DNA of 64,000 nt, from contig DASPLQ010000012.1 in the NCBI GenBank assembly GCA_035627515.1, positions 71,269 to 135,268 on the forward strand. Reading direction: 5' to 3'. Positions 1 through 64,000 of the stretch are shown one piece after another. Source of the stretch: Vitreimonas sp. (lineage in GTDB: Bacteria > Patescibacteriota > Microgenomatia > UBA1400 > PJMF01). The translations under genes were made by a program, and so were the position numbers. How positions within the stretch are numbered: position 1 is the stretch's first letter; every line of letters begins with the position of its first letter. Under the pieces are notes generated by a model. The model made no database searches. It was given only the letters and a program-made list of their open reading frames with translations, and was not told the origin of the DNA.

Positions 1-145
1 AGCCTAGTGGAAAAAGTGCGGGGTTAACGCTCAAAGTAATTAGTTAGAAATAGAAGCCCCCCGCTCAGCGGGGGGCGTTTTGGTTTTAAAGGAATTTAGT
101 TAAACACAAAGAAGGGAAGAAAGGTACAATAAGGATTACTCAACT

Positions 146-1258
146 ATGTCAACACTCAACGACCTCACTTCACAAATCGAAAGCATCAAAGCTCACCTTC
201 AAGCCGACCTCACTGAAAACGCACCCACTCTCGAAACTAAGTATCTGGGCAAAAAAGGCCTATTTAATGAGATGGCTAAAAGCATTAAAGATGTGGCAGT
301 CGAGAGTCGCAAAGAAGCCGGACAGTTACTAAATGAACTAAAGGTTCATTTGGAAACACAAATTCAAGCTCATACTGCTCAGCAAGCTACTACTCAAGAT
401 TGGATTGACCTGACTATGCCCGGCCAACAACCAAAGGTCGGTCACGTGCATCCCGTTTCACAAGCGATGGAAGAAATTACTCATATTTTCGAACAGATTG
501 GTTTTACCCGCGTCCGCTATCCGGAAGTCGATTGGGATTGGTATCCATTTGAGTCGTTAAACATGCCTCCTGACCACCCGGCTCGCGATGAATGGGAAAC
601 CTTTTTTGTAGACGTGCCTGATAATTCAAAAGGCGTGGCCTACGATGCTAATGATCCTCGTAAACGTCACCCCAGCTTAGTGGGTGGCGGCAAGATGGTC
701 CTCACCCCTCATACGTCTAATGGTCAAGTTCGTGAAATGGAGCGTCTCAACAGTCAGCCACCGATGCGGATGATTAACATTGCCCGGTGCTACCGTCGGC
801 AACAAGACGCGACTCACACCCAAATGTTTCACCAGTTTGAAGGCCTAGTGGTAGATAAGGGCATTAATATCCAACACCTTAAAGGCACCCTGGATTACTT
901 TGCCCAACAATTTTATGGCCCAGGTACCAAAAGTCGAATTCGACCATTTCACTTTCAATTTACCGAACCATCCTTCGAGGTAGATTTTAGTTGTCATGTC
1001 TGTAGTGGCACCGGCAAAGTAACTCGTGATGGGGAAGAGCAGAAGTGTCGGTTTTGTAAATCCGGCTGGCATGAAGTTGGAGGCGCCGGGATGGTCCATC
1101 CTAATGTTTTAAAAGCTGGCGGAATTGATCCCAGTAAATATACCGGCTTTGCCTTTGGCTGGGGCATCGAGCGCACGTACACCCTCAAAGAGGGTCTCAA
1201 AATTGATGACATCCGCTTACTTTATAGCGGTGATCTCAGATTTTTGGAGCAATTTTAA
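146..1258 (+). CDS. pheS: Phenylalanyl-tRNA synthetase alpha subunit
   Basis: Class II aaRS motifs: FTRVRYPEVD..PFESLNMPPDHPARD, FTEPSFEVD and GAGMVHPNVL, with C-terminal GFAFGWGIERT. A CxxC..CxxC zinc-ribbon insertion sits before GMVHP, as in Bacillus-type PheS. Confidence 0.9.
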   Translation: MSTLNDLTSQIESIKAHLQADLTENAPTLETKYLGKKGLFNEMAKSIKDVAVESRKEAGQLLNELKVHLETQIQAHTAQQATTQDWIDLTMPGQQPKVGHVHPVSQAMEEITHIFEQIGFTRVRYPEVDWDWYPFESLNMPPDHPARDEWETFFVDVPDNSKGVAYDANDPRKRHPSLVGGGKMVLTPHTSNGQVREMERLNSQPPMRMINIARCYRRQQDATHTQMFHQFEGLVVDKGINIQHLKGTLDYFAQQFYGPGTKSRIRPFHFQFTEPSFEVDFSCHVCSGTGKVTRDGEEQKCRFCKSGWHEVGGAGMVHPNVLKAGGIDPSKYTGFAFGWGIERTYTLKEGLKIDDIRLLYSGDLRFLEQF

Positions 1259-1270
1259 ATTAATTGAATA

Positions 1271-1856
1271 TATGTCAGATCGATTAAAAATTGTTGACAA
1301 AAAGTTGGCATTTTTCTCTGCAAATTCGTTCGAAGATCGAGAGCCTTCAGAAGAAAAACAGCGACGAGAATTATTAGATCAATTAACTAACTCTGGTGTT
1401 ACTGTTGAAACTACTATTCATGATCAGCCACTACAAATTCGCTTTGTAATAAATGGTCATGGCTCTATTAGACACGATATGCATATCTTTGCCAACAATA
1501 CTAAAATTGGACACATCTCCTTTGATATGAATGAAACAAAAAAAGAACTCTATATTCACAGTAAAAAAATCAAAGAAGAATATCAAGGAAAAGGAATCAT
1601 GGCTGCCGGAAGTTCCCTAGTAGCTGAGTTTGCTAAACAACACCAAATCACAAAAATGAGTGGTCTGATGCATATTAGTAATAGACGCTCAATTAAGTCT
1701 CGAGAAGGAATTGTTGACCTTTTCACAGGGATATCATATGACGTGAGTTTTCATTCTGAACCCTATAACTCCATCATCGTCACAACCCATTTAACCCCCC
1801 GGAACCCTCTTTTAAGAATAATAGATCACTTAAGAAGAAAGAAATTAGGCCTATGA
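1271..1856 (+). CDS. GNAT-fold N-acetyltransferase-like protein inserted between pheS and pheT
   Basis: Core GNAT motif A: ELYIHSKKIKEEYQGKGIMAAGSSLVAEFAKQH followed by a beta strand ITKMSGLMHIS. Start at ATG 1271 just after the pheS stop; the 3' end overlaps the pheT start by 4 nt. By eye it is AT-rich relative to its flanks. Confidence 0.5.
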
Positions 1857-3880
1857 ACATCCTTATTCCTCATTCATGGTTAACCGAATATTTAGATACC
1901 GACGCTGCCCCAGAAGAAATTCAAAAGCAGGTCTCACTCTGTGGTCCTTCTGTAGAGCGGATTTATGAGCGGGAAGGTGAACCAGTTTATGATATTGAAG
2001 TCACCACCAACCGTGTGGACAGTATGTCAGTGCGGGGGATTGCGCGCGAAGCAGCGGTGATCTTGCAACAATTTGGAGTGAAGGCTTCATTGAATAATTC
2101 CCGCATGGTAGAACTGGAAAAAATGGCTCAAGAGTTAAAGCCTAGCGTAGAACTACCTTTGCCTCAAATTGTCAGTCCTCCTGGGTTATATAAGCGCACG
2201 CTGGGAATTGTGTTAGCCAATGTCAAACGGACACCGACTCCTGACTGGATGGCCAAACGTTTATTACAAATTGACCAGCATGTTCACGACAGTGTCATCG
2301 ATATTTCTAATTACATCACTCATGAACTTGGTCATCCGTGTCATGCTTTTGATTATGACAAGGTGATGGAGCTGGGTGGAAAATTTATCATCAAAGAAGC
2401 AGAAGCTGGTAAAAAATTTGTGATGTTAGATGGAGCCGAATACGAAACGGTGGGTGGAGAAATCGTCTTTGAAAATCAAGCTGGAGAGATCATTGATTTG
2501 CCAAGTATTAAAGGCACACTCAACACTTCAATTAATCAAAGTACGAAAAATGTGTTTTTATTTGTGGAAGACATTGATCCTAAAAAGGTCCGGTTTGCTT
2601 CCATGACACATGCCATCAGAACCGTAGCCGCTCAACTGTTAGAAAAAAATGTCGATCCAGCCACGGGCTATGATGTGATGTTGAGAGGGATTCAGCTTTA
2701 CCAAGAGTTGTGTGATGCACAAATCGCCAGCACTTTATATGATGACTTTCCTGGTAAGCGCACACTCGAATCAGTCACCGTCGCCCATGAAACTATTAAC
2801 CAATACTTAGGAATCAAGTTACCCACAGAGCAGATTGTTAAAATTCTTAGTGATCTTGGTTGTCAAGTCACCACTGCTGAACAAGCAGAGGGAATTACCT
2901 TCACGGTCACGCCGCCTACTTTCCGACCCGATATCACTATCCCCGCTGACGTTGTCGAAGAAATTGCTCGGATTTACGGCTATCACAACTTACCAAGTGT
3001 GATCATGCCAACTGCTATTCCTTTGATAAAACCAGAAGGTATGGACTTTGCGATCGAAAATCGTCTCAAGCGCTTCTTAGCCGCCATTGGTTGGCAGGAA
3101 GTCTATACGTACTCCATGGTCAGTGAGCATATTGCTCTCGAATCTGGATATAAACTTGACCAACATTTGAAACTCCAAAACCCGCTCACTGATGATCGAG
3201 TGTACTTACGGCGATCACTATTACCTTCATTGCGAGAAATTTTGACTCAAAATAGCTCTCAACCTGAGTTATCAGTCTTCGAGTTAGCACATACATATGA
3301 GCCCCAAACTGATCAGCTACCTAATCAAGAACTAGTGTTAGCTTTGGTATCTACCCGACCTTACAGACAAGTCAAAGGTGAGTGGGAGGCATTACTACGA
3401 CAATTTTTTGTCACCAACGTGCACACCAAGGTGAATGATCACGTTACTGCCTTATACTCACAATCAGCTACAGTCTGTGTTACTAACGATCACCAGCAAA
3501 TGGTGGAATTAGGTACTATTGGTGTTCTCAAAACTGGACAAACGGTCATTGAGGCGAGTTTCAAAAACTTGTTACACGTATTAAAGACTCATCCCACGTA
3601 TCAGCCGATTCCCAAGACTAGTCCGGTATTAGAAGATTTAACATTTACGATCCCACCTCAAACGTTAGTAGGGGAAATCATGAGTGCAATCGGTACTGTT
3701 TCAAATTTGGTGACAGATGTTCAGTTGGCTGATGTATATCTCCAAAATTACACGTTTACGATTACCTATCATGATCCAGAACGTAACTTGACCAATGAGG
3801 TAGTAGAACCGATCCGCAAAGAAATTGTCAAAATTATTCAGCAACAATTTAAAGCGGATTTAGTTGGCAAAATTGAGTAG
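1853..3880 (+). CDS. pheT: Phenylalanyl-tRNA synthetase beta subunit, short form without an N-terminal tRNA-binding domain
   Basis: N-terminus MNILIPHSWLTEYLDT is the typical B3/B4-domain start of PheT. At 675 aa it is shorter than the ~800 aa canonical bacterial PheT, and it is operonic with pheS. Confidence 0.85.
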   Translation: MNILIPHSWLTEYLDTDAAPEEIQKQVSLCGPSVERIYEREGEPVYDIEVTTNRVDSMSVRGIAREAAVILQQFGVKASLNNSRMVELEKMAQELKPSVELPLPQIVSPPGLYKRTLGIVLANVKRTPTPDWMAKRLLQIDQHVHDSVIDISNYITHELGHPCHAFDYDKVMELGGKFIIKEAEAGKKFVMLDGAEYETVGGEIVFENQAGEIIDLPSIKGTLNTSINQSTKNVFLFVEDIDPKKVRFASMTHAIRTVAAQLLEKNVDPATGYDVMLRGIQLYQELCDAQIASTLYDDFPGKRTLESVTVAHETINQYLGIKLPTEQIVKILSDLGCQVTTAEQAEGITFTVTPPTFRPDITIPADVVEEIARIYGYHNLPSVIMPTAIPLIKPEGMDFAIENRLKRFLAAIGWQEVYTYSMVSEHIALESGYKLDQHLKLQNPLTDDRVYLRRSLLPSLREILTQNSSQPELSVFELAHTYEPQTDQLPNQELVLALVSTRPYRQVKGEWEALLRQFFVTNVHTKVNDHVTALYSQSATVCVTNDHQQMVELGTIGVLKTGQTVIEASFKNLLHVLKTHPTYQPIPKTSPVLEDLTFTIPPQTLVGEIMSAIGTVSNLVTDVQLADVYLQNYTFTITYHDPERNLTNEVVEPIRKEIVKIIQQQFKADLVGKIE

Positions 3881-3889
3881 AATAGAGTC

Positions 3890-5164
3890 ATGCCTCACTT
3901 TTTGAGACGGGAATGGATTGCTTCCGGGCTGATAGCTGCGATTATTTTTACTGCTCCATTTAATTTGTTTTTTAAATTAACAATCAGTGACGCTTACGTT
4001 CATGGCTTATTAGTTGATTACCTCATTCCCAAGTTTTATATCAGTGATTTATTTATCCTGGCGCTGTTAATGTGGTGGGGGATAAATAAACTTGGCTCAC
4101 GATTCAAAAATTGGCGGCCGTCGATAGTATCATTAGCCACGCTAGTGCTCATAATGCTGCTAGTGTTAAGACAATTTTTTACTACACATAATCTAGCGAG
4201 CCTGTGGTTTGGTGTGAAGTTATTGGAGTTTATCAGCTTGGTTTTTGTCACACTTCAATACAAGAAAGTGTTTAAAGAAATGCTTTTTTATGGTGCTATT
4301 ATCAGCGCACTTATCCTGCAATCGCTATTAGGGAGTTATCAATTTATATACCAGCACTCACTCGCCCCATATTATTTTTTTGGTGAAGTTGACTTTAAAC
4401 ATAGTCTAGGATTAGCCAAAGACACGTTTAATGATCATGAAAAAATCTTGCCGTATGGCAGCACCGCCCATCCCAATATTTTAGCTGGGATGATCGTCGT
4501 GTACTGGCTGATAGCTTCACTCTGGTTATTAAAGCATCAACCCCAAACAAAACCAGTTCGATTTATATGGTTACTAGCCACTTTAATTGGCGGAAGTGTG
4601 CTGTTCCTCACTCAATCATTCTCAGCTATGGCTATGCTCATCACTGGTATAGTGGCGATGATAATGAATACTCTCAACTGGCCAACAAAAAAAAGTACCG
4701 CTATTAAAATACTATCGATTATCAGCTGCCTAGTGCTCATACCAGGGCTGATGTATATCCTCAGTTCCCGATATGATGATGTATCAATTACCCGCCGCAA
4801 CTACCTAAATCAAGCAGCGATAAAAATGTTCCTTGACCAACCATTACTGGGGGTGGGGTTAAACAACTTTACTGCTCACGTGGAGGAACATAGTCCGAGT
4901 CGGGAAGTAGTGCGTTTTGTCCAACCAGTTCATCATGTGGGGTTACTGTGGATAGCAGAAACCGGAGTGATTGGCTTGGGATGTATCATTTTGGGATTTG
5001 AGTATCTTCGACGCCATAGTAGCGTCACCACCGGCTTAGTAAATGCCCTTTTCATCCTTTGTCCCATTCTAGCCCTTGATCATTACTTGCTTACTAATCA
5101 ATTAGGTTTGTGGTTGCTGGTAATACTGAGCGCAGTTTTAATCCAACAACGGCGTTCGGCTTGA
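3890..5164 (+). CDS. O-antigen ligase family (Wzy_C / PglL-like) polytopic membrane protein
   Basis: Multi-TM protein with the periplasmic-loop motif LGVGLNNFTAHVEEHSP...VHHVGLLWIAETGVIGLG (GxGxxNF...H...E.G..G), characteristic of WaaL/PglL/PilO-type ligases. Confidence 0.5.
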   Translation: MPHFLRREWIASGLIAAIIFTAPFNLFFKLTISDAYVHGLLVDYLIPKFYISDLFILALLMWWGINKLGSRFKNWRPSIVSLATLVLIMLLVLRQFFTTHNLASLWFGVKLLEFISLVFVTLQYKKVFKEMLFYGAIISALILQSLLGSYQFIYQHSLAPYYFFGEVDFKHSLGLAKDTFNDHEKILPYGSTAHPNILAGMIVVYWLIASLWLLKHQPQTKPVRFIWLLATLIGGSVLFLTQSFSAMAMLITGIVAMIMNTLNWPTKKSTAIKILSIISCLVLIPGLMYILSSRYDDVSITRRNYLNQAAIKMFLDQPLLGVGLNNFTAHVEEHSPSREVVRFVQPVHHVGLLWIAETGVIGLGCIILGFEYLRRHSSVTTGLVNALFILCPILALDHYLLTNQLGLWLLVILSAVLIQQRRSA

Positions 5165-6877
5165 GCGGTCATAATTCTGGGCGCGTTGCTGTGGAGTCAA
5201 AAGGTCATATAACTTCCAGGATTGGGGTGCAACTTCTTTGATTTCTTCAATGGCAATGTGACGTCGAAGCAGTTGGTACGCTTGTTGCTCACCTAAGTTA
5301 GTCTGACGAGCTGGCCAGTTTGATTGATAGTCTGGACCAAAGAAAGTTGTTTGCTCTTCTTTGGTTCCATAACGCTTAGTTAAGGTCTCATAATTTCGAC
5401 GAATGTTAGCCAGGGTTTGATAGGCATACACAATATGCCGAGCTTCATCATCACTAAAACTCGTTTTATTCGCTAAAGCAGGGTCCATGACTACTTGACG
5501 AGCATGTTGATACGCTTCTACCCAGCCCTCAGCGCCATCCGCTGATAAGCGAGAAATATAGACATAATCCACTTCTTCATTAACCGTGGGTTTGAACGTA
5601 GTCGCGATTGAGTGATCGACGTTGATAAAAATAACCAAGAAAAGTGTGGCAATGGCAATGCCAATTTCATATACATACCACTCTTTAACCTTGTCTTTGA
5701 GGTGGCGCAAAATCAATACTACTGATAGCGCAATAATCATCAACAAGAACAATGAACCATAAATTCTGATCCGAGTTAAGCCATGCTCAGCTTGGTAAAG
5801 CAGCACGCGGCGAAAAATCGAGAAGATGAAAATTAAACTTTCGGAGAGTAATACTAAGTTAGCTTTTTTGAGTAACTGGGCTTGTTTATCAGCTTGGCGC
5901 AACACCAGCAAACTCGCCCCCACTACGGCATAGACGATACACGCCACCAATGTCAGTTCGCTAAATCCTCGGCGCACGTACTCAGAGTAGGTTTGGACGC
6001 CAAATTGGTGTAACTGAGTTTCAGGCACTGCGGCAAACAGATACCGGAATTGCACAATTAAAAATGCTCCCAGTACCACACTAACTGCGCCCACCACCAT
6101 CAGTGCTTCCACCGTGTATCGGCCCCAAGCGCTATTTTGTAAGGGAGATCGGAATCGCTCACGTATAGCCAACGTCACGGTCGGTAAGGCTATGCCCAAC
6201 ACAACTAGACTTTGAATCAATCGGTCAGGGAAAGTAATTACAAACCGGGGGAACTGGAAGGTGAAGATATTACTTAAGTATCGAGAAAAAATGGGATCAG
6301 CACTACCTAGCAGGCCGACAATTATCAACACGACTGGGACTGTTAAAATCAAGCCCCGCAGCACCGCTGAGCTCGTCGAGCTCTTTACTTCCCAACTCGG
6401 TAACAAACTCTGCACTAAACCACTAAACATTTTCCACCCGAGGGGCAATTTTTCCAACATCCGACCACCAGCTAATAACCAATTGAACACCAACTGCACT
6501 GGCACCATCACGAGCTCACTGAGAGCGCCAAATTGTGTATGCGTGAGGGCAAAGACATATAATCCTAAACCACTCAATGTAAGGCTGGCCAAACCCAATA
6601 ACTGTACGTCTACTTCATTGGCACGTAACACTGAAAAGGCAGCGCTCAGCACCGATAAGCCAATCGCGCTCAAAGCATAATTTTGTTTCTTGCTACTCTC
6701 AGGAGAAAAAAAGGACACCGCAATTACCGCATTGATCAAAACCATCAAGCCAAAATAAGCAATCGTACCCATCCCGGGAAGTGGGTGGTGATAAAAGAAA
6801 AAGTTAAAACCTGCTACTGCCAACGTCACCGCAATCAGTTTTTGGAGCATAGATTCCAGTATATCAGATGCTGTCAA
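5138..6877 (-). CDS. Hypothetical polytopic membrane protein with a C-terminal soluble domain
   Basis: 579 aa ORF with more than 10 hydrophobic segments and a charged C-terminal ~150 aa. No recognisable catalytic motif. Converges on and overlaps the previous gene by 27 nt. Confidence 0.5.
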   Translation of the reverse strand: MTASDILESMLQKLIAVTLAVAGFNFFFYHHPLPGMGTIAYFGLMVLINAVIAVSFFSPESSKKQNYALSAIGLSVLSAAFSVLRANEVDVQLLGLASLTLSGLGLYVFALTHTQFGALSELVMVPVQLVFNWLLAGGRMLEKLPLGWKMFSGLVQSLLPSWEVKSSTSSAVLRGLILTVPVVLIIVGLLGSADPIFSRYLSNIFTFQFPRFVITFPDRLIQSLVVLGIALPTVTLAIRERFRSPLQNSAWGRYTVEALMVVGAVSVVLGAFLIVQFRYLFAAVPETQLHQFGVQTYSEYVRRGFSELTLVACIVYAVVGASLLVLRQADKQAQLLKKANLVLLSESLIFIFSIFRRVLLYQAEHGLTRIRIYGSLFLLMIIALSVVLILRHLKDKVKEWYVYEIGIAIATLFLVIFINVDHSIATTFKPTVNEEVDYVYISRLSADGAEGWVEAYQHARQVVMDPALANKTSFSDDEARHIVYAYQTLANIRRNYETLTKRYGTKEEQTTFFGPDYQSNWPARQTNLGEQQAYQLLRRHIAIEEIKEVAPQSWKLYDLLTPQQRAQNYDRSSRTPLLD

Positions 6878-6923
6878 AAAAAGAGTGGTTTTAGTGAAGA
6901 ATTAGTGTAAAATCCATAGAAAT

Positions 6924-8042
6924 ATGCCACAAGAAACCCTTGGCCCCTTAACTGAAGGTAAACTAATTGGACATCTCATTCGTGGGACAGAAAGAGCTCC
7001 CATTCGTTTTGCAGATTTACCTGAGCATATTGATCTATCAGGTATCTTATTAAAAAGAGCTCAATATATATGGGAAGTATCAAGTGAAGATCCACAACTG
7101 AGGGAACACGCTCTCAATGGGGTTACCAAATATGATCGGAAACTACACCTAGATAAAACTCCTATTGTAGGAAATGTAGAAAGTGTGGTAATTTTTACGC
7201 CTGCTGTAGGGGTTTCAGGGCGCGTATTAAGCATCCACTCTCATGCTATTTTAGACACTCCACCATCTGGGGTTGATATTGCCAATTTATTAAGAGGTTC
7301 ACAAGGATATCAGGGGATGTGGATAACAACTGCTTCGGCAGATTTTTTCATTGTCAGAACTGATCAAACGCCTATCTATGCTAATACCGAAACTTTATTA
7401 GAAAAGGCAGAAGATTATGAAAGTGGACGACACCTTCTTACTTCGCAACGACAAAGTCAAAGCTTTTATGAGACCGTAAAAAATCAGGTTGAAAACAACA
7501 GTTTAGATGGTGATCATTTATCAAGCCTTCATAATCAACAACTGATCGTAAAAAATACATTGGCTGCCAGTTTTTCTCTCACTTTCTGCACTAAACATAG
7601 CATTGGTTTTTATTACTCTCCCAAAAGCGGTTTATTCACTAGAGTAACTCATGTCGATCAACTCGCAAACTATATTACTCCTCTTAAAAATTTGATTGGG
7701 GATGATATCGAGCACTTAAAAAGAAAACGGCAACTAGAACTTAATCCTGAGCTCAGAAAAGTTAAAGTTGAGTCGTTAAGTCCTGCTTTTACTATTGCTA
7801 TGTGGGAAAAAATAAAAAACTATATTGGAAGTGATGTAGCAAAACCATTTTTCCCTGATGGTGTAGAGCCCATAATTGAGGCCTACAACACATATCATCA
7901 GCTTCAACTGACAGAGACAGAGTTTTTAGCCCTTGTTCTAGAAAAAAATGACTACAATCCTGACCAAAACAATGAAACTTTTTCCCCAATCCATGGCTTT
8001 CTCATGATTGCTCAAGAGTTAGGGCTCCTCAAGGAAAATTAA
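6924..8042 (+). CDS. Hypothetical protein
   Basis: 372 aa intact ORF in an AT-rich segment with no recognisable motifs. Confidence 0.4.
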   Translation: MPQETLGPLTEGKLIGHLIRGTERAPIRFADLPEHIDLSGILLKRAQYIWEVSSEDPQLREHALNGVTKYDRKLHLDKTPIVGNVESVVIFTPAVGVSGRVLSIHSHAILDTPPSGVDIANLLRGSQGYQGMWITTASADFFIVRTDQTPIYANTETLLEKAEDYESGRHLLTSQRQSQSFYETVKNQVENNSLDGDHLSSLHNQQLIVKNTLAASFSLTFCTKHSIGFYYSPKSGLFTRVTHVDQLANYITPLKNLIGDDIEHLKRKRQLELNPELRKVKVESLSPAFTIAMWEKIKNYIGSDVAKPFFPDGVEPIIEAYNTYHQLQLTETEFLALVLEKNDYNPDQNNETFSPIHGFLMIAQELGLLKEN

Positions 8043-8050
8043 AAAAACTT

Positions 8051-10795
8051 CTAGGGACTAACACTGGGACTGGGCAACGCCACCGGACTTGCCGAAGGAC
8101 TCGGCGACGGGCTGGGTGAGGCGGAAGGTGACGGCTGTGGTGTTGGAGAAGGGCTCGGCGACGGCTCAGGTCGTTTCCACTCCTGACCACCGGTCCCAAT
8201 CCGTGAGCGATTACTCTCGACTTCTTTACCGTTTCTGCCTTTAGCTTTAGCATAGATTTCATGTTGGCCCGCTGAGAGTTTAATTGTTCCACGATAGGAA
8301 CGGTTATTAATGGTTTCTTTGAGGCTGCCATCTACCCAAATTTCAATTTTTTCAATGCCATCACCAGAGTCAGCGTCGATTGCCACTTCCACATCTTCAG
8401 TACTAAATGTGCGCTCATTTTCTGGTTTCACTAAGCGCACCGAGACGTCACTTTGTTCACCACAGTACTCAGTGGGAGGTTTATATTTATCATCAGTTTG
8501 TGCTCCCACCCAAGCATCAATACCTTGTTGCCACCGATTAATACCATCTTTGCTAACCGGGTCACTTTCTTTAAACACAAAGTAGTTTTTCTCGTCATAG
8601 TCAGCTGAGGCAATTTTGGCATCTGTTGCTAACTTATTTTCACCTTTACAGACTTTAAGCTTGGTATTAATAGGGTCGGGGAGTGCAGGCAAAGTGCCTT
8701 TGATAGCAATGTCTTTGCGACTGGGCAGATCATCATGAGCCGGGTAACCAGACACTGCATCCACAGTGACTTCTTCCACATTTTCCGGCCGCTCCCAATC
8801 AGGAGCTGAAAAACCATTCTTTAAGGCATGATCAATAATTTTACGCCAAATAGGTGAGGCACCGGTAATACCCGAGGCAACTCGCGTCATTTCACTGTTA
8901 TCGTTGTTACCCACCCAAACACCCACCATCACTTCCTGACTCCATCCAATCGTCCAGTTGTCACGACGATCATTAGTAGTACCGGTTTTGACGGCAATGG
9001 CTTTACCAGTATTGAGCAACGAGTTAGCGCCGAAGGCCAATAACCGTGCATTGTTGTCACTCAGGACATTGTTAATCAGATACGCTTCTTCCGGGGTGAT
9101 AACTTCGCGACCATCCACTGGGCGGTGTTCAAACAATAGTTTGCCATTACTATCTTCCACTTTCAAAATCGCTACCGGTTCTACTTTGCGGCCGCCATTG
9201 GCGAACGCACTGTAAGCGGTGACGGTATCAATTAAATGCACTTCACCACCACCTAACGTCACGGATAAGCCTAAGCGTCGTAAGTTCTCTTCGCTTGGCT
9301 CAAGGGTAGGGAAGCCCATGTCATAAGCCAGCTGTAAGAAATTTTCCACCCCCACGATGCCCACCCCTTTCACTGCCGGAATGTTGAGAGAGCTACCCAA
9401 GGCTGTGCGCAAATTGACGGGACCGTGAAACTTGCCATCGTAGTTTTTGGGGTTGTAAGGTTTTTCGACTTGGTTAGCGGCAAAGGTAGTTTCTACGTCC
9501 ATCAACATACTTGCTGGCGTATAACCCATCTTAAACAAACCTAAATAAGTCAGCGGCTTAATTGATGATCCAGGTTGACGCAAACCATCTGCTGCCACGT
9601 TATATTGGCCATCAATGTCTTCAGCAAAGTAATCCTTACTACCCACCATACTCAAAATTTCACCCGTTTTAGGGTTAGTGACCATGGCGGCACCGTTGGT
9701 GATATTAAACTCCAAGACTTTTTCAATTTCCTCAGCCACAATTTTTTGGGCCTCAGCATGGAGGGGAAGATCGAGAGTAGTGGTCACTTTTAAACCCCCT
9801 TTTTCAGTCAATTCTTCACCATACATCTCAATTAATTTATCGCGGACAAAAAATACAAAATGAGGGGCTTTAATCTCGGTTTTAGCGCGTTGAAAAACGA
9901 TGGTGTCAAGCTCACTGAGGGACTGTTCATATGCTAAGTCAGTAACATATCCATCTTCTTTCATCCGCCGTAGTACGCCTTTAGCACGCATCTTCCATAG
10001 TGGCTCACCATTTTCATCGCTTTTGCCGCTGTATGGTGAATAAGCTGAAGGCCGCTGCGGGAGACCAGCCAAGATGACTGACTCAGTCAGAGTCACTTGC
10101 GAAACGGGTTTATTAAAATAAATTTCTGAAGCAGTGCCAACCCCCCAGGCAGTACCGCCATAGGGAGCTTCATTGAGGTACATTTCTAAAATTTGATCTT
10201 TGGTAAAAGTTCTTTCAATTTGTAATGACAACACAAACTCGCGAAACTTGCGCGGTAAACTTCGTTCATTGGTCAGGAGCACATTTTTGACCAGCTGTTG
10301 AGTCAGGGTAGAGCCACCCACCACCCGCCGGCGCACAATTAAGTTATAAGGAATTCTGACAATAGTTAAGAAATCAAAACCTTGATGTTTATAAAAATCT
10401 TTATCTTCAGTAGCAATGGTCGCTTGTTTGAGCGTTTCCGGAATTTGATCGATAGTGACCGGCACCCGCCGTTCTTCATCAAATAAATCATAGAGAAGCT
10501 CGCCATTGCGATCATAAATCCGAGTACTGAAGCCATCGCGACGAACTACCTGACCAGGTTTAGGTAGATCGCGAGAGTACCAGGCAAATAAAATAAAAAA
10601 TAGCACAATGCCAAGGGCTACACACGCCATGGCGCCAATCGCCATCCACCAAAAAAATGTAATCATTTGCAAACGTTTCTCAGCCGGAGTCAGACGTTGA
10701 TATCGTGACCGACCACGACGAAAACGCGACTTCATCCATCTGAAGGGAGCAGTTAGAGTGTCTTGAATAGCACCAATATTGATTTCTAGTTCCAT
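8051..10795 (-). CDS. Class A penicillin-binding protein (transglycosylase plus transpeptidase) with C-terminal Ig-like domain and Pro-Ser-rich tail
   Basis: N-terminal TM helix. GT51 motifs ATIATEDKDFYKHQGFDF and RVVGGSTLTQQLVKN. Transpeptidase motifs SGSSIKP (SxxK) and KTGTTND (KTG). C-terminal PEPSPSPSPTPQPSPSASPSPSPSPSASP repeat. Confidence 0.85.
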   Translation of the reverse strand: MELEINIGAIQDTLTAPFRWMKSRFRRGRSRYQRLTPAEKRLQMITFFWWMAIGAMACVALGIVLFFILFAWYSRDLPKPGQVVRRDGFSTRIYDRNGELLYDLFDEERRVPVTIDQIPETLKQATIATEDKDFYKHQGFDFLTIVRIPYNLIVRRRVVGGSTLTQQLVKNVLLTNERSLPRKFREFVLSLQIERTFTKDQILEMYLNEAPYGGTAWGVGTASEIYFNKPVSQVTLTESVILAGLPQRPSAYSPYSGKSDENGEPLWKMRAKGVLRRMKEDGYVTDLAYEQSLSELDTIVFQRAKTEIKAPHFVFFVRDKLIEMYGEELTEKGGLKVTTTLDLPLHAEAQKIVAEEIEKVLEFNITNGAAMVTNPKTGEILSMVGSKDYFAEDIDGQYNVAADGLRQPGSSIKPLTYLGLFKMGYTPASMLMDVETTFAANQVEKPYNPKNYDGKFHGPVNLRTALGSSLNIPAVKGVGIVGVENFLQLAYDMGFPTLEPSEENLRRLGLSVTLGGGEVHLIDTVTAYSAFANGGRKVEPVAILKVEDSNGKLLFEHRPVDGREVITPEEAYLINNVLSDNNARLLAFGANSLLNTGKAIAVKTGTTNDRRDNWTIGWSQEVMVGVWVGNNDNSEMTRVASGITGASPIWRKIIDHALKNGFSAPDWERPENVEEVTVDAVSGYPAHDDLPSRKDIAIKGTLPALPDPINTKLKVCKGENKLATDAKIASADYDEKNYFVFKESDPVSKDGINRWQQGIDAWVGAQTDDKYKPPTEYCGEQSDVSVRLVKPENERTFSTEDVEVAIDADSGDGIEKIEIWVDGSLKETINNRSYRGTIKLSAGQHEIYAKAKGRNGKEVESNRSRIGTGGQEWKRPEPSPSPSPTPQPSPSASPSPSPSPSASPVALPSPSVSP

Positions 10796-10815
10796 GACCT
10801 AGACATTGTAGCAGG

Positions 10816-11073
10816 TTAATAAATGTCTTGAAATGTCGCAATTCGCAAGCAGTAAATATTTTGTGGCTGATAGGTGCAAAGAAGACGATAGCGAAGGTCA
10901 ATGTTAACGACTAAGGTTTGTTGGTAAGGAAAGCGAGAGACTCGGTGGGCAGGAAAGTGGGGTGCATATAATAACCACCCGAATGCTGGGATAATTTTCG
11001 CCTGTAAGGAAGGGCTCCTTTCTAACAGCTCTTTTAAGTCCTTTTGAAATTGCGTACTAAGAATTAATTTCAT
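10816..11073 (-). CDS. parE: Type II toxin ParE/RelE family
   Basis: 85 aa. Overlaps the upstream antitoxin gene by 17 nt. The C-terminal ...YCLRIATFQDIY resembles the ParE RVLHGARD tail. Confidence 0.55.
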   Translation of the reverse strand: MKLILSTQFQKDLKELLERSPSLQAKIIPAFGWLLYAPHFPAHRVSRFPYQQTLVVNIDLRYRLLCTYQPQNIYCLRIATFQDIY

Positions 11074-11296
11074 CGAGATACTCAGTGGTCTGTCTAAGGC
11101 TGTTGAGAGTTTTGATAGTGTGAGTTAGCTCTTCTTGTTTGGCCTGGTTTAGCCATGTTTCATGTTTTCGGTTAGTTAAAAATTGCCGTAAGGCGGTTCT
11201 AATAACATCACTAAAAGACACAAACTCGCCCTCCGAGACTAAACTCTCGGCTTCCTGTTTTAATTTGTTGGGAAGAGATACATTCACTGTGCTCAT
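11057..11296 (-). CDS. parD: Type II antitoxin ParD (ribbon-helix-helix)
   Basis: MSTVNVSLPNKLKQEAESLVSEGEFVSFSDVIRTALRQFL matches the ParD N-terminal RHH. A palindromic operator-like element overlaps its promoter. Confidence 0.65.
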   Translation of the reverse strand: MSTVNVSLPNKLKQEAESLVSEGEFVSFSDVIRTALRQFLTNRKHETWLNQAKQEELTHTIKTLNSLRQTTEYLDEINS

Positions 11297-11350
11297 ATTT
11301 TTTTGATTGTATGAATATTAGCAAAAATCATACAATGCACAAGAATGAGG
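11291..11350. repeat. ~60 bp duplicated block of the parD 5' region and operator; second copy at 32092-32150
   Basis: gctcatatttttttgattgtatgaatattagcaaaaatcatacaatgcacaag matches gctcatgtttttttgtttgtatgaatattggcaaaaatcatacaactgacacaa. Confidence 0.6.
11307..11335. repeat. Palindromic element family, copy 1: TTGTATGA-ATATTAGCAAAAA-TCATACAA, overlapping the parDE promoter
   Basis: 8 bp inverted arms around a 13 nt asymmetric core. The core gives TAATAT on the minus strand as a -10, and TTGTGC lies 16 nt upstream at 11337-11342. The copy sits 11-39 nt upstream of the parD ATG. Confidence 0.6.
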
Positions 11351-11609
11351 ATTTTTGAGTAGGTTGCTTCGTGCTTTCCTCGATAAGTTAGAGATCAAAA
11401 ACGTAATTTACAACAAGCTAACATTAAACTGAGGGCTGTTGAATTATCTAAGCACGCAACGAACAATTAATTCTTGCGCACCACATACGCATCTGCTATA
11501 TTTCCCGTCAGTATGGTTACTACCCTTACCTATCGCCATTTTACTTTTGATTGGACCGACGCGGTGGGGATTGGTGTTGCCTAATATTAATTTATAAATG
11601 CACAATCAA

Positions 11610-11632
11610 CCCCACCACCCGGTGGGGTTTTT
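11610..11632 (+). terminator. Putative intrinsic terminator hairpin (CCCCACC-ACCC-GGTGGGG plus a T-run)
   Basis: 7 bp GC-rich stem, 4 nt loop, then TTTTT. Sits on the plus strand in the parD-tyrS intergenic region; a tiny 24-codon ORF (11513-11587) precedes it. Confidence 0.4.
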
Positions 11633-11908
11633 GGTTGTGGAGAAAGGGACATATGTCCATCTGTAGACAAGAAGGTAATGGAGCACCACCACTGGCTGCT
11701 ATTAGTTACTTAAATAGAAATAAAGAACGAGTTTTTTCACAAAAACCAATTAATGAACAAAAGGCCCAACCCAAGCAAGTCAGTAGTGAAGACTGGGCCT
11801 TAATAGTAGGTATGGCCCAAGTGGTAAGAGAAAACAGAGGTGATCAAAGAAAAATGTCAGGAGTTGTGTATAGTCGAGATTAAAAAAAAGCTTATAATCA
11901 AAAAAGTT

Positions 11909-13111
11909 ATGCAATCCTCAGATTCATCTTCTTTACCACCGGTCCTCACCCGCGGAGTGAGTGAAGTGTTACCATCAGCTAAAACACTGGCAGACTTGAT
12001 GTCACAACGAAAAATTCGCGTCTACATCGGCATTGATCCCACGGGCGCATTTTTGACCTTGGGCCACTCAGTGGGTTTGCGTAAACTGCAACAATTTGCC
12101 GATTTGGGACATGATGTAATTTTGTTGATCGGCAACGGGACCGTCAAGATAGGTGACCCGACTGGCCGTGACACCACTCGACCAGTGTTAAGTGAGGAAC
12201 AAATTGAGGAAAACTTCAAACATTGGCAAGCACAAGCCAGCAAAGTTTTGGATTTTTCCAAAATTCGGGTTTTGCGCAATGGAGATTGGCTCGACAAATT
12301 AACGTACAGCGATATGGTTAAACTGATGGCTCAGACCACTGTGCAGCAATTAATCGAGCGCGACATGTTCCAAGAGCGTGTTAAAAAAGGCCTGCCTATT
12401 TTTGGACATGAAATTATGTATCCATTGTTACAAGGTTATGACAGTGTAGCCATGGATGTGGATTTGGAAATTGGGGGCACTGACCAAACCTTCAATATGA
12501 TGATGGGTCGCCATTTACAAAAAGTCTATAACAATCGTGAGAAATGGGTACTCAGCACACCCATCATTAATGGCACTGATGGTCGGAAAATGAGTAAATC
12601 CTATGGCAACTATGTGGCTCTCACTGACGAACCCAATGACATGTTTGGCAAACTAATGCGCATCACTGATGACATGATCATTGAGTACTTTACGCTCTTA
12701 ACTGATGTGTCCAGTGATGAGATTGCGGAGATGGACAAAGCCATAGCTGCCGGCGAAAATCCCATGACCTTCAAAAAGCGCTTAGCCTTCACCATTACCG
12801 AAATGTATCATGATACCGCCGCCGCTACCGCTGCCCAAGACTTTTTTGCTAAAGCTGTGCAGGAAAAGGAAGTGCCTGAAGATATTCCTACTGTCAACGT
12901 AAATGAGTCATCACTAACCATCTTAAGTTTAGTGAAAGCTTGTTTAGAAACTGAGAGTAATAGCAACCTCCGCCGGCTCATCGAACAAGGTGGCGTAGAA
13001 CTCTTACCGGCTGGCGAAAAACCTACCGATCCTAATCAAATCATCGACCTGCAAAGTGTAGAGGTCATCCGAGCTGGTAAACGAAAATATTTTAAAATTA
13101 ATCTCACTTAA
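11909..13111 (+). CDS. tyrS: Tyrosyl-tRNA synthetase
   Basis: HIGH-type motif region GIDPTGAFLTLGHSVG, KMSKS motif, and a C-terminal S4-like domain. The likely start is ATG 11909 (MQSSD...) rather than the longer ORF start at 11840. Confidence 0.85.
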   Translation: MQSSDSSSLPPVLTRGVSEVLPSAKTLADLMSQRKIRVYIGIDPTGAFLTLGHSVGLRKLQQFADLGHDVILLIGNGTVKIGDPTGRDTTRPVLSEEQIEENFKHWQAQASKVLDFSKIRVLRNGDWLDKLTYSDMVKLMAQTTVQQLIERDMFQERVKKGLPIFGHEIMYPLLQGYDSVAMDVDLEIGGTDQTFNMMMGRHLQKVYNNREKWVLSTPIINGTDGRKMSKSYGNYVALTDEPNDMFGKLMRITDDMIIEYFTLLTDVSSDEIAEMDKAIAAGENPMTFKKRLAFTITEMYHDTAAATAAQDFFAKAVQEKEVPEDIPTVNVNESSLTILSLVKACLETESNSNLRRLIEQGGVELLPAGEKPTDPNQIIDLQSVEVIRAGKRKYFKINLT

Positions 13112-13217
13112 CTTATTAATATGACAAAACGCACTCGCCAAATTATTATCAAAGTCTTCGCCATTACTACGATCATTTTCATGATTGCGGGCAGCGTCAT
13201 CAGCGCGTGGCTAGGAG

Positions 13218-14912
13218 TTAGTTACTAACTCGCTTCAAAAGTCGAAAATCTGCTGTTTCTAACACTGGCACATAATGAAGATCGATATAGCTGAAGAGCT
13301 CTGCTAATCGTTGTTTATCTAGGTCAGCTTCAGGTTCTACATACCCAGGTTTTTGTACCACTATATACGTGGTTTGCTCAGTCTCTAAATGAATAATCAT
13401 CCGCGTCTGGTCCTGGGCACGAAATGTTTCATGGTAAAAAAGTGTGTCAAAGCTACTACTCGGCATCTCTAAGATAAAGTTGATCAATGGGCAGTAGGGA
13501 AGACAAACGAGTGTTTCGTCAATATCACTATACTGCATTAAATAGGTTCGCAACTGAATAAAGTTTTCTTCCTCGCGGGGAGAAATATGTAAGCCTGTTA
13601 AGCTTGGAACTGCACTTTTCACCGTCTCTGGCAAACGATACACCCCAAAAAATAACGTGTACTCACGAACCGGACCAATTAAAAATGGCAGTGTGTAGAG
13701 GACTACCAAAGCTGCACAATTAAGGTTAATATGCCACTCTGCCCACGGTGTTTTTTGAAACCAATCTACCACCAATGGCAATAATAAAGGTGCGGTCAAA
13801 ATAATAGCTGCAGATTCATACCCCGAAGCAATCGAACCAAAATAAGTCATCAGTAATAAGCTGGCCCATGCCCATACTACATAATTTTTACTTCGGCTCC
13901 AAAAGCCTGTCAGCGCTACTGATACACAGGCCGTCAAAAAAACAACAGAGTGGTAATAAAAAAGTGATTGTCCAAGATAATCAAACAAGCGACCAATGCG
14001 CCGGGGATTATTACCCAAATAAAGAGTAATTACAGCCACAGCTATCAGTAGCAACCAAGCTCGGTACTGATTTTTTAGTCTCATGAATACTGCAGTTGCG
14101 GCAATAATCAGCACACTAAAAATCATGCGGTTGCGCAAAAAAGCTACGGCGTGAGCTTTGACGCTAACTGAAAACAAAAAGCAGTAATAGAGTAACTCAT
14201 CGAGTGCTCCTTGAGTGGCAAAGTAAACTCCTACCAGCACTAAAATAAAAATCACACCTCCCATCACCCAGATAGCATCAACTAAACTCTTTTTAAACTC
14301 TGCTAGTTGCCAACGATCATTGAAGGTTGGCTTACTTACTATCAGTGCCACTACTGCAGGCACTATCAACAAACCATAGGTTTGTTTACTGAGCATAACC
14401 AACGCTAAGGTTACACCCAACATAAATAACTGTAATCGACGGGCGCGTGGAGAAGTTGACTGATTCATCAATCTTAATAGCTGCAAAAGCGCGGCCATAA
14501 TAAACACCAATGCATACGTGTTGTAAAACGCAAATCCTCCCGGCCAAACCCACATTAAGGCAGTCCCAGACAAGACTAGTAACTGATTAAGCCGTGATAG
14601 TTTGAGATAAGGCGTTGAAATATAAACAAGCGTCAGCAGTAATAAAGTCATTACTACATAACTTACTCTCCCCACCAGAAAAACTTCACCAAATACTTTC
14701 ATCAACCCCGCTTGAAAGTAGTAACTGGCGGGGGCAATCGGGGTCATGAAATCACGGTAAGGAAGCTTGCCATCTAAAATCAGATGCGCATTATTAATCG
14801 CAAAACCTTCGTCGCGATAACTGAGAGCCTTATTAAACACGGGTAGCTGGAAAACTAAAAATAAAATGAGACTAAAAATCAAGGGTTGTGAAAGGAGAGT
14901 TCGGAAAGGCAT
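13218..14912 (-). CDS. GT-C glycosyltransferase, family 39 (PMT/ArnT-like)
   Basis: 564 aa with ~12 TM segments. First loop carries the DE motif (LSYRDEGFAINNAHLILDGKLPYRDF) typical of PMT/ArnT-family mannosyl- or arabinosyltransferases. Confidence 0.5.
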   Translation of the reverse strand: MPFRTLLSQPLIFSLILFLVFQLPVFNKALSYRDEGFAINNAHLILDGKLPYRDFMTPIAPASYYFQAGLMKVFGEVFLVGRVSYVVMTLLLLTLVYISTPYLKLSRLNQLLVLSGTALMWVWPGGFAFYNTYALVFIMAALLQLLRLMNQSTSPRARRLQLFMLGVTLALVMLSKQTYGLLIVPAVVALIVSKPTFNDRWQLAEFKKSLVDAIWVMGGVIFILVLVGVYFATQGALDELLYYCFLFSVSVKAHAVAFLRNRMIFSVLIIAATAVFMRLKNQYRAWLLLIAVAVITLYLGNNPRRIGRLFDYLGQSLFYYHSVVFLTACVSVALTGFWSRSKNYVVWAWASLLLMTYFGSIASGYESAAIILTAPLLLPLVVDWFQKTPWAEWHINLNCAALVVLYTLPFLIGPVREYTLFFGVYRLPETVKSAVPSLTGLHISPREEENFIQLRTYLMQYSDIDETLVCLPYCPLINFILEMPSSSFDTLFYHETFRAQDQTRMIIHLETEQTTYIVVQKPGYVEPEADLDKQRLAELFSYIDLHYVPVLETADFRLLKRVSN

Positions 14913-14971
14913 CGGTGGCGAGTATACGTCATTCTACGGTTGAGTAAAGGATCGTCAAGTATTATCGCTAT

Positions 14972-15046
14972 GACGTGGGCTCGGCAGGCGCTAGGCAGAG
15001 TTGATACCTCATGTCTACCGGGTTCAACTCCCGGCGGGTCCACGTC
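14972..15046 (+). ncRNA. tRNA-like structured element; possible tRNA 3'-half remnant inside a small RNA
   Basis: Canonical T-arm CCGGG-TTCAACT-CCCGG followed directly by an acceptor-like 3' strand CGGGTCC plus discriminator A. A 12 bp closing helix GACGTGGGCTCG/CGGGTCCACGTC is present, but no D or anticodon arm can be drawn. A long-range inverted repeat AGAGTTGATACCTC (14997-15010) / GAGGTATCAACTCT (15097-15110) brackets it, and an intrinsic terminator follows at 15121-15147. Confidence 0.35.
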
Positions 15047-15120
15047 AGATAAATTGATTTTGCGAAAATAAAATGATAAAATTAATGTATTGAGGTATCA
15101 ACTCTCTAGCACTGATTAAC

Positions 15121-15147
15121 AGCCACCTTCACCAGGTGGCTTTTTTG
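15121..15147 (+). terminator. Rho-independent terminator (AGCCACCT-TCACC-AGGTGGCT-TTTTTT)
   Basis: Perfect 8 bp stem, 5 nt loop and 6 T. It is plus-strand specific and ends a plus-strand transcript that can only start in the 14913-15120 intergenic region. Confidence 0.7.
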
Positions 15148-15195
15148 TCCCTGAACTTGTCCCACCTCACCTTCCTAGTGTACAGTGACACCAGC

Positions 15196-17229
15196 ATGTA
15201 TACGTTCGAAACACCACTGACACAAGTGACAGGCATCGGTACCAAACTGGCTACCGAGCTAAGTAAAAAAAATATCTTCACCGTCAAAGATTTAGTGCTG
15301 TTTGTGCCTCTCCGATATGAGGATAAATCGCATTTAGTCGAAATCGATACCGCCCCTATCAACGAATTAATCACGCTCCAAGCCCAGGTAGTCACCACCA
15401 GTAACTACTATAAAGGCCCTCGTTCAATTCAATCAGCCACCATTTCAGACGGGACAGGAAAATTAAAAGTGATGTGGTTTAATAACCGCTTTATTTTAGA
15501 TAAGTTGAAGCGGGGAGAGAGCTACTTTTTCAGTGGCAAAATCAATACCTATAAAACCTTAGTCCAACCCGCTGTAGAAGATGTCAAAGCGGAGACGCTC
15601 CATACCAACCGCCTGGTGCCGTTGTATTCGAGTGTATTGAACTTTAAACAAGGCAGCATTCGCCGCATCTTGAAACACATTTTGGATGGCTTGAACATTG
15701 CCGATACCGAAGTAGAAGCTGCACTCCAGAACTTAGCTCTGACTCATTTTCCTCAGCTAGCTCCTACGCTCAAACAACTTCATTTTCCTGACTCCGAAAA
15801 TACAATCGCCCCTGCCCGGGAGCGGCTCGCGCTCGAAGAACTTTTGGGCTTGATGAAAAAATCGTTTGCGATTAAAGAAACCTGGAAACAAGATAAACAT
15901 GCGCCCGCAATCACTGTCAAACTAGGGGAGCGAGTGATTCCGGCTTCAGTTCCCTTTGAGTTAACCGCAGCCCAGTATCGAGTGGTGGGGGAAATCATGG
16001 CCGATATTGCCCAAACCACACCGATGAATCGATTGTTAGTAGGTGACGTGGGCTCGGGAAAAACGGTGGTGGCTGGTGTGGCAGGTTTGCACACCCTTCA
16101 AGCTGGCTATAACGTGGGCTTAGTGGCCCCGACGCGCATTTTGGCTGAACAACACGCAGAAACTCTGACGAAACTATTTCCCAATCTAAACATCGAGCTG
16201 GTGCTAGCTGCCAGAAAAATTTCTGCTAACTCTAAAAAAGTAGCCGCTCCCACAGCGACTACGCCTACGTTTTATGTGGGCACGCACGCTTTAATTAACC
16301 GCTTCCCTCAGCTTAAGCCCGGCTTAATCATTTATGACGAACAACATCGCTTTGGGGTTGCACAACGCTCGGCTGCTGATCAACTCCTCCAACCACATCC
16401 CCACATCTTGACCATGTCTGCCACGCCCATTCCGCGTAGTTTGATGTTAACAATCTTTTCTCACTTATCACTGAGTGTGATTGATGAAATGCCGCGTGGT
16501 CGCCAACCTATTAAAACGTGGGTGGTGCCAGAAAGTAAACGCACCAGTTCCTATCAATGGATGGCTACTGAAATACAGCAACAGCATTCACAGGTGTTAG
16601 TGGTCTGTCCGTTTATTGATCCGTCTCATTCACAGGCTTTGGAAAATGTGGCGGCGGTGACTGAACGCTTCGAAGCTATTAAAACGTTTTTCGCCCACCA
16701 AGATAAAGCGGTGCGGGTAGAGTTGCTGCATGGCCGGATGAGTAAGGCCACTCAAAGTGAGATTACGGAGCGGCTGTATCAGCGCCAAATTGATGTCCTT
16801 GTTACCACCCCGATTGTGGAGGTAGGAGTTGATTTGCCGGCAGCTAGCGTCATCGTCATCGAGGCCGCGGAGCGGTTCGGTTTAGCCAGCTTGCATCAAC
16901 TGCGCGGCCGGGTGGGGAGGGCTGGGCAGCAAGGTTATTGTTTACTGTTCAGTACTTCAAAGTCAGAGAGTGCCCAAGAACGCCTCCAAAAGTTCTGTAC
17001 TACTACCAATGGCGCCGAGTTGGCTGAACTCGATTTACATAATCGCGGAGCAGGAGATATTTTTGGGACTCAGCAACATGGCTTCGAACAACTGCAGTTT
17101 GCCAGCTGGACTAATGCGGAGTTAATTGCCCAAGCCCGACAGGTTTTTGAGTACGTCAATCAGCAGCCTACCTGGCAGCCATTATTACTTACCACCGAGA
17201 GTGATGACCAGGCACCACTGGCTAATTAG
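15196..17229 (+). CDS. recG: ATP-dependent DNA helicase RecG
   Basis: Wedge-domain N-terminus. Walker A LVGDVGSGKTVVA, DEQHRFGV box, and helicase C motifs HQLRGRVGR. Likely start at ATG 15196 (MYTFETPL...). Confidence 0.85.
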   Translation: MYTFETPLTQVTGIGTKLATELSKKNIFTVKDLVLFVPLRYEDKSHLVEIDTAPINELITLQAQVVTTSNYYKGPRSIQSATISDGTGKLKVMWFNNRFILDKLKRGESYFFSGKINTYKTLVQPAVEDVKAETLHTNRLVPLYSSVLNFKQGSIRRILKHILDGLNIADTEVEAALQNLALTHFPQLAPTLKQLHFPDSENTIAPARERLALEELLGLMKKSFAIKETWKQDKHAPAITVKLGERVIPASVPFELTAAQYRVVGEIMADIAQTTPMNRLLVGDVGSGKTVVAGVAGLHTLQAGYNVGLVAPTRILAEQHAETLTKLFPNLNIELVLAARKISANSKKVAAPTATTPTFYVGTHALINRFPQLKPGLIIYDEQHRFGVAQRSAADQLLQPHPHILTMSATPIPRSLMLTIFSHLSLSVIDEMPRGRQPIKTWVVPESKRTSSYQWMATEIQQQHSQVLVVCPFIDPSHSQALENVAAVTERFEAIKTFFAHQDKAVRVELLHGRMSKATQSEITERLYQRQIDVLVTTPIVEVGVDLPAASVIVIEAAERFGLASLHQLRGRVGRAGQQGYCLLFSTSKSESAQERLQKFCTTTNGAELAELDLHNRGAGDIFGTQQHGFEQLQFASWTNAELIAQARQVFEYVNQQPTWQPLLLTTESDDQAPLAN

Positions 17230-17315
17230 CCTGGTAATTGTCTTTCCACTCAAGACACGGTACAATACCTGTCTGTCAAAAGACTGAACTCACGCTCAAA
17301 CATCAAAGGAGACTT

Positions 17316-17645
17316 ATGGGAGCCCTACCAAAGAATAAAATCACTCGCGCTGAACAAGGTGCCCGCCGCCATGGCAACACCCCCAAATTGCAAAAAGACA
17401 GTAACAGTTCAATCCCCATGCACAAGCAAGGCTTTGTCGCTCAATTCATGAAGTTTATCGGCGCTGCTCCTGCCACCGCTGACAAAACCAATGATAAAGC
17501 AGAGTCTCGAGAAGCCAAAAAAGCTGCCAAAGCCGCCGAGCTGAGCTCGGTTGCCGGCACCAAAGCTGCTCCACAAGCTCGTGGTAAAGCTACTAATGCT
17601 TCAGCTCCTATCAAAGGCGTGCGCAAAGCTCAACACAAAGGGTAA
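17316..17645 (+). CDS. rpmF: Ribosomal protein bL32-like with an Ala/Lys-rich C-terminal extension
   Basis: MGALPKNKITRAEQGARRHGNT fits the bL32 N-terminal pattern A-x-x-x-N-K-x-T-R-x-x-x-G-x-RRH. RBS aaaggagac upstream. The tail AKKAAKAAELS...KAQHKG is histone-like. Confidence 0.35.
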   Translation: MGALPKNKITRAEQGARRHGNTPKLQKDSNSSIPMHKQGFVAQFMKFIGAAPATADKTNDKAESREAKKAAKAAELSSVAGTKAAPQARGKATNASAPIKGVRKAQHKG

Positions 17646-17669
17646 ACTTTTTACCACTATAATCGTGTC

Positions 17670-18146
17670 ATGACTTCACCTGACCTGGGTTTATATTTTC
17701 GCACCGCCAACCAGGATGATTTAGATATCATCGTGACGCTTAACTCTCAGTTCAATTTGGCGATGCCAAATTTTTACTGGGATCAGCCTGAGTGGGTATC
17801 TACCCAGATTGAACACGCTCGCTACTTTGTACTCATTAACCCTGATAACCTTGTCATTGGCGCCATCTGTTTAACACCCCTCACCGACACCAATCAATTA
17901 AACTTGGAAACGTTAGCCATCAACCCTCAGCATCATGGCCAAGGCTTGGGTAAAAAGATGATTGAGTTCGCTAAGCAAAAAGCTCTGGAAGGTAGGTGTG
18001 AATCATTGATTGTCGAAACCTTCCAATGTTATAAACTCGAAGCCTTTTATCTTAAGTGTGGTTTTAGCAAAGACGAGCCGTATATTTTATTTGAAAATGG
18101 CGAACCGTATTACCGGTTTAAGATGAAGTTGGAAGCTAAGTTATAA
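17670..18146 (+). CDS. GNAT family N-acetyltransferase
   Basis: Motif A QHHGQGLGKKMIEFAKQKA, with GNAT strand/helix layout before and after. Confidence 0.6.
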   Translation: MTSPDLGLYFRTANQDDLDIIVTLNSQFNLAMPNFYWDQPEWVSTQIEHARYFVLINPDNLVIGAICLTPLTDTNQLNLETLAINPQHHGQGLGKKMIEFAKQKALEGRCESLIVETFQCYKLEAFYLKCGFSKDEPYILFENGEPYYRFKMKLEAKL

Positions 18147-18252
18147 TTTTTAGATGACAGATTTATGCCATAATTGTGGCACGGAAAAAGTGGAGTCAAC
18201 AAATGAGAGACCTTTAACCAAAGCTCTCATCACAAAACTAGTTTGTGATACA

Positions 18253-18281
18253 TTGCGCAAATATTAACAAAAATGCCACAA
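18253..18281. repeat. Palindromic element family, copy 2: TTGCGCAA-ATATTAACAAAAA-TGCCACAA
   Basis: Same 13 nt core as the other copies, with diverged arms. Confidence 0.45.
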
Positions 18282-18288
18282 GGTTAAC

Positions 18289-18612
18289 TTAAACCTTCTT
18301 CTTCACCTTAGCTAGAATTGCTTGAGCCACCGCTCCACTAGCAGTCTTAAGATCAATTTGGGTGCTAAGTGTAGAAATATAAGCCTGACTTAAAATATAT
18401 CTCAGCTCTTCTTCTTCATGAGTGATGACGACCTCATCACTATTAAAAATTGCTTCGACTGCTTGTAACTCAGATACAGAAACCAACTCAGTCTGAATTC
18501 CAGCATATCCATAAACACTTTCTTTATTTAACGGTCTACGAATCACAGCTAAGATTGCCCTAACCTTGTCTGCAGCTGACAACTGATCAAAGGGTTTCAA
18601 ATTTTCTGACAT
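18289..18612 (-). CDS. Hypothetical small protein
   Basis: 107 aa ORF with no recognisable motif. Confidence 0.35.
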   Translation of the reverse strand: MSENLKPFDQLSAADKVRAILAVIRRPLNKESVYGYAGIQTELVSVSELQAVEAIFNSDEVVITHEEEELRYILSQAYISTLSTQIDLKTASGAVAQAILAKVKKKV

Positions 18613-18762
18613 TTTTCTCCTTAAATGAAAGTGCGGGCATTATAGCAAAGCAAACTTAGGTTCAACCCTTGACACTCATCTCCAAACCGACTTGAATACA
18701 GAGAGGGGAACGACCTCTAGATTTTACTCTTGCTTTATTAATAAAAATCGATACTATATCTT

Positions 18763-19167
18763 ATGACAGATACATCGCAGTTGAGTAACCAAACGCCGCC
18801 CAACCAGGCAAATGATCAAGAAAATCTTGATCCTCGTCATCAAAAGCGCATAGCCATGATGCAAGCCTTGTTTGCGTTTAGTTTCCACCAATCGCCATCA
18901 GACGACAGCTTTACGGACATTGCTGAGATCATAGAAGTGCTGCCTGAGCTGGATCAAGAGATCCAATCGACAGCCCCTGAGCGACCGCTAAGTGAAATTA
19001 ACAAAGTTGACCTTGCAATCCTACGCTTAATTGTGTTTGAATCTAAGCGGAAGAAGACACCTAAAAAAGTGTTAATTAATGAAGCGGTAGAGTTAGCTAA
19101 GGAATTTGGGACAGACAGTTCGCCCCGGTTTGTAAATGGTGTGTTAGCTCATCTTTTTGCGGTGTAA
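18763..19167 (+). CDS. nusB: Transcription antitermination factor NusB
   Basis: [15 protein letters not shown]...AILRLIVFE...[32 protein letters not shown] matches the NusB signature. The promoter TTGCTT-16-TACTAT lies 5 nt before the ATG, so the mRNA may be leaderless. Confidence 0.75.
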
Positions 19168-19187
19168 CGAATGAAAAAAGGACCTTT

Positions 19188-19475
19188 ATGCCTCTAAGTA
19201 TCAAAAAAAACGCTCCGGCAGCTACAGATCAATCTCTGAGTACTTTTCAAGTGCTCCAAGGGATTGTCATGGAGGTGACCGGCAATGAAACTCATGATGT
19301 CACACCCGAGTTTTATCTGGAAGAAATGAGCTTAGTGGATTTTCCTCAAGTGATTAGTCGTATTAATCAGTACTATGATCACAAGATTAAATTGAGCGCC
19401 AAAGATGTCTTAGCTGAGTGTGAAACCTTAGAAGAATTAGTGTTTAAAGTCGAAGAAGAACTCGAGTGGGGCTAG
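19188..19475 (+). CDS. Acyl carrier protein-like
   Basis: 95 aa. LEEMSLVDFPQVISRINQYYDHKI aligns with the ACP DSL phosphopantetheine site and helix II. It sits directly upstream of rnc, as in the Bacillus acpA-rnc arrangement. Confidence 0.4.
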   Translation: MPLSIKKNAPAATDQSLSTFQVLQGIVMEVTGNETHDVTPEFYLEEMSLVDFPQVISRINQYYDHKIKLSAKDVLAECETLEELVFKVEEELEWG

Positions 19476-19493
19476 ACCTTACTCGCAAGCCAT

Positions 19494-20156
19494 ATGATCC
19501 CGCACTTCCGCAATCAAGCTCTTTTGATTACAGCTCTTACTCATCGCAGTGCCCTCAACGAAAAACTGTCAACTTCAGAAGAATCTAATGAACGCCTCGA
19601 GTTTTTAGGCGATGCCGTCTTGGAACTGGCCACTACCCAGTATCTCTATCACCATTTTCCTCAAGACCCCGAAGGGGTATTAACTGCTTACCGCAGTGCG
19701 TTAGTCAAAACCACCACTTTGGCAGAGGCAGCTTTAGAGTTGGGGTTGGGCGAACAGCTGTACATGAGTAAAGGGGAAGAAGCCACCGGTGGCCGCCAGA
19801 ATGTCAGTTTACTAGCTGATACTATCGAAGCCATTATTGGCGCTTTGTACCTGGATCAAGGCTTTGAAGCCGCCTATGAGTTCCTGCAGGATCACTTATT
19901 CCCTAAATTTATCAAAATCAAACAACAAAAACTCTATAAAGACTCTAAAAGCCAACTTCAAGAGCTGGTGCAGTCAAAAGGCCTGGATGCCCCTCACTAT
20001 GAAGTCATTAACGAGGTCGGCCCAGATCATGAAAAAGAGTTTACCATTCAAGTCTTAATAGCTGGTCAAATTCAAGGTAGTGGCTCAGGAAAAAGTAAAC
20101 AACAAGCTCAGCAAGCCGCCGCTACCGTCGCTCTTGAGAAGTTTGCTGCTGAGTGA
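19494..20156 (+). CDS. rnc: Ribonuclease III
   Basis: Signature ERLEFLGDAVLE, a second catalytic region DTIEAIIGALYLD, and a C-terminal dsRBD. Confidence 0.9.
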   Translation: MIPHFRNQALLITALTHRSALNEKLSTSEESNERLEFLGDAVLELATTQYLYHHFPQDPEGVLTAYRSALVKTTTLAEAALELGLGEQLYMSKGEEATGGRQNVSLLADTIEAIIGALYLDQGFEAAYEFLQDHLFPKFIKIKQQKLYKDSKSQLQELVQSKGLDAPHYEVINEVGPDHEKEFTIQVLIAGQIQGSGSGKSKQQAQQAAATVALEKFAAE

Positions 20157-20170
20157 TACAATCCCTTCCT

Positions 20171-20596
20171 ATGCTGAAAGTTAAACTCGCTCGTTTTGGT
20201 AAAAAGAAACAACCTCACTACCGGATTGTCGTCAATGAAGCTCGCGACAAACGTGATGGTAGCTATGTCGCCTTGTTAGGTCACTACGCTCCTACTCAAA
20301 CTCCTAAAACGTTGACTCTTGATGTAGAAGCTTACAATGAATGGTTAAAAAAAGGTGCTCAACCCACCGAAACCGTAGCTAGCTTAGCTGCTCGCTATCA
20401 ATCTGGTAATCCTTTCCCAGCTAAAAAAGCTCAACTTTCTAAAAAAGCTAAAGCCAAAGTTGCTGCTGAAAAAGAAGCTCAAGAGGCTGCCGCTGCTGCT
20501 CCCGCTGAAGAAGCCGCCCCAACCGCTGCTCCCGAAGCTGAAGCACCTGCCGAAGTCACTGAAGCTGAAGAGACCAAGCCTGAAACCACTGCTTAA
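20171..20596 (+). CDS. rpsP: Ribosomal protein bS16 with an Ala/Glu/Pro-rich C-terminal extension
   Basis: MLKVKLARFGKKKQPHYRIVVNEARDKRDGSYVALLGHYAP matches bS16. The start is taken at the internal ATG 20171. Confidence 0.85.
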   Translation: MLKVKLARFGKKKQPHYRIVVNEARDKRDGSYVALLGHYAPTQTPKTLTLDVEAYNEWLKKGAQPTETVASLAARYQSGNPFPAKKAQLSKKAKAKVAAEKEAQEAAAAAPAEEAAPTAAPEAEAPAEVTEAEETKPETTA

Positions 20597-20630
20597 TTAC
20601 CCAGTACTAAGTAGCATCAGTTTTTGACAC

Positions 20631-20903
20631 ATGAAAAATTTACTCGAATTCTTGCTTATTCATTTAGTTGATCATCCCGAAGATGTCGTGGTGGAAGAAC
20701 ATGAAGATGATCGAGGAGTTGTGTTTACCTTACACGTCCATCCTGATGACATGGGTCGCGTCATTGGGAAAGGTGGAGCAGTCATCCAATCTATTCGCAA
20801 TATCGCCAAAATCCGTGCTGTCAAAGAGGGCATTCGCGCTCATATCGTCTTAGCTGAAGCTGAAGAGGGTAGTGAGGCTGCTCCTGAAGCTGTGGCTGCG
20901 TAA
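20631..20903 (+). CDS. KH-domain RNA-binding protein (UPF0109/YlqC family)
   Basis: VIGKGGAVIQSIRNIAKI GxxG KH motif. Conserved position downstream of rpsP. Confidence 0.7.
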   Translation: MKNLLEFLLIHLVDHPEDVVVEEHEDDRGVVFTLHVHPDDMGRVIGKGGAVIQSIRNIAKIRAVKEGIRAHIVLAEAEEGSEAAPEAVAA

Positions 20904-20970
20904 TTTTTTCCTGTAAGAATGCTTTGTCTGTGAAAAAATATCCTTGTTAGTGGACTATTATTTCTAACTG

Positions 20971-21033
20971 CTTCTCAAAAAGTGAATTTTCTGTACGTTG
21001 TGCGGTTTTTGTTAATATCCGCACAATGAAAGA
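20971..21033. repeat. ~63 bp repeat block containing palindromic element copy 3 (20998-21026); duplicated at 47358-47421
   Basis: cttctcaaaaagtgaattttctgtacgTTGTGCGGtttttgttaatatCCGCACAAtgaa matches gtgctcaaaaagtgaactttatggaggTTGTGCGGtttttgttaataaTCGCACAAtgaa. Confidence 0.65.
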
Positions 21034-21129
21034 GGGGCTTTATTGTGGCTGGTGATGGTTATTAAGAGAGCTTAGCGTTACCTTACCTCTCCCTCTCTCG
21101 CAAAGTACCCTTCCTCAAAACACTCACTT

Positions 21130-21175
21130 TCACAGTGGCACAATTAGTGCACAATCGTGCCACAAAAATGCCACC
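21130..21175. repeat. Motif B copy (imperfect): CAGTGGCACAATTAGTGCACAATCGTGCCACAAAAATGCCACC
   Basis: Related to the 37867-37940 and 43471-43542 copies, which carry the perfect palindrome TAGTGCAC-GATC-GTGCACTA. Confidence 0.5.
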
Positions 21176-21230
21176 GGTTTTTAACCGTTGCTACTGAAGC
21201 CACCTTCATAGGAAAAATAAAACCACCTTA

Positions 21231-22049
21231 CTACAACTGATTACTGACCCCAAACAAATCTTCTAATCCACCACCCTGAATGACAGTAGGGGCCTGGATT
21301 TCGCTGAATACAAAGGTATCTACTTCTTGTAACACTTTTTCTTCCGCCGCACCCAGCGGTGGCAACGGAGCCTCCAAGGCTGCAGAAACCGATTTAGTGA
21401 AGTAAAAGCTGGTAATTAACAACTCAGCTTCGTAAACACTTTCTGCGGCACTTTTACCTGGTCGCAGTGGCTTACTTAAGCTTAAACTCGTGACCGTACT
21501 CGCCGGCGTGATTTTCTCCACACTTTCTAAGAAAACATTAATTTCAGCCAGCGACCCTTCCGTAGTTAGCAACACGTCTAGCTCATCATATTCACGCGCC
21601 ACCGTACTGGTTTTTTTCCGGTTGCGGGCCACCGCACTGGGAGCGCTAGATGTGCCGCTCGACTCACTAGCAATCGAGCCCGGTGATAACTCAATATTGG
21701 TCACCACTACTCCTGAATCTTGGATAACGCCATTTAAATTTGTCAGTAACTCCAAGAGGGGTTTTTTAGACGGCAAAATAGCATTGACCTTATCAGCTTT
21801 AGCGTATGAAGGCGAAAAAGAAATTTGTTGCAGTTCAGTGACTTTCTTGTTCAACTGATCAACCATATTTTGTTCTTTGCTCATCACATTCCAGACCGCC
21901 AAACTACTCTGGACTTGAGGTATGATCACCATCAAAAATAACAAGACGCTGATCCCAGCTAAGCCCACCGCAAATAACAAAAACCGCCGAGTTGTAGTCA
22001 AGTATCGGAGGCTTAATTGTGGTTGGTTAGTTAACGTCAGTTTAGCCAT
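21231..22049 (-). CDS. pilO: Type IV pilus assembly protein PilO-like
   Basis: N-terminal TM and coiled coil, third gene after pilM-pilN. C-terminal domain of unknown fold. Confidence 0.5.
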   Translation of the reverse strand: MAKLTLTNQPQLSLRYLTTTRRFLLFAVGLAGISVLLFLMVIIPQVQSSLAVWNVMSKEQNMVDQLNKKVTELQQISFSPSYAKADKVNAILPSKKPLLELLTNLNGVIQDSGVVVTNIELSPGSIASESSGTSSAPSAVARNRKKTSTVAREYDELDVLLTTEGSLAEINVFLESVEKITPASTVTSLSLSKPLRPGKSAAESVYEAELLITSFYFTKSVSAALEAPLPPLGAAEEKVLQEVDTFVFSEIQAPTVIQGGGLEDLFGVSNQL

Positions 22050-22054
22050 AAGAG

Positions 22055-22612
22055 TTATTTTTTCTCAGTTTTATTGAGTGAGATCGTCACCTGCATCGAG
22101 TATCCACCATCCTGATTCCGGGCTAACTCACTTTTGTTGACTGCCGCATACTGATTTTTAACCTCGTCACTCGAGAGTTTCTCAAACACTTCCTCTAGCG
22201 TAAACACATCTTGAGCTTTCAACCCAAACTGCAACAAACTTTCATCACCTTCAAAACTAATCTCACTAATCAAAACTTGAGGGCCAAACAAGGATGAAAA
22301 ATAATTAATTGCCGTCCGTTTGTCACTGCGTTGTTGAAAAAGTTCTCCTAAAATTTTGATCTTATTGGCAAAAATAACATACGAGCGTTCTACATTCTCT
22401 TGAGAAACTACCTGGCGTTTGAGCTCATTTTGTTTATCTTTGAGTTGTTTGACGCGATAGGTAAGAAAAAGCTGGGAAGAGGTAGCAATAATACTCAGGA
22501 TAGTAATAACACCAAACACCACCATCGCAATTTTAAAAAACCTTCGATCTTGTTGATCGAGTTTACTCAATTCCTTCTGCCGGTTGCGTAGAAAGTTGAT
22601 GGTATACGCCAT
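22055..22612 (-). CDS. pilN: Type IV pilus assembly protein PilN
   Basis: 185 aa with a single TM after a short cytoplasmic N-terminus, then a coiled coil. Sits immediately downstream of pilM. Confidence 0.6.
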   Translation of the reverse strand: MAYTINFLRNRQKELSKLDQQDRRFFKIAMVVFGVITILSIIATSSQLFLTYRVKQLKDKQNELKRQVVSQENVERSYVIFANKIKILGELFQQRSDKRTAINYFSSLFGPQVLISEISFEGDESLLQFGLKAQDVFTLEEVFEKLSSDEVKNQYAAVNKSELARNQDGGYSMQVTISLNKTEKK

Positions 22613-22613
22613 A

Positions 22614-23621
22614 CTAGAGTTCTCTCATTAACAAACCCATGCACACAGAGTAGGCGGGGTGATTAGCGGGGGGAATCTCGCCGCTAGCTTGGCTAAACGG
22701 AGCTGCAATCAAAACTTCCACTCCGAGTTCGGCGGTAATTAACTGCACCATCCCCACCAATTGAGCCGAGCCGCCTGACAGTAATACCCGCTGCACCGAA
22801 TCGGTCGGGTGCTGGTTAATAAAGAAGCGAATCGCTTTTTGCATTTCGCCAATCAGTAACTTAGCTGCTGGCAACATTGCTTCCCGAACTTTGCCTTGGA
22901 ACTGGGCCTCATCCAAGCCATAACTACGTTTGTATTGCTCGGCTTGTTCACCAGTCAGACCAATCGTTTGCTCCAAAGATCTGGTCAATAACTGACCGCC
23001 ATTTAAGTGAGTAAAGACAAAGCTCAACTCACCTTGATGCATCACCGCCATATCCATGGTAGAAGCGCCCAAATGTACTACCAGGGTGGTGGGGTCTTCG
23101 ACCGTAAACTGCAACGAACGGATAACTGAAACGATGTGCGTTTCTAACACCGTCGGCTCTAAACCAATCATGGTAAAAACCGAGACATATTTTTCAATTA
23201 AGGATTTACGAGCACCGACGAGTAAGACGCGCATCGGCACATTTTTGTCGGCTTTTTTAGGCCGGAATAAGACCTGATATTCTAAAGATAATTCTTCGGG
23301 GGGGATAGGAATATGTTGTTCGGCTTGCCAACCAATAGCTGAGGCTAACTCAGCGTCCGACAACCAAGGTAGTGAGATGACTTTAGTTGAGACCATTGTT
23401 TCTGGTAAAGCTAAACGGACATCTTGGCGAGGCAAATTATTATCAGAAATGGTGGTATCAAGAAGCTTGGCTAATTTCTCTAATTGGGCTTCGTCGGCGG
23501 CTATGTTAACACCGAGAGGATTAAAGATTTCCAAGGCGCGGGTGACTTGGACAGCATTACCAGGTTTACCACTAATGGCTTTAATCGTATATGTTCCAAT
23601 ATCGAGAGCAAGGGCAGGCAT
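22614..23621 (-). CDS. pilM: Type IV pilus assembly ATPase-like protein PilM (actin/FtsA fold)
   Basis: MPALALDIGTYTIKAI actin-like phosphate-1 motif, plus LSGGSAQLVGM near the C-terminus. 335 aa. Confidence 0.75.
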   Translation of the reverse strand: MPALALDIGTYTIKAISGKPGNAVQVTRALEIFNPLGVNIAADEAQLEKLAKLLDTTISDNNLPRQDVRLALPETMVSTKVISLPWLSDAELASAIGWQAEQHIPIPPEELSLEYQVLFRPKKADKNVPMRVLLVGARKSLIEKYVSVFTMIGLEPTVLETHIVSVIRSLQFTVEDPTTLVVHLGASTMDMAVMHQGELSFVFTHLNGGQLLTRSLEQTIGLTGEQAEQYKRSYGLDEAQFQGKVREAMLPAAKLLIGEMQKAIRFFINQHPTDSVQRVLLSGGSAQLVGMVQLITAELGVEVLIAAPFSQASGEIPPANHPAYSVCMGLLMREL

Positions 23622-23655
23622 AGAAGTTTAATTTTCAGTTTTTAATTTTATATGA

Positions 23656-24471
23656 CTAATTTTTGACAATATCTGCTCCACTATATAATGCAAAATCCAT
23701 CACTGATGGTGCGGTTGGTAAGGTGCGGTTGACTTCAACAATTCTCGTCTCATTGCCATTATTACTGCGCGCTTCAGAACGGACATTGAAGTACTGGACC
23801 GGCAACTCCCAGTTCACACCGGTAATGCGCACGTGGGTGTCACTGTAAACGGGTTTGACGCGCACAAATAAGTCATCACTGTTAAGAGTGAGCGTGGTAC
23901 TGCGCCGATAACCATCGACGTTGATGCTAGAAGCGGTGGTGAAACCATCACTGCGAGCACAACCTGCTAATGCGAGCGTCCGTGCCTTGGTATCGGTAGC
24001 ATCACCAGAAAAAATCGTGACTACTAAAGACGCTGGTTCCTGAGTACTACAGTTGTCTTCTTTGGACCACTCAATTTTGAGTTGGGGATTGGTAATGGCA
24101 GCGATACCGGTCAAATCTACCATCACATTGAGACCTTCAAAGAGCCGCGTTTCCAAGGTTTTGCGCTTGCTGATCGTGTAGTTAACATCGACGTTATCAA
24201 TGGAGGTGACTTCACCAGAGCTACTATCTTCTTCAAAAGTGAGTTCGGAGGAGAGGGCTTTTTCGATACCGGCTTCGGCAGCATTGAAAACGCGAGCAGA
24301 GTCTGCGCCTTGCTGGGAGAGGGCTAGATCTTGCGTGGTACGGGCAGCCACTGACAAACCAATCGTCAATAAAACCACCATGATCAACAGGATAATGACA
24401 CCAATCTGGCCAGCTTGAGAGGCTTTATGCACATACTCATCATAAAGCTTTACCAAAGCGAAAGCAACCAA
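23656..24471 (-). CDS. PilX N-terminal domain-like membrane-anchored protein, first gene of the pilMNO operon
   Basis: TM segment followed by AARTTQDLALSQQGADSARVFNAAEAGIEKAL, resembling the PilX_N motif (R..E..L..N..D...AF.AAEAAL). Confidence 0.4.
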   Translation of the reverse strand: MVAFALVKLYDEYVHKASQAGQIGVIILLIMVVLLTIGLSVAARTTQDLALSQQGADSARVFNAAEAGIEKALSSELTFEEDSSSGEVTSIDNVDVNYTISKRKTLETRLFEGLNVMVDLTGIAAITNPQLKIEWSKEDNCSTQEPASLVVTIFSGDATDTKARTLALAGCARSDGFTTASSINVDGYRRSTTLTLNSDDLFVRVKPVYSDTHVRITGVNWELPVQYFNVRSEARSNNGNETRIVEVNRTLPTAPSVMDFALYSGADIVKN

Positions 24472-24490
24472 TATTTAGTCAAGGGAAATG

Positions 24491-25063
24491 CTATGCGGCT
24501 TCGTACTCAGACCAGTTTTTTTCGCGATCGGCTTCGATCAAATTCCGCAAATAGACAGAGCGGGGAATCTTCTTGGTCTTAGCAATAAAATCGAGATAAG
24601 CCACCTGGCGTGGTGAGATGAAAAAGTTGAAACGAGTATCAGCTTGAGAAATGGCAAAATCAATGGCACTCTTGAGTGTTTCTTCTAAATTTTCCAGGCT
24701 ATATTTTTGGACAACCAGCTTCTCTGAATCTAAACCTTCGAGGAAGTGGGGAGCGTGACCTTCGGTGTATAAGACGATTACGGGTTTACCGCGCTCCAGA
24801 GCTACGGCAATTTCATGACCTACTCCTAAGGAAGGGTGAGAAGCCTCGGCAACAACGATGTCACTACCTGAAATCCACTTTAACACTTGTTTATAGAAAC
24901 TCACTTTCTCTTGATCACTCAGACCATATACCTCATCGTGAGAAGGGCGCAAGGTATCTTCAACAACTGTATACTCGAGTTTTTTTAAAGTATTAACGAT
25001 CGCTTCGTACTGTTTAAGATACTTATCACGACCAGAAATAGAACCTACAAAATATGTTTTCAT
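24491..25063 (-). CDS. Nucleoside 2-deoxyribosyltransferase-like (flavodoxin-like fold) domain fused to a C-terminal ribbon-helix-helix
   Basis: N-terminal domain: MKTYFVGSISGRD...SDIVVAEASHPSLGVGHEIAVALERGKPVIVLY, the NDT/Rcl-like pattern ending in E-x-G-x-A-x-x-x-GKPV. C-terminal TRFNFFISPRQVAYLDFIAKTKKIPRSVYLRNLIE matches the RHH beta-alpha-alpha pattern. Confidence 0.45.
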   Translation of the reverse strand: MKTYFVGSISGRDKYLKQYEAIVNTLKKLEYTVVEDTLRPSHDEVYGLSDQEKVSFYKQVLKWISGSDIVVAEASHPSLGVGHEIAVALERGKPVIVLYTEGHAPHFLEGLDSEKLVVQKYSLENLEETLKSAIDFAISQADTRFNFFISPRQVAYLDFIAKTKKIPRSVYLRNLIEADREKNWSEYEAA

Positions 25064-25072
25064 AGGGGTATT

Positions 25073-26227
25073 TTAACGTCCAAGAAGAGATTTGGCTAGT
25101 GATTCAAAAAATTTACCTGTAGAAATCGCTGAAAAGTCTCGTTTGGGTTGCGTTTCATCGATGCGTTTTTCTAAGACAAAGATCTTGCCACCCTTACGGA
25201 ACTCATCAGGATCACCAGGCTTCGCACCAGGTACACGATACCGTTTAGCTAGGGCTGGATAACGCTCCGCTTCGCTTTCAGTTGGTCCAGTATCTTGCTC
25301 AGCCCACATCTTAAATTGGCCACGAACTTCCGTATATTTCGGTAACCACCGGTCGCGTTGATCTTCACGGGCTAAACTATAGGAAATAGCTCGGCTGAGG
25401 AACTTGTACCACGTCTTAGAGTACCGGTAAAAAGCCACCACTCCCAAAGATGCCCCGTCCCAAGTTTCGCGATATACCCCTTCTACTTCTTTGTTGAGTT
25501 GTTTCAGCGCGTAGTATCCATTTCGCTCAGGATGACGAATTAAAATTAACATCTTGCCACCTGGTTTAAGAATTCTAAAAGCCATATCCAAGCTGGCTTG
25601 TAAATCTTCATTATTAACTCCATCGGCGGAGTTCATGTACACTATCAAATCCATACTGTTATTGGCTAAAATTTGGTTGGCCATGCTGCCTTCCACCATT
25701 AACACTCGCTTATCAAATTGAACTTGAGAGGCTGTAACCTCACTATCTTCTGCAGTAGGGAAAGCAGCTCGTTGAGACTCAATAAATTCACCTGAATTTT
25801 CAAGCATTTTTCGACTAATGTCGACAGCTACAATCCCTTTAAATTGATTTAAACGTGGATCATCAGAAATGAGGCGTTCAAATAACGCTTCCCCCGAACC
25901 CATGTCAGCAATCATCGCCCCCTTGGTGCCAATTCGAGCTAAGAGGGTGGATAATAACTCCCACTCAAAGACCTTAACAACATCCATCTGCTTTTTAGTA
26001 TTCGTCTCATTTTTATGTTGGTGATATTCAGGAGCATTTTTATTCCAGTCGCCTTTAATTTCATCTATAGTAGGCGGGTGATTAACTGGCACTGCCCACG
26101 GCTGATTGTCTTTACCCACTGGCTGCGCATCTTCGCGTACTCCCACACCAACTATGGCACGCGCCACAGCATCAAAGACACCTCTATTGCCATTACCACC
26201 GATGCGGAGAACTTCGCGTAAACCCAT
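25073..26227 (-). CDS. Class I SAM-dependent methyltransferase with N- and C-terminal extensions
   Basis: Motif I MIADMGSGEALFERL, acidic post-I IVAVDIS, and motif II/III MDLIVYMNSADGV...ILKPGGKMLIL. 384 aa. Confidence 0.6.
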   Translation of the reverse strand: MGLREVLRIGGNGNRGVFDAVARAIVGVGVREDAQPVGKDNQPWAVPVNHPPTIDEIKGDWNKNAPEYHQHKNETNTKKQMDVVKVFEWELLSTLLARIGTKGAMIADMGSGEALFERLISDDPRLNQFKGIVAVDISRKMLENSGEFIESQRAAFPTAEDSEVTASQVQFDKRVLMVEGSMANQILANNSMDLIVYMNSADGVNNEDLQASLDMAFRILKPGGKMLILIRHPERNGYYALKQLNKEVEGVYRETWDGASLGVVAFYRYSKTWYKFLSRAISYSLAREDQRDRWLPKYTEVRGQFKMWAEQDTGPTESEAERYPALAKRYRVPGAKPGDPDEFRKGGKIFVLEKRIDETQPKRDFSAISTGKFFESLAKSLLGR

Positions 26228-26252
26228 AGTATCCTCTTATCTTAACTGTCTT

Positions 26253-26831
26253 TTACCCTTCGAAGTCAGGATATGACTCCATGTCTTCATCGATCAGTTT
26301 GCGCAAGTAAACAGAACGAGGCACTTTTTGAGTTTTGGAGACCCAATCTAAATAATGGGAGTGATCAGGAGCAACAAAGAAATTGAAACGAGTATCTTGA
26401 GTGTTGTTGATAAACTCAATCACAAATGACATCTCATTTTTCAAGTCTTCTAGCGAACTGTAGCGGATGATCTCAATTTTATCGTTAATTTTCTCTAAGC
26501 TGCGGAAAATGAGGGGCTCTTTACTACCACTGTAGAAAATAATCACCGGCTTAGCCATTTGCATAGCGGTAGCCAATAAATAACCCACACTAGTACTACT
26601 GGAAGAGACTTCAGCAAAAATGGCGTCAGCTTTTTTAATGCCATCCATCACTTTTTTGTGATAGGCGAGAAGGTCCTTATCCTCCATAGTTTGGAGTTGT
26701 TCAGGTGAGTACTCAAAAATGTGATCATTAATTAAGGTGTGACCTTGTTGTTTGGCGGCGTCAGCTAAAGTCTTATAGTTCTCATCAAACTGGGCTCTGT
26801 CGTGAATCGAAGCTAAGAAAAAGATTTTCAT
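26253..26831 (-). CDS. Paralog of 24491-25063: NDT-like domain lacking the conserved Glu, plus C-terminal RHH
   Basis: MKIFFLASIHDR...ADAIFAEVSSSSTSVGYLLATAMQMAKPVIIFY. C-terminus TRFNFFVAPDHSHYLDWVSKTQKVPRSVYLRKLIDED is nearly identical to the paralog's RHH. Confidence 0.45.
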   Translation of the reverse strand: MKIFFLASIHDRAQFDENYKTLADAAKQQGHTLINDHIFEYSPEQLQTMEDKDLLAYHKKVMDGIKKADAIFAEVSSSSTSVGYLLATAMQMAKPVIIFYSGSKEPLIFRSLEKINDKIEIIRYSSLEDLKNEMSFVIEFINNTQDTRFNFFVAPDHSHYLDWVSKTQKVPRSVYLRKLIDEDMESYPDFEG

Positions 26832-27292
26832 ACACCAGATCTTTCGTTAATTACTATATGTTGATATCAATAATATGTATTGTTAATAATTTTTATTAAA
26901 TTTTTATTAAATTTCGTCGACTGTTGAGGACAATTGAGTTTTAATTACTCATAAAGGCATCTAAAAATTGGAGCCTATTATATCATGTAGATTCAGTAGT
27001 TATGTAAAGATTCTGCATGTATACTTTTATATTTGAGTAAGTATATGATGAATCATATGCGTATACAATGTGTAAAAGTAGATCGCACTCGGCTATCAGC
27101 GGAGTAAAACTCGAGGCCAACAGTACACAAGCAATACATATAGGATATAACTCTTGACGGATTTATAATGCAGATATCAGAATTTGCATTTTTAACTACA
27201 GATTCTGTAGAGAGAGGTCACAAGCCTCGATTTTTTAGTAAGTAAAAGAAAAAGCCTATAATAAAAATTATATTAAATAAAGATTAAAAAAT

Positions 27293-29533
27293 ATGAATGA
27301 AACATTTGCACTCCAATACGAAAGAGGGTCAGTTAATCCAGAAAAATTTCTTAAGGAAGCTGAAGTTCTTTTAAAACGGATTAAAGATATTATCTTTCAT
27401 AATAATGATTTATTACCACAAAACAGAGCGATTGAGTTTTCCCAACAAAATGTAGACGTACTATTTGACAGAGTCAGAACATTGGGTACTAGTTATGACC
27501 AGTGGGACGATGCAGTGCAAAGTTTGACTGTGGTTGCTTACGATAACTTAGATAAAGTAACCCCAAATGTGCGAAGTGCCGAAGCCACTCGAACCCGATT
27601 TGAAACTGTTACTAAACAGCTCAGTGATTGTTTAGCTCAATTAACAACTGCGCTGACAGAAGCTAATTATTTTGGATATCAAGTCATGGGTGCCTTACGT
27701 AATCCCACAAACTTCGATAGGTTACCTAAAGTTGCTTCAGTTATTAATCATGATGATATTACCGATGAAGAAAACCGCGCTGTCAAAGAATTTGCTACTA
27801 AACGCTTATTAATTCAATTAGGCAAAGCCACTGCGGGGGTGTTAACCATGGCTTCCATGGCTTTGGGGGCTGACCAAGCTTATGCACAAGTCAAAGAGGG
27901 AGATGTGGCAGCTGCTGTCGATGGAGCGGAGGAATATTACTCACACTTAGTCGAACAAGCCGAAGAATACCTTCGCACCGCTGCTGACTTATTAAAGGGT
28001 CGCAATGAATTAGAGCATATCTATAGACAATTAGAACGTTATGGCTTTGAGTTCCCTGGAGATGAAGAACAGGGCAATGGTTTACTCGATGGAGCAGAGA
28101 AGGAAGAAGAAGGTCCTGAAGTGGGAGGAGCTAAAGAGCTCATGTATAAACCAGAACGAGGAGCTCATATTGATGCGTTCCATGTCGTAGGCATTGGGCC
28201 AAATGCACGATTAGAGCTGTGGGATAGATTAAACAGTAATGATTTATTGGGCACAGTATCGGTAACTGATGCTGAAAATGATATTGTAAGCGCTCGAGAT
28301 CTTACAGTCAGTGCGGTTCGTGAACTGGATGGCACTGCAGTTGTTATGTTTGATCGTGAAGGCTATAAAGTTTTCTCTATCGATGGTCAACTTATATTAA
28401 TTGATGTCAATGATGCTGAAAATTTAACTACTGAAACAGTTTTTGCTGATAAAGAATTAAACACTGTGGTGGAAGATGACACTCCTGAAAGTCCCGCCCA
28501 ACAGCCGCCAGCAGTCGAAGCTTGGTTAACACAAGACATCCAATCTGCTCTCAATACCCTTAAACGTCAACTGAGAACGGAAAACATAACTGTTTACCAA
28601 CGACCTGAAGATCAACTTATTGTTGCATTTGTTAATGGCAGTCAGGTACCAGAGTGGGTATATGATCTTGCTTCTTTAAGCTTCGTGCCTAGAAACACTG
28701 GAGGTGGAGCTGAGTTCGTGCCAACTAGTATTCCAAGTGGAAATCCTGCGCAAGAAGCGGGTGTAATTAGTCCAAACAGCCCAGCAGAAAACTCACCTCA
28801 CTTAAGAGTTAATGATGTTTATTATAATCAACTAATTGATCAAGAAGTTAGAGTTCAAACAGCATATCCAGGATGCTTAGTTTTTGAAGTACCTACAAAT
28901 TTTGGCAAAGAACAAGGTGGACCTCAAGTAAATTCTATTGAATGGTTTGCAGATGAAGCCACAACTAGAGAAGCCTGTGATTTGTTTTGGACTGTTACTT
29001 TTAGGGATCTTATCCTGGGTAAAAAGAAAAACCTAGAAGGCCAATCCTATGCGCAATTATTAGGCGTAAGTGAGAACCCTACTTTTGAGGAGGTTTCAGC
29101 TGCATATCATGCTATGAGAGGTAATCTTCCCTTAGTTCCCTATATGAATACTTATTGGCTTGACCCTAATCAAGCTATTCGATTTATGCCTATTCCATTT
29201 TCTACTGCACAAAGAAAATTTGAAGATCGCACATCCGGTGGGTGGGTAGATAGCTTACAAATAGAACAAGGGGACCTTTACGGCGTTTCAGGAAAGCAAG
29301 TGATTTACCCTAATCAAGATGTAACAATGGGTGTATTTCTTAATCAAACAGATGGACTTAATTGGACTGATGGCTTTATTGTTCAGTTTTATGTCTTACA
29401 TGAAGCAATAGTGAAAGGTCGGAATCCTAACTATAGTGTCGATGCTTTCCCAGAGTCTTTGTATCCACTATACGACATCTTAGGAATTGACATTAACACC
29501 TGGACAGGGACAGGATCAATCACAATCAATTAA
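27293..29533 (+). CDS. Large hypothetical protein (746 aa) with no signal peptide, in an AT-rich island
   Basis: Intact ORF, AT-rich by eye compared with its flanks. No recognisable motifs. Preceded by a 460 bp AT-rich leader containing direct repeats. Confidence 0.5.
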   Translation: MNETFALQYERGSVNPEKFLKEAEVLLKRIKDIIFHNNDLLPQNRAIEFSQQNVDVLFDRVRTLGTSYDQWDDAVQSLTVVAYDNLDKVTPNVRSAEATRTRFETVTKQLSDCLAQLTTALTEANYFGYQVMGALRNPTNFDRLPKVASVINHDDITDEENRAVKEFATKRLLIQLGKATAGVLTMASMALGADQAYAQVKEGDVAAAVDGAEEYYSHLVEQAEEYLRTAADLLKGRNELEHIYRQLERYGFEFPGDEEQGNGLLDGAEKEEEGPEVGGAKELMYKPERGAHIDAFHVVGIGPNARLELWDRLNSNDLLGTVSVTDAENDIVSARDLTVSAVRELDGTAVVMFDREGYKVFSIDGQLILIDVNDAENLTTETVFADKELNTVVEDDTPESPAQQPPAVEAWLTQDIQSALNTLKRQLRTENITVYQRPEDQLIVAFVNGSQVPEWVYDLASLSFVPRNTGGGAEFVPTSIPSGNPAQEAGVISPNSPAENSPHLRVNDVYYNQLIDQEVRVQTAYPGCLVFEVPTNFGKEQGGPQVNSIEWFADEATTREACDLFWTVTFRDLILGKKKNLEGQSYAQLLGVSENPTFEEVSAAYHAMRGNLPLVPYMNTYWLDPNQAIRFMPIPFSTAQRKFEDRTSGGWVDSLQIEQGDLYGVSGKQVIYPNQDVTMGVFLNQTDGLNWTDGFIVQFYVLHEAIVKGRNPNYSVDAFPESLYPLYDILGIDINTWTGTGSITIN

Positions 29534-29599
29534 GCATAGTGACTTCAGTCTTTTTTCGTGATTTAATGAAGTAGTAACTTTAATTGTAAACTTCATATC

Positions 29600-31966
29600 A
29601 TGAAAAAAATCATAGCTACAATTTTTTGTTTTGTAGCTTTTGTATTAAGTTTATTTCTTGTAGCCACAAAAACTTTTGCTATGTGCACAGGCGACTTCTC
29701 TTGTCGTATTTGTACGTATAGTAATTGTCACCGTGCTAATGGGAGCAGTTGTACTAGAGGTTCTGTAGGATGTACTTGTGATGAAAATTGCAATACTCAT
29801 TATTTATCTTCATGCGCTGGAGGTGCTTGTGATAGACCTGGTGGATCAACTAATTGTTCAGGAGAACTCGTAAATACTTGTGGTGAATGCAATCAAAATG
29901 CTTGGAGTCTTTGGGGAAGTTGTGAGCAGGTAGGAAATACATGTGTTAGCAGACGATGGAATAACTGTGGCCACTCTGAATCTCAATCATGTAACCCATC
30001 TGCTTGTGGCATGATTGATCCATGTACAGACACCCGTGATGTAGATGGTGGTTGTAATGGTTGTATGCGAGGTTGTTCACGATTGTCCAATATCGACAAT
30101 AGTTATTGTGGAAGTTGTGAACGAGCCGATACGAGTTGTGATGGCTGGAGTGAGTGGGGTTATAACGGTAATGTGGGAGCCTGTTCGGCATCGTGCGGTG
30201 GGGGTATTCAGACGCGTAATTGTTGGGGAGCTGTAGACTCACGATCTTGTAACACCCATTCTTGTTGTACCACTATTTGTAATGCTCCTTTATGTGGCCA
30301 AGCTAACACTGGTACCTGTGGCGGCTTTTGCCCATCGACCAGTATCGGTCAAGGTTGTTCTCCACAATGTGGTCAACCAGATGTATGTAATGTTGCTTGT
30401 GGCAATAGCGATAACGGAAATCCATCGGCACCAACACTGACTCCCGCCAATGGTGGGACTACGCCGGTAAGTGGTGCGACAGCCAGTATTAGTTGGACCG
30501 CAGTTGGCTTAGCCGACCAATATGAACTTGAGTTGTATCCTGAAAATGGGAGTTGTAGTAGTACGGGTGCGGTATGTACGACAGTGGTGGGCACCAGTTA
30601 TAACTTCACACCTACCGCTGGCGTTAGTCGCTACACTTGGAGAGTCCGTGGTGTAAACACCACCTGTGGTGCTTTCGGTGGTAATGATGCGGGTACTTGG
30701 GCTACTGCTTCTACTTTCACCGTCACTTCTACGATTACCGGCACTTTTTACAGTGACAATAATGATAATGCACAGTTAAGCGGTAGTTTCTGTACGTTAG
30801 GGAGTCTGACCGCGATCAGTCCCGGGACTGGTGCCAGTATTGCCGCTGTTGGCCAAGACGGTGGTACTTATAATGGCAGCATTGTTGGCAGTAACTTTAC
30901 CATTACAGTCCCGTGGTGGAATACCTCAGGCGCTAATAATATTGTGACTTTGACACCAGGGACTAATGCCGGTGTGGCGTATGCCTGTAGCTGTCCCAAT
31001 GGCTGTCAATATAGTGGCGTCGCCGCCCCCCAAGCTGGCGTACCTTACTTTATCTTGCCAGAAAACTTATTGGCTCGCGGCTGGTGGCAAGTAGTAGGCG
31101 GCAGTACCTATGCCGCTGATAGCACTGGCACTGCCCTCTCCTCACAAATTCCTTATGACACTACCTGTAATAGTGGCGCCAACTGTACTCGGGCTCTGAT
31201 TACTAATGATAGCGATGGCACTGCCAACAGTGCCGGAGTCGCCTTGACTGGTGGCGGCACCATCGACACGTCACGTGATACTGGTAATCAATTGACCTAC
31301 ATCTCAGTCCGTGATCCACAGCTGAGTGTCTTGGGAACAGTGACGACGCGCTTCCAAGAAGGTTATGATTACTTCTATCGTCAGCTTAGTTTAGGTTTGA
31401 ATCCTAGTGACGACTTTGCCGCTAGTTATACTGATGCCCACAAACCAAGTTCAGCTCCCAATGACGGCAAAAATGCCTACTTCCGCAATGGTGATTTAAC
31501 TGTTAAATCTCAATGGACTGTCACCGCTGGTGAACAATACGTCATCTTTGTGAACGGCAACTTAACCCTGGGCGATGGCAACAACAATATCGAGCGCCTC
31601 ATTAATATTGAGGAAGGTGGGTTTGTCGCCTTTATCGTCTCCGGAAATATTACCGTAGAACCAGGAGTAGGGAACACCAGCCTGACTGATACGGCTGCGA
31701 ATATTGAAGGTATCTACATGGCAGACGGCACCTTTACAGTCCGCTCACGCGGTGAGTCAGCAGGTGGCGATAATCGTTTTGTCGGCGCAGGATCATTCGT
31801 CGGGTGGAGTGGGGTATCACTAGAAAGAGACTTCTCTGATGGCAGTACCCGCAAACAAGAAAACAATACCAAAGCTGTCGAAATGTTCGTTTACCGCCCA
31901 GATTTGGTTCGCTACGTTCCTGAAGAACTAGCTCGGCCACGGTATGTGTGGCAAGAGACTAATTAA
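29600..31966 (+). CDS. Secreted, extremely Cys-rich protein with a thrombospondin type 1 repeat, an FN3-like segment and a Gly/Thr/Ser-rich beta region
   Basis: Signal peptide MKKIIATIFCFVAFVLSLFLVATKTFA. About 60 Cys in residues 28-270. Canonical TSP1 motif WSEWGYNGNVGACSASCGGGIQTRNC and a degenerate second repeat WSLWGSCEQ.... FN3-like segment PSAPTLTP...ASISWTAV...YTWRVRGV. Confidence 0.6.
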   Translation: MKKIIATIFCFVAFVLSLFLVATKTFAMCTGDFSCRICTYSNCHRANGSSCTRGSVGCTCDENCNTHYLSSCAGGACDRPGGSTNCSGELVNTCGECNQNAWSLWGSCEQVGNTCVSRRWNNCGHSESQSCNPSACGMIDPCTDTRDVDGGCNGCMRGCSRLSNIDNSYCGSCERADTSCDGWSEWGYNGNVGACSASCGGGIQTRNCWGAVDSRSCNTHSCCTTICNAPLCGQANTGTCGGFCPSTSIGQGCSPQCGQPDVCNVACGNSDNGNPSAPTLTPANGGTTPVSGATASISWTAVGLADQYELELYPENGSCSSTGAVCTTVVGTSYNFTPTAGVSRYTWRVRGVNTTCGAFGGNDAGTWATASTFTVTSTITGTFYSDNNDNAQLSGSFCTLGSLTAISPGTGASIAAVGQDGGTYNGSIVGSNFTITVPWWNTSGANNIVTLTPGTNAGVAYACSCPNGCQYSGVAAPQAGVPYFILPENLLARGWWQVVGGSTYAADSTGTALSSQIPYDTTCNSGANCTRALITNDSDGTANSAGVALTGGGTIDTSRDTGNQLTYISVRDPQLSVLGTVTTRFQEGYDYFYRQLSLGLNPSDDFAASYTDAHKPSSAPNDGKNAYFRNGDLTVKSQWTVTAGEQYVIFVNGNLTLGDGNNNIERLINIEEGGFVAFIVSGNITVEPGVGNTSLTDTAANIEGIYMADGTFTVRSRGESAGGDNRFVGAGSFVGWSGVSLERDFSDGSTRKQENNTKAVEMFVYRPDLVRYVPEELARPRYVWQETN

Positions 31967-32009
31967 AAGTGATTTTCCTCTGAAGGTAATTTTTCTTTGC
32001 TCAGTAAGG

Positions 32010-32045
32010 TGTGTGTCATTTTTGTGCACTATTTATGCCAGTGTA
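32010..32045. repeat. Motif B partial copy (right half: GTGCACTATTTATGCCA)
   Basis: Identical to the right half of the 43471-43542 copy. Confidence 0.4.
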
Positions 32046-32091
32046 AAAATGAGGTTCTGGTTAGGGTGCGTCAGTGAAAAGGTCTTTTGCT

Positions 32092-32150
32092 GAGCTCATG
32101 TTTTTTTGTTTGTATGAATATTGGCAAAAATCATACAACTGACACAAAAC
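32092..32150. repeat. Orphan copy of the parD promoter/operator block, containing palindromic element copy 4 at 32110-32138
   Basis: TTGTATGA-ATATTGGCAAAAA-TCATACAA. It includes the parD ATG and two codons, but the frame stops after 12 codons. Confidence 0.55.
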
Positions 32151-32205
32151 TTCCTTTTAAGAGAAAGAGGTTAGAGGCTAACTACCTTCACCTGTTTTTT
32201 CTACA

Positions 32206-32234
32206 TTGTGCGGATATTAACAAAAACCGCACAA
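32206..32234. repeat. Palindromic element family, copy 5: TTGTGCGG-ATATTAACAAAAA-CCGCACAA
   Basis: Perfect 8 bp arms around the conserved 13 nt core. Confidence 0.6.
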
Positions 32235-32473
32235 GCTATAAGAAGTTCATTTTCTGACGTATAAACTCGAAGACAGTTTAACTACTTATAGGAAAAAATG
32301 CCCATATTCTTAAAGGCTTTCACTCCACACACTTTCAAACCACCTTCACTCTTGCCCTCCAAAAACCCTGGTGTCACTTTGTGTCTACTTTAAGCACCTT
32401 TTAGGCACACTTATTGCCACACAAAAAAACTCCTTACGTAACCTTCCAAATTCCTCTACAATCACTTTATAAG

Positions 32474-33031
32474 ATGCCACATCCTGCTACTGCCCAGACC
32501 ACCTTTGAAAAAAACCTTAAAAAATTTACCCCGAGTGGTTTTACCTTGATCGAGCTCTTAATTGTCGTGACGCTGTCGATTATGTTGATGTTGACGGCCT
32601 CGACAGTGTTCCTGACCTTTTTAGCCGGGAACTCACGCAGTACTAATAACCAGCTAGTGAAAAATGAAGGCAAGTACGCCTTGCAACAAATTGAGTTTTT
32701 GCTCCGCAACACCACCGAGTTACTGCCCAATACCCAAAGCCAAACTTGCCAAGCTGGCATGAGTGAAATTAAGTTCAAGTCATTTGATAATGGCATCACT
32801 ACCTTGATGGCCGAAAACAATAAAATTGCCTCAAACTCAGGAGTGTATCTGACCTCACAATCAGTAAATTTAGTCAGTGGTCCAGTTTTTGATTGCGCAC
32901 AAAGCGACGACAAAGTTTCACAGTTTATTACAGTTACCTTCACTTTACGCAAAACCGGCAATGATGAAGCCGACCAACGGGAAATTAGCGAAGAAACGTT
33001 TAGTAGCTCGATTAATGTGCGGACGTATTAG
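32474..33031 (+). CDS. Type IV pilin-like protein (prepilin class III signal)
   Basis: KKFTPSG|FTLIELLIVVTLSIM: prepilin peptidase site G|F with Glu at +5. Start taken at the internal ATG 32474. Confidence 0.6.
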   Translation: MPHPATAQTTFEKNLKKFTPSGFTLIELLIVVTLSIMLMLTASTVFLTFLAGNSRSTNNQLVKNEGKYALQQIEFLLRNTTELLPNTQSQTCQAGMSEIKFKSFDNGITTLMAENNKIASNSGVYLTSQSVNLVSGPVFDCAQSDDKVSQFITVTFTLRKTGNDEADQREISEETFSSSINVRTY

Positions 33032-33043
33032 AAGAAAAAGCGC

Positions 33044-33532
33044 TTACTGCCACTGTTGAAACTCTTGAGCAATCTCTACAGTCCGGGGCCGGTTGCCATC
33101 AAACCACTGCACCTCGATCTCCACACGCACCCGGTCTACCACCGTGCCATTATTAAAAGGTGTCACGATCGCTTCGCGCGTCATTTGCGTCCCCGCCACC
33201 GGAATGCCATCTGCACAAGCTCCGGGCTCTAAATTGACAAACTCATCAGTGCTACTGGGCAAAGTATTTAAACAGTAGGTGTTACTGCCCACCACATTAC
33301 GAAAGGTGTCCCATCCCATCAGTGCTCGCTCACGACGAAAAATTTCTACGGCTTCTTGGGCGTAACTGGTTGCCAAGGCTTTATACTTAGATTCAGCACT
33401 GTTTTTGACCGAGTACGTCAACCCAGCCGCTATGGCAGTCATCACTAAGGCAATCACACCGGCGGCAATCAGGACTTCAATAATAGTTTGACCAGCCGTA
33501 GATTTTAAAGAATGGTTTATAGACATCGGCAC
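33044..33532 (-). CDS. Type IV minor pilin-like protein
   Basis: STAG|QTIIEVLIAAGVIALV: class III signal with Glu at +5. Confidence 0.55.
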   Translation of the reverse strand: MPMSINHSLKSTAGQTIIEVLIAAGVIALVMTAIAAGLTYSVKNSAESKYKALATSYAQEAVEIFRRERALMGWDTFRNVVGSNTYCLNTLPSSTDEFVNLEPGACADGIPVAGTQMTREAIVTPFNNGTVVDRVRVEIEVQWFDGNRPRTVEIAQEFQQWQ

Positions 33533-34317
33533 CTTGTCCAGCTAGCTGCACCCCCAAAGCAGGTGGTAGCTTGATTAGTCATTACTGTTGAGCAATTCCC
33601 TGAACCCACCGCACACGTCCCAATAAAGCGATTGAGCCTGCCATTGGTCGCTGCCGCATCAGTCCCGATACTACTACAACTTGTATAACCCAACTGCTGG
33701 CAATAGGCAGTGCAACTCAGGTTGCTGCCGGCATTATTGACCACGGCAGGTCCTTGAGGAGCTACTGAGGGTGCGGGGCTCGGTGAAAATTGCGGGCTCA
33801 GGGAAGGAGAAGGACTCGACTCTGATGAAGGTTGAGTTTGACTGTCACCCAACACACTGCCTTCGGTGATCTCACCTCCTGAGGTAACGGCAAAACTGTA
33901 ATAATCTTCAGAAGACGTAGAATGTACCTCGATGGTGGTGTTACTCGTGCCACCATGTAAAACTCTAAATGATAAGTCTAGGGGAGTACCTAAGCTCAAG
34001 CGCGGATTGAGTTGATACGTATCACGGATGTGTTCACCGTTATTGCAGATCGCCACCACATGCACTTCCACTGGGGCAGCTTGGTTAGCTTTGACGGCGT
34101 AGGAATTTAAGCGGTCACACGCCGCAGGCTTGTCACCATATTGGGCTTTTTGCTGAGCAGATCTGATGTAACTCTGCAGTTCTTTGGAGCCACCAATTAA
34201 AACTTGCTTGTCATTGAAGGTGGTAAAGGCAGCAATGCCGCCGCCGACCATTAGCAACATCACCGTCACCACCACTAACATCTCAATCAGCGTGAAGCCA
34301 CCCAACTGTTTTTTCAT
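33517..34317 (-). CDS. Type IV pilin-like protein with Ser/Pro-rich linker and Cys-rich C-terminal domain
   Basis: MKKQLGG|FTLIEMLVVVTVM. Linker SSESSPSPSLSPQFSPSPAPSVAPQ. Eleven Cys in the last 70 aa. Confidence 0.6.
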   Translation of the reverse strand: MKKQLGGFTLIEMLVVVTVMLLMVGGGIAAFTTFNDKQVLIGGSKELQSYIRSAQQKAQYGDKPAACDRLNSYAVKANQAAPVEVHVVAICNNGEHIRDTYQLNPRLSLGTPLDLSFRVLHGGTSNTTIEVHSTSSEDYYSFAVTSGGEITEGSVLGDSQTQPSSESSPSPSLSPQFSPSPAPSVAPQGPAVVNNAGSNLSCTAYCQQLGYTSCSSIGTDAAATNGRLNRFIGTCAVGSGNCSTVMTNQATTCFGGAASWTRCRCL

Positions 34318-34321
34318 GGTT

Positions 34322-34738
34322 TTAAGGATTGGTGACACAGTGACTCGAGCTATCAACTTCTAATGTGGCACACAACGAAAACGTATTGTCACTAGAATCA
34401 TAGCTATAGGTATAGGCCGGATAGGGGCTGGGTTTGGGGTCACTGACAGTGTTGGCACTGACATAATCTTGAATCGGAGACATACTGCCCCAGTTGAGTG
34501 AACTAGGATATTCTCCATCAGCCGAGTCAATTTTGTAAAGCACCAGAGCTTGGCGGACAATTTCCAGATCGGCTTTGCGCTTACCATCCCGGCTAGTGAC
34601 ACCGACACGTTGGTAACTGACCAACCCAATTGTAGCTAATACAATCATGATAGTGGCTACCACCAATAACTCAATCATCGAAAAACCCTCATTGGAGCGA
34701 GAGGCAGGGGAGAGAAGTGAACGCTGTTTCATAGTCAT
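34322..34738 (-). CDS. Type IV pilin-like protein
   Basis: SRSNEG|FSMIELLVVATIMIVL. Start taken at an internal ATG to avoid overlap with the upstream gene. Confidence 0.55.
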   Translation of the reverse strand: MTMKQRSLLSPASRSNEGFSMIELLVVATIMIVLATIGLVSYQRVGVTSRDGKRKADLEIVRQALVLYKIDSADGEYPSSLNWGSMSPIQDYVSANTVSDPKPSPYPAYTYSYDSSDNTFSLCATLEVDSSSHCVTNP

Positions 34739-34742
34739 TTTC

Positions 34743-35150
34743 TTACTGTAAATTGCTCGCACAGTAAGCTGAGCCAGTGCCATAAGCACAACTAGTATTG
34801 GTAGAATTTCCAGCTGTCGTATCTTCTAAAGTCGCACAAACACAGTAGGTAGTAGCAGTTGCCGTACAAGTATAGGCAGTTTGAGTTTGGGGATCGACGG
34901 GCATACCCCCAGGGAGATAGGTGCTGGAGGCCATGGTGTTACAGGCCGCGTAGGTCGAGCCATTATTGGCATAATACTGCTCAAAAGCGTTTTGAATTGT
35001 TTTCATATCACCACGCCGGCGGGCGTCGCGGCTTTTTTTCTGAGCCGTGGAAAAAGCAGCGGCTCCCATGGCAATTAAAATACCAATAATTGAGATGACT
35101 ACTAATAACTCCAACAAGGTAAAACCACGCTGAAAAAAGGACTTCTTCAT
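34743..35150 (-). CDS. Type IV pilin (PilA-like, small and Cys-rich)
   Basis: MKKSFFQRG|FTLLELLVVISIIGILIA, followed by ...GDMKTIQNAFEQYY, a typical pilin alpha1-C segment. Six Cys in the C-terminal half. Confidence 0.65.
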   Translation of the reverse strand: MKKSFFQRGFTLLELLVVISIIGILIAMGAAAFSTAQKKSRDARRRGDMKTIQNAFEQYYANNGSTYAACNTMASSTYLPGGMPVDPQTQTAYTCTATATTYCVCATLEDTTAGNSTNTSCAYGTGSAYCASNLQ

Positions 35151-35170
35151 ACTGTTCATTATACGCACCT

Positions 35171-36106
35171 TTACTGAGTGGTGGAAGCGGCCGTCACCAC
35201 CACTTTTACACTTGATAAATGAGTCAGTGGAGACTCAGTGCCCGTCCGATCTGTTACCTTTACCGAAGCCTGAAACTCACACTTTGCTTCAAAACAGCTA
35301 TAGGTATGATTGGCGGTGCCAGTTTTAGTAGTAAAGGTTTCTGAAGTGCCGTCACCATACTCCACAGTCACTTCTTTCAGTTCTTGGCTCAAGGTATCCA
35401 CCACGTAATTGATTTCTAAGCTTTCGCCTGCAGCCACGATTACTTGGCGAGTGGCCGGATCATAAAAGGGCTGAGTGGTAACGGATAAGACTTGTGGCCG
35501 AACTTGGCACTGTTGGTAACACGACCGGGGACAATCTGAAACACCAGTTAATTGATTCCCCTGACCGAGACTGTTGTCTAAGGCGCAGCAGGTAAAACCA
35601 TAGCCACTGCAGCTAGAAACAGGGCTAAAGCCTAACTCACCAGGCTCGTTAGCGCTAATGGGTTGGTAGGTGACCTCGCGGTTTTCCACTACAATTGCCC
35701 GCGAGCGCCCCCAAACCGTCAAACCCACCCCACTCCGGTTCTCACCCCAAATAATGCCAGCAGCGCCAGGAATTTTAGTGACAAACATCGGCAATTTTTT
35801 AGTAGTGACCGTGATCGGGCTCAAGGGAAACTGCGCACACACCACCTCAATGACATACGTATTTGAAGACTCAAAACGTAGCTGAATTGAACCAATAATT
35901 TCTTGATTTAAATCTGAGATGCCTTTTTCTTTACATTGTTGCAGGTAGATACCCGAGTTAACTGAGATTCGTCGCATTTGCGTCACTGACTCGCGCACTG
36001 TGGCCACCCCCCAAATTAAAAAGGCTTCCCGGGCGACAAGAAAACCTACCCCAGCCGCTACAGCCAGAAACAACAATGAGATAAAAATGGTTTGTAAAAC
36101 CCGCAT
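35171..36106 (-). CDS. Membrane-anchored protein with beta-rich Ig/PKD-like C-terminal region, within the pilus operon
   Basis: N-terminal TM (LQTIFISLLFLAVAAGVGFLV). Translationally coupled to pilD via a TAATG overlap. No catalytic motif. Confidence 0.45.
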   Translation of the reverse strand: MRVLQTIFISLLFLAVAAGVGFLVAREAFLIWGVATVRESVTQMRRISVNSGIYLQQCKEKGISDLNQEIIGSIQLRFESSNTYVIEVVCAQFPLSPITVTTKKLPMFVTKIPGAAGIIWGENRSGVGLTVWGRSRAIVVENREVTYQPISANEPGELGFSPVSSCSGYGFTCCALDNSLGQGNQLTGVSDCPRSCYQQCQVRPQVLSVTTQPFYDPATRQVIVAAGESLEINYVVDTLSQELKEVTVEYGDGTSETFTTKTGTANHTYSCFEAKCEFQASVKVTDRTGTESPLTHLSSVKVVVTAASTTQ

Positions 36107-36921
36107 TAGAGTAATCCTACATACCATTGTACTAGGCTGTCACCCCAGACTAAAGTAATAAAAGTGGCTATCACTAAGAATGGTCCAAAAGGTATAACTT
36201 GTCCAAAGCGGCGCCTGCCACCAGCAATTAAACTGACCCCAGCCAGCGCCCCAATCAAAAAAGCTAAAAAGATACCAACCATAATATTTGGCCAGCCCAA
36301 CAATAACGCCATCGGCACTGAAAACTTGACATCACCAAAGCCCATCCCTTTCCCTTTAGTTATCCACCACAAGCCACCAAATAACGCCCCAGCTAAAACT
36401 GCCCCTCCCACGCTCCACAGTAAGTCGGGGAGTTGCATTGCTCCAAACAATACCAATGCTAATCGGTAACAGATAGTCATCAGTAGCAGTAAGCCGACTA
36501 TCACATCCGGAATCAGCATGTACAACAAATCAGCAAAGAAAATCACCAACAATAACACCCCGACTAGTAACCAGAACAAGGGTTGGAGCGTTTGGAGAGG
36601 GTGTTGGGTGAGCTGAAAAAAAATAAACCCTACCCAGTACCACCAGACAAATAAAATCCCGGTCAAACTTTCCACCACAGGATGAATGATGCTGATGGGT
36701 TTATGACAGCGCCGGCAGCGACCGCGCAAAATTAAAAAAGAGAGGAGGGGAATGTTGTCATACCAAGCAATTTGTTTGCCACAATGATCACACTTAGACC
36801 GACCCGTCACCCAGGACTCTTCAGTCATAGTCCGGTAAATCACGACGTTCAAAAAACTACCCAGGGCTGCGCCAGCCCAGAATAAAAACAGTGACACCAG
36901 TCCAAAAACGATCAACATCAT
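36106..36921 (-). CDS. pilD: Prepilin peptidase (A24 family)
   Basis: Zn-binding CDHCGKQIAWYDNIPLLSFLILRGRCRRCH, catalytic FGDVKF, and a polytopic membrane topology. The 5' part of the longer track ORF is the upstream pilin terminator hairpin, so the start is placed at MMLIV (36921). Confidence 0.8.
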   Translation of the reverse strand: MMLIVFGLVSLFLFWAGAALGSFLNVVIYRTMTEESWVTGRSKCDHCGKQIAWYDNIPLLSFLILRGRCRRCHKPISIIHPVVESLTGILFVWWYWVGFIFFQLTQHPLQTLQPLFWLLVGVLLLVIFFADLLYMLIPDVIVGLLLLMTICYRLALVLFGAMQLPDLLWSVGGAVLAGALFGGLWWITKGKGMGFGDVKFSVPMALLLGWPNIMVGIFLAFLIGALAGVSLIAGGRRRFGQVIPFGPFLVIATFITLVWGDSLVQWYVGLL

Positions 36922-36960
36922 ATCAGCGTTCAGTATAGTCAGTCTGGGGAAGTGATGCAA

Positions 36961-36994
36961 GCCAAAACAAAAACCCCCGCGCTCAGCGCGGGGG
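36961..36994 (-). terminator. Rho-independent terminator of the major pilin gene (CCCCCGCGC-TGA-GCGCGGGGG then TTTTTGTTTTG on the minus strand)
   Basis: 9 bp GC stem. The T-run is present only on the minus strand. Lies 20 nt after the pilin stop. Confidence 0.75.
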
Positions 36995-37014
36995 TTCAGA
37001 TTCAATGTAAATCT

Positions 37015-37629
37015 TTATGGTAGACAGATCATTTCATCATTGTCGTCAGTTAAGACAGCAGCGTCATCAACTGGACAAGGATCAACTGTACCTTCGCCCT
37101 CATCTGGGGTCGTACCATCATTACAGTTATCCATCGCTTCTTGTTGGAAGGCTAAGGATGTTGGGACAAAACAAGCATACATCGTGGCATTGGTCGTATC
37201 ATCTTTGAAGATCTTAATTTGATCATCTTGAATCAAACGATTGATGAAACCACTCTTTACTTCGCCAGTGCTCTCAAGCACATTTACCCAACCCCAAGCA
37301 GTGTCGTCACCACCATCAAAGGCGAAAGCTTCATCTGGTTCATCTGACGCAGCATTAGGGACAAAAGCGCCATTAGTTGAGTTCCAAGGATAGACTTCAT
37401 GAATAGCGTAGTAACGGTCAACAGCATTAATTAATTGTGCAGCATCTGAGCGGGTTCGAGTATCACGACCTTTATTAATTTGCTCAATCGGGTTGATGGA
37501 TGACAACACGGCCACCGCCAACACACCGATCACGGCAATCACCACTAACAACTCAATCATGGTGAAACCACCTTGAGAACCAAGCTTGGTTCGTAGTGAA
37601 TCACGTAAACGGGAAAAATGTCTTAACAT
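37015..37629 (-). CDS. pilA: Type IV major pilin candidate (PilA)
   Basis: GSQGG|FTMIELLVVIAVIGVLAVA, then INPIEQINKGRDTRTRSDAAQLINAVDRYY. Monocistronic with its own terminator and a long upstream region containing palindromic motif B. Confidence 0.65.
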   Translation of the reverse strand: MLRHFSRLRDSLRTKLGSQGGFTMIELLVVIAVIGVLAVAVLSSINPIEQINKGRDTRTRSDAAQLINAVDRYYAIHEVYPWNSTNGAFVPNAASDEPDEAFAFDGGDDTAWGWVNVLESTGEVKSGFINRLIQDDQIKIFKDDTTNATMYACFVPTSLAFQQEAMDNCNDGTTPDEGEGTVDPCPVDDAAVLTDDNDEMICLP

Positions 37630-37866
37630 AGGCAGTACCTCAGGGTTTATTAGTTATCTACTAGAGTACAACAAAATGAGTAAATAAGTAAATAAGTAAT
37701 TAAAGATGCTGCAAAAGTCAGCCTGGGAGATGTACATTTTGTCATGTATCCAGGGTCACTTTTGAAGAGAACGTTAATAAGTGAGTGGTGGTTAGAATCA
37801 ATCTGAAGAGTTGATAATCCTGAAGCGTCAAAACAGTATCATTACTTTTACCTCCTCATCTCGTTA

Positions 37867-37940
37867 GGTACCTGTCCTCCAGAACACACTTTTTACTGTG
37901 GCATATTTAGTGCACGATCGTGGCACATTTATACTACAGT
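37867..37940. repeat. Motif B copy containing the palindrome TTAGTGCACGATCGTGGCAC, ~240-310 bp upstream of pilA
   Basis: GGTACCTGTCCTCCAGAACAC...CTGTGGCATATTTAGTGCACGATCGTGGCACATTTATACTAC. About 75 bp, ~85% identical to 43471-43542. Confidence 0.6.
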
Positions 37941-38050
37941 CAAAAAAGGGGTTTAAAGAGATACCCTGGGGAATAGTATGCTTTGAAACAAGATCTTACC
38001 GCTTGGTGTAACAACATTCTTACTGAGGAAAAACTAACCACCCCCTCAAC

Positions 38051-39253
38051 CTAAAACTGACTCGTCAAGTTATAAATCGGCATGATGATGGCGATGACCA
38101 TGATACCCACACCTACACCTAGCACAATCATGATCATCGGCTCCAAAGCGGTGGTCATGTTTTTGATGGCGTGTTCACTTTCAGATTGAAAATAAACTGA
38201 TAGTTTCAGCAATACTTCATCTAACTTACCGGTTTCTTCACCTACCGCAATCATTTGTGACAACAAGGGAGGGAACATCTCATACTTGCCAATGGCTTGA
38301 GCCAACGAAATACCTTTCTCCACTTGTTGAGAAGCTTCTTCGAGGGCTTCGCGGTAAATGATGTTGGTGACGGCTTGTGAGACAATATCGAGTGCTTGCA
38401 GCAATGAGATACCTGAGCCAAGCAATAATGACAACGTCCGAGCAAACTCAGTCAAAATTACTTTTTGGCGCAGCTCACCAAAAATAGGCATCTTCAATAA
38501 CAAACCATCAATCGCCACGCGACCACTGTGCGTTTTTCCCCAACTGGTAAACAAACTATAGCCACCAGCCGCGGCCAACAAGATTACCCACCAAAAATTA
38601 GCTGTAAAGTTGGAGGTATCAATCAATAGCTGCGTTGCCAATGGCAACTCAGCTCCAAAGTCCTTATACATTTCGGTCAGCTTGGGAATCACAAAAATCA
38701 TCATCACGAAGGCCACCACAATCATCGCAATCACCACGATCACTGGATAAATTAAGGCTCCTTTAGTTTTGGCACGAAACTCTTTATCTTTTTCCATGTT
38801 TTCTGCCAAGCGTTCCAAAACGTCATCGAGCACACCGCCCGCTTCACCAGCTCGGATCAATTGAATATAAACCCGGCTAAAGGTTTTGGGATGTTTCTCT
38901 AGGGCCTGAGCAAACGTGCTGCCACCTTCGATAGCAGTCTTGAGTTCTCCCAGTAACTTGGCTAAGGCTGGTTTACTTTGTTGCTCCAAAATCGACAACC
39001 CTTGCGTGAGGGGTAAACCGGCCGTAATCATGGTCGATAGTTGGCGCGTCATGTTGACCACATCATCATGCTTGATGCCAGTCAGCATCGTCTGCAACGC
39101 TACAAACGAACCCTCGTTTACTGGTGTCACTTTGATGACCAACAAGTTCCGAGCCCGGAGAGTAGCCGCAGCTTGAGCTGAGCTGGGCGCTTCGACTTTA
39201 CCCTTGACGGGCTCGCCGTGTTCATTTTTAGCGTGATAATTATAAATCGGCAT
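38051..39253 (-). CDS. pilC: Type IV pilus inner-membrane platform protein PilC (GspF family)
   Basis: 400 aa with two GspF-type repeats and three TM segments. Confidence 0.8.
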   Translation of the reverse strand: MPIYNYHAKNEHGEPVKGKVEAPSSAQAAATLRARNLLVIKVTPVNEGSFVALQTMLTGIKHDDVVNMTRQLSTMITAGLPLTQGLSILEQQSKPALAKLLGELKTAIEGGSTFAQALEKHPKTFSRVYIQLIRAGEAGGVLDDVLERLAENMEKDKEFRAKTKGALIYPVIVVIAMIVVAFVMMIFVIPKLTEMYKDFGAELPLATQLLIDTSNFTANFWWVILLAAAGGYSLFTSWGKTHSGRVAIDGLLLKMPIFGELRQKVILTEFARTLSLLLGSGISLLQALDIVSQAVTNIIYREALEEASQQVEKGISLAQAIGKYEMFPPLLSQMIAVGEETGKLDEVLLKLSVYFQSESEHAIKNMTTALEPMIMIVLGVGVGIMVIAIIMPIYNLTSQF

Positions 39254-39264
39254 AGTACTTCAGC

Positions 39265-40329
39265 TTACTTCAATCTGGAACCACCCAGGCGATCAAACTC
39301 ATCAGGGCGGAAGGCATACTCGCGAGCTTTTTCGGCAGTGATCACCCCCCGTTGGACCAAGGTTAATAAGTAACTTTCAAATAAGGTCATACCGGCTTCA
39401 GATGAGGTTTGAATGACGTTATCAATTTGGAAGGTTTTGCCTTCCCGAATCAAGTTCCGGATAGCTGGCGTGCCCACCAAAATTTCTAAGGCTGCCACCC
39501 GGCCTCCAGAAGAAATTGGTAACAACCGCTGCGTGACGATAGCTTGGATCGAAGCGGCTAGCTGTTGGCGAATCTGAGCTTGCTGATGAGCGGGGAAGAC
39601 GTCAATGATACGGTCAATGGTTTGGGCCGCAGACGAAGTATGGAGCGTGCCAAACACTAAGTGACCTGTCTCCGCCACGGTCATGGCAGCAGCAATGGTT
39701 TCGAAGTCGCGCATTTCACCTACCAGCACCACGTCGGGGTCTTCCCGCAATGCTGAGCGCAAAGCAATATCCCAGCCATGCGTATCTTGATTGATTTCAC
39801 GCTGCGAAATAATACTTTTATTAGGGGTGTACACAAACTCGACTGGATCTTCAATCGTCAAGATATGCTCACTACGCGATTGATTGATGTACTCAATCAG
39901 GGCAGCCAAGGTCGTGGATTTACCTTCACCGGTGGGTCCAGTGACCAATACCAAACCTTGTTTAAACTTGGCAAACTCATACAAGATAGGAGGGAGCTGT
40001 AACTCTTCGATGGTTTTAATCCGAGTGGGAATCAACCGCAACGAGGCAGCTAGATTGCCGCGCTGATGATAAATGTTGACCCGGAACCGACCTTTATCTT
40101 TATATTGATACCCAAAGTCAATTTCTTTGTTGACGGTCACATAATCTTTTTGTTCAGGTGTCATCAGAGGAAAAATCAAGGTCTCGGCTTCTTTGGCACT
40201 CAGTGCCGGAGTACCTTCTACGGGCTTAAGCTCACCATGGACACGCAGCATGGGTTGCAAACCTGTAATGATGTGAATATCAGAACCTTCTTGTTCAATC
40301 ACCATTTGTAGAATGTCGTGTATGTTCAT
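39265..40329 (-). CDS. pilT: Twitching motility retraction ATPase PilT
   Basis: Walker A LVLVTGPTGEGKSTTLAA, DVVLVGEMRDFETI, and the His box GHLVFGTLHTSSAAQTIDRI. At 354 aa it is PilT-sized. Confidence 0.85.
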   Translation of the reverse strand: MNIHDILQMVIEQEGSDIHIITGLQPMLRVHGELKPVEGTPALSAKEAETLIFPLMTPEQKDYVTVNKEIDFGYQYKDKGRFRVNIYHQRGNLAASLRLIPTRIKTIEELQLPPILYEFAKFKQGLVLVTGPTGEGKSTTLAALIEYINQSRSEHILTIEDPVEFVYTPNKSIISQREINQDTHGWDIALRSALREDPDVVLVGEMRDFETIAAAMTVAETGHLVFGTLHTSSAAQTIDRIIDVFPAHQQAQIRQQLAASIQAIVTQRLLPISSGGRVAALEILVGTPAIRNLIREGKTFQIDNVIQTSSEAGMTLFESYLLTLVQRGVITAEKAREYAFRPDEFDRLGGSRLK

Positions 40330-40350
40330 ATGCGGTCTTCCTGACGGTAG

Positions 40351-42492
40351 TTATACCTGGGCCACGCGTAAAACTTCTTCAATTGTGGTCAACCCTTGCA
40401 AGGCTTTGAGATATCCATCTTGTTTCATTAATAACATCTTATCTTTTACCGCTGCTTTTTCCAACTCCGCAGCGCTTTTGTTTTCCATAATCAAACGACT
40501 AATTTCTTCATTCACTTTCATCACTTCATAAATACCCACCCGACCCCGATACTCAGGTTCAGTTTGTGGTCGATCACTTTTACATCTAAAAAGGGTGAAG
40601 TTGTTGGGATCTTTGTTGTTCTGTTTACACCACTGATCGAGACGATCACCTAATACTTGCTTGATGTCTTCCACCACCGCTTGTTCCGGTTTGTACTCTT
40701 CTTTGTAATCATTATTGATCGTCCGCACAATACGCTGGGCCATCGTCAGGGTAATAGATGACGCCAGCAAGAACGGCTCAGCGCCCATATCCACCAACCG
40801 AGGTAATGCTCCCGCCGCTGAGGAGGTGTGCAGGGTAGAGAAGACTAAGTGACCTGTCAGTGACGCTTGCACAGCTAGTTCTACAGTTTCACTATCCCGA
40901 ATTTCTCCCACCATGATCACGTTGGGATCTTGCCGCAAAAACGACCGCAAGCCCGAAGCAAATGTCAGTCCCGCCTGAGGATTAATCTGAACTTGGTTAA
41001 TACCAGCCATTTGATACTCTACCGGATCTTCCAAGGTCATGATATTGACCTTAGGCGTATTAATTTTGTGTAACACGGAGTAGAGAGTGGTGGTTTTACC
41101 GGAACCGGTAGGACCAGTCACGAGCACAATTCCGTGAGGCACCCGGATCGAATCTTCCAGTTTGCGCAAGGCAAGACCTTCCAAACCGAGATCATTGAGT
41201 GATGGCACCGTTGAGTTCTTTTTCAGCAACCGCATCACGATTTTTTCACCGTGAATAGTCGGCAACGTCGAGACCCGCAAATCCACTTCATCACTACCCG
41301 AAATAAAGGTAAACCGGCCGTCCTGAGGCACACGCTTTTCGTCAATTTTCAGATCTGACAAGATTTTCACGCGTGAAACAACGGCTTCGTGGACTGATTT
41401 GGGCAAAATTAATTTTTCAGTCAATAAACCGTCAATCCGGTACCGTACCCGTGTCCGGCTGGGCTGGGGTTCGATATGAATATCTGAAGCCCGCGCTTTC
41501 ATAGCGAAGGCCAGGATCGTTTCCACAATTTTAGTGATGGGCGCCTGACGCACCACTTCACCCGACAAAGCGGCTAGATTATCAAGTTGCTTTTTAGTTT
41601 CTTGGACTTGGTTAGTTTCTTTGAGTGCCTGGGTGACTTCACTCGACAAACTTTGGGCGTACCGCTCGGCAATCAACCGCTCTAGCTCAGACGGCATCGC
41701 ATAATGCACAATGAGGTTGTAGCCACTTTTTTGTTCAGCAAAATCAATCGCCAACAAATCCAAGGGATCCTTCATCGCCACTGATAAGGTCCGGTCTTGT
41801 TTACTGAGGGTGAAGGGGAACATGCCATAGCGACGCGCCACACCTTCGGGGAGTTGAGTCAAGGCCTCAGGCGAGACACCAATTTCTTCCAGTCGCACAA
41901 AAGGCACTTTATAGAAGGTCGATTTAGCTTTGGTCAATGCCTCTTCTGAAACCACATTTTTCTCTTCCAGAATTTTTTCGTACGGCACGCCAGTTTGGAT
42001 ATGCTCCAGCTCTACCTGATTAGCATCTTGCTCACTCAAATCGCCAGCAGTGCGCAAGATCTCTAAAATACTGCTGGCCGTGGTGGAAGCTGGCTCAACC
42101 ACCGCACTGGCTGGTGAAGTAACTGGAGTGGGAAGTGGAGCTGGTGGGGTAGCAGCAGGAATCGAAACCACTGGTGATTCGGGCAAAGGTCCTAAACTCG
42201 GAGCCGGCATAGCTTCAGGCAACTCGCCTGGAGAAGTAATCGAAGCTGCTGGAGGGATATTGATGGGGGTAGGCTCAGAACTAGGCACGGCTGCTAAACC
42301 CACCACTTCTGGAGAGGTGAAAGTGGGATTGATCAGCGGTGTGGGTTCTGCAGATTCAGAGGTAGCAGAAGAAACTACCGAGCTACCTGGTAAAGCATTG
42401 CCGGCTTCATCAAGCATTTGCACGACTGCGGTGTCAAGCGAGTCAGCCGCAGCCACATCGATGACTGGTAGATTTTGGGCAGGATCATTCAT
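40351..42492 (-). CDS. pilB: Type IV pilus extension ATPase PilB (GspE family) with a ~150 aa Pro/Ala/Ser/Thr-rich N-terminal extension
   Basis: GIVLVTGPTGSGKTTTLYSVL, VIMVGEIRDSETVELAVQASLTGHLVFSTLHT, and a GspE N-domain. Confidence 0.85.
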   Translation of the reverse strand: MNDPAQNLPVIDVAAADSLDTAVVQMLDEAGNALPGSSVVSSATSESAEPTPLINPTFTSPEVVGLAAVPSSEPTPINIPPAASITSPGELPEAMPAPSLGPLPESPVVSIPAATPPAPLPTPVTSPASAVVEPASTTASSILEILRTAGDLSEQDANQVELEHIQTGVPYEKILEEKNVVSEEALTKAKSTFYKVPFVRLEEIGVSPEALTQLPEGVARRYGMFPFTLSKQDRTLSVAMKDPLDLLAIDFAEQKSGYNLIVHYAMPSELERLIAERYAQSLSSEVTQALKETNQVQETKKQLDNLAALSGEVVRQAPITKIVETILAFAMKARASDIHIEPQPSRTRVRYRIDGLLTEKLILPKSVHEAVVSRVKILSDLKIDEKRVPQDGRFTFISGSDEVDLRVSTLPTIHGEKIVMRLLKKNSTVPSLNDLGLEGLALRKLEDSIRVPHGIVLVTGPTGSGKTTTLYSVLHKINTPKVNIMTLEDPVEYQMAGINQVQINPQAGLTFASGLRSFLRQDPNVIMVGEIRDSETVELAVQASLTGHLVFSTLHTSSAAGALPRLVDMGAEPFLLASSITLTMAQRIVRTINNDYKEEYKPEQAVVEDIKQVLGDRLDQWCKQNNKDPNNFTLFRCKSDRPQTEPEYRGRVGIYEVMKVNEEISRLIMENKSAAELEKAAVKDKMLLMKQDGYLKALQGLTTIEEVLRVAQV

Positions 42493-42528
42493 GAGTCACC
42501 TACTATAATACTGTAGATCAACCCTATC

Positions 42529-43227
42529 ATGCCACGGTCATTTTTTACGCCCTATTTATTAATTTCTACTGTCTCACAGCCACCTCGTGAGTTAGTGCAG
42601 CAGTTCTTGAGCCAGCACCCCGAGCTGCCGCAGCTATCACTGACCCATCCCAATGTGATGGTCATTAATGAAGAGAGCGAAGGCCTCAAAATTGAAACTC
42701 TCCGTAACCTCCTATCAGAGTTGGCACTAATGCCGCCGGTGCCTGGCTCCCGGCTGGTGGTAATTGCCGGGTTCGAGACCGCTCAACCAGTTGCTCAACA
42801 AGTCTTGCTGAAAACGTTGGAAGAACCACCCTCAGATACACTGATACTTTTGATTACCCAAACACTAGAAGCCATTTTGCCAACCATCCAATCCCGGTGC
42901 CGCAGCGAGCGGGTGGGGGACACGACTGCCGGAAATCAGCGCGATGCCGCCAGTGCTCAATCCACCGCTATCCAGCCCTTGTTGGAGTTACTCAAAACGG
43001 GAAATTACAGCGACCTGATTAAGACTGTCGAAAAAATTTCTGAACGCGAAGAAGCAGTCAATCTTGTATCTGAGTTAGTTCGGCAGTATCAGACTCAGCT
43101 TACTCAGCGTGGTACTCCAGAAGTGATGAAAGTGCTTCTTACCGCCAGCGATCATCTCAAAACCAATGCCAATGTGAAGCTGATACTAGAGAACGCGTTG
43201 TTCAGAATTAGGAAGGTCTCTGGGTAG
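42529..43227 (+). CDS. holB: DNA polymerase III delta-prime subunit-like clamp loader protein
   Basis: LLKTLEEPP and TIQSRC motifs, with no intact Walker A. 232 aa. Confidence 0.65.
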   Translation: MPRSFFTPYLLISTVSQPPRELVQQFLSQHPELPQLSLTHPNVMVINEESEGLKIETLRNLLSELALMPPVPGSRLVVIAGFETAQPVAQQVLLKTLEEPPSDTLILLITQTLEAILPTIQSRCRSERVGDTTAGNQRDAASAQSTAIQPLLELLKTGNYSDLIKTVEKISEREEAVNLVSELVRQYQTQLTQRGTPEVMKVLLTASDHLKTNANVKLILENALFRIRKVSG

Positions 43228-43238
43228 GCTGATGGTGG

Positions 43239-43267
43239 CTGTACCATTTTTGTTAATAATCGCACAA
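43239..43267. repeat. Palindromic element family, copy 6 (left arm degenerate): CTGTACCA-TTTTTGTTAATAA-TCGCACAA
   Basis: Core and right arm match copy 7 at 47385-47413. Confidence 0.5.
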
Positions 43268-43330
43268 TGAAAAAAGAGTAGCTCAACGTAACTCACTATC
43301 CATGTGCAAAAGCTCGCCTGGATGATGTAA

Positions 43331-43380
43331 AAATGTACGTTTTGACTGTAATGACGTGTGCCCAGGGGAACTTCTGTAGT
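43331..43380. repeat. Motif C copy: ATGTACGTTTTGACTGTAATGACGTGTGCCCAGGGGAACTTCTGTAG
   Basis: Second copy at 47213-47272, ~90% identical over ~50 bp. Confidence 0.6.
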
Positions 43381-43470
43381 GATGGTGATTAAGTGAGCTT
43401 GTCATCGCCTTTAAGAAAATAATAAAAAGGTGTCAAAGAGGTGCCTACATTTTACCTTTCAGCTCACCTT

Positions 43471-43542
43471 CGGTACCTGTCCTCCAGACATCATTTTCAC
43501 AGTGACATATTTAGTGCACGATCGTGCACTATTTATGCCACC
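43471..43542. repeat. Motif B copy with the perfect 20 bp palindrome TAGTGCAC-GATC-GTGCACTA
   Basis: CGGTACCTGTCCTCCAGACATCATTTTCACAGTGACATATTTAGTGCACGATCGTGCACTATTTATGCCACC. Confidence 0.6.
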
Positions 43543-43704
43543 AGCTTTTCAGACTGCCCAACCACATACCTTCACCAACCTCCAGGTCAAAAAACTATAT
43601 GCCGCAAAAAACTAAAACACCTTACAAAGAAATAAACCACACTACAACTCAATTAAAAACAGCCCGCTCACCTCACCTCTATCATCAACCCACCCGTATA
43701 CCGG

Positions 43705-43732
43705 CTTTGACCAACGGTGAAAATGTGGTATA
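43705..43732 (+). promoter_or_regulatory. Putative sigma70-type promoter of gyrB with an extended -10 (TTGACC-16-TGG-TATAAC)
   Basis: Hexamers TTGACC and TATAAC 16 nt apart, TG at -15/-14, ~115 nt upstream of the gyrB ATG. Confidence 0.45.
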
Positions 43733-43753
43733 ACGATCATCTGAAGTAATTAA

Positions 43754-45877
<2,124 letters not shown>

Positions 45878-45936
45878 GAATATTTTTCCTTTCAACGAAG
45901 GTTTAATAGAATCAAGTAGCTGCTCTAAAGGATCTT

Positions 45937-46281
45937 ATGGAAAGACCAAAAAATATTGCTGATGCCCTTGAAGTTATTATCAATAACCCTGAACATTCGC
46001 TTATATTTTTAGGATTATTAGACTTAAGATCACGTGATGAGTTAGAAACAAAAGAAATTTCTCAAGCTGAATTACAAGGCGCAATCGCTCAAGCTTTTAT
46101 CGCAGCCGTAAAAATCCCTCACCCTGACTCACAAAAAGTGCAATTCTTGATCGAAACCGTTCAACATTTCTTGGCACCTTCAAGGTTAGATGGTATGTCA
46201 ATGCTTTCTGATGAGCAGTTCGAAGAAGTTAAAGCCGGCAAAATTCCTGAACAGGGCAAACGGTTCTCTTCAGGTCGCTAA
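45937..46281 (+). CDS. Hypothetical small protein
   Basis: 114 aa ORF in the AT-rich gyrB-ppa spacer. Confidence 0.35.
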   Translation: MERPKNIADALEVIINNPEHSLIFLGLLDLRSRDELETKEISQAELQGAIAQAFIAAVKIPHPDSQKVQFLIETVQHFLAPSRLDGMSMLSDEQFEEVKAGKIPEQGKRFSSGR

Positions 46282-46316
46282 TCTCAGACAAAAAATAACT
46301 ATAGTATAATTCAGCC

Positions 46317-46580
46317 ATGAGTAACTCTTTAGATTCAGAAAGCAGAGCTTCACAAGTGCGGTTCCTTAAAACACTGTGGACTGAGAAAAGCTTTGAACAT
46401 TTTAAGGCATTAATGATAAACATGATTCCTACCATAAATGCTGAGAATATTCCTGATACAGATAGTTTTATCTCAGCTTTAGATGAGCTCTATCAGCAAG
46501 ATGAAAACTCACCACAAGGAGCAGTTAGTAAGGCCTTCTTACAGTTGCTAGGTGTTATTCCACTGAACAATGAGGAGTAA
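46317..46580 (+). CDS. Hypothetical small protein
   Basis: 87 aa ORF. Confidence 0.3.
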   Translation: MSNSLDSESRASQVRFLKTLWTEKSFEHFKALMINMIPTINAENIPDTDSFISALDELYQQDENSPQGAVSKAFLQLLGVIPLNNEE

Positions 46581-46599
46581 TAATAAATAAAGGAGACGT

Positions 46600-47094
46600 A
46601 TGTCCGATATCATTCACGTTTTAGTTGAAATCCCTGCTGGCTCAAACGTTAAGTATGAGCAAGATGAAGAAACCGGCCGCATCTACGTGGACCGTTTCGT
46701 GCCGACCCCGATGATGTATCCTGAAAATTATGGTTCTATCGAAGGTGCCAAAGGCAAGGATGGCGACTTACTCGATGCCTTACTCCTTACCAGTCAACCT
46801 GTCATGCCAGGGATGTGGATGAAAGCTCGCGTGATTGGGATGTTAGAGATGGAAGATGAAGAGGGTATTGATCATAAATTAGTGTGTGTCCCCGCTAAAG
46901 CCAAACAAGACATCATCTGCGGTGCTTGGGAAGAGCTCTCCGATGTCCCTCAATACCGCTTAGATAAACTCAAGCACTTTTTCGAACACTACAAAGATCT
47001 CGAAAAAGACAAATGGGTTAAGATCAATAAATTTGTGGGTAGAGAAGAGGCCTTAAAAGAATTGGCTGAAGCTCAAAGTAAGATGGGTGCATAA
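46600..47094 (+). CDS. ppa: Inorganic pyrophosphatase (family I)
   Basis: DGDLLDALLL (DxDPxD-like) and an N-terminal VEIPAGSNVKYE.. fold. RBS aaaggagac upstream. Confidence 0.85.
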   Translation: MSDIIHVLVEIPAGSNVKYEQDEETGRIYVDRFVPTPMMYPENYGSIEGAKGKDGDLLDALLLTSQPVMPGMWMKARVIGMLEMEDEEGIDHKLVCVPAKAKQDIICGAWEELSDVPQYRLDKLKHFFEHYKDLEKDKWVKINKFVGREEALKELAEAQSKMGA

Positions 47095-47117
47095 GATTAT
47101 CGGCATTATCACTTAAT

Positions 47118-47152
47118 CAAGTAAAGGGCTCGTTCAAAACGGGCCCTTTTTG
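47118..47152 (+). terminator. Putative intrinsic terminator after ppa (GGGCTCG-TTCAAAA-CGGGCCC plus TTTTT)
   Basis: 7 bp stem with one G-U pair, followed by a T-run. Confidence 0.45.
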
Positions 47153-47212
47153 CTTGTTTGGTTATGCAGTTTTAATAATGGTTTTTACTGAATTTAGCCT
47201 GGAGAGTGTGCG

Positions 47213-47272
47213 AAATGTACAGACTGTACGTTTTGACTGTAATGACGTGTGTCCAGGCGAACTTTTGAAGAG
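47213..47272. repeat. Motif C copy
   Basis: AAATGTACAGACTGTACGTTTTGACTGTAATGACGTGTGTCCAGGCGAACTTTTGAAG. Contains an internal ACAGACTGTAC duplication relative to copy 1. Confidence 0.6.
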
Positions 47273-47357
47273 AGTGTGAGAGCTGTGAGTGAAAGCCTTT
47301 AAGAATGTTGATTAATGGGCGGGAAAAAAGGGTCTTATCTTTTTTGTTTGACAGTGT

Positions 47358-47421
47358 GTGCTCAAAAAGTGAACTTTATGGAGGTTGTGCGGTTTTTGTT
47401 AATAATCGCACAATGAATAAG
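47358..47421. repeat. ~63 bp repeat block containing palindromic element copy 7 (47385-47413): TTGTGCGG-TTTTTGTTAATAA-TCGCACAA
   Basis: See the 20971-21033 copy. Confidence 0.65.
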
Positions 47422-47477
47422 AAACAAGGTTTTTAGTTTAACTCTCTGCACTCGACATGATTGGGAAGAAAAAAGCC

Positions 47478-48029
47478 TTAACGCGGCGCGGAACGTTGAT
47501 CAAGTTCTTTCCTTAACAAAGCAATCAGCTGAATAAGCGCTTCTTCAGTATGCTGATCAATATAGCTTGCGACCTCAGCACTGTGATCACTTATCAGATC
47601 TAGCAAACCTTCTTGATACTTTTCCTCACTCAACGGCTTAATAGCCACCCGCTCTGGCTCGTCAGCTTGCAAAAAAGATTTGTACATTAGATCTCTTGAA
47701 TAGAACCCCCGCACAAACATTTCACTTAACATCTTCTGATATGTCAAAAAATCTTCCCACCGTTTTTTGCCTTTGGCTTCAAGTTCTCTATACCCCTGAT
47801 CATAATGTGAGAGATACCACTGAACAGCATCTTGCCACCGGACTAAGGATAATAAGTCTGCCCACCACTTGTCATCAGAAGTGGCTAGCGCTTCAGTAGC
47901 TTCATCGTCTGGAGGAAGAACCACAGTTTCAGTTAAAGAAACTCGCAACTGTTGTTGCAGGCGACTACGAACAATGTTGTATGCTTCAATGTATTTGGTA
48001 AGTTCGAGTTGTTCAGGTTTTATCGACAT
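47478..48029 (-). CDS. Hypothetical protein
   Basis: 183 aa ORF with no motif. Confidence 0.4.
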   Translation of the reverse strand: MSIKPEQLELTKYIEAYNIVRSRLQQQLRVSLTETVVLPPDDEATEALATSDDKWWADLLSLVRWQDAVQWYLSHYDQGYRELEAKGKKRWEDFLTYQKMLSEMFVRGFYSRDLMYKSFLQADEPERVAIKPLSEEKYQEGLLDLISDHSAEVASYIDQHTEEALIQLIALLRKELDQRSAPR

Positions 48030-48322
48030 ATGACAACTATATCATACTCATTTGCTACTCATAAAATGGTTTTCCCCGGTTGATGGTATTATAAAATTGC
48101 GTCTGTGCAACCCGACCATCAACCTGAGTATGGCCATGGGAGTAAAAGCAACTTGTTTGAAAAAGAGTAGGCCCACTCTAAAATCTAGCCCTTCAAAACC
48201 CTCATTTTCACCTTGTCCCTCTGCTCTCGACATGATATGGTGTGAGAGCGTAATTTTAAAAAAACAGTAATTTTAATTTTCGAGCCGTTAAAAGCCGCAA
48301 AATCGTCTCAAAGGAAACCACT

Positions 48323-51286
48323 ATGGCAGATGACCACAAAGAAAACGATATTGAAGTCACTACTGAAGACCTCGATGAAACGCCCGAAACTGAGACTGAA
48401 GAAGCAGAAACTCCAGAGGTAGAGGAGAGCGAATCAGAAGAAACCAGTGAAGAAAGTGAAGCCAGCAGTGAAGAGGGCGTCCCCGGCCAAACTCAACCAC
48501 CCGGCGAGTCAGATGAAGCTCAGAAGGCTGCCCTGATCGGTACCATCGAAGACTCTAAATTCGGCAAAATTAAGTACATTTCCATCGTCAATGAAATGGA
48601 GAAGTCGTACCTCGATTACGCCATGAGTGTGATCGTGTCACGGGCACTGCCTGATGTGCGTGACGGTCTCAAACCCGTCCACCGCCGGATCCTATATTCC
48701 ATGTACCGTGCCGGTATTCACCATACCAGTAGTTACAAGAAATCCGCTCGTATTGTCGGTGACGTGCTCGGTCGCTATCACCCTCACGGTGACTCACCCG
48801 TGTATATGGCATTGGTCCGCTTGGCCCAAGATTTCAGCATGCGCTACCAACTCATCGACGGCCAAGGTAACTTTGGTTCCATCGACGGTGACAGTCCTGC
48901 CGCTATGCGGTACACCGAAGCCCGGCTAGCTAAAATTTCCCAAGAACTTTTGATTGACCTCAACAAAAATACCGTTCCTATGGTGGACAACTTCGACGGC
49001 TCGCTCCAAGAGCCCACTGTCCTCCCAGGCCGGTTGCCCAACCTCCTCCTGATGGGCTCCGAAGGTATCGCGGTCGGTATGGCCACCAAAATCCCACCTC
49101 ATAACTTGACCGAAGTGTGTAAGGCTATTATTGCGACCATCAAAGCGGGCAAAGCTACCAAAGCCGATCCCATCGCCTTAGCCAACAAAGAACCCGGCCC
49201 CACCAACAGCAACGACCTCCCAAACACCCCCGAGAACCCAACTAAAGAAAAAGTTGGCAAGGCTCAGCCCAGCGCGGTTGCTGATGAATCACTCACTTCC
49301 CAAATCGATGCCGTCCTCGCTACCGATGCGCGTATCATTGCCGGGGAGTTTACGACCGAGATCAGCTTCGATGAGATCATGACCCACGTCAAAGGTCCTG
49401 ACTTTCCTACTGGGGGTATCATTTACGACTTCAAGGCTATTCAAGAAGGGTACCAAACCGGCAAAGGCAAAATTGTCGTCCGTGGTAAAGCGAGCATCGA
49501 AGAAGGTAAAAAAGGCTTCCAAATCATCGTCACTGAACTGCCATACCAAGTCAACAAAGCTCGGCTGATCATGAAGATCGCCGACCTCGTCCGTGACAAG
49601 AAAATCATGGGCATTCGCGATCTTAACGACGACTCCGACCGCAAAGGGATGCAGATCACCATCGACCTTAAACGTGACGCCATGCCCAAAGTGGTCCTCA
49701 ATAAGTTGTTCAAGTTTACCGAACTGCAAACCAGTTTTGCTCTCAACATGGTGGCCCTTAACAGTGATGGCACACCGCAGTTGATGAACATCAAGCAAGT
49801 CTTACGCGAGTACATTAGCCACCGCCAGCTGGTGATTGTCCGCCGCAGTCAATATGAACTGGCCGAAGCTCGAGACCGTGCCCACATCTTGGAAGGTCTA
49901 TTAATCGCCCTCAACAACCTCGATGATGTCATCGAAACTATCCGCCGCTCAGCTGATACTGATACTGCTCGGCAAGCTTTAATAACTAAGTTTGGCCTCT
50001 CCGAAGTTCAAGCCACCGCTATCCTCGATATGCAACTCAAGCGCCTCGCTGCTCTGGAGCGCCAAAAAATCGAAGACGAGTACAAAACCATCAAAGAAGC
50101 CATTACTAAATTACTGACCTTGCTCGGTAACCCTGATTCCATCTTGGCTGTGATTGCCGCCGAAACCGAAGAGCTGATCGCACTCTACGGCGATGACCGC
50201 AAAACCAAGCTCATCAAAGGGAAAGTCGGTGAGTTTTCTGAAGAAGATCTCGTCCCCAATGAAGCAGCAGTCATCACGCTGACTGAAACTGGTTACATCA
50301 AACGCCTCAGTCCCACCGCCTTCCGCTCACAATCTCGAGGTGGAAAGGGGAGTAGTGGTGTCAAGATGAAGGAAGAAGACACCGTCCGGTCACTCCTCAC
50401 CGCCAATACTCACGATACGTTATTGTTGTTTACCAACCTTGGTCGCGTCTTTAAGTTACGCGCTTTTGATTTACCAGACACCAGTCGTCAAGCCAAAGGT
50501 ACCGCTGTGGTCAATTTAGTTAACCTCAAAGGGGATGAATCAGTCCAAGCCATGCTTGTCCTCGACGAAGAAGCTGACAAAGATAAGTACATCACTCTTG
50601 CCACTCGCGACGGCTTAGTCAAAAAGACCGCGGTTAAACTGTATGAAAACATCCGCCAGAACGGTATCGTCGCCATTACGCTTAATGACGGCGACCAACT
50701 TGTCTGGGGCAAACTGACTAGTGGCAGTGATCACGTGATGTTAATTACCTACCAGGGTAAATCAATTCGTTTCACCGAAGAGGAAGTCAAAGCTTCCAAC
50801 CGCGACACCAAAGGCGTCAAAGGCATCACACTTGGAAAAGATGATTATGTGGTCGGCGTCGAAGCCTTCGACCCCGCCGATGAAGCCATCGTCGACAAAA
50901 AAGCCAGCACCTTCAAACAAATGTTAGTCGTCACCGAGAATGGCCTTGGCAAACGGACCGAGCTCACCGAGTACCCACTCCAGAAGCGCTCCGGCATGGG
51001 AGTCAAGGTAGCCGAGATCACCACCCGCACCGGCAAAGTCGCCAGCGCCCGGATGGTCACCCATGAGCATGAGGAAGTCGTCATCACTACCACCGATGGC
51101 CAAACGATTAAGCTCCCAATTACGAAGGGCTCTATCCCAGTTCTCACTAGACCTACTCAAGGTGTGATCTTGATGCGCATGAAGGCGGGAAGTAAAGTGG
51201 CAGCCGTGGCTTTGACCTACAAGGAAGACCCGACGCAACCCATCAACGCTGAAGCTGCCGCCAATGAAGCCGAGGCAGCTGCTTAA
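48323..51286 (+). CDS. gyrA: DNA gyrase subunit A with an acidic N-terminal extension and an internal low-complexity insertion
   Basis: [26 protein letters not shown] (active-site Tyr region), GPDFPTGG, and six C-terminal beta-pinwheel repeats. ~75 aa D/E/T-rich N-terminus. ~70 aa insertion between HNLTEV and GPDFPTGG. Confidence 0.9.
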
Positions 51287-51305
51287 AAAGCAGCACCTGT
51301 GGTAG

Positions 51306-52664
51306 TTACAAGCGCGAACCGTACGTAGCGTATGACGTTTCCTGGCGGGGAGGGCCTTGTTGGCCTTCGCCGGCTGTCGGTTGAGAACCATCTTGACGCT
51401 GTTCACCATACTGCGCCTCATCACCTTCTCGACCTTCTTTGATAGCCCAGTCAATATTGAGGCCTTTTAAGATTTCCCGAGCTCGTTCCCAGTTACTATT
51501 GTCGCGGTTCCGTTGCAACTCACTAAATCGTCCCTCTAGTTTAGTAAAAAACTCATCACCTTCTTGATTGGGCTGATTCTGCATGGCTTCATAGTCTTGA
51601 AACAATTCTTGCGTGACTTCTTGGCTGATGTCCTTGGTGTCCAAGTAAACACTCAGCTCAGTCAGCAGCTCCAGGCATCGTTGTAATCGTTCTGGATCAG
51701 AGTTGCCACCTTCCGGCGAGCGGCGCGCTCCCAACATAAAGCCAATTTCGCGAATTGACTGCAAAATCTCTCGATAATGTGGGTCTTTGGAGTCGTAGTT
51801 ATTATCTTGCATCCATTTGCGACGTTGTTGGTAAAAACCACGACCAATCACCCGGCCTTGTTGCCGTCGCTCGGCCAACTGGCTGTATTTCTTTATCATC
51901 TCGGCTAAATGATCATTAACTCGAAAGTTACCCAGGTCGAAAGGTTGACTGGCTCGCTTTTCTCTCGCAAATTCTTGGGTATACCCAAATTGCATGCGAT
52001 GAGTCCGCCGCACCTCTTGTTCATAATCTGCAGCATCCTGGGCAGCTTGCCAATCCCTAGAGTTGGCTCCCGCTCCCGAACCTTCTCGCCGCGAACCACC
52101 TTTAGTATCGGCTCCTTCGCGTTGGGCTTGCGCCCTTTGGTAACTTATCTCTTCTGCTCGCCGAAGGTCTTCTTCGGCTTGCTCTTGAGTTTGCCTTATT
52201 TTCTCATGATTTTCGCGCCATTCTTGGCGGGCTGCATCACGGCGGGCTTGTTCTCGCTGGGCTTCAGCCGCTTCGCGTTGCCGGTCTTGTTCGCGACGCT
52301 CTTCTCGGCGCCTATCTTCACCCTCGCGTGCGAGGTGCTCAGCACGTCGATCATCATAATACTGCCTAGCTGCGGGAGTTTTTAAGATGTGGTAGGCATT
52401 ATTCAGTTCCTGAAACTCTTCTTTCTTGCCTCCCAAATCAGTGTGCAGTTCTTTTGCCTTGTCACGAAATGCCTTTTTGAGCGTGGCTTCGTCATTAGTG
52501 CCAGGATCCACACCCAACATTTGATAATAATCCTTTTCGGGCTTTACATCAGAAGGGGAGACTCTATTTCCTACCATTCCTTCATCATAAAGAAGTGATA
52601 CATAAATGAAAAGAGGGGACAGACTACGCCAATCATGGCAGGGGAAATTTAAATTAGCAGACAC
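51306..52664 (-). CDS. J-domain protein with a variant HTD (not HPD) motif and a long Arg/Glu-rich coiled-coil region
   Basis: DYYQMLGVDPGTNDEATLKKAFRDKAKELHTDLGG...EEFQELNNAYHILKTPAARQYYD. The T codon ACT was confirmed at the DNA level. ~120 aa ER-rich segment. Confidence 0.6.
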   Translation of the reverse strand: MSANLNFPCHDWRSLSPLFIYVSLLYDEGMVGNRVSPSDVKPEKDYYQMLGVDPGTNDEATLKKAFRDKAKELHTDLGGKKEEFQELNNAYHILKTPAARQYYDDRRAEHLAREGEDRRREERREQDRQREAAEAQREQARRDAARQEWRENHEKIRQTQEQAEEDLRRAEEISYQRAQAQREGADTKGGSRREGSGAGANSRDWQAAQDAADYEQEVRRTHRMQFGYTQEFAREKRASQPFDLGNFRVNDHLAEMIKKYSQLAERRQQGRVIGRGFYQQRRKWMQDNNYDSKDPHYREILQSIREIGFMLGARRSPEGGNSDPERLQRCLELLTELSVYLDTKDISQEVTQELFQDYEAMQNQPNQEGDEFFTKLEGRFSELQRNRDNSNWERAREILKGLNIDWAIKEGREGDEAQYGEQRQDGSQPTAGEGQQGPPRQETSYATYGSRL

Positions 52665-52867
52665 ATAAATAGACTGCTAATTTTAGGTGGTGAAAAAATC
52701 GCTTGATGAATCAACTTAATTTATCTATCAAATAGCATCAATGTGTATTTTAATGTAACAAATATGGTCAAAGACTCGTCTGATGAAGATAGAGGAAACA
52801 GGTAACAAAAGGGAGCTAAAAAAGGGAAGTGTGGACCCAAGCTGAGCTTGGTGTCACCTCAGCTAAG

Positions 52868-52944
52868 CTGGTGGACCCAAGGGGATTCGAACCCCTGACC
52901 TTCTGTATGCCATACAGACGCGCTAGCCAACTGCGCTATGGGCC
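52868..52944 (-). tRNA. tRNA-Ala (anticodon GGC), CCA encoded
   Basis: Folded by hand: acceptor GGGCCCA/TGGGTCC with the G3:U70 Ala identity pair, D stem GCGC/GCGC, anticodon stem TCTGT/ACAGA with loop ATGGCAT (U33, GGC, A37), and T arm AGGGG-TTCGAAT-CCCCT. Confidence 0.9.
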
Positions 52945-53001
52945 CTTTGACAGGCTGTTATTGTACCATGACACAGATTGTTGTGGTAGAGAAAATAAAA
53001 G

Positions 53002-55242
53002 TTGTTACAATGGGGTATGGCCATTCGACCTTACAACTCTTTTTTTCAGCGTTCTTCACTCGCCTTATTGACATTGGCGACCTTCAGCACGGCAATTTTG
53101 TACTCAAAATATATAGGACTACATAAAACTGTTTATGCGCAAAGTGAGACGACGACAGTCACTACCAATAATACTGGAGTTATTGAGCAGCCTAGTTCTA
53201 CGATCATGATCATCAATCAAGTTCGTGGCAGTGAGTGCTGTGATGTGGGCAGTTTAGAAGCCTTAAAAAAGCAAATAACAATCGTCCAAGGGAATGCACA
53301 GCCGGCCTATTTTACTGTCCGCTATGATGCGCTGACTGAACCAGAGTTTGTGAGCACTCTCCGCGCCGCTCACCGCACCACCCCGGCTCTTAAGCTGGGT
53401 GGCCTCCTCGAAATTACGCCCAGTTGGGCCACCGCCGCCGGGGTGGAGTATAAAGGCACACCTGATACCTGGTATGAAGCACAATACAGCATGTTAATTG
53501 GGTATGCACCTGAGGAAAGACGACGCTTGGTGGATACTTACATGGCCGATTTTAAGCAACAGTTTGGTGAGTATCCTGAGTTAACCACTGCCTGGATGAT
53601 AGATACTCCCACTCTCTATTATGCTCATGATCAATATGGGGTGAAAATTCACCAGATTACTCGAGAGCAGTGGGGAACAGACAGTTATACCCTCTATGGG
53701 GGCCCACCTCATTATCCCTATCCAGCTAGTCGTAACTGGGCTTTTGTCCCTGATTATAACGAAGCTAATCCACTCTTTATTGTCCGCCAGACTGTTACCG
53801 ATCCATTGAAGAATTATGGTGATACATCAAGCTCTTTTACTTCACAACCTAATGATTATGCTCGTGATGGCAAAGACCATCTCTACTTTTTAGGTTTAAT
53901 GGCCCAAGTAGCCAGTCAACCCGCCACTCCAGGCTGGGCAGTCCTTGGCCTTGAGAACAGCATGCCTGGAGAGTTCCAGGCAGAATACGAAAAACAACTG
54001 AAAAACGTGGCTAGTAGCACTGGCCCTGCAGGCAAACAATTGTTACTCAATGTGAATTATTTTGATAGTAATAATATTAATAAGATTAGCAATGATCATA
54101 GAATCAATATTTATAGTGGGATTGATATATTAGGAGATACTCACAATGAGGCCGTTTGGATCACTACCCCGACATATCGGATTCGTTTGCGGAAATATAG
54201 CGATAAAATCTGGATCGATGATTTCCGCGTCTTTGACGCACGCCTCACCGATCCTTACAGTAATACCGTAGCCGTTAATAAAGGTCATTGGGTAGTTCCG
54301 TATTTACTAGATGGCTCACTTTGGCATCACCAACCCACTAAAAGGCCGTTAAAATTGAGATTATTCGGTCCACCAGAAGTACCAAACCTTGCCCCTCAAC
54401 CTCAATCTGACCTCACAGACCAGGTGACCAGGTTAGAACTGCCGAATTTGGCCCCTGGTACAGCCTGGAAGCTAGGACGTACCTCGAGTGGCCAGGCTAC
54501 ACTCGAGTACCAAACCGCTGCTGGCCAAGCAATAACCGTCTTTTTTGAAGATTCTCGCATCAATTGGTCGGGCTTATCACCCGAGAGCTTCACGTATCAT
54601 CCGTTGTATCCAACTCAAGTTCCCCTAGACTTCTTGGCTAAGAAGGATGGCTTTCAGCTCCGCTGGCTTATCGACGAAAAAGTGGGGTGGGGGATTAACA
54701 ATACCTGCCGGCCAGCAGCTGTCAACGAAACTGGCCTCCCCAGTTGCGAATGGACCTTCACGCTCCAACCCGACCTCCTCGCTCAAGCCCGCGAACAACA
54801 GTATCCCTTTTTGTTTCCGGAAACCCGCCCGCGTGAATTAGATGAAAAGAACTCACTCGTCTATGCTCACAATCGCTATGCGATTGCCGGCCGCAATCCG
54901 GTCCGCATTGTGATCGTCCCTTACGATAAAGCGGGTTTTCCTACCACATTGGCTGACCCCGCCACCGTGATTGCTTCACCCCCCCCAGCTTATATCAGTG
55001 AGAGTAAAAAAGAATTGAACGAGTCGCTAGAATTCATTGATTTGGTACATAATAGTCCTCAAAAAACGGCGCTGACGGTATCACTGAGTGATTCAGTCAC
55101 AAAAAACATCACGGTTTATTTTGCGCCCAACTGCAAAGTTGAGAAGCTTTACTGCCTCACGCATCCACGACAAACATGGTGGTATCTGAATACTGTGGTC
55201 CGCGACAAAATACGCGCCCAGGTGCTAGGTGAACCTCAATAG
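53002..55242 (+). CDS. Hypothetical exported or membrane-anchored large protein
   Basis: 746 aa. N-terminal hydrophobic segment LALLTLATFSTAILY. No catalytic motif recognised. Confidence 0.45.
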   Translation: MLQWGMAIRPYNSFFQRSSLALLTLATFSTAILYSKYIGLHKTVYAQSETTTVTTNNTGVIEQPSSTIMIINQVRGSECCDVGSLEALKKQITIVQGNAQPAYFTVRYDALTEPEFVSTLRAAHRTTPALKLGGLLEITPSWATAAGVEYKGTPDTWYEAQYSMLIGYAPEERRRLVDTYMADFKQQFGEYPELTTAWMIDTPTLYYAHDQYGVKIHQITREQWGTDSYTLYGGPPHYPYPASRNWAFVPDYNEANPLFIVRQTVTDPLKNYGDTSSSFTSQPNDYARDGKDHLYFLGLMAQVASQPATPGWAVLGLENSMPGEFQAEYEKQLKNVASSTGPAGKQLLLNVNYFDSNNINKISNDHRINIYSGIDILGDTHNEAVWITTPTYRIRLRKYSDKIWIDDFRVFDARLTDPYSNTVAVNKGHWVVPYLLDGSLWHHQPTKRPLKLRLFGPPEVPNLAPQPQSDLTDQVTRLELPNLAPGTAWKLGRTSSGQATLEYQTAAGQAITVFFEDSRINWSGLSPESFTYHPLYPTQVPLDFLAKKDGFQLRWLIDEKVGWGINNTCRPAAVNETGLPSCEWTFTLQPDLLAQAREQQYPFLFPETRPRELDEKNSLVYAHNRYAIAGRNPVRIVIVPYDKAGFPTTLADPATVIASPPPAYISESKKELNESLEFIDLVHNSPQKTALTVSLSDSVTKNITVYFAPNCKVEKLYCLTHPRQTWWYLNTVVRDKIRAQVLGEPQ

Positions 55243-55585
55243 GTGGGGAAGGGGAGAGGGACACGCAAAGTTGATAGCAAATGATCTATATTGATAGCTT
55301 TTCACACTTTAAAACGCTTCTAAAAATAACGGTGAAATTAGATTGATTAATCAACCCTTTATTCGAGAAGGTCTTATTAGCAGTCTAACCTGGGCTCTGC
55401 TAATTGTGTTATCAGGTGGGAAAGACAGAAATTTTTCTTGCTCTTAGAGAGGCAAAGAGCGGTTAACTACGCTTCATTCTCAAACATATTCCTCGTTGCT
55501 CTCAGCACTTAAGCTCAGTGTTTCTACACTGTCACTCACTAAATCAGCAATGATCTTACTTGTGAGGTTGGCTTTTGCCCTTTGA

Positions 55586-56521
55586 TTATAACTTAGAATG
55601 AAAGCTGGTATGAACTTTTTGTAACTGTGGTCTCGTCACATGAGTATAAATTTGCGTCGTAGCGATATTTTTGTGACCGAGCATCTCTTGCACATCACGT
55701 AAGCCCGCCCCGTTGGCGAGTAAGTCAGTGGCAAAGCTATGACGGATGCCGTGGGGGCTGACTTTTATAGGTAATTTAGCCTGGCGGCAGTAGTTATCCA
55801 CTATCCGTTGCACACTTCTGGTGGTCAACCGCATCTCTTCACCGTCTGATAACAGATCGGGCTTGTTACGAGCCAAGCGAATAAAGACTGGTCGCCAGTT
55901 ATCTTCTCGAGAATTCAACCATCGTTCTAACCAGTCTGTTGCTCTGTCACTTAAGAACACTACTCGAGGTCGTCTGCCTTTACCAATCACTCCAAATTCT
56001 TTCCTAGCCAGATCAATCTGGTCTCGGTTCAAGCCGACCAGCTCACTGACCCGGAGTCCCGTCGAGAATAGCACTTCCAACATGGCTTTATCGCGTAAAC
56101 CTGGCTTACTAGACAGCAATGGTTGACTCAATAAGCGCTCCACATACTCAATATTCAAAAACTTCATGGCATGCGACTCAGCTTTAGGCAAATCTATCTT
56201 TTCCGGCTGTAATACCGCAGCGTCATTTTTGACCATCCACTTCAATAAGGAGCGTAGAGCAATAATATAATAACTTTGTGTCTTCTTGGATAACGTCCGG
56301 CCTTGGTCATCAATGTACCGTGCTAAATACACTCGGTACTTTCTGATCACATCCTGATCGACTTGTTTGAGGTCGTCAATTTTTTCTGTCATCAACCACT
56401 CATTAAAGCGCCGCAAATAATGAGCATAATTGCGGATCGTGAGGCGACTGACGTTACGTTCTACCTCCAAATGTTCGAGAAAAGTGGCAAGGGCGAGTGG
56501 GGGAAGAGTAGAGATGGCCAT
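55586..56521 (-). CDS. Tyrosine site-specific recombinase (XerC/XerD-like)
   Basis: N-terminal SAM-like core-binding domain. C-terminal catalytic motifs GLRVSEL (R), HGIRHSFAT (HxxR), and LGHKNIATTQIYTHV (catalytic Tyr). Confidence 0.8.
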   Translation of the reverse strand: MAISTLPPLALATFLEHLEVERNVSRLTIRNYAHYLRRFNEWLMTEKIDDLKQVDQDVIRKYRVYLARYIDDQGRTLSKKTQSYYIIALRSLLKWMVKNDAAVLQPEKIDLPKAESHAMKFLNIEYVERLLSQPLLSSKPGLRDKAMLEVLFSTGLRVSELVGLNRDQIDLARKEFGVIGKGRRPRVVFLSDRATDWLERWLNSREDNWRPVFIRLARNKPDLLSDGEEMRLTTRSVQRIVDNYCRQAKLPIKVSPHGIRHSFATDLLANGAGLRDVQEMLGHKNIATTQIYTHVTRPQLQKVHTSFHSKL

Positions 56522-58407
56522 ACTTGTGAGACTTCACTCATGGTAGTATACTTCCCGAGAAGTTGCAAATCAGGGTGTGCTCTTTTTTAACACTCAAAAT
56601 CGATGCTTCAGTGAGTGAAATTTTTATCACTTATCCCCTTTTTTCCTCAAGTTATTTAGAAAATATAGGACATTAGCAGAGAAAGGCAAATTCTGCTAAT
56701 TTAGATGCAAAAAAATTAATGGCCTTTGATCAATCCTTTTTAGTCTTTTTATCGAGCAAGTCATTGATACTATTTGATAGTATTTGACTATTTTTGAGGA
56801 CGTTATTAAAACGTTTAACTAAGGATAATTACTGGCTGTAGTAGGTTTTCCAGTTGGTTAATTTGTAACTAAAAACCTTCATAATTTACATCGCCGGTTC
56901 ACCTAAAACATCCTGATACTTATCTCCCAAATTTAAATCGTGGTTACACTTTAGCGTCCATAACGATTTGGTTTTAGGCAGATATGATTTTTAATTACCA
57001 CAGATGATTATGACAACTCATATTGAGTACAGACTTTAAGTACGCACTAAGTCGTGTTTAATTTTCAGTTACCGTTTGTGATTACTATGGTCGTGGTGAT
57101 TTTTTAACGCGGTAGATACTACGTCACACACTAAATACTAAATAAAAAGCCTTTTTCTCTAATTTATATAATTATAAGAAAGAATTGATCAATAAAGCTT
57201 TTAAATTTCTCCAGGCTAAAAATGACCCTCTAAAAGCCTCAAAAACGGCTTTTTATTTAAAAAATGACTAGTTAGCCGTCTCATTTTTAGGCGTTTTCAC
57301 CTCTTTTCCTTCAAGTACCAGGCATAATTAAAAAAACTCACAACTATGCCATTATCATCACTACAAAATGGCAGTGCTGCGTTCTTACAATAATTATGCG
57401 GCAATCGGTAGAGAAGACCGGTAGAAGAGACCTAGCGACTTAATAAGCCATCAGAAATGAAGTACCTAAGCGAGACAGAGCATATCTAGATTACAAATTG
57501 CATATCTGGAAAAGAACACAGATTGTACAGATAAAAGGATTGATTAATAAATCTAATTTATAAGTAGCCAAAAGCCTCTCTCGGCAAACACATAGGTTAA
57601 TGTCGTAAAAGTATTATTGTGCGACATAACACAATATGCGATTCCTCCCCTGGTGGAGAGTAGAAGTTAGAGTTTTATAGAAATTGTGCATGTACCGTAG
57701 TATGTCTTCCCGATAGGTACCAAGTGGAGTTATCACTCCCTTAATAATCCTGGTCTAAAAAGCCCTCTCGGCCTCTCTCCAGAAAATGCCATTTTTAAGC
57801 TTCCAGGCGTATTTTTCTTCTTCTTACCTGTTTGTGAGGGAAGGCATTCGGGTTTTTTATGTTTTGTGCTCTGTTCCAGAGGACAAATAGATGTTTAAAT
57901 TCTTGAGTACATATACTACTTTCTCTGCACTTTAGCCTGGATTCTTGCAAATAAGTCCTATAATTATTTAAAGTTTTCCACAATACTTTTTTGCATCAAA
58001 CTATATCACTCTTCCCTGTCTTCACCTGGTAATTAAAATTTTCACGCTCTCTTCTCTATCTTTTCACGGTTTACCTTTTCCCACCATTTCCAGGCTTATT
58101 CACGTTTGTTTTCTTTTATATTTATTTATATTTTTTACCTGTAAGTTATGTCTTAACTTGCCTTGAGTGTCCTTAAACCCAGGTCAACCAGACATATAAA
58201 AAGTTCTTTATCAAGGAATATGCCTTAAACCAGGCTAAAAACCTCATTGCTCTTCCCTGCTCCATTAACGCAGAATTGCCGCAAAAAGAGTTGTGCTTCA
58301 TCATTAATCGATAATCAGTATAAATTTTAGGCTGAAGTGATTACAAAATGTACATTTGCCAGGTAGAAATTTGCAGCAGCATGGACTGCACTGAGGCAGC
58401 GTCTGCT

Positions 58408-59166
58408 CTATCTTCTGGCTTTAACTACATTGTGTGGAGGTGCATCATTGCCTGGACCCTGCCGTCTGGCTAATACAGTTGGTAGATATGGATTTTTAAT
58501 AATCAACAAACTTGATTCAACGGAGCCACTGCCCTTGAGCTCATCGCTCATCAATCTCGAAATAAAAGTTTCTTTACTTATGCGCTCTAATTCATTAGTA
58601 CGCATAGGATTCATTAAACTCACCTCAACACCAGTAGCAACCCGCTGAATATCATTAACTACTACCCAGTGTCCAATACTGCCCATGGAATAGGCAACCA
58701 AAGGAAAATAACCTTTTCTTAATGCTTCTGCTATTTTTTCCAATTTAATGTCTGAACTGCCAATATATAATTCGGAATCAAGACTCAATTCCTCTCTGAT
58801 AAAAACTTGTGTTCGCTCATTCCCAATAATGCCTCCGTTAGCAAGTAAACCCTGTTCTCGAGCTTTTTCGGCTAAGCTGGCTTCATTTGGAGCGTACGCC
58901 CGTCCCTGCGACCGGGCTAAACTCCTTTTGACCGCTATCAAGCAAGCCAACAAACAGGTATCGTTACTTTGCTGTTGATATACTTCCAAACCGGGAATTC
59001 CTGCTCGTCTTAAACCAGACGGAATAGCTAAAGTGTCAATTCTGAATATTAGATCAGATTGCAACTGTTGTCTTTTTAGTGAAAATTCTTGTTCATCGAC
59101 AAGGCGAAGAGCCTGAATTGTATTAGGAGAAAAACCTCTGTCCTCTGGGGTGTTCATAGCCATCAC
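58408..59166 (-). CDS. Papain-like cysteine peptidase domain protein (C39-like)
   Basis: QQQSNDTCLLACLIAV Cys motif resembling the C39 Q...C(G)xACL, with a downstream His in SIGHWVVVND. Confidence 0.35.
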   Translation of the reverse strand: MMAMNTPEDRGFSPNTIQALRLVDEQEFSLKRQQLQSDLIFRIDTLAIPSGLRRAGIPGLEVYQQQSNDTCLLACLIAVKRSLARSQGRAYAPNEASLAEKAREQGLLANGGIIGNERTQVFIREELSLDSELYIGSSDIKLEKIAEALRKGYFPLVAYSMGSIGHWVVVNDIQRVATGVEVSLMNPMRTNELERISKETFISRLMSDELKGSGSVESSLLIIKNPYLPTVLARRQGPGNDAPPHNVVKARR

Positions 59167-59201
59167 AGTATATCATGTCCCATTCTTGATATATTTTCTT
59201 G

Positions 59202-59969
59202 CTACTTCAACGGAAACAACACCACAAACACCAACCCTAAAAACACCGCCACCAGCGAGTACTCAGTCATGGTTTTGTTAAATAAACGGCCACGCAAAAA
59301 GTTGTGGAATAAACCCAGCGCAATATACAAAAAGGTCATCACAAATAGAGCCTGGTTCCAGACAGAAAAAGGGTAAAACGACAAAATCAAGCCTAACTCA
59401 GCTAAAGCGACACTGGAAAGTAACGCCAAACCAGTCACTTTCTCCGAAATGCGGGGTTCCAGCTCGATTGACCAGAGAGACATCAATACCAACGGAAAAT
59501 GCACTAGTCCAATTGCTAAACCATTCACAAACCAGGGTAACCGCAGCGAAAAAACGGTATTCGTAAACAACAGCGAAGTCAGGAGTGTAAATAACAACCC
59601 AATGGCATGTGCGGCGTGCAACAACTGGATTGTCCGGCCTTTCGCCACTGAATAAATATTTGAGGTCAGGTACAAGGCGTACATTCCAATACAAAATAGC
59701 ACTAAAATAAACAACTTGCTCAATAAATGCTCAGGTAATAGAAAGTAAAATAAAGCTACTGCGCCGGTGTAAAAGGCTGGAAATGGGACAATTGTCACCC
59801 ACTCATGTCGTTGCAGGTCATCAGCTAATGCCCAGGCAGAAATTAAGTAGGAAACCAAGGTCAAAACGGCCACTGCCCAATAGCGATACTCCAGCGTCAC
59901 ATACTGGACACCAAGCAAGCCCAAACTGAGCAAGATGGAAGCAATCACAAACTTTTCGCGACGACGCAT
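59202..59969 (-). CDS. Hypothetical polytopic membrane protein
   Basis: 255 aa with ~8 hydrophobic helices. Confidence 0.45.
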   Translation of the reverse strand: MRRREKFVIASILLSLGLLGVQYVTLEYRYWAVAVLTLVSYLISAWALADDLQRHEWVTIVPFPAFYTGAVALFYFLLPEHLLSKLFILVLFCIGMYALYLTSNIYSVAKGRTIQLLHAAHAIGLLFTLLTSLLFTNTVFSLRLPWFVNGLAIGLVHFPLVLMSLWSIELEPRISEKVTGLALLSSVALAELGLILSFYPFSVWNQALFVMTFLYIALGLFHNFLRGRLFNKTMTEYSLVAVFLGLVFVVLFPLK

Positions 59970-60011
59970 ATGTTAATCATTAAACCACATCACAGACAAT
60001 TACGGCAGGGA

Positions 60012-60575
60012 TTAGGCTTCAGCCGTGGCCCACTCGGCCGCAGCAAAAACGTCTTCCACATCATCATTTTCTCTTAATTGATCAATTAAATCTTCAATTT
60101 GGACAATTAATTCAGGATCTTCTAATTTCATCGGCATACTTGGAACCCACTCCTCCCCTGTCCCGCGAGTAAACAAAAACTGTACTGACCCTGGACTCCC
60201 CAAGCTACCACCATTCCTCGATAAAATAAACCGCATCTCACCGCTGGTGCGCTGAGTGTTATCGGTGTTAGCGACTATCATCAAGCCTACTCCACCAGGG
60301 CCATACCCTTCATAGGTAATGGTTTGCAGGCTCTTGCCATCACGTTTACCTAAACCGGTATCAATCGCGCGCTGAATTTTGACGTTGGGCATGTTAATGC
60401 CGCGAGCTTTATCGAGCGCCAATCGTAAACTCGGGTTACTCTTAGGATCACCGGATTTGCCCTCTTTGACCGCTACCCGAATCATTTTCGCGATCAAACT
60501 AAATTCCTTGGCTCGCTTTTGATCAGCTGCGCCTTTGCGATTTTTGATGTTGTTCCATTTACTGTGACCTGCCAT
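60012..60575 (-). CDS. YebC/PmpR family DNA-binding protein (short form)
   Basis: N-terminal MAGHSKWNNIKNRKGAADQKRAKEFSLIAKMI, characteristic of the YebC/TACO1 family. Confidence 0.7.
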   Translation of the reverse strand: MAGHSKWNNIKNRKGAADQKRAKEFSLIAKMIRVAVKEGKSGDPKSNPSLRLALDKARGINMPNVKIQRAIDTGLGKRDGKSLQTITYEGYGPGGVGLMIVANTDNTQRTSGEMRFILSRNGGSLGSPGSVQFLFTRGTGEEWVPSMPMKLEDPELIVQIEDLIDQLRENDDVEDVFAAAEWATAEA

Positions 60576-60770
60576 ATATTAGGTAGTTAGGTAATTAGTG
60601 ATTAGATAGCTAGAAAGCTAACAGGAGTATTATAACTCTGGAAGTTCGTTCCTCAATTCGGAATTACTTTTTACTCAATAACTCATGATTTAACCTTGAC
60701 AATTAGCTCGCAGCCGCGTATTCTTCGTCATTAATTTTGCGTACATTTTTTTTGAAAGAAATGGCCACCC

Positions 60771-61544
60771 ATGACCACTGCCTCTTCTCTCCAGAACCTA
60801 GCTATTCAAGCCGCCAAAGATCAGAATTGGGCTGAGGCTGCTAAACTTAATCAGACCATACTGGTCCAAAACCCTGCCGATTTAGGCGCACTTAATCGCC
60901 TTGGCGTTGCCTATGGACAGCTGGGTGAGCTCTCCAAAGCTAAAGAATCTTTCAAAACCGTGCTCCAGTTTGATAAATCTAATACCATTGCTAAAAAACA
61001 CCTGACTAAATTGTCCAACAACCAAGAACTCTCTGCTCCCTCATTCACTAAAGTTCACTTTATTGAAGAACCAGGTAAAACCAAAATTGTGGAGCTGCAC
61101 CGCTTAGCCGGTAAAAACGTGCTTGATAACTTAGCGATTGGCCAGCTTTGTGAACTAAAAACCAAGAACCGCTATGTCTCGGTGGATGCCAATGGCACCT
61201 ACATTGGAGCCCTGCCTGAAGACTTATCCTTCCGGCTCTGCAAGCTCTTGAATAGTGGTAACCACTACGAGTGCTACGTCCACTCTTTTACCAGCAACAG
61301 TTGCCAAGTTTATATCCGTGAGACTCTCCGCTCAGTTGAAAACAGAGACATTCACTCCTTCCCACCTGTTAAAAGTCACTTGGCCGCTATTAACGACATT
61401 GATGAAGAATTCTTGCTTGAAGAAGACATTCCGGTGGAAATTGTGGAAACTGACCGTGACATGGTCGAAACCGAACGTGAGTTAGAAGAAGAAGATAAAA
61501 CGTTCGAACCAATGGAACTCCCTGACAACTCTGAGGAAAATTAA
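60771..61544 (+). CDS. TPR-repeat protein with an acidic C-terminus
   Basis: N-terminal tetratricopeptide-like helices (WAEAAKLNQTIL...ALNRLGVAYGQLGELSKAKESFKTVLQFD). Confidence 0.45.
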   Translation: MTTASSLQNLAIQAAKDQNWAEAAKLNQTILVQNPADLGALNRLGVAYGQLGELSKAKESFKTVLQFDKSNTIAKKHLTKLSNNQELSAPSFTKVHFIEEPGKTKIVELHRLAGKNVLDNLAIGQLCELKTKNRYVSVDANGTYIGALPEDLSFRLCKLLNSGNHYECYVHSFTSNSCQVYIRETLRSVENRDIHSFPPVKSHLAAINDIDEEFLLEEDIPVEIVETDRDMVETERELEEEDKTFEPMELPDNSEEN

Positions 61545-61567
61545 CCGGCTTTACTTCCTGGCTTTAG

Positions 61568-62560
61568 TTATTGCTCCAGAGCTTGGGCGACGTCTTCCCC
61601 AATCAATAACACTTGTTTGGCTCGGTACTCAGTGGTCAGCACTGGGTTAGGGTGTGGGAGCAGCTTGCGAGGCATCACTGCCTGGATCAGCCTCGTGACT
61701 TGGGCGCAATTGCCCTCTGATTCAATACTCAACCCCGTCTCAACAGCCCGCTGGGTGCTATCCGTGGTTTTGACAACCAGTACCTGACTGTGCTCAAGAA
61801 CAGTGGTCACCTGACTCGCCAGTCCAGCGGTGGCTGTGGTATTCACCACCGCAACCGCGCAGGCTTCCAGATTCACAGGTTGAGGTAACTGTGACCATAG
61901 CCTACTCAACTCACTCAACGTACTGGGTTTGAGTTCATCCACTTGGGAAAGATTATAATTACGAATATAAAAATACCACGCAGCCCGTTGTCGCCACGAA
62001 GCGTGGGGCTGCGGACGCCATAACACTGACCATAACAGCCGTTGTAAGTCTGGCGGGGCTTGGTAGCTGGCAGCTGCTTCTGTCTGCATCACCACGGTCC
62101 AGGGATATTCCAGCCCCACAGAATAAGCAGCTCTGATAAATTCTGGCTGGCGCTGGTTGGTTTTTAACAACGGCCACACTGCTCCCAATTGATACTCGCC
62201 ATAGCCTCCCATCACCGGAACTTTTTCTTCAACTGGTAACGAGACCACCGTCACTCGCGAACTGGCGGGAGCAATCACCACACCCACTATGACCGGAGTC
62301 CGTCCGTTTATTTCACTTGAGACTAACAAAAGATGTTCATCTTCCGTCAATGGAAATAACTGGGCCCCAAAGCTCATCACTAACTGAAATAAAATAAAAC
62401 CGAGAATTGCCAACCCGATTGCCCCACTCACCAACCGCTGGCACCACCGGGAAAAACCTCCACTGCGGCTATTTCCTCTGGATTGGCGTGGTTTGACTGG
62501 GCCATGAGAAGATGAACGTTTAGAACCTGACAGCTGGGCAGCGCGGGAAAGAGTCGTCAC
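61568..62560 (-). CDS. Membrane-anchored hypothetical protein (possibly LytR-CpsA-Psr-like)
   Basis: Basic cytoplasmic N-terminus and a single TM. The extracellular domain has weak LCP-like motifs (NGRTPVIVGVV..., FIRAAYSVG). Translationally coupled to tgt by a 4 nt overlap. Confidence 0.3.
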   Translation of the reverse strand: MTTLSRAAQLSGSKRSSSHGPVKPRQSRGNSRSGGFSRWCQRLVSGAIGLAILGFILFQLVMSFGAQLFPLTEDEHLLLVSSEINGRTPVIVGVVIAPASSRVTVVSLPVEEKVPVMGGYGEYQLGAVWPLLKTNQRQPEFIRAAYSVGLEYPWTVVMQTEAAASYQAPPDLQRLLWSVLWRPQPHASWRQRAAWYFYIRNYNLSQVDELKPSTLSELSRLWSQLPQPVNLEACAVAVVNTTATAGLASQVTTVLEHSQVLVVKTTDSTQRAVETGLSIESEGNCAQVTRLIQAVMPRKLLPHPNPVLTTEYRAKQVLLIGEDVAQALEQ

Positions 62561-63756
62561 CTATTAAGAATAGCGGTTCGCATCTCTTCACTCAAGCGGA
62601 TCATGAAGCGAACATTATGGATCGAAGCTAAGCGATAGTAGGTCAACTCACGGGTTTTTAATAAATGATGTAAATAGGCGCGAGTGTAACCTTGGTGACA
62701 CGTAAAGCAATCACACCCGTCCTGAATGACTCGGTTGTCCTGAGCAAACTGAGCTTTACCAATCGTCATCCGACCTAGGTGAAATTCAGATTCGAAACCT
62801 AACTTCCCAGTCTTATCCATCGTTAGTTGGCCATGATAAAGCGAACCATTACGGGCAATCCGAGTCGGCGCCACACAATCAAACATATCGAAACCCACGT
62901 TGACGGCATCTACTAAATCTTGCGGATTCAAACCCAAACCCATAGCATAGCGGGGTTTATCAGCCGGCAACAGCGGCTCAATCCAGCTCATCACTTCTGC
63001 CGTTCCAGCCATGTTATATCCAATCGTTTCCCCCCCGACTGCAATCCCATCAAATCCTAACCCAGTGATAACCTTGGCTGACTCTTGTCTAAGTTCAGGA
63101 TGCATGGCCCCTTGGACAATCCCAAACAACGCTTGATAATCGCCATAATAGCTTAAGCGCTGCTGTTGATCCCAATACTCAACACACTGTTGAGCCCAAT
63201 GGTGAGTGCGACTAAGAGCTTGTTTGGCATAGCGAAGATCGGCCTTATCAGGGGTACACTCATCAAAAGCCATGATAATATCTGCTCCAATCCAGCGTTG
63301 AATCTCGATGGCAGTCTCGGGACTAAAAAAATGTTTCGAGCCATCAACATACGACCGGAACTTCACCCCTTCATCTGTAATCTTGGCAAAAGATACACCC
63401 CCTTTAGCTTTGTTCTGCAAACCAAGGGAGAAAACTTGAAAGCCCCCAGAGTCGGTAAGAATCGGTTTATTCCACCTCATAAATTGGTGGAGACCACCTT
63501 GACTGGTGAGCACGTCTTTGCCGGGCCGCAGATACAAGTGATACGTGTTGGCTAAAATAATCGGTGCTTGAGTAGCCTCGGTGTCTTCGCTGTCTAAAGC
63601 TTTGACACTGGCTTGGGTCCCCACGGGCATATAGATAGGTGTGTTGACCCGGCCATGTGGTGTTTCGAAATAGCCAGTGCGAGCCTGCCCTATGCTTTTT
63701 TCGAGCACAAATTTGAATGACGAGGAATGTGACATGACTTGAGCATTATAAGTCAC
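62557..63756 (-). CDS. tgt: Queuine tRNA-ribosyltransferase
   Basis: LTDSGGFQV active-site Asp region, and Zn site CDCFTCHQGYTRAYLHHL. 399 aa; the start may be at the internal Met (MSHSSS...). Confidence 0.85.
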   Translation of the reverse strand: MTYNAQVMSHSSSFKFVLEKSIGQARTGYFETPHGRVNTPIYMPVGTQASVKALDSEDTEATQAPIILANTYHLYLRPGKDVLTSQGGLHQFMRWNKPILTDSGGFQVFSLGLQNKAKGGVSFAKITDEGVKFRSYVDGSKHFFSPETAIEIQRWIGADIIMAFDECTPDKADLRYAKQALSRTHHWAQQCVEYWDQQQRLSYYGDYQALFGIVQGAMHPELRQESAKVITGLGFDGIAVGGETIGYNMAGTAEVMSWIEPLLPADKPRYAMGLGLNPQDLVDAVNVGFDMFDCVAPTRIARNGSLYHGQLTMDKTGKLGFESEFHLGRMTIGKAQFAQDNRVIQDGCDCFTCHQGYTRAYLHHLLKTRELTYYRLASIHNVRFMIRLSEEMRTAILNR

Positions 63757-63823
63757 TTAGGTACATTTTGCATATCATCCAGGCAAGCTTTTGCAACAAT
63801 GTTGACTACTATATAATACCCAG

Positions 63824-64000
63824 GTGCTTACGCTTGCCAACTTTACCTACCCTGTCCCGCCTGAACTCATTGCTCAAACCCCGGCGGTACCACGCGACTC
63901 CAGTCGCTTGCTGGTTCTGGATCGCGAAACCCAAGCCATCACGCACCATCATTTCTCAGACCTTCCCGATCTTCTCCAGCCCACCGACGTCATCGTCCGT
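63824..64000 (+). CDS. queA: S-adenosylmethionine:tRNA ribosyltransferase-isomerase, N-terminal fragment running off the window end
   Basis: GTG start. VPPELIAQTPAVPRDSSRLLVLDRETQAITHHHFSDLPDLLQPTDVIV matches the QueA N-terminus. Divergent from tgt. Confidence 0.7.
   Translation, partial: MLTLANFTYPVPPELIAQTPAVPRDSSRLLVLDRETQAITHHHFSDLPDLLQPTDVIVR

Follow-up and report, generated by a model that had tools for sequence, protein, structure and literature searches.

We examined a short palindromic sequence, P, that recurs in the intergenic DNA of the 64-kb window – the whole stretch of DNA that was analysed, part of a 1.41-Mb Patescibacteria (CPR) genome. On balance, its sequence suggests that P is the core of a ~65-bp dispersed repeat, restricted to this lineage, with a built-in extended -10 promoter of the sigma-70 type. 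The repeat itself is new; the kind of element is already familiar, Correia and REP-type elements being comparable. The original prediction had offered three readings for copies away from the parD promoter: orphan ParD operators, a promoter module or a REP-like hairpin. We favour the second, a general promoter module carried on a dispersed repeat; the arm sequences make the first unlikely, and a loop far better conserved than its stem counts against the third. Transcription initiation, repressor binding and the mode of spread are steps that we infer from sequence.

P is a discrete family of seven intergenic copies

Consistent with the original prediction of seven copies of a 29-bp element, a degenerate 29-mer allowed up to three mismatches matched exactly the seven predicted positions in the window: 11307, 18253, 20998, 32110, 32206, 43239 and 47385 (strands +, +, -, +, +, - and - as the original consensus was written, the reverse of the promoter direction used in Table 1). 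None of 100 dinucleotide-preserving shuffles contained a match. The frequency of the 13-nt core, which had been proposed as a check on the family, also held up within the window, with seven matches against 0.44 expected. A profile made from all seven members scored them at 30–42 bits and the next best match in the window at 8.6 bits, indicating that the family is discrete, and the profile search found no weaker copies in the window.

P occurs approximately once per 9 kb, and all seven copies are intergenic, with none in coding sequence. The setting had been described as convergent or long intergenic; the convergent part applies to only three loci (18253, 20998 and 47385), with the 32110/32206 and 43239 copies lying between co-directional genes and the 11307 copy between divergent ones. 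A repeated unit of 29 bp proved too short. The real unit covers ~65 nt, from -52 to +12 relative to the predicted start site, and takes in a common A-tract, CTCAAAAA, at -51 to -44 (in the direction that points towards parD) and an A-rich stretch past +1.

Table 1. Coordinates of P copies, associated repeats and the antitoxin and toxin genes in the window
Feature	Position	Strand	Context
P copy, arm type A, TTGTATGA-TTTTTGCTAATAT-TCATACAA on minus strand	11307–11335	-	Candidate promoter and operator of antitoxin–toxin operon
RHH antitoxin gene, ParD-like, 79 aa	11057–11296	-	Sub-threshold domain matches; NCBI name ParD family antitoxin
RelE/ParE-superfamily toxin gene, 85 aa	10816–11073	-	ParE_toxin E=0.04 over full length, and fold
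P copy, type B, degenerate arms (5/8)	18253–18281	-	7 nt past stop of co-oriented 107-aa gene; faces 3' end of GNAT gene
P copy, type B, perfect arms	20998–21026	+	95 nt past KhpA gene; Y block next
P copy, type A, geneless; -10 degraded to CAATAT	32110–32138	-	Duplicate of parD promoter and first codons
P copy, type B, perfect arms	32206–32234	-	96 nt upstream of 32110 copy, orientation shared
P copy, type B, left arm degenerate (CTGTACCA), -10 TAATAA/AATAAT	43239–43267	+	12 nt past holB stop, 583 nt before gyrB
P copy, type B, 7/8 arms	47385–47413	+	After ppa; faces 3' end of convergent 183-aa gene
Y block, ~40-bp imperfect palindrome, GTGSCAC-rich	21127–21174	+	Always 60–250 nt downstream of P, in promoter direction
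Y, further copies	37890–37937; 43494–43541
Y, weaker copies	near 32000–32045; 18150–18190	reverse
Z-X blocks	47190–47305	+	Upstream of P
Z-X, further copies	43305–43417; 37707–37800
X	~32300–32360	reverse
Z alone	58340–58378; 63767–63795	reverse

The core resembles an extended -10 promoter

On the strand opposite to the original consensus, the 13-nt core reads TTTTTG-n-TAATAT – a T-tract followed by an extended -10 box. The TTTTTG at -19 to -14 is invariant in all seven copies, and its TG supplies the extended -10 dinucleotide at -15/-14. Position -13, written as R in the original consensus, is the ‘n’ of TGn and the sole core base that varies freely. The -10 hexamer occupies -12 to -7, is invariant from -11 to -8 and reads TAATAT in four copies, TAATAA in two (which can also be read in a shifted register as AATAAT) and CAATAT in one. 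The box is followed by CCGCACA and then, ~7 nt past it at the expected start site, by an A that is usually the first base of an ATG; the initial transcript is predicted to be A-rich. All five copies of the second arm type described below have an ATG at this predicted +1, and no gene lies behind them.

This arrangement resembles extended -10 (TGn) sigma-70 promoters, in which TG stands one base 5' of TAnnnT, a T-rich spacer precedes it and the -35 box is dispensable. P differs from them in that its TAATAT agrees with the sigma-70 TATAAT at only four of six positions and in that three of the seven copies are altered at a key position of the hexamer (-12 or -7). No -35 box is conserved across the copies, the -35 region being weak or absent. 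In the opposite reading direction there is no conserved -10 box: TTAACA is a possible -35, and the hexamer 16–18 nt further on varies in every copy.

Similar motifs occur elsewhere in the window. Non-coding DNA makes up 12% of its length and holds 11 of the 23 TGnTAnnnT motifs that match TATAAT at five or more of six positions (p=2.5e-5). Such motifs lie 1–27 nt 5' of the starts of the PBP1 gene, the 107-aa gene, the 183-aa gene and tRNA-Ala. This intergenic enrichment, together with the short distances to starts, indicates that the genome uses extended -10 promoters with very short or absent leaders.

The core is better conserved than the arms

The core is flanked by 8-bp inverted arms at -27 to -20 and -6 to +2, with centres 21 bp apart. 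The arms are complementary at all eight positions in the 11307 (a perfect palindrome), 32110, 20998 and 32206 copies, at seven in 47385, at five in 18253 and at four in 43239. Predicted hairpin energies range accordingly from -10.8 to -11.0 kcal/mol (20998, 32206 and 47385) through -6.1 (11307 and 32110) and -3.0 (18253) to 0 (43239). Substitutions affect 5 of 91 core positions and 24 of 112 arm positions across the seven copies (Fisher p=0.001); for type B copies alone the counts are 2 of 65 and 12 of 80 (p=0.02). Conservation of the core is approximately fivefold higher than that of the arms, and two copies (18253 and 43239) have lost the hairpin, which indicates that constraint acts on the promoter-like core rather than on a stem-loop. 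The strand favoured by wobble pairs differs from copy to copy, so there is no consistent RNA hairpin. Recent copying could account for part of the high conservation of the core.

The arms fall into two types: A, TTGTATGA, in the 11307 and 32110 copies, and B, TTGTGCGG and its variants, in the remaining five. The outer bases TTGT...ACAA are common to both types. Three of eight positions differ between them, and these changes are mirrored on both arms, implying that dyad symmetry was kept through the change. Because their arms differ in this way from those at parD, the five type B copies are unlikely to represent orphan ParD operators.

One copy is placed as the promoter of an antitoxin–toxin operon

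The original prediction identified the 11307 copy as the parD promoter and almost certainly the ParD operator. Its placement of the promoter is correct: TAATAT lies at 11315–11320 and the -35-like TTGTGC 16 nt upstream at 11337–11342, both on the minus strand, and 11 nt separate the element from the parD ATG. This ATG falls 18 nt past the -10 box, behind an 11-nt leader without a Shine-Dalgarno sequence. The promoter reading is strengthened by the core being TGnTAATAT, a type enriched in the intergenic DNA of this genome. We consider it plausible that this copy serves as the promoter of an RHH antitoxin/toxin operon with its arms as a candidate operator, for which ‘almost certainly’ is too strong.

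The antitoxin matches TIGR02606 with an E-value of 8e-7, below the curated cut-off, and its matches to RHH_1, CcdA and ParD_antitoxin are all sub-threshold. The toxin gene overlaps the antitoxin gene by 17 nt. A structure model of the toxin (pLDDT 76) has a beta-alpha-alpha-beta-beta-beta order, and its best ~40 fold matches in the PDB are all YafQ, ParE, YoeB or RelE toxins. Almost no homologues of either protein were detectable.

At this locus the P module would drive the RHH antitoxin/RelE-ParE toxin operon, and the GTAT...ATAC arms would be likely sites for the antitoxin or the antitoxin–toxin complex, with predicted autorepression. Among operators of RHH-antitoxin operons, that of FitAB has 8-bp inverted half-sites ~14 bp apart. 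Vibrio cholerae ParD2 binds GTA[C/T] motifs ~10.5 bp apart within a three-site operator that spans 33 bp and overlaps the ParDE2 promoter (PMC10776004). P shares with this VcParDE2 operator short motifs on one helix face, whole-turn spacing and overlap with the promoter, and the GTAT and ATAC of the type A arms, 21 bp apart, fit the GTA[C/T] motif. However, an operator of an RHH antitoxin normally occurs only at the promoter it belongs to, whereas P is present in seven copies, and the antitoxin here matches ParD models below threshold.

Orphan copies lie in a repeat mosaic that relatives lack

As originally proposed, the parD promoter is duplicated without its gene: 32076–32147 is 84% identical to 11272–11342 over 73 nt. 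At four of six loci, the putative promoter either faces the 3' end of a different gene or runs antisense to its neighbours. Downstream of these copies we found no conserved ORF (peptides are 1–9 codons long and unrelated), no structured RNA (folding z-scores 0 to -2.5) and no covariation. P is combined with three other repeats in the fixed order Z-X-P-Y, filling intergenic spacers. P, X and Y are also places where independent assembly contigs break off, one of them exactly at 21026, the end of the 20998 copy.

We compared five syntenic loci from four related genomes (103.5 kb; GyrB 80–84% and RecG ~61% identical to the window proteins). This syntenic DNA contained no P-like match above 6.2 bits, no P, X, Y or Z, and no dispersed repeats; public genome, metagenome and viral collections likewise yielded no P copy. 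The holB–gyrB spacer is 622 nt here versus 22–192 nt in the relatives, the spacer from KhpA to the next gene 327 nt versus -10 to 17 nt, and the pilin–T2SSF spacer 421 nt versus 55–145 nt. With GyrB identities no higher than 84%, the four genomes are distant from this one, and these patterns of presence and absence speak to lineage specificity, not recent mobility. Gene content in the PBP1–TyrRS and RecG–NusB spacers differs in each relative, marking both as sites of gene turnover.

We propose that the type B copies are orphans that spread, along with Z, X and Y, into spacers whose counterparts in relatives are short. At best, such copies would fire as stray or antisense promoters, and the 43239 copy may add to gyrB transcription.

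Alternative explanations

P could instead be a selfish hairpin repeat of the REP or MITE kind, propagated as a stem-loop of DNA or RNA, its promoter likeness being incidental and the parD copy an insertion beside the toxin–antitoxin cassette. We judge this unlikely, though several features fit it: five copies have dyad-symmetric arms with energies of -6 to -11 kcal/mol, the mirrored A/B arm changes could come from intrastrand template switching, and P is exclusively intergenic (with three copies between convergent genes), embedded in a BIME/BOX-like mosaic, missing from relatives and, like X and Y, a point at which independent assembly contigs are broken. Its pattern of conservation is nevertheless the opposite of REP: conservation is roughly fivefold higher in the loop than in the stem, and the 18253 and 43239 copies have lost the hairpin. 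On this ground we disfavour a REP-like hairpin. The strand favoured by wobble pairing also changes among copies, the 65-nt unit is surrounded by no inverted doublets, terminal inverted repeats or target-site duplications, and a scan of window proteins revealed neither a transposase nor a RAYT gene close to the copies.

The remaining alternatives assign P a role tied to particular genes or to DNA processing. It is quite unlikely that the copies are solo relics of a larger family of toxin–antitoxin or other small cassettes that had one common promoter-operator and lost their genes. The geneless 32110 copy retains the parD ATG and ~8 codons, a truncated gene start at 47430–47461 (a duplicate of 48205–48236) adjoins the 47385 copy, the ATG at +1 recurs in five of five type B copies, and two of the spacers show gene turnover among relatives; against this, tblastn with all window proteins found no antitoxin or toxin coding remnant at the other loci, and the sequence downstream of type B copies is the common Y repeat, not decayed genes. 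We regard as very unlikely a regulon in which all seven copies are operators of one trans-acting repressor, either ParD or a global regulator. The palindromic 8-13-8 layout, with half-sites two helical turns apart centred on the -10 box, and the shared TTGT...ACAA would suit such a repressor, but the arm types differ at three of eight positions, symmetry is altogether lost in two copies, most copies have no gene downstream and the same spacers in relatives lack sites, unlike a conserved regulon. A recombination or cassette-junction site (Xer/dif- or attC-like), a DNA-uptake sequence or a transcription terminator is highly improbable and largely excluded by anatomy. P does lie at the borders of lineage-specific insertions and beside truncated gene starts, the window encodes an xerC/D-like gene and an integrase fragment, and GTGCG and TTTTGTTAA bear a loose likeness to dif arms and the Haemophilus uptake-sequence core. 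Yet dif/Xer sites have ~11-bp arms and a 6–8-bp spacer (11-6-11) and attC sites are structured and 57–141 bp long, whereas P has 8-bp arms around a conserved, asymmetric 13-nt centre; uptake sequences occur ~1 per kb, including inside genes, versus seven intergenic copies of P in 64 kb. Intrinsic terminators combine a GC-rich stem and short loop with a T-run, whereas P has a 13-nt loop, no T-run after the hairpin on either strand and an A-run in the promoter direction, and the two copies nearest to stop codons are those without a hairpin.

Comparison with known dispersed elements

REP/BIME elements of enterobacteria and BOX elements of pneumococcus are short intergenic palindromes that join other motifs in fixed-order mosaics, as P does in Z-X-P-Y. 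In REP elements the stems are conserved and the loops vary; P shows the reverse, a conserved centre with variable arms, and the substitution counts given above, with the hairpin lost in two of seven copies, speak against assignment to the REP/REPIN class. The window proteins scanned include no RAYT, and the window holds no inverted REPIN doublets; the only close P pair (32110/32206) is direct, not inverted. MITEs, Correia elements included, are units of 50–500 bp bounded by terminal inverted repeats, with a target-site duplication. P departs from this pattern: no inverted P pair occurs within 2.7 kb, and the 65-nt units of the three best-conserved copies have no flanking duplication. Its absence from the related genomes does agree with the differences in presence and absence expected of a MITE.

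Correia elements are non-coding repeats scattered through the intergenic DNA of a single lineage, where they place parts of promoters beside genes (PMC2649163), and P resembles the Neisseria CREE in each of these respects. CREE differ in being 70–157 bp long, with 26-bp terminal inverted repeats, a TA target duplication and ~100–250 copies per genome, whereas P is a solitary 29-bp dyad within a 65-nt unit at which terminal repeats and duplications were not found. A published Correia repeat, TATAGTGGATTAACAAAAACCGGTACGG, and the type B copies of P have the 14-mer ATTAACAAAAACCG in common (PMC5039591); since Neisseria and Patescibacteria are unrelated, we regard this match as a curiosity rather than as evidence of homology.

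A dispersed repeat with a promoter-like core

The repeat family described in the original prediction – a 29-bp element (P) with 8-bp arms around a 13-nt core, its copies named here by start position – was confirmed as a whole. Allowing up to three mismatches, a search of the window matched exactly the seven predicted sites and found none in window shuffles. The core alone is commoner than chance, with seven matches against 0.44 expected. In an nhmmer search with a profile of the seven, the members scored 30–42 bits and the next-best site in the window 8.6 bits, so the window lacks degenerate extra copies.

On the strand pointing at parD (the antitoxin gene downstream of the 11307 copy), all copies read TTGTGCGG-TTTTTGnTAATAT-CCGCACAA followed by TGAA or TGTA; the 11307 and 32110 copies (type A) have TTGTATGA...TCATACAA in place of the arms of the other five (type B). 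The ‘asymmetric core’ resolves into a T-tract, TG, one free base (the variable R position of the original prediction), and a TAnnnT hexamer – parts that would together make an extended -10 promoter. With the hexamer numbered -12 to -7, the arms fall at -27 to -20 and -6 to +2, and an A (usually of an ATG) 7 nt past the hexamer is the site of predicted transcription start. Since homology among the copies, including the parD copy, runs from CTCAAAAA at -51 to -44 to an A-rich stretch past +1, the repeated unit is ~65 nt long. We rejected a promoter read in the orientation of the original consensus, with TTAACA as the -35 box, because no conserved -10 box follows: the hexamer 16–18 nt downstream is different in every copy.

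Substitutions relative to the type B consensus affect 5 of 91 core positions and 24 of 112 arm positions (p = 0.001), and the type B copies alone give 2 of 65 and 12 of 80, respectively (p = 0.02). Positions -19 to -14 and -11 to -8 are invariant. Such core-over-arm conservation is the opposite of what is expected of a stem-loop. Arm complementarity is perfect in four copies, 7/8 in one, 5/8 in 18253, and 4/8 in 43239, with predicted hairpins ranging from -11 to 0 kcal/mol. Wobble pairs favor one strand in 43239 and the other in 47385, so there is no consistent RNA hairpin.

Of the 23 TGnTAnnnT motifs in the window that agree with TATAAT at five or more positions, 11 fall within its non-coding 12% (p = 2.5e-5). 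These motifs occur 1–27 nt upstream of the PBP1 gene, a 107-aa gene, a 183-aa gene, and tRNA-Ala. Several genes have a -10-like box 5–8 nt ahead of the ATG, and Shine-Dalgarno sequences are rare. Judged from sequence, promoters in the window thus appear to combine an extended -10 box with leaders that are very short or missing. The P module, including its ATG at +1, is consistent with this grammar. Individual instances in the window include TATAAT+6+ATG at 46317, TACTAT+5+ATG at 18763, and TGATATAGT+6+ATG at 48029.

The toxin–antitoxin pair and the other P copies

The promoter placement originally proposed for the 11307 copy held up: a -10 box lies at 11315–11320 and TTGTGC 16 nt upstream. The parD ATG is 18 nt past the -10 box and has no Shine-Dalgarno sequence. 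The reported duplicate of this promoter is also real, with 32076–32147 and 11272–11342 aligning over 73 nt at 84% identity.

The name ‘parDE’ required refinement. The 79-aa antitoxin has an N-terminal RHH signature and matches TIGR02606 (ParD family, E = 8e-7), RHH_1, CcdA, and ParD_antitoxin, all under curated cut-offs. The 85-aa product of the overlapping gene matches ParE_toxin only at E = 0.04, and its single-sequence model (pLDDT 76) has a beta-alpha-alpha-beta-beta-beta order, the top ~40 PDB matches all being YafQ, ParE, YoeB, or RelE toxins (TM-scores 0.5–0.7). Based on these sub-cut-off family matches and fold matches, the pair is better described as combining an RHH antitoxin and a toxin of the RelE/ParE superfamily. 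Homologue searches yielded almost no homologues of either protein, none of them usable for comparison, and sequence searches of solved structures returned nothing informative.

Vibrio cholerae ParD2 dimers bind GTA[C/T] motifs ~10.5 bp apart in a promoter-overlapping operator of 33 bp (PMC10776004). The type A arms contain GTAT and ATAC, 21 bp apart. By analogy, an operator role is plausible, and the 11307 arms are a candidate binding site that would provide the toxin–antitoxin pair with a defined 29-bp operator. Type A and type B arms differ at three positions, mirrored on both arms, and type B arms would not be expected to bind a protein that is specific for type A.

At the other P copies, the ATG at +1 opens only 1–9 codons, mutually unrelated, and no antitoxin or toxin coding remnants were found. 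A structured small RNA in the stretch from P to Y, a second repeat described below, is unsupported: RNAalifold gave no covariation, and single-sequence fold z-scores were 0 to -2.5. Rfam searches at gathering and permissive thresholds found nothing at P or the associated repeats X, Y, and Z, the only real match being tRNA-Ala.

A mosaic of four repeats

Self-comparison identified three repeat blocks besides P, with a constant relative order and orientation, Z-X-P-Y.

P copies and associated repeat blocks in the window
Feature	Position	Strand	Predicted transcript
P, type B	18253, 20998, 47385		into 3' end of convergent gene
P, type B and type A	32206, 32110		antisense, between two co-directional genes
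P, type B	43239		toward gyrB, 583 nt away
Z-X-P	47190-47413		
X-P-P' (second P copy)-Y	32360-32000	reverse	
P-Y	20998-21174		
P-Y	18281-18150		
P-Z-X-Y	43239-43541		
Z-X-Y without P	37707-37937		
Y	21127-21174, 37890-37937, 43494-43541		
Y, weaker copies	near 32000-32045, 18150-18190	reverse	
Z and X blocks	37707-37800, 43305-43417, 47190-47305		
X	near 32300-32360	reverse	
Z alone	58340-58378, 63767-63795	reverse	

Y is a ~40-bp imperfect palindrome (GTGGCAYAWWTAGTGCACGA / TCGTGCAC...) with GTGSCAC motifs ~11 nt apart; it is always downstream of P, and no RNA covariation was found in it. A sigma-54-like reading of Y (TGGCAY-N5-GTGCA) was rejected, as only three of five copies fit and it points into convergent genes. 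Z is TGCAAAAGnnnGCCTGGnnGATGTA and X contains …TGTAATGACGTGTGYCCAGG…; pairing is possible between GCCTGG in Z and CCAGGC in X. One of the Z copies is 11 nt ahead of the start of gene 62557..63756.

An independent assembly of this strain matches the window at 100% identity and has a break precisely where a P copy ends (21026), because of a 31-nt identity with the 32206 copy. It also breaks within Y (43520) and within X (47254), where no identity within the window is long enough to account for a break. These two breaks therefore suggest that further repeat copies exist beyond the window.

Distribution of the repeats

The nearest GyrB and RecG relatives are in Patescibacteria/CPR genomes. A cyanobacterial source was rejected on the basis of these relatives and because the window contains no HIP1 sites. 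Exact look-ups assign the window to one 1,409,795-bp contig of the source MAG. Coding sequence makes up 88% of the window, which includes housekeeping genes: PBP1, TyrRS, RecG, NusB, RNase III, S16, KhpA, a type IV pilus operon, holB, gyrB, ppa, and gyrA. Because these relatives, the 1.41-Mb size, and the gene content indicate Patescibacteria, the NCBI label of the source MAG, ‘Vitreimonas sp.’ (an alphaproteobacterium), is probably wrong.

In four related genomes, gene order is conserved around both halves of the region, but the spacers are short. The holB–gyrB spacer is 22–192 nt in relatives versus 622 nt in the window, the pilin–T2SSF spacer 55–145 versus 421 nt, and the distance from KhpA to the next gene -10 to 17 versus 327 nt; between ppa and gyrA, relatives have 20 nt or one small gene and the window two genes plus 383 nt. 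Across 103.5 kb of syntenic DNA from the four relatives, the P profile scored nothing above 6.2 bits, BLAST found no P, X, Y, or Z modules, and the loci lack dispersed repeats of their own. A pattern scan of 185,579 species genomes gave two chance-like matches. Metagenome collections gave 61: the most symmetric of those inspected falls within a coding sequence, the arms of most others are non-complementary, and none has flanks like those in the window. Viral contig scans returned a few matches to P (with non-complementary arms) and Y and none to X. Absence from relatives and chance-like matches in collections imply that the repeats are lineage-specific gains.

Interpretation

The original interpretation was partly supported: the promoter placement at 11307 stands, and the operator is a plausible candidate. 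In the best-supported reading, an extended -10 promoter bracketed by a dyad forms the functional core of P, a dispersed repeat. The 11307 copy would be the promoter, and probably also the operator, of the toxin–antitoxin pair; the remaining copies would be orphans that spread together with the other repeats.

Other explanations have less support. The conservation pattern runs counter to a purely selfish hairpin repeat. The copies could be relics of deleted cassettes, which the 32110 copy and the truncated gene start at 47430–47461 favor, but only these. A single regulon is difficult to reconcile with two arm types and a lack of target genes, and the architecture does not fit a recombination site, uptake sequence, or terminator.

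P most closely resembles the Correia elements of Neisseria, another family that seeds promoters (PMC2649163). Their terminal repeat and the type B copies have a 14-mer in common, ATTAACAAAAACCG (PMC5039591), but P lacks the terminal inverted repeats and target duplication that define Correia/MITE elements, and we therefore regard the 14-mer as coincidence or convergence on AT-rich promoter-like sequence. REP/BIME and BOX elements resemble P in their mosaic habit, though P fails the test of stem-over-loop conservation.

A more ambitious proposal, which we consider rather unlikely, is that P, X, Y, and Z belong together as a family of mobile elements, modular, non-autonomous, and so far undescribed, in a Patescibacteria genome. 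Their insertion would supply intergenic spacers with ready-made extended -10 promoters and palindromic sites for protein binding. In a lineage usually held to be streamlined and repeat-poor, transcription would be rewired as a result, through antisense RNAs and through new 5' ends such as that of gyrB.

The dispersed-promoter reading, if right, would give an uncultivated CPR bacterium a concrete promoter model (T-tract, TGn, TAnnnT hexamer, very short or no leaders). It would also mean that even a reduced 1.4-Mb genome accumulates promoter-carrying dispersed repeats, inflating spacers that are nearly empty in relatives. Promoter-carrying dispersed repeats and palindromic toxin–antitoxin operators are both well known, so current understanding is not overturned.

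Neighboring features

A 1.9-kb AT-rich gene-free stretch (56522–58407) adjoins a xerC/D-like recombinase gene (55586..56521) and contains an integrase-like pseudogene fragment (~57333–57461; tblastn E = 0.001); the stretch probably represents a mobile element in decay. A 32-nt direct repeat (47430–47461 and 48205–48236) duplicates, in truncated form, the start of a 61-aa ORF (48048..48233, minus strand) just beside the 47385 P copy. This repeat suggests that the two-gene insert at 47478..48233, absent from relatives, had a tandem copy that has since decayed.

At 11494–11652, an extended -10 box (TGCTATATT at 11494) precedes a terminator-like hairpin (11608–11629; 9-bp stem and T-run), with a 76-aa ORF and TyrRS immediately downstream. 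The arrangement may be an attenuator; Rfam gave no T-box match there. Between gyrB and ppa lie two small ORFs (45937–46281, 114 aa; 46317–46580, 87 aa) that have no family matches; neither occurs in relatives L065 and L068. With TATAAT 6 nt ahead of its ATG, the second looks leaderless.

Follow-up and report, generated by a model that had tools for sequence, protein, structure and literature searches.

To our knowledge, little has been learned of how ultrasmall Patescibacteria recognize their hosts and attach to them, apart from a few Saccharibacteria in culture. Among described type IV pilus (T4P) proteins, PilY1 combines a type I signal with an N-terminal adhesion part that is poorly conserved and a C-terminal module that is conserved well (PMC7541494). 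For Saccharibacteria, the host adhesin has been proposed to be a pilus protein that bears a large accessory domain and lacks a PilD-type signal (PMC11623550); PilX1 and PilX2 of Nanosynbacter lyticus TM7x are pilin-like lollipops with a β-jelly-roll or a 7-bladed β-propeller (PMC11623550), which we compare here by description.

The protein analyzed here (788 aa, referred to hereafter as gene 2) shares features with both. Like PilY1/PilC, the non-pilin tip proteins of Gram-negative type IVa pili (Pseudomonas, Neisseria, and Myxococcus), the gene 2 family possesses a Sec signal rather than a prepilin signal, a variable N-terminus joined to a conserved C-terminus, a coding position beside minor pilins in a pilus cluster, and several paralogs with differing N-termini per genome or lineage. 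It nevertheless has no sequence, Pfam (Neisseria_PilC), or NCBIfam relation to the PilY1 β-propeller; its C-module is instead predicted to comprise an FN3 domain, a β-sandwich, and a β-rich domain, and its N-terminus is a disulfide-rich array where PilY1/PilC carry a vWA domain. Unlike PilY1/PilC hosts, those of gene 2 have no outer membrane or secretin, and the association of gene 2 with the pilus is one that we infer. With PilX1/PilX2, gene 2 has in common its place in a Patescibacteria T4P cluster, a large accessory domain, the lack of a PilD-type signal, and a proposed role as adhesin, but it has no pilin helix and its domain set is unlike theirs.

A further likeness is to eukaryotic thrombospondin type 1 repeats (TSRs; thrombospondin-1, F-spondin, TRAP/CSP/MIC2, properdin, ADAMTS), which share the C-x-W-x2-W...CS-x-SCG-x-G-x-Q-x-R...C...C...C core with gene 2 and likewise occur in proteins of the extracellular adhesion type. 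The gene 2 TSR differs in being a short (~40 aa) bacterial form in a pilus locus, with a 6-residue insertion in its best copy that sets it apart from eukaryotic TSRs. We put at about even the chance that gene 2 is a Sec-exported, non-pilin accessory protein of a Patescibacteria-type T4P, similar to PilY1/PilC in function and not homologous to them.

Genes 1 and 2 within a type IV pilus cluster

Gene 2 and the preceding gene 1 lie in the middle of a T4P cluster of the window (the whole 64,000-nucleotide stretch of DNA analyzed), with pilM and a pilX-like gene on one side and minor pilins, pilD, pilC, pilT, and pilB on the other.

21231–24471, minus strand: PilM side of the T4P cluster, context of genes 1 and 2
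within 21231–24471, minus strand: proteins of 272 and 185 aa at the PilO/PilN positions
22614–23621, minus strand: PilM
23656–24471, minus strand: PilX_N-like protein
26253–26831, minus strand: NDT-like/RHH gene, divergent from gene 1
27293–29533, plus strand: gene 1, confirmed ORF of 746 aa
29600–31966, plus strand: gene 2, confirmed ORF of 788 aa
32474–33031, plus strand: pilin-like gene with a GFTLIELL prepilin motif, 185 aa if read from its ATG (32474)
33044–42492, minus strand: downstream T4P genes (four pilins, a 318-aa conserved protein, PilD, a further pilin, PilC, PilT, and PilB)

The pilin-like gene directly downstream is on the same strand as gene 2 and matches both Pfam N_methyl and NCBIfam IV_pilin_GFxxxE. 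The arrangement recurs in at least 20 syntenic Patescibacteria loci, whose pilus core proteins are 35–73% identical to those of the window: a large variable ORF, often an N-anchored ORF of ~190 aa, the gene 2 homolog, and a pilin on the plus strand, then pilins, PilD, and PilC on the opposite one. In ~19 of these loci, the distance from the homolog's stop to the pilin start is −22 to +77 bp, and in rearranged clusters (L056, L052, and L073) the homolog still has the minor pilins on one side and pilX-like/pilM on the other. In the family tree, the clade holding the window protein is made up of T4P-linked copies; several paralogs occur per genome.

The wider distribution allows for a different, rather unlikely reading, in which gene 2 would be a surface or secreted adhesin independent of the pilus, exported to act on its own and kept at the envelope through its C-module or through a partner (for instance gene 1 or a small N-anchored protein), with a T4P location that would signify only the co-regulation of attachment functions. 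T4P core genes lie within 10 kb in 27 of the 71 loci not labeled Chloroflexota, and 53 of 80 loci (about 60%) have no T4P gene within that distance, including all nine Chloroflexota-labeled copies and a separate paralog clade; the C-module can thus work, or at any rate be maintained, at a distance from pilus genes. The small N-anchored protein, missing from the window, accompanies the family in 18 loci, non-T4P ones included. Moreover, the prepilin motif (G-F-x3-E class III signal) is absent from gene 2 and from all 198 collected sequences (members of the gene 2 family, together with P0006, the database entry for gene 1). Set against pilus independence are the adjacent and often overlapping downstream pilin gene, conserved over deep divergence, and the position between minor pilins and pilX-like/pilM, held even where clusters have been rearranged; nor does the gene 2 protein present a sortase signal, a C-terminal transmembrane segment, or a known wall-binding domain.

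A conserved C-terminal module defines the family

The C-module is the conserved C-terminal 520 aa of gene 2, modeled with high confidence (pLDDT 92.3, pTM 0.79) and made up of three parts.

30434–30691, plus strand: FN3 domain, residues ~279–364
30704–31066, plus strand: second β-sandwich, residues ~369–489, with a conserved C-x-CP-x-GC-x-YSG motif
31079–31966, plus strand: β-rich C-terminal domain, ~295 aa (residues 494–788), ending ...RPRYVWQETN, plus stop codon

An FN3-like module had been suspected from the sequence, and the AF2 model (pLDDT > 90 over this domain) and Foldseek, whose top matches are FN3 tandems, agree on it; a profile search matches fibronectin/FN3 chains weakly, and Pfam fn3 gives no match for the window sequence and sub- or near-threshold scores in relatives. 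The long C-terminus, earlier noted as rich in Gly/Thr/Ser/Asn, is not of low complexity: it belongs to a module that is conserved and modeled with a confident fold (pLDDT 92 for the module, ~90 for the β-rich domain itself). This last domain has no solved-structure neighbor by Foldseek or profile search, and appears weakly related to Pfam DUF7305 (PF23981), a model with no known function and no mention in the literature found. DUF7305 resembles part of the C-domain (about residues 620–715) in 6 of 19 relatives at E ≤ 0.01 (best E = 8e-7), those with listed scores reaching 16–21 bits against a gathering score of 27; the relative P0166 has a precomputed PF23981 match, and the window protein itself has none.

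Searches with the C-module returned ~2,556 representative clusters (E ≤ 1e-3), or 520 under a stricter limit (E ≤ 1e-30), annotated solely as "hypothetical" wherever the source names proteins. In front of this constant part, relatives carry TSRs, F5/8-type-C (discoidin) domains, NedA-like galactose-binding domains, and Big_2, with a median of about 9% Cys in their N-terminal parts. Divergence is graded along the locus: relative to close relatives, the pilus core is 57–73% identical and the gene 2 C-module 38–53%, while the gene 2 N-terminal region barely aligns and gene 1 is undetectable.

The variable N-terminal part carries thrombospondin-type repeats

29600–29680, plus strand: Sec-type signal peptide, residues 1–27
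29681–30409, plus strand: variable Cys-rich region, residues 28–270, 39 Cys, GC3 0.24
29888–30007, plus strand: degenerate TSR-like repeat 1, residues 97–136, AWSLWGSC...SQSCNPSAC, CG-x-G core lost
30137–30268, plus strand: TSR-like repeat 2, residues 180–223, C-x2-WSEW, 6-residue insertion, CSASCGGGIQTR-x-C...C...C
30278–30400, plus strand: two C-x3-4-CGQ-x3-5-C-x3-C motifs, preceding FN3 across the family in alignments

As the preliminary description proposed, gene 2 begins with a Sec signal peptide: MKK, a 19-residue hydrophobic core (Kyte-Doolittle 2.9), and a TFA|M junction called by eye, in a layout matched by the homologs. The NCBI model of the gene (P0001, 651 aa) begins at M138 and omits it. 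The cysteine content, first put at ~60, is 49 for the whole protein, with 39 in residues 27–270. When the whole protein is modeled with AF2, pLDDT falls below 50 over residues 134–272, a stretch that includes TSR-like repeat 2, and the two C-x3-4-CGQ-x3-5-C-x3-C motifs have no matching Pfam model.

Of the two TSP1 motifs claimed for this region, repeat 2 is the better preserved. Residues 180–223 read C-DG-WSEW-(GYNGNVGA)-CSASCGGGIQTR-N-C...C...C, comprising the W-x2-W pair, the CS-x-[ST]-CG-x-G-x3-R core, and the conserved Cys residues, and are 53–65% identical to the majority of family TSRs (38–65% across all). Repeat 1 is degenerate; its aligned counterpart in the ortholog P0002 is the first TSR there that is Pfam-positive. 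The window copies nonetheless stay below Pfam cut-offs: the whole protein has no TSP_1 or TSP1_ADAMTS match at E ≤ 1, and the excised 45-aa repeat scores 16.8 bits for TSP1_ADAMTS (gathering score 23.8) and 10.3 bits for TSP_1 (21.6). Relatives exceed the TSP_1 cut-off, with 38 bits for excised repeats of P0002 and 54 bits for P0081. A family profile of 19 repeats, both window copies included, was searched against the PDB and matched thrombospondin-1 (E = 7e-17, a result for the family as a whole); it also matched CSP, isthmin, F-spondin, CCN3, MIC2, TRAP, properdin, C6, and ADAMTS, that is, TSR structures solely, all of them eukaryotic. Judged by sequence, the two gene 2 repeats are thus sub-threshold for Pfam yet genuine TSRs at the family level.

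Gene 1 and the composition of the locus

Gene 1 lacks an N-terminal signal peptide and any recognizable domain, as previously described (no Pfam, NCBIfam, PHROG, PADLOC, or PDB match). Its single, weakly hydrophobic segment (residues ~172–197, 27806–27883) ends AYA|Q, and the frame is open for 172 codons ahead of it, the other two frames having 9 and 26 stops there. A search of 5.8 billion proteins returned no homolog except its own entry (P0006); at the level of its sequence, gene 1 is a true orphan. The slot that it occupies is nevertheless a conserved position of hypervariable large proteins, mostly membrane-anchored or secreted, and since a large hypervariable ORF fills it in related loci, the suggestion of an unrelated passenger does not hold.

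The pair had been described as an AT-rich island acquired horizontally, joining a eukaryote-type TSP1 adhesin to a passenger gene. For the locus as a whole this is largely refuted, and we hold it to be very improbable. Over 27293–31966, GC is 0.439 (38th percentile among same-size windows), the mean for the window being 0.447, and gene 2 at 0.475 lies above that mean; gene 1 alone is low (0.404, 9th percentile). The actual deviation is in third codon positions: GC3 is 0.274 in gene 1 and 0.242 in codons 1–269 of gene 2, compared with 0.446 in the remainder of gene 2 and 0.37–0.53 in neighboring genes; the conserved 3′ two-thirds of gene 2 are native in composition. The orphan status of gene 1 and the predominantly eukaryotic occurrence of TSRs would also suit an import. 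However, low GC3 recurs in the orthologous variable segments of L001, L007, L010, L021, and L051, which indicates a fast-evolving or replaceable cassette rather than a one-off import; TSRs recur across many family members; and a gene order shared by 20 or more Patescibacteria genomes speaks against a recent arrival by horizontal transfer. There is no integrase, transposase, or other mobility gene around the pair, the sole tRNA of the window (at 52869) does not flank it, and the window ORFs have no PHROG or PADLOC matches and no phage or defense signal. At most, relatives may exchange a variable cassette made up of gene 1 with the 5′ part of gene 2.

A genomic island was accordingly rejected both on composition (the whole segment is not distinct, the deviation being limited to GC3 in gene 1 and in gene 2's 5′ third) and on gene order (the same syntenic order being present in at least 20 related loci). 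We also looked for a diversity-generating retroelement, and found no direct repeat involving gene 1 or 2 and no reverse transcriptase domain among the scanned ORFs.

A possible pilus-tip adhesin

The proposal that gene 2 encodes an adhesin survives without its horizontal origin: the protein is of the secreted type, disulfide-rich, and modular, has TSR and FN3 domains, and is T4P-linked. We suggest that, once exported and disulfide-bonded (MdbA-like and VKOR disulfide machinery is widespread in CPR genomes; 10.1101/335083), the C-module would associate with the minor-pilin priming complex, its likeliest contact being the pilin encoded directly downstream (32474–33031). The protein would be carried outward at the pilus tip, where the variable Cys-rich N-terminus would project as a receptor-binding head for a partner or host surface; here this predicted head holds one good and one degenerate TSR. 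Gene 1, presumably co-transcribed with the adhesin, would probably be a co-receptor or anchor. The gene 2 protein is, in short, probably an exchangeable binding head of the pilus.

A structural role would place the protein in the machine itself: where the cell has no outer membrane, the C-module could form or line the passage of the pilus through the wall or S-layer as a stand-in for secretin or alignment proteins, or the protein could be cargo exported by the pilus system acting as a secretion device. Gene 2 is indeed a conserved cluster member, PilQ is absent from CPR (10.1101/335083), and an analogy between PilY1 and a T2SS substrate has been drawn (PMC7541494). However, an N-terminus that is hypervariable and swaps modules, lectin-like ones and TSRs among them, is typical of adhesins and not of machine parts, and the multiple paralogs per genome, the copies whose genomes or loci have no pilus genes, and the lack of detected oligomerization or membrane features all make this account improbable.

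An extension of the accessory-adhesin model, which we offer tentatively, takes the family as the Patescibacteria counterpart of PilY1: a non-homologous tip protein of new fold, whose exchangeable disulfide-rich head, here of eukaryote-like TSRs, would set the host of the episymbiont, with gene 1 plus gene 2's 5′ third as a replaceable low-GC3 specificity cassette. The family joins a constant module, predicted to dock, to adhesion modules that can be swapped; such an architecture is that expected of a specificity determinant, and makes the family a concrete candidate for predicting host range from metagenomes. More broadly, a large uncharacterized family is now defined as a conserved pilus-cluster component in Microgenomates-type genomes, TSRs are seen to be used recurrently in bacterial surface proteins, and the public gene 2 model, whose M138 start removes the signal peptide, is corrected.

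Under the extended model, Chloroflexota copies nested among pilus-linked ones would be traces of gene flow between the epibiont and a candidate host lineage.

Spacers and dispersed repeats

26832–27292, no strand: upstream divergent spacer, 460 bp, 28% GC, between the NDT-like/RHH gene and gene 1
31967–32473, no strand: downstream spacer, 507 bp, between gene 2 and the pilin-like gene, with dispersed repeats
32110–32138 and 32206–32234: palindromic element TTGTRYGN-ATATTNRCAAAAA-NCRYACAA, 29 nt

The AT-rich leader with tandem repeats noted upstream of gene 1 is present, but the array itself (AATTTTTATTA at 26888–26914) is trivial, with only 2.5 copies; a promoter/terminator scan of this spacer did not rise above shuffled expectation, and no Rfam model matched it. 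The downstream spacer looks like an insertion, given that orthologous loci have −22 to +77 bp at this point, and the 507-bp separation with its inserted repeats renders co-transcription of gene 2 and the pilin uncertain in the window. Here the repeats reported earlier are borne out, as dispersed copies at 32090–32138 and 32186–32257. The 29-nt palindromic element occurs six times in the window, two of these copies in the downstream spacer; chance would lead one to expect none.

Genes 1 and 2 lie within a complete type IV pilus cluster

The two open reading frames were found as the preliminary description had claimed (gene 1, 746 aa; gene 2, 788 aa), and Pfam matches place the pair mid-way in a complete type IV pilus (T4P) cluster, itself bordered by housekeeping genes (recG, gyrB, gyrA, tRNA synthetases, and a class A PBP).

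Order of the T4P cluster around the gene pair (window coordinates)
22614–23621, PilM (Pfam), on one side of the pair
23656–24471, PilX_N-like protein (Pfam), on the same side as PilM
27293–29533, + strand, gene 1
29600–31966, + strand, gene 2
32474–33031, pilin-like gene, co-directional with gene 2, on the other side of the pair
33044–35168, four further pilins
35171–36127, − strand, conserved 318-aa protein
36106–37005, PilD, followed by another pilin
38051–39253, PilC
up to 42492, PilT and PilB

The uncharacterized 318-aa protein has a weak PKD-domain match and is conserved beside pilD in nearly every related pilus cluster. Positions 24491–26831 (− strand) encode two paralogous ~190-aa proteins either side of a SAM methyltransferase, each paralog having an N-terminal domain that resembles nucleoside 2-deoxyribosyltransferases and a tail that weakly resembles a ribbon-helix–helix; this trio is kept inside the pilus cluster in seven loci that encode gene 2 relatives (L001, L007, L010, L021, L026, L042, and L051). 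The gene at 26253–26831 is divergent from gene 1 and is therefore a possible local regulator. The idea that the PilX_N-like neighbor shares the C-terminal domain of gene 2 was tested, with a negative result. Among the bordering genes, the DNA_topoisoIV match of GyrA (48323–51286, + strand, 987 aa) is split into two stretches, which suggests an insertion within that domain.

Gene 2 encodes a predicted secreted protein with thrombospondin repeats and a conserved C-terminal module

The signal peptide attributed to the gene 2 protein is borne out, residues 1–27 being of Sec type (MKK, a 19-residue hydrophobic core with a mean Kyte–Doolittle value of 2.9, and TFA ahead of M), with the first cysteine directly after the signal, as in homologs. 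The NCBI model of this gene (VD999_00645, 651 aa) starts at M138, so that codons 1–137 (29600–30011) are left out, and with them the signal peptide as well as a first, degenerate thrombospondin type 1 repeat (TSR); the alignment with P0002, the ortholog of gene 2, reaches upstream of M138 and so supports the 788-aa reading frame. Residues 28–270 hold 39 of the 49 cysteines, and comparison of this Cys-rich region with PDB sequences gave nothing meaningful.

Two gene 2 segments align with both TSRs of P0002: residues 97–136, which are degenerate, and residues 180–223, which retain C-x2-WSEW and CSASCGGGIQTR and have a 6-residue insertion. The preliminary description had listed a missing TSP_1 match among the outcomes that would count against it, and on that measure its claim of such repeats formally falls, since the gene 2 TSR taken alone scores 16.8 bits in Pfam against a threshold of 23.8 (neither gene 1 nor gene 2 has a match in Pfam, NCBIfam, PHROGs, or PADLOC). 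At the level of the family, however, the repeats are genuine TSRs, because the orthologous repeats of P0002 and those of P0081, a further relative, score 38 and 54 bits in Pfam, and because a profile of 19 family repeats (those of gene 2 included) retrieves no PDB structures other than TSRs (thrombospondin-1, E = 7e-17; further matches to CSP, F-spondin, MIC2, TRAP, properdin, and ADAMTS). Gene 2 thus carries TSRs through family-level homology, and not by its own Pfam score; its copies are one good, indel-bearing TSR and one decayed one.

After the TSRs come two conserved C-x3-4-CGQ-x3-5-C-x3-C motifs. An AF2 model of residues 270–788 (hereafter the C-module), made from a 53-sequence alignment, reached pLDDT 92.3 and pTM 0.79 and consists of FN3, another β-sandwich, and a β-rich C-terminal domain of ~295 aa; a model of the full protein from a 5-sequence alignment had pLDDT 44. 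The FN3-like module of the preliminary description is therefore upheld, both by the model and by Foldseek, which against PDB and BFVD returned FN3-type matches alone (leaving the ~295-aa domain unplaced by fold), and a sequence profile searched against the PDB likewise gave FN3 only. In several relatives a portion of the C-domain weakly matches DUF7305.

The C-module defines a large family with variable N-terminal parts

A word-indexed search found five relatives of gene 2, its own entry included, such that the gene looked nearly orphan; this kind of search is insufficient here, and the family becomes visible when the C-module is used as the query of an exhaustive profile search: 2,556 representative clusters match at E ≤ 1e-3, 520 of them at E ≤ 1e-30. 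Among the matches listed, the C-module is C-terminal and is preceded by anything from almost no residues to ~1,100 variable ones. These variable parts are typically Cys-rich, with a median of 9% Cys (≥ 8% in 73 of 122), and their recognizable modules (TSRs, F5/8-type-C, NedA-like galactose-binding, Big_2, and, once, a Hint domain) are of adhesion or carbohydrate-binding kinds. A crude rule assigns an obvious Sec-like N-terminus to ~72% of the longer members, and a prepilin motif was found in none of 198 collected sequences. The literature, searched for DUF7305 and bacterial TSRs, returned no earlier description of the gene 2 family, every member of which, where named by a source, is a “hypothetical protein”.

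A scan with one genome per species identified 80 loci that encode relatives, and in 27 of these T4P core genes lie within 10 kb. The shared arrangement, seen in at least 20 loci, places on one strand a large variable ORF, often an N-anchored ORF of ~190 aa, the gene 2 homolog and a pilin, with minor pilins, the 318-aa protein, PilD, and PilC on the opposite strand; in ~19 loci the pilin gene starts between −22 and +77 bp relative to the stop of the homolog. Where clusters are rearranged, the homolog remains between the minor pilins and pilX-like/pilM, and on the 287-kb metagenomic contig that encodes P0002 the gene order from pilM to pilB is identical. The related genomes are labeled Patescibacteria, with named groups that include Pace-, Woese-, Gottesman-, and Shapirobacteria and Microgenomates. 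The public record of the window reads “Vitreimonas sp.”, an alphaproteobacterial genus; the synteny of the pilus cluster with loci from Patescibacteria MAGs, together with the contig of 1.41 Mb, suggests that this label is probably an error of taxonomy assignment.

A rough neighbor-joining tree of the last 300 residues puts the gene 2 protein in the clade formed by the pilus-linked copies, and sets apart a paralog clade that has no pilus context. None of nine Chloroflexota-labeled copies is pilus-linked, yet those of four loci (L003–L006) nest beside the gene 2 protein. The genomes so labeled (L003–L006 and L039) have one to three family copies each and no pilus genes nearby, and L004, L005, and L006 share one 3.68-Mb Aggregatilineales contig; L003–L006 fall among the pilus-linked copies of Patescibacteria, and L039 is placed next to a different pilus-linked group. 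Gene transfer between the lineages may explain this nesting, as may mis-binning in the case of the small contigs.

A small N-terminally membrane-anchored protein (mostly ~160–240 aa; 317 aa and a marginal match in L043) is encoded directly upstream of the homolog in 18 loci (L007, L011, L012, L013, L021, L029, L030, L035, L037, L038, L039, L042, L043, L051, L053, L056, L061, and L068); some of these loci lack pilus genes, and one lies on a chromosome of Anaerolineales.

A proposed pilus-associated adhesin

We propose that the gene 2 protein is a non-pilin, putatively pilus-associated modular adhesin with a PilY1-like role, whose C-module would dock on the minor-pilin complex, most likely via the co-directional downstream pilin, and whose TSR-containing Cys-rich head would bind a partner surface. 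The proposal draws on the layout of PilY1, in which the minor-pilin stem carries the C-terminal domain and a variable N-terminal domain forms the extreme tip (PMC7541494). It also fits with the host adhesin proposed for Saccharibacteria, a pilus protein that has a large accessory domain and lacks a PilD-type signal (PMC11623550), and with the disulfide machinery (MdbA-like and VKOR) that is common in CPR genomes (10.1101/335083). The gene 2 protein is analogous to PilY1/PilC but lacks the β-propeller by which PilY1 homology is defined. Against a PilY1-like role stand chiefly the observations that most detected family members are not beside pilus genes, that the family occurs in Chloroflexota also, that the anchored partner ORF of the 18 loci is missing from the window (and likewise from L001, L009, and L010, the loci nearest to it in synteny), and that an unusual 507-bp repeat-bearing gap precedes the pilin gene. 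The gene 2 family bears on the biology of episymbiotic ultrasmall bacteria.

Gene 1 occupies a hypervariable slot

Gene 1 remains, as first described, an orphan with no recognizable domain. Libraries and databases match its own entry only (as did a word-indexed search), PDB sequences gave nothing meaningful, and phmmer and jackhmmer searches of 82 related loci with the whole protein and each half found none; BLASTP against its positional counterpart in L001 reached only E = 0.16. It is a real coding region, with a GC content by codon position of 0.56/0.38/0.27 and 172 open codons before its sole hydrophobic segment, the other frames having 9 and 26 stops over that stretch. An alternative start just ahead of this segment was rejected, there being no start codon.

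The same slot in related loci holds ORFs of ~370–1,400 aa that are similar among close relatives only. In 9–12 of ~18, an N-terminal stretch of 120–250 aa leads to a hydrophobic segment with an AxA-like or lipobox-like end and then a large C-terminal part; the rest carry the segment at the N-terminus. The gene 1 segment (residues ~172–197, ending AGVLTMASMALGADQAYA before Q) is weakly hydrophobic (1.2–1.3), rendering membrane anchoring uncertain.

Composition reflects a variable cassette within the pilus locus

The pair had been described as an AT-rich island, with the gene 2 adhesin acquired horizontally. Gene 1 is indeed AT-rich (GC 0.404, 9th percentile), but the 4.7-kb segment 27293–31966 as a whole is not (0.439 against a window mean of 0.447; 38th percentile among equal-sized windows), and gene 2 (0.475) lies above the mean. 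The true compositional signal lies in the GC of third codon positions (GC3), which is 0.274 in gene 1, 0.242 in codons 1–269 of gene 2, and 0.446 in its remainder (rising along the gene from 0.16–0.18 at the start to 0.47–0.51 in the second half), with 0.37–0.53 in 23 neighboring genes. In five other loci (L001, L007, L010, L021, and L051), GC3 is again low in the upstream ORF and over the variable 5′ portion of the homolog, in contrast with the C-module and pilus core genes; low GC3 is therefore a property of a hypervariable cassette across lineages. This fits fast turnover or exchange among relatives together with AT-biased drift; a singular import does not fit.

Divergence within the locus is graded, from the pilus core (35–73% identity between related genomes and the window, 57–73% for the closest) through the C-module (38–53% to close relatives) and the N-terminal part, which barely aligns, to gene 1, which is undetectable. 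Horizontal acquisition of the entire locus is unsupported, given its T4P setting, the shared gene order, the lack of a tRNA at the segment borders, and the lack of phage or defense matches (PHROGs, PADLOC).

A dispersed palindromic element in the intergenic spacers

The upstream spacer (26832–27292) has 28% GC; the tandem array reported there, of AATTTTTATTA, is present but at only 2.5 copies, unremarkable in such DNA. The spacers had no Rfam match, a promoter/terminator scan did not exceed shuffled expectation, and a search for DGR-type repeats found none. Dispersed repeats do lie inside the 507-bp downstream gap, as first noted. A 29-nt palindromic intergenic element, TTGTRYGN-ATATTNRCAAAAA-NCRYACAA, has six copies in the window (11307–11335, 20998–21026, 32110–32138, 32206–32234, 43239–43267, and 47385–47413) where chance predicts none, two of them within this 507-bp gap ahead of the pilin gene. 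Its 13-nt center is conserved, while the arms vary between copies and are complementary inside each. For copies with GC-rich arms, the predicted fold is a stem of 8 bp closing a loop of 13 nt (z about −3).
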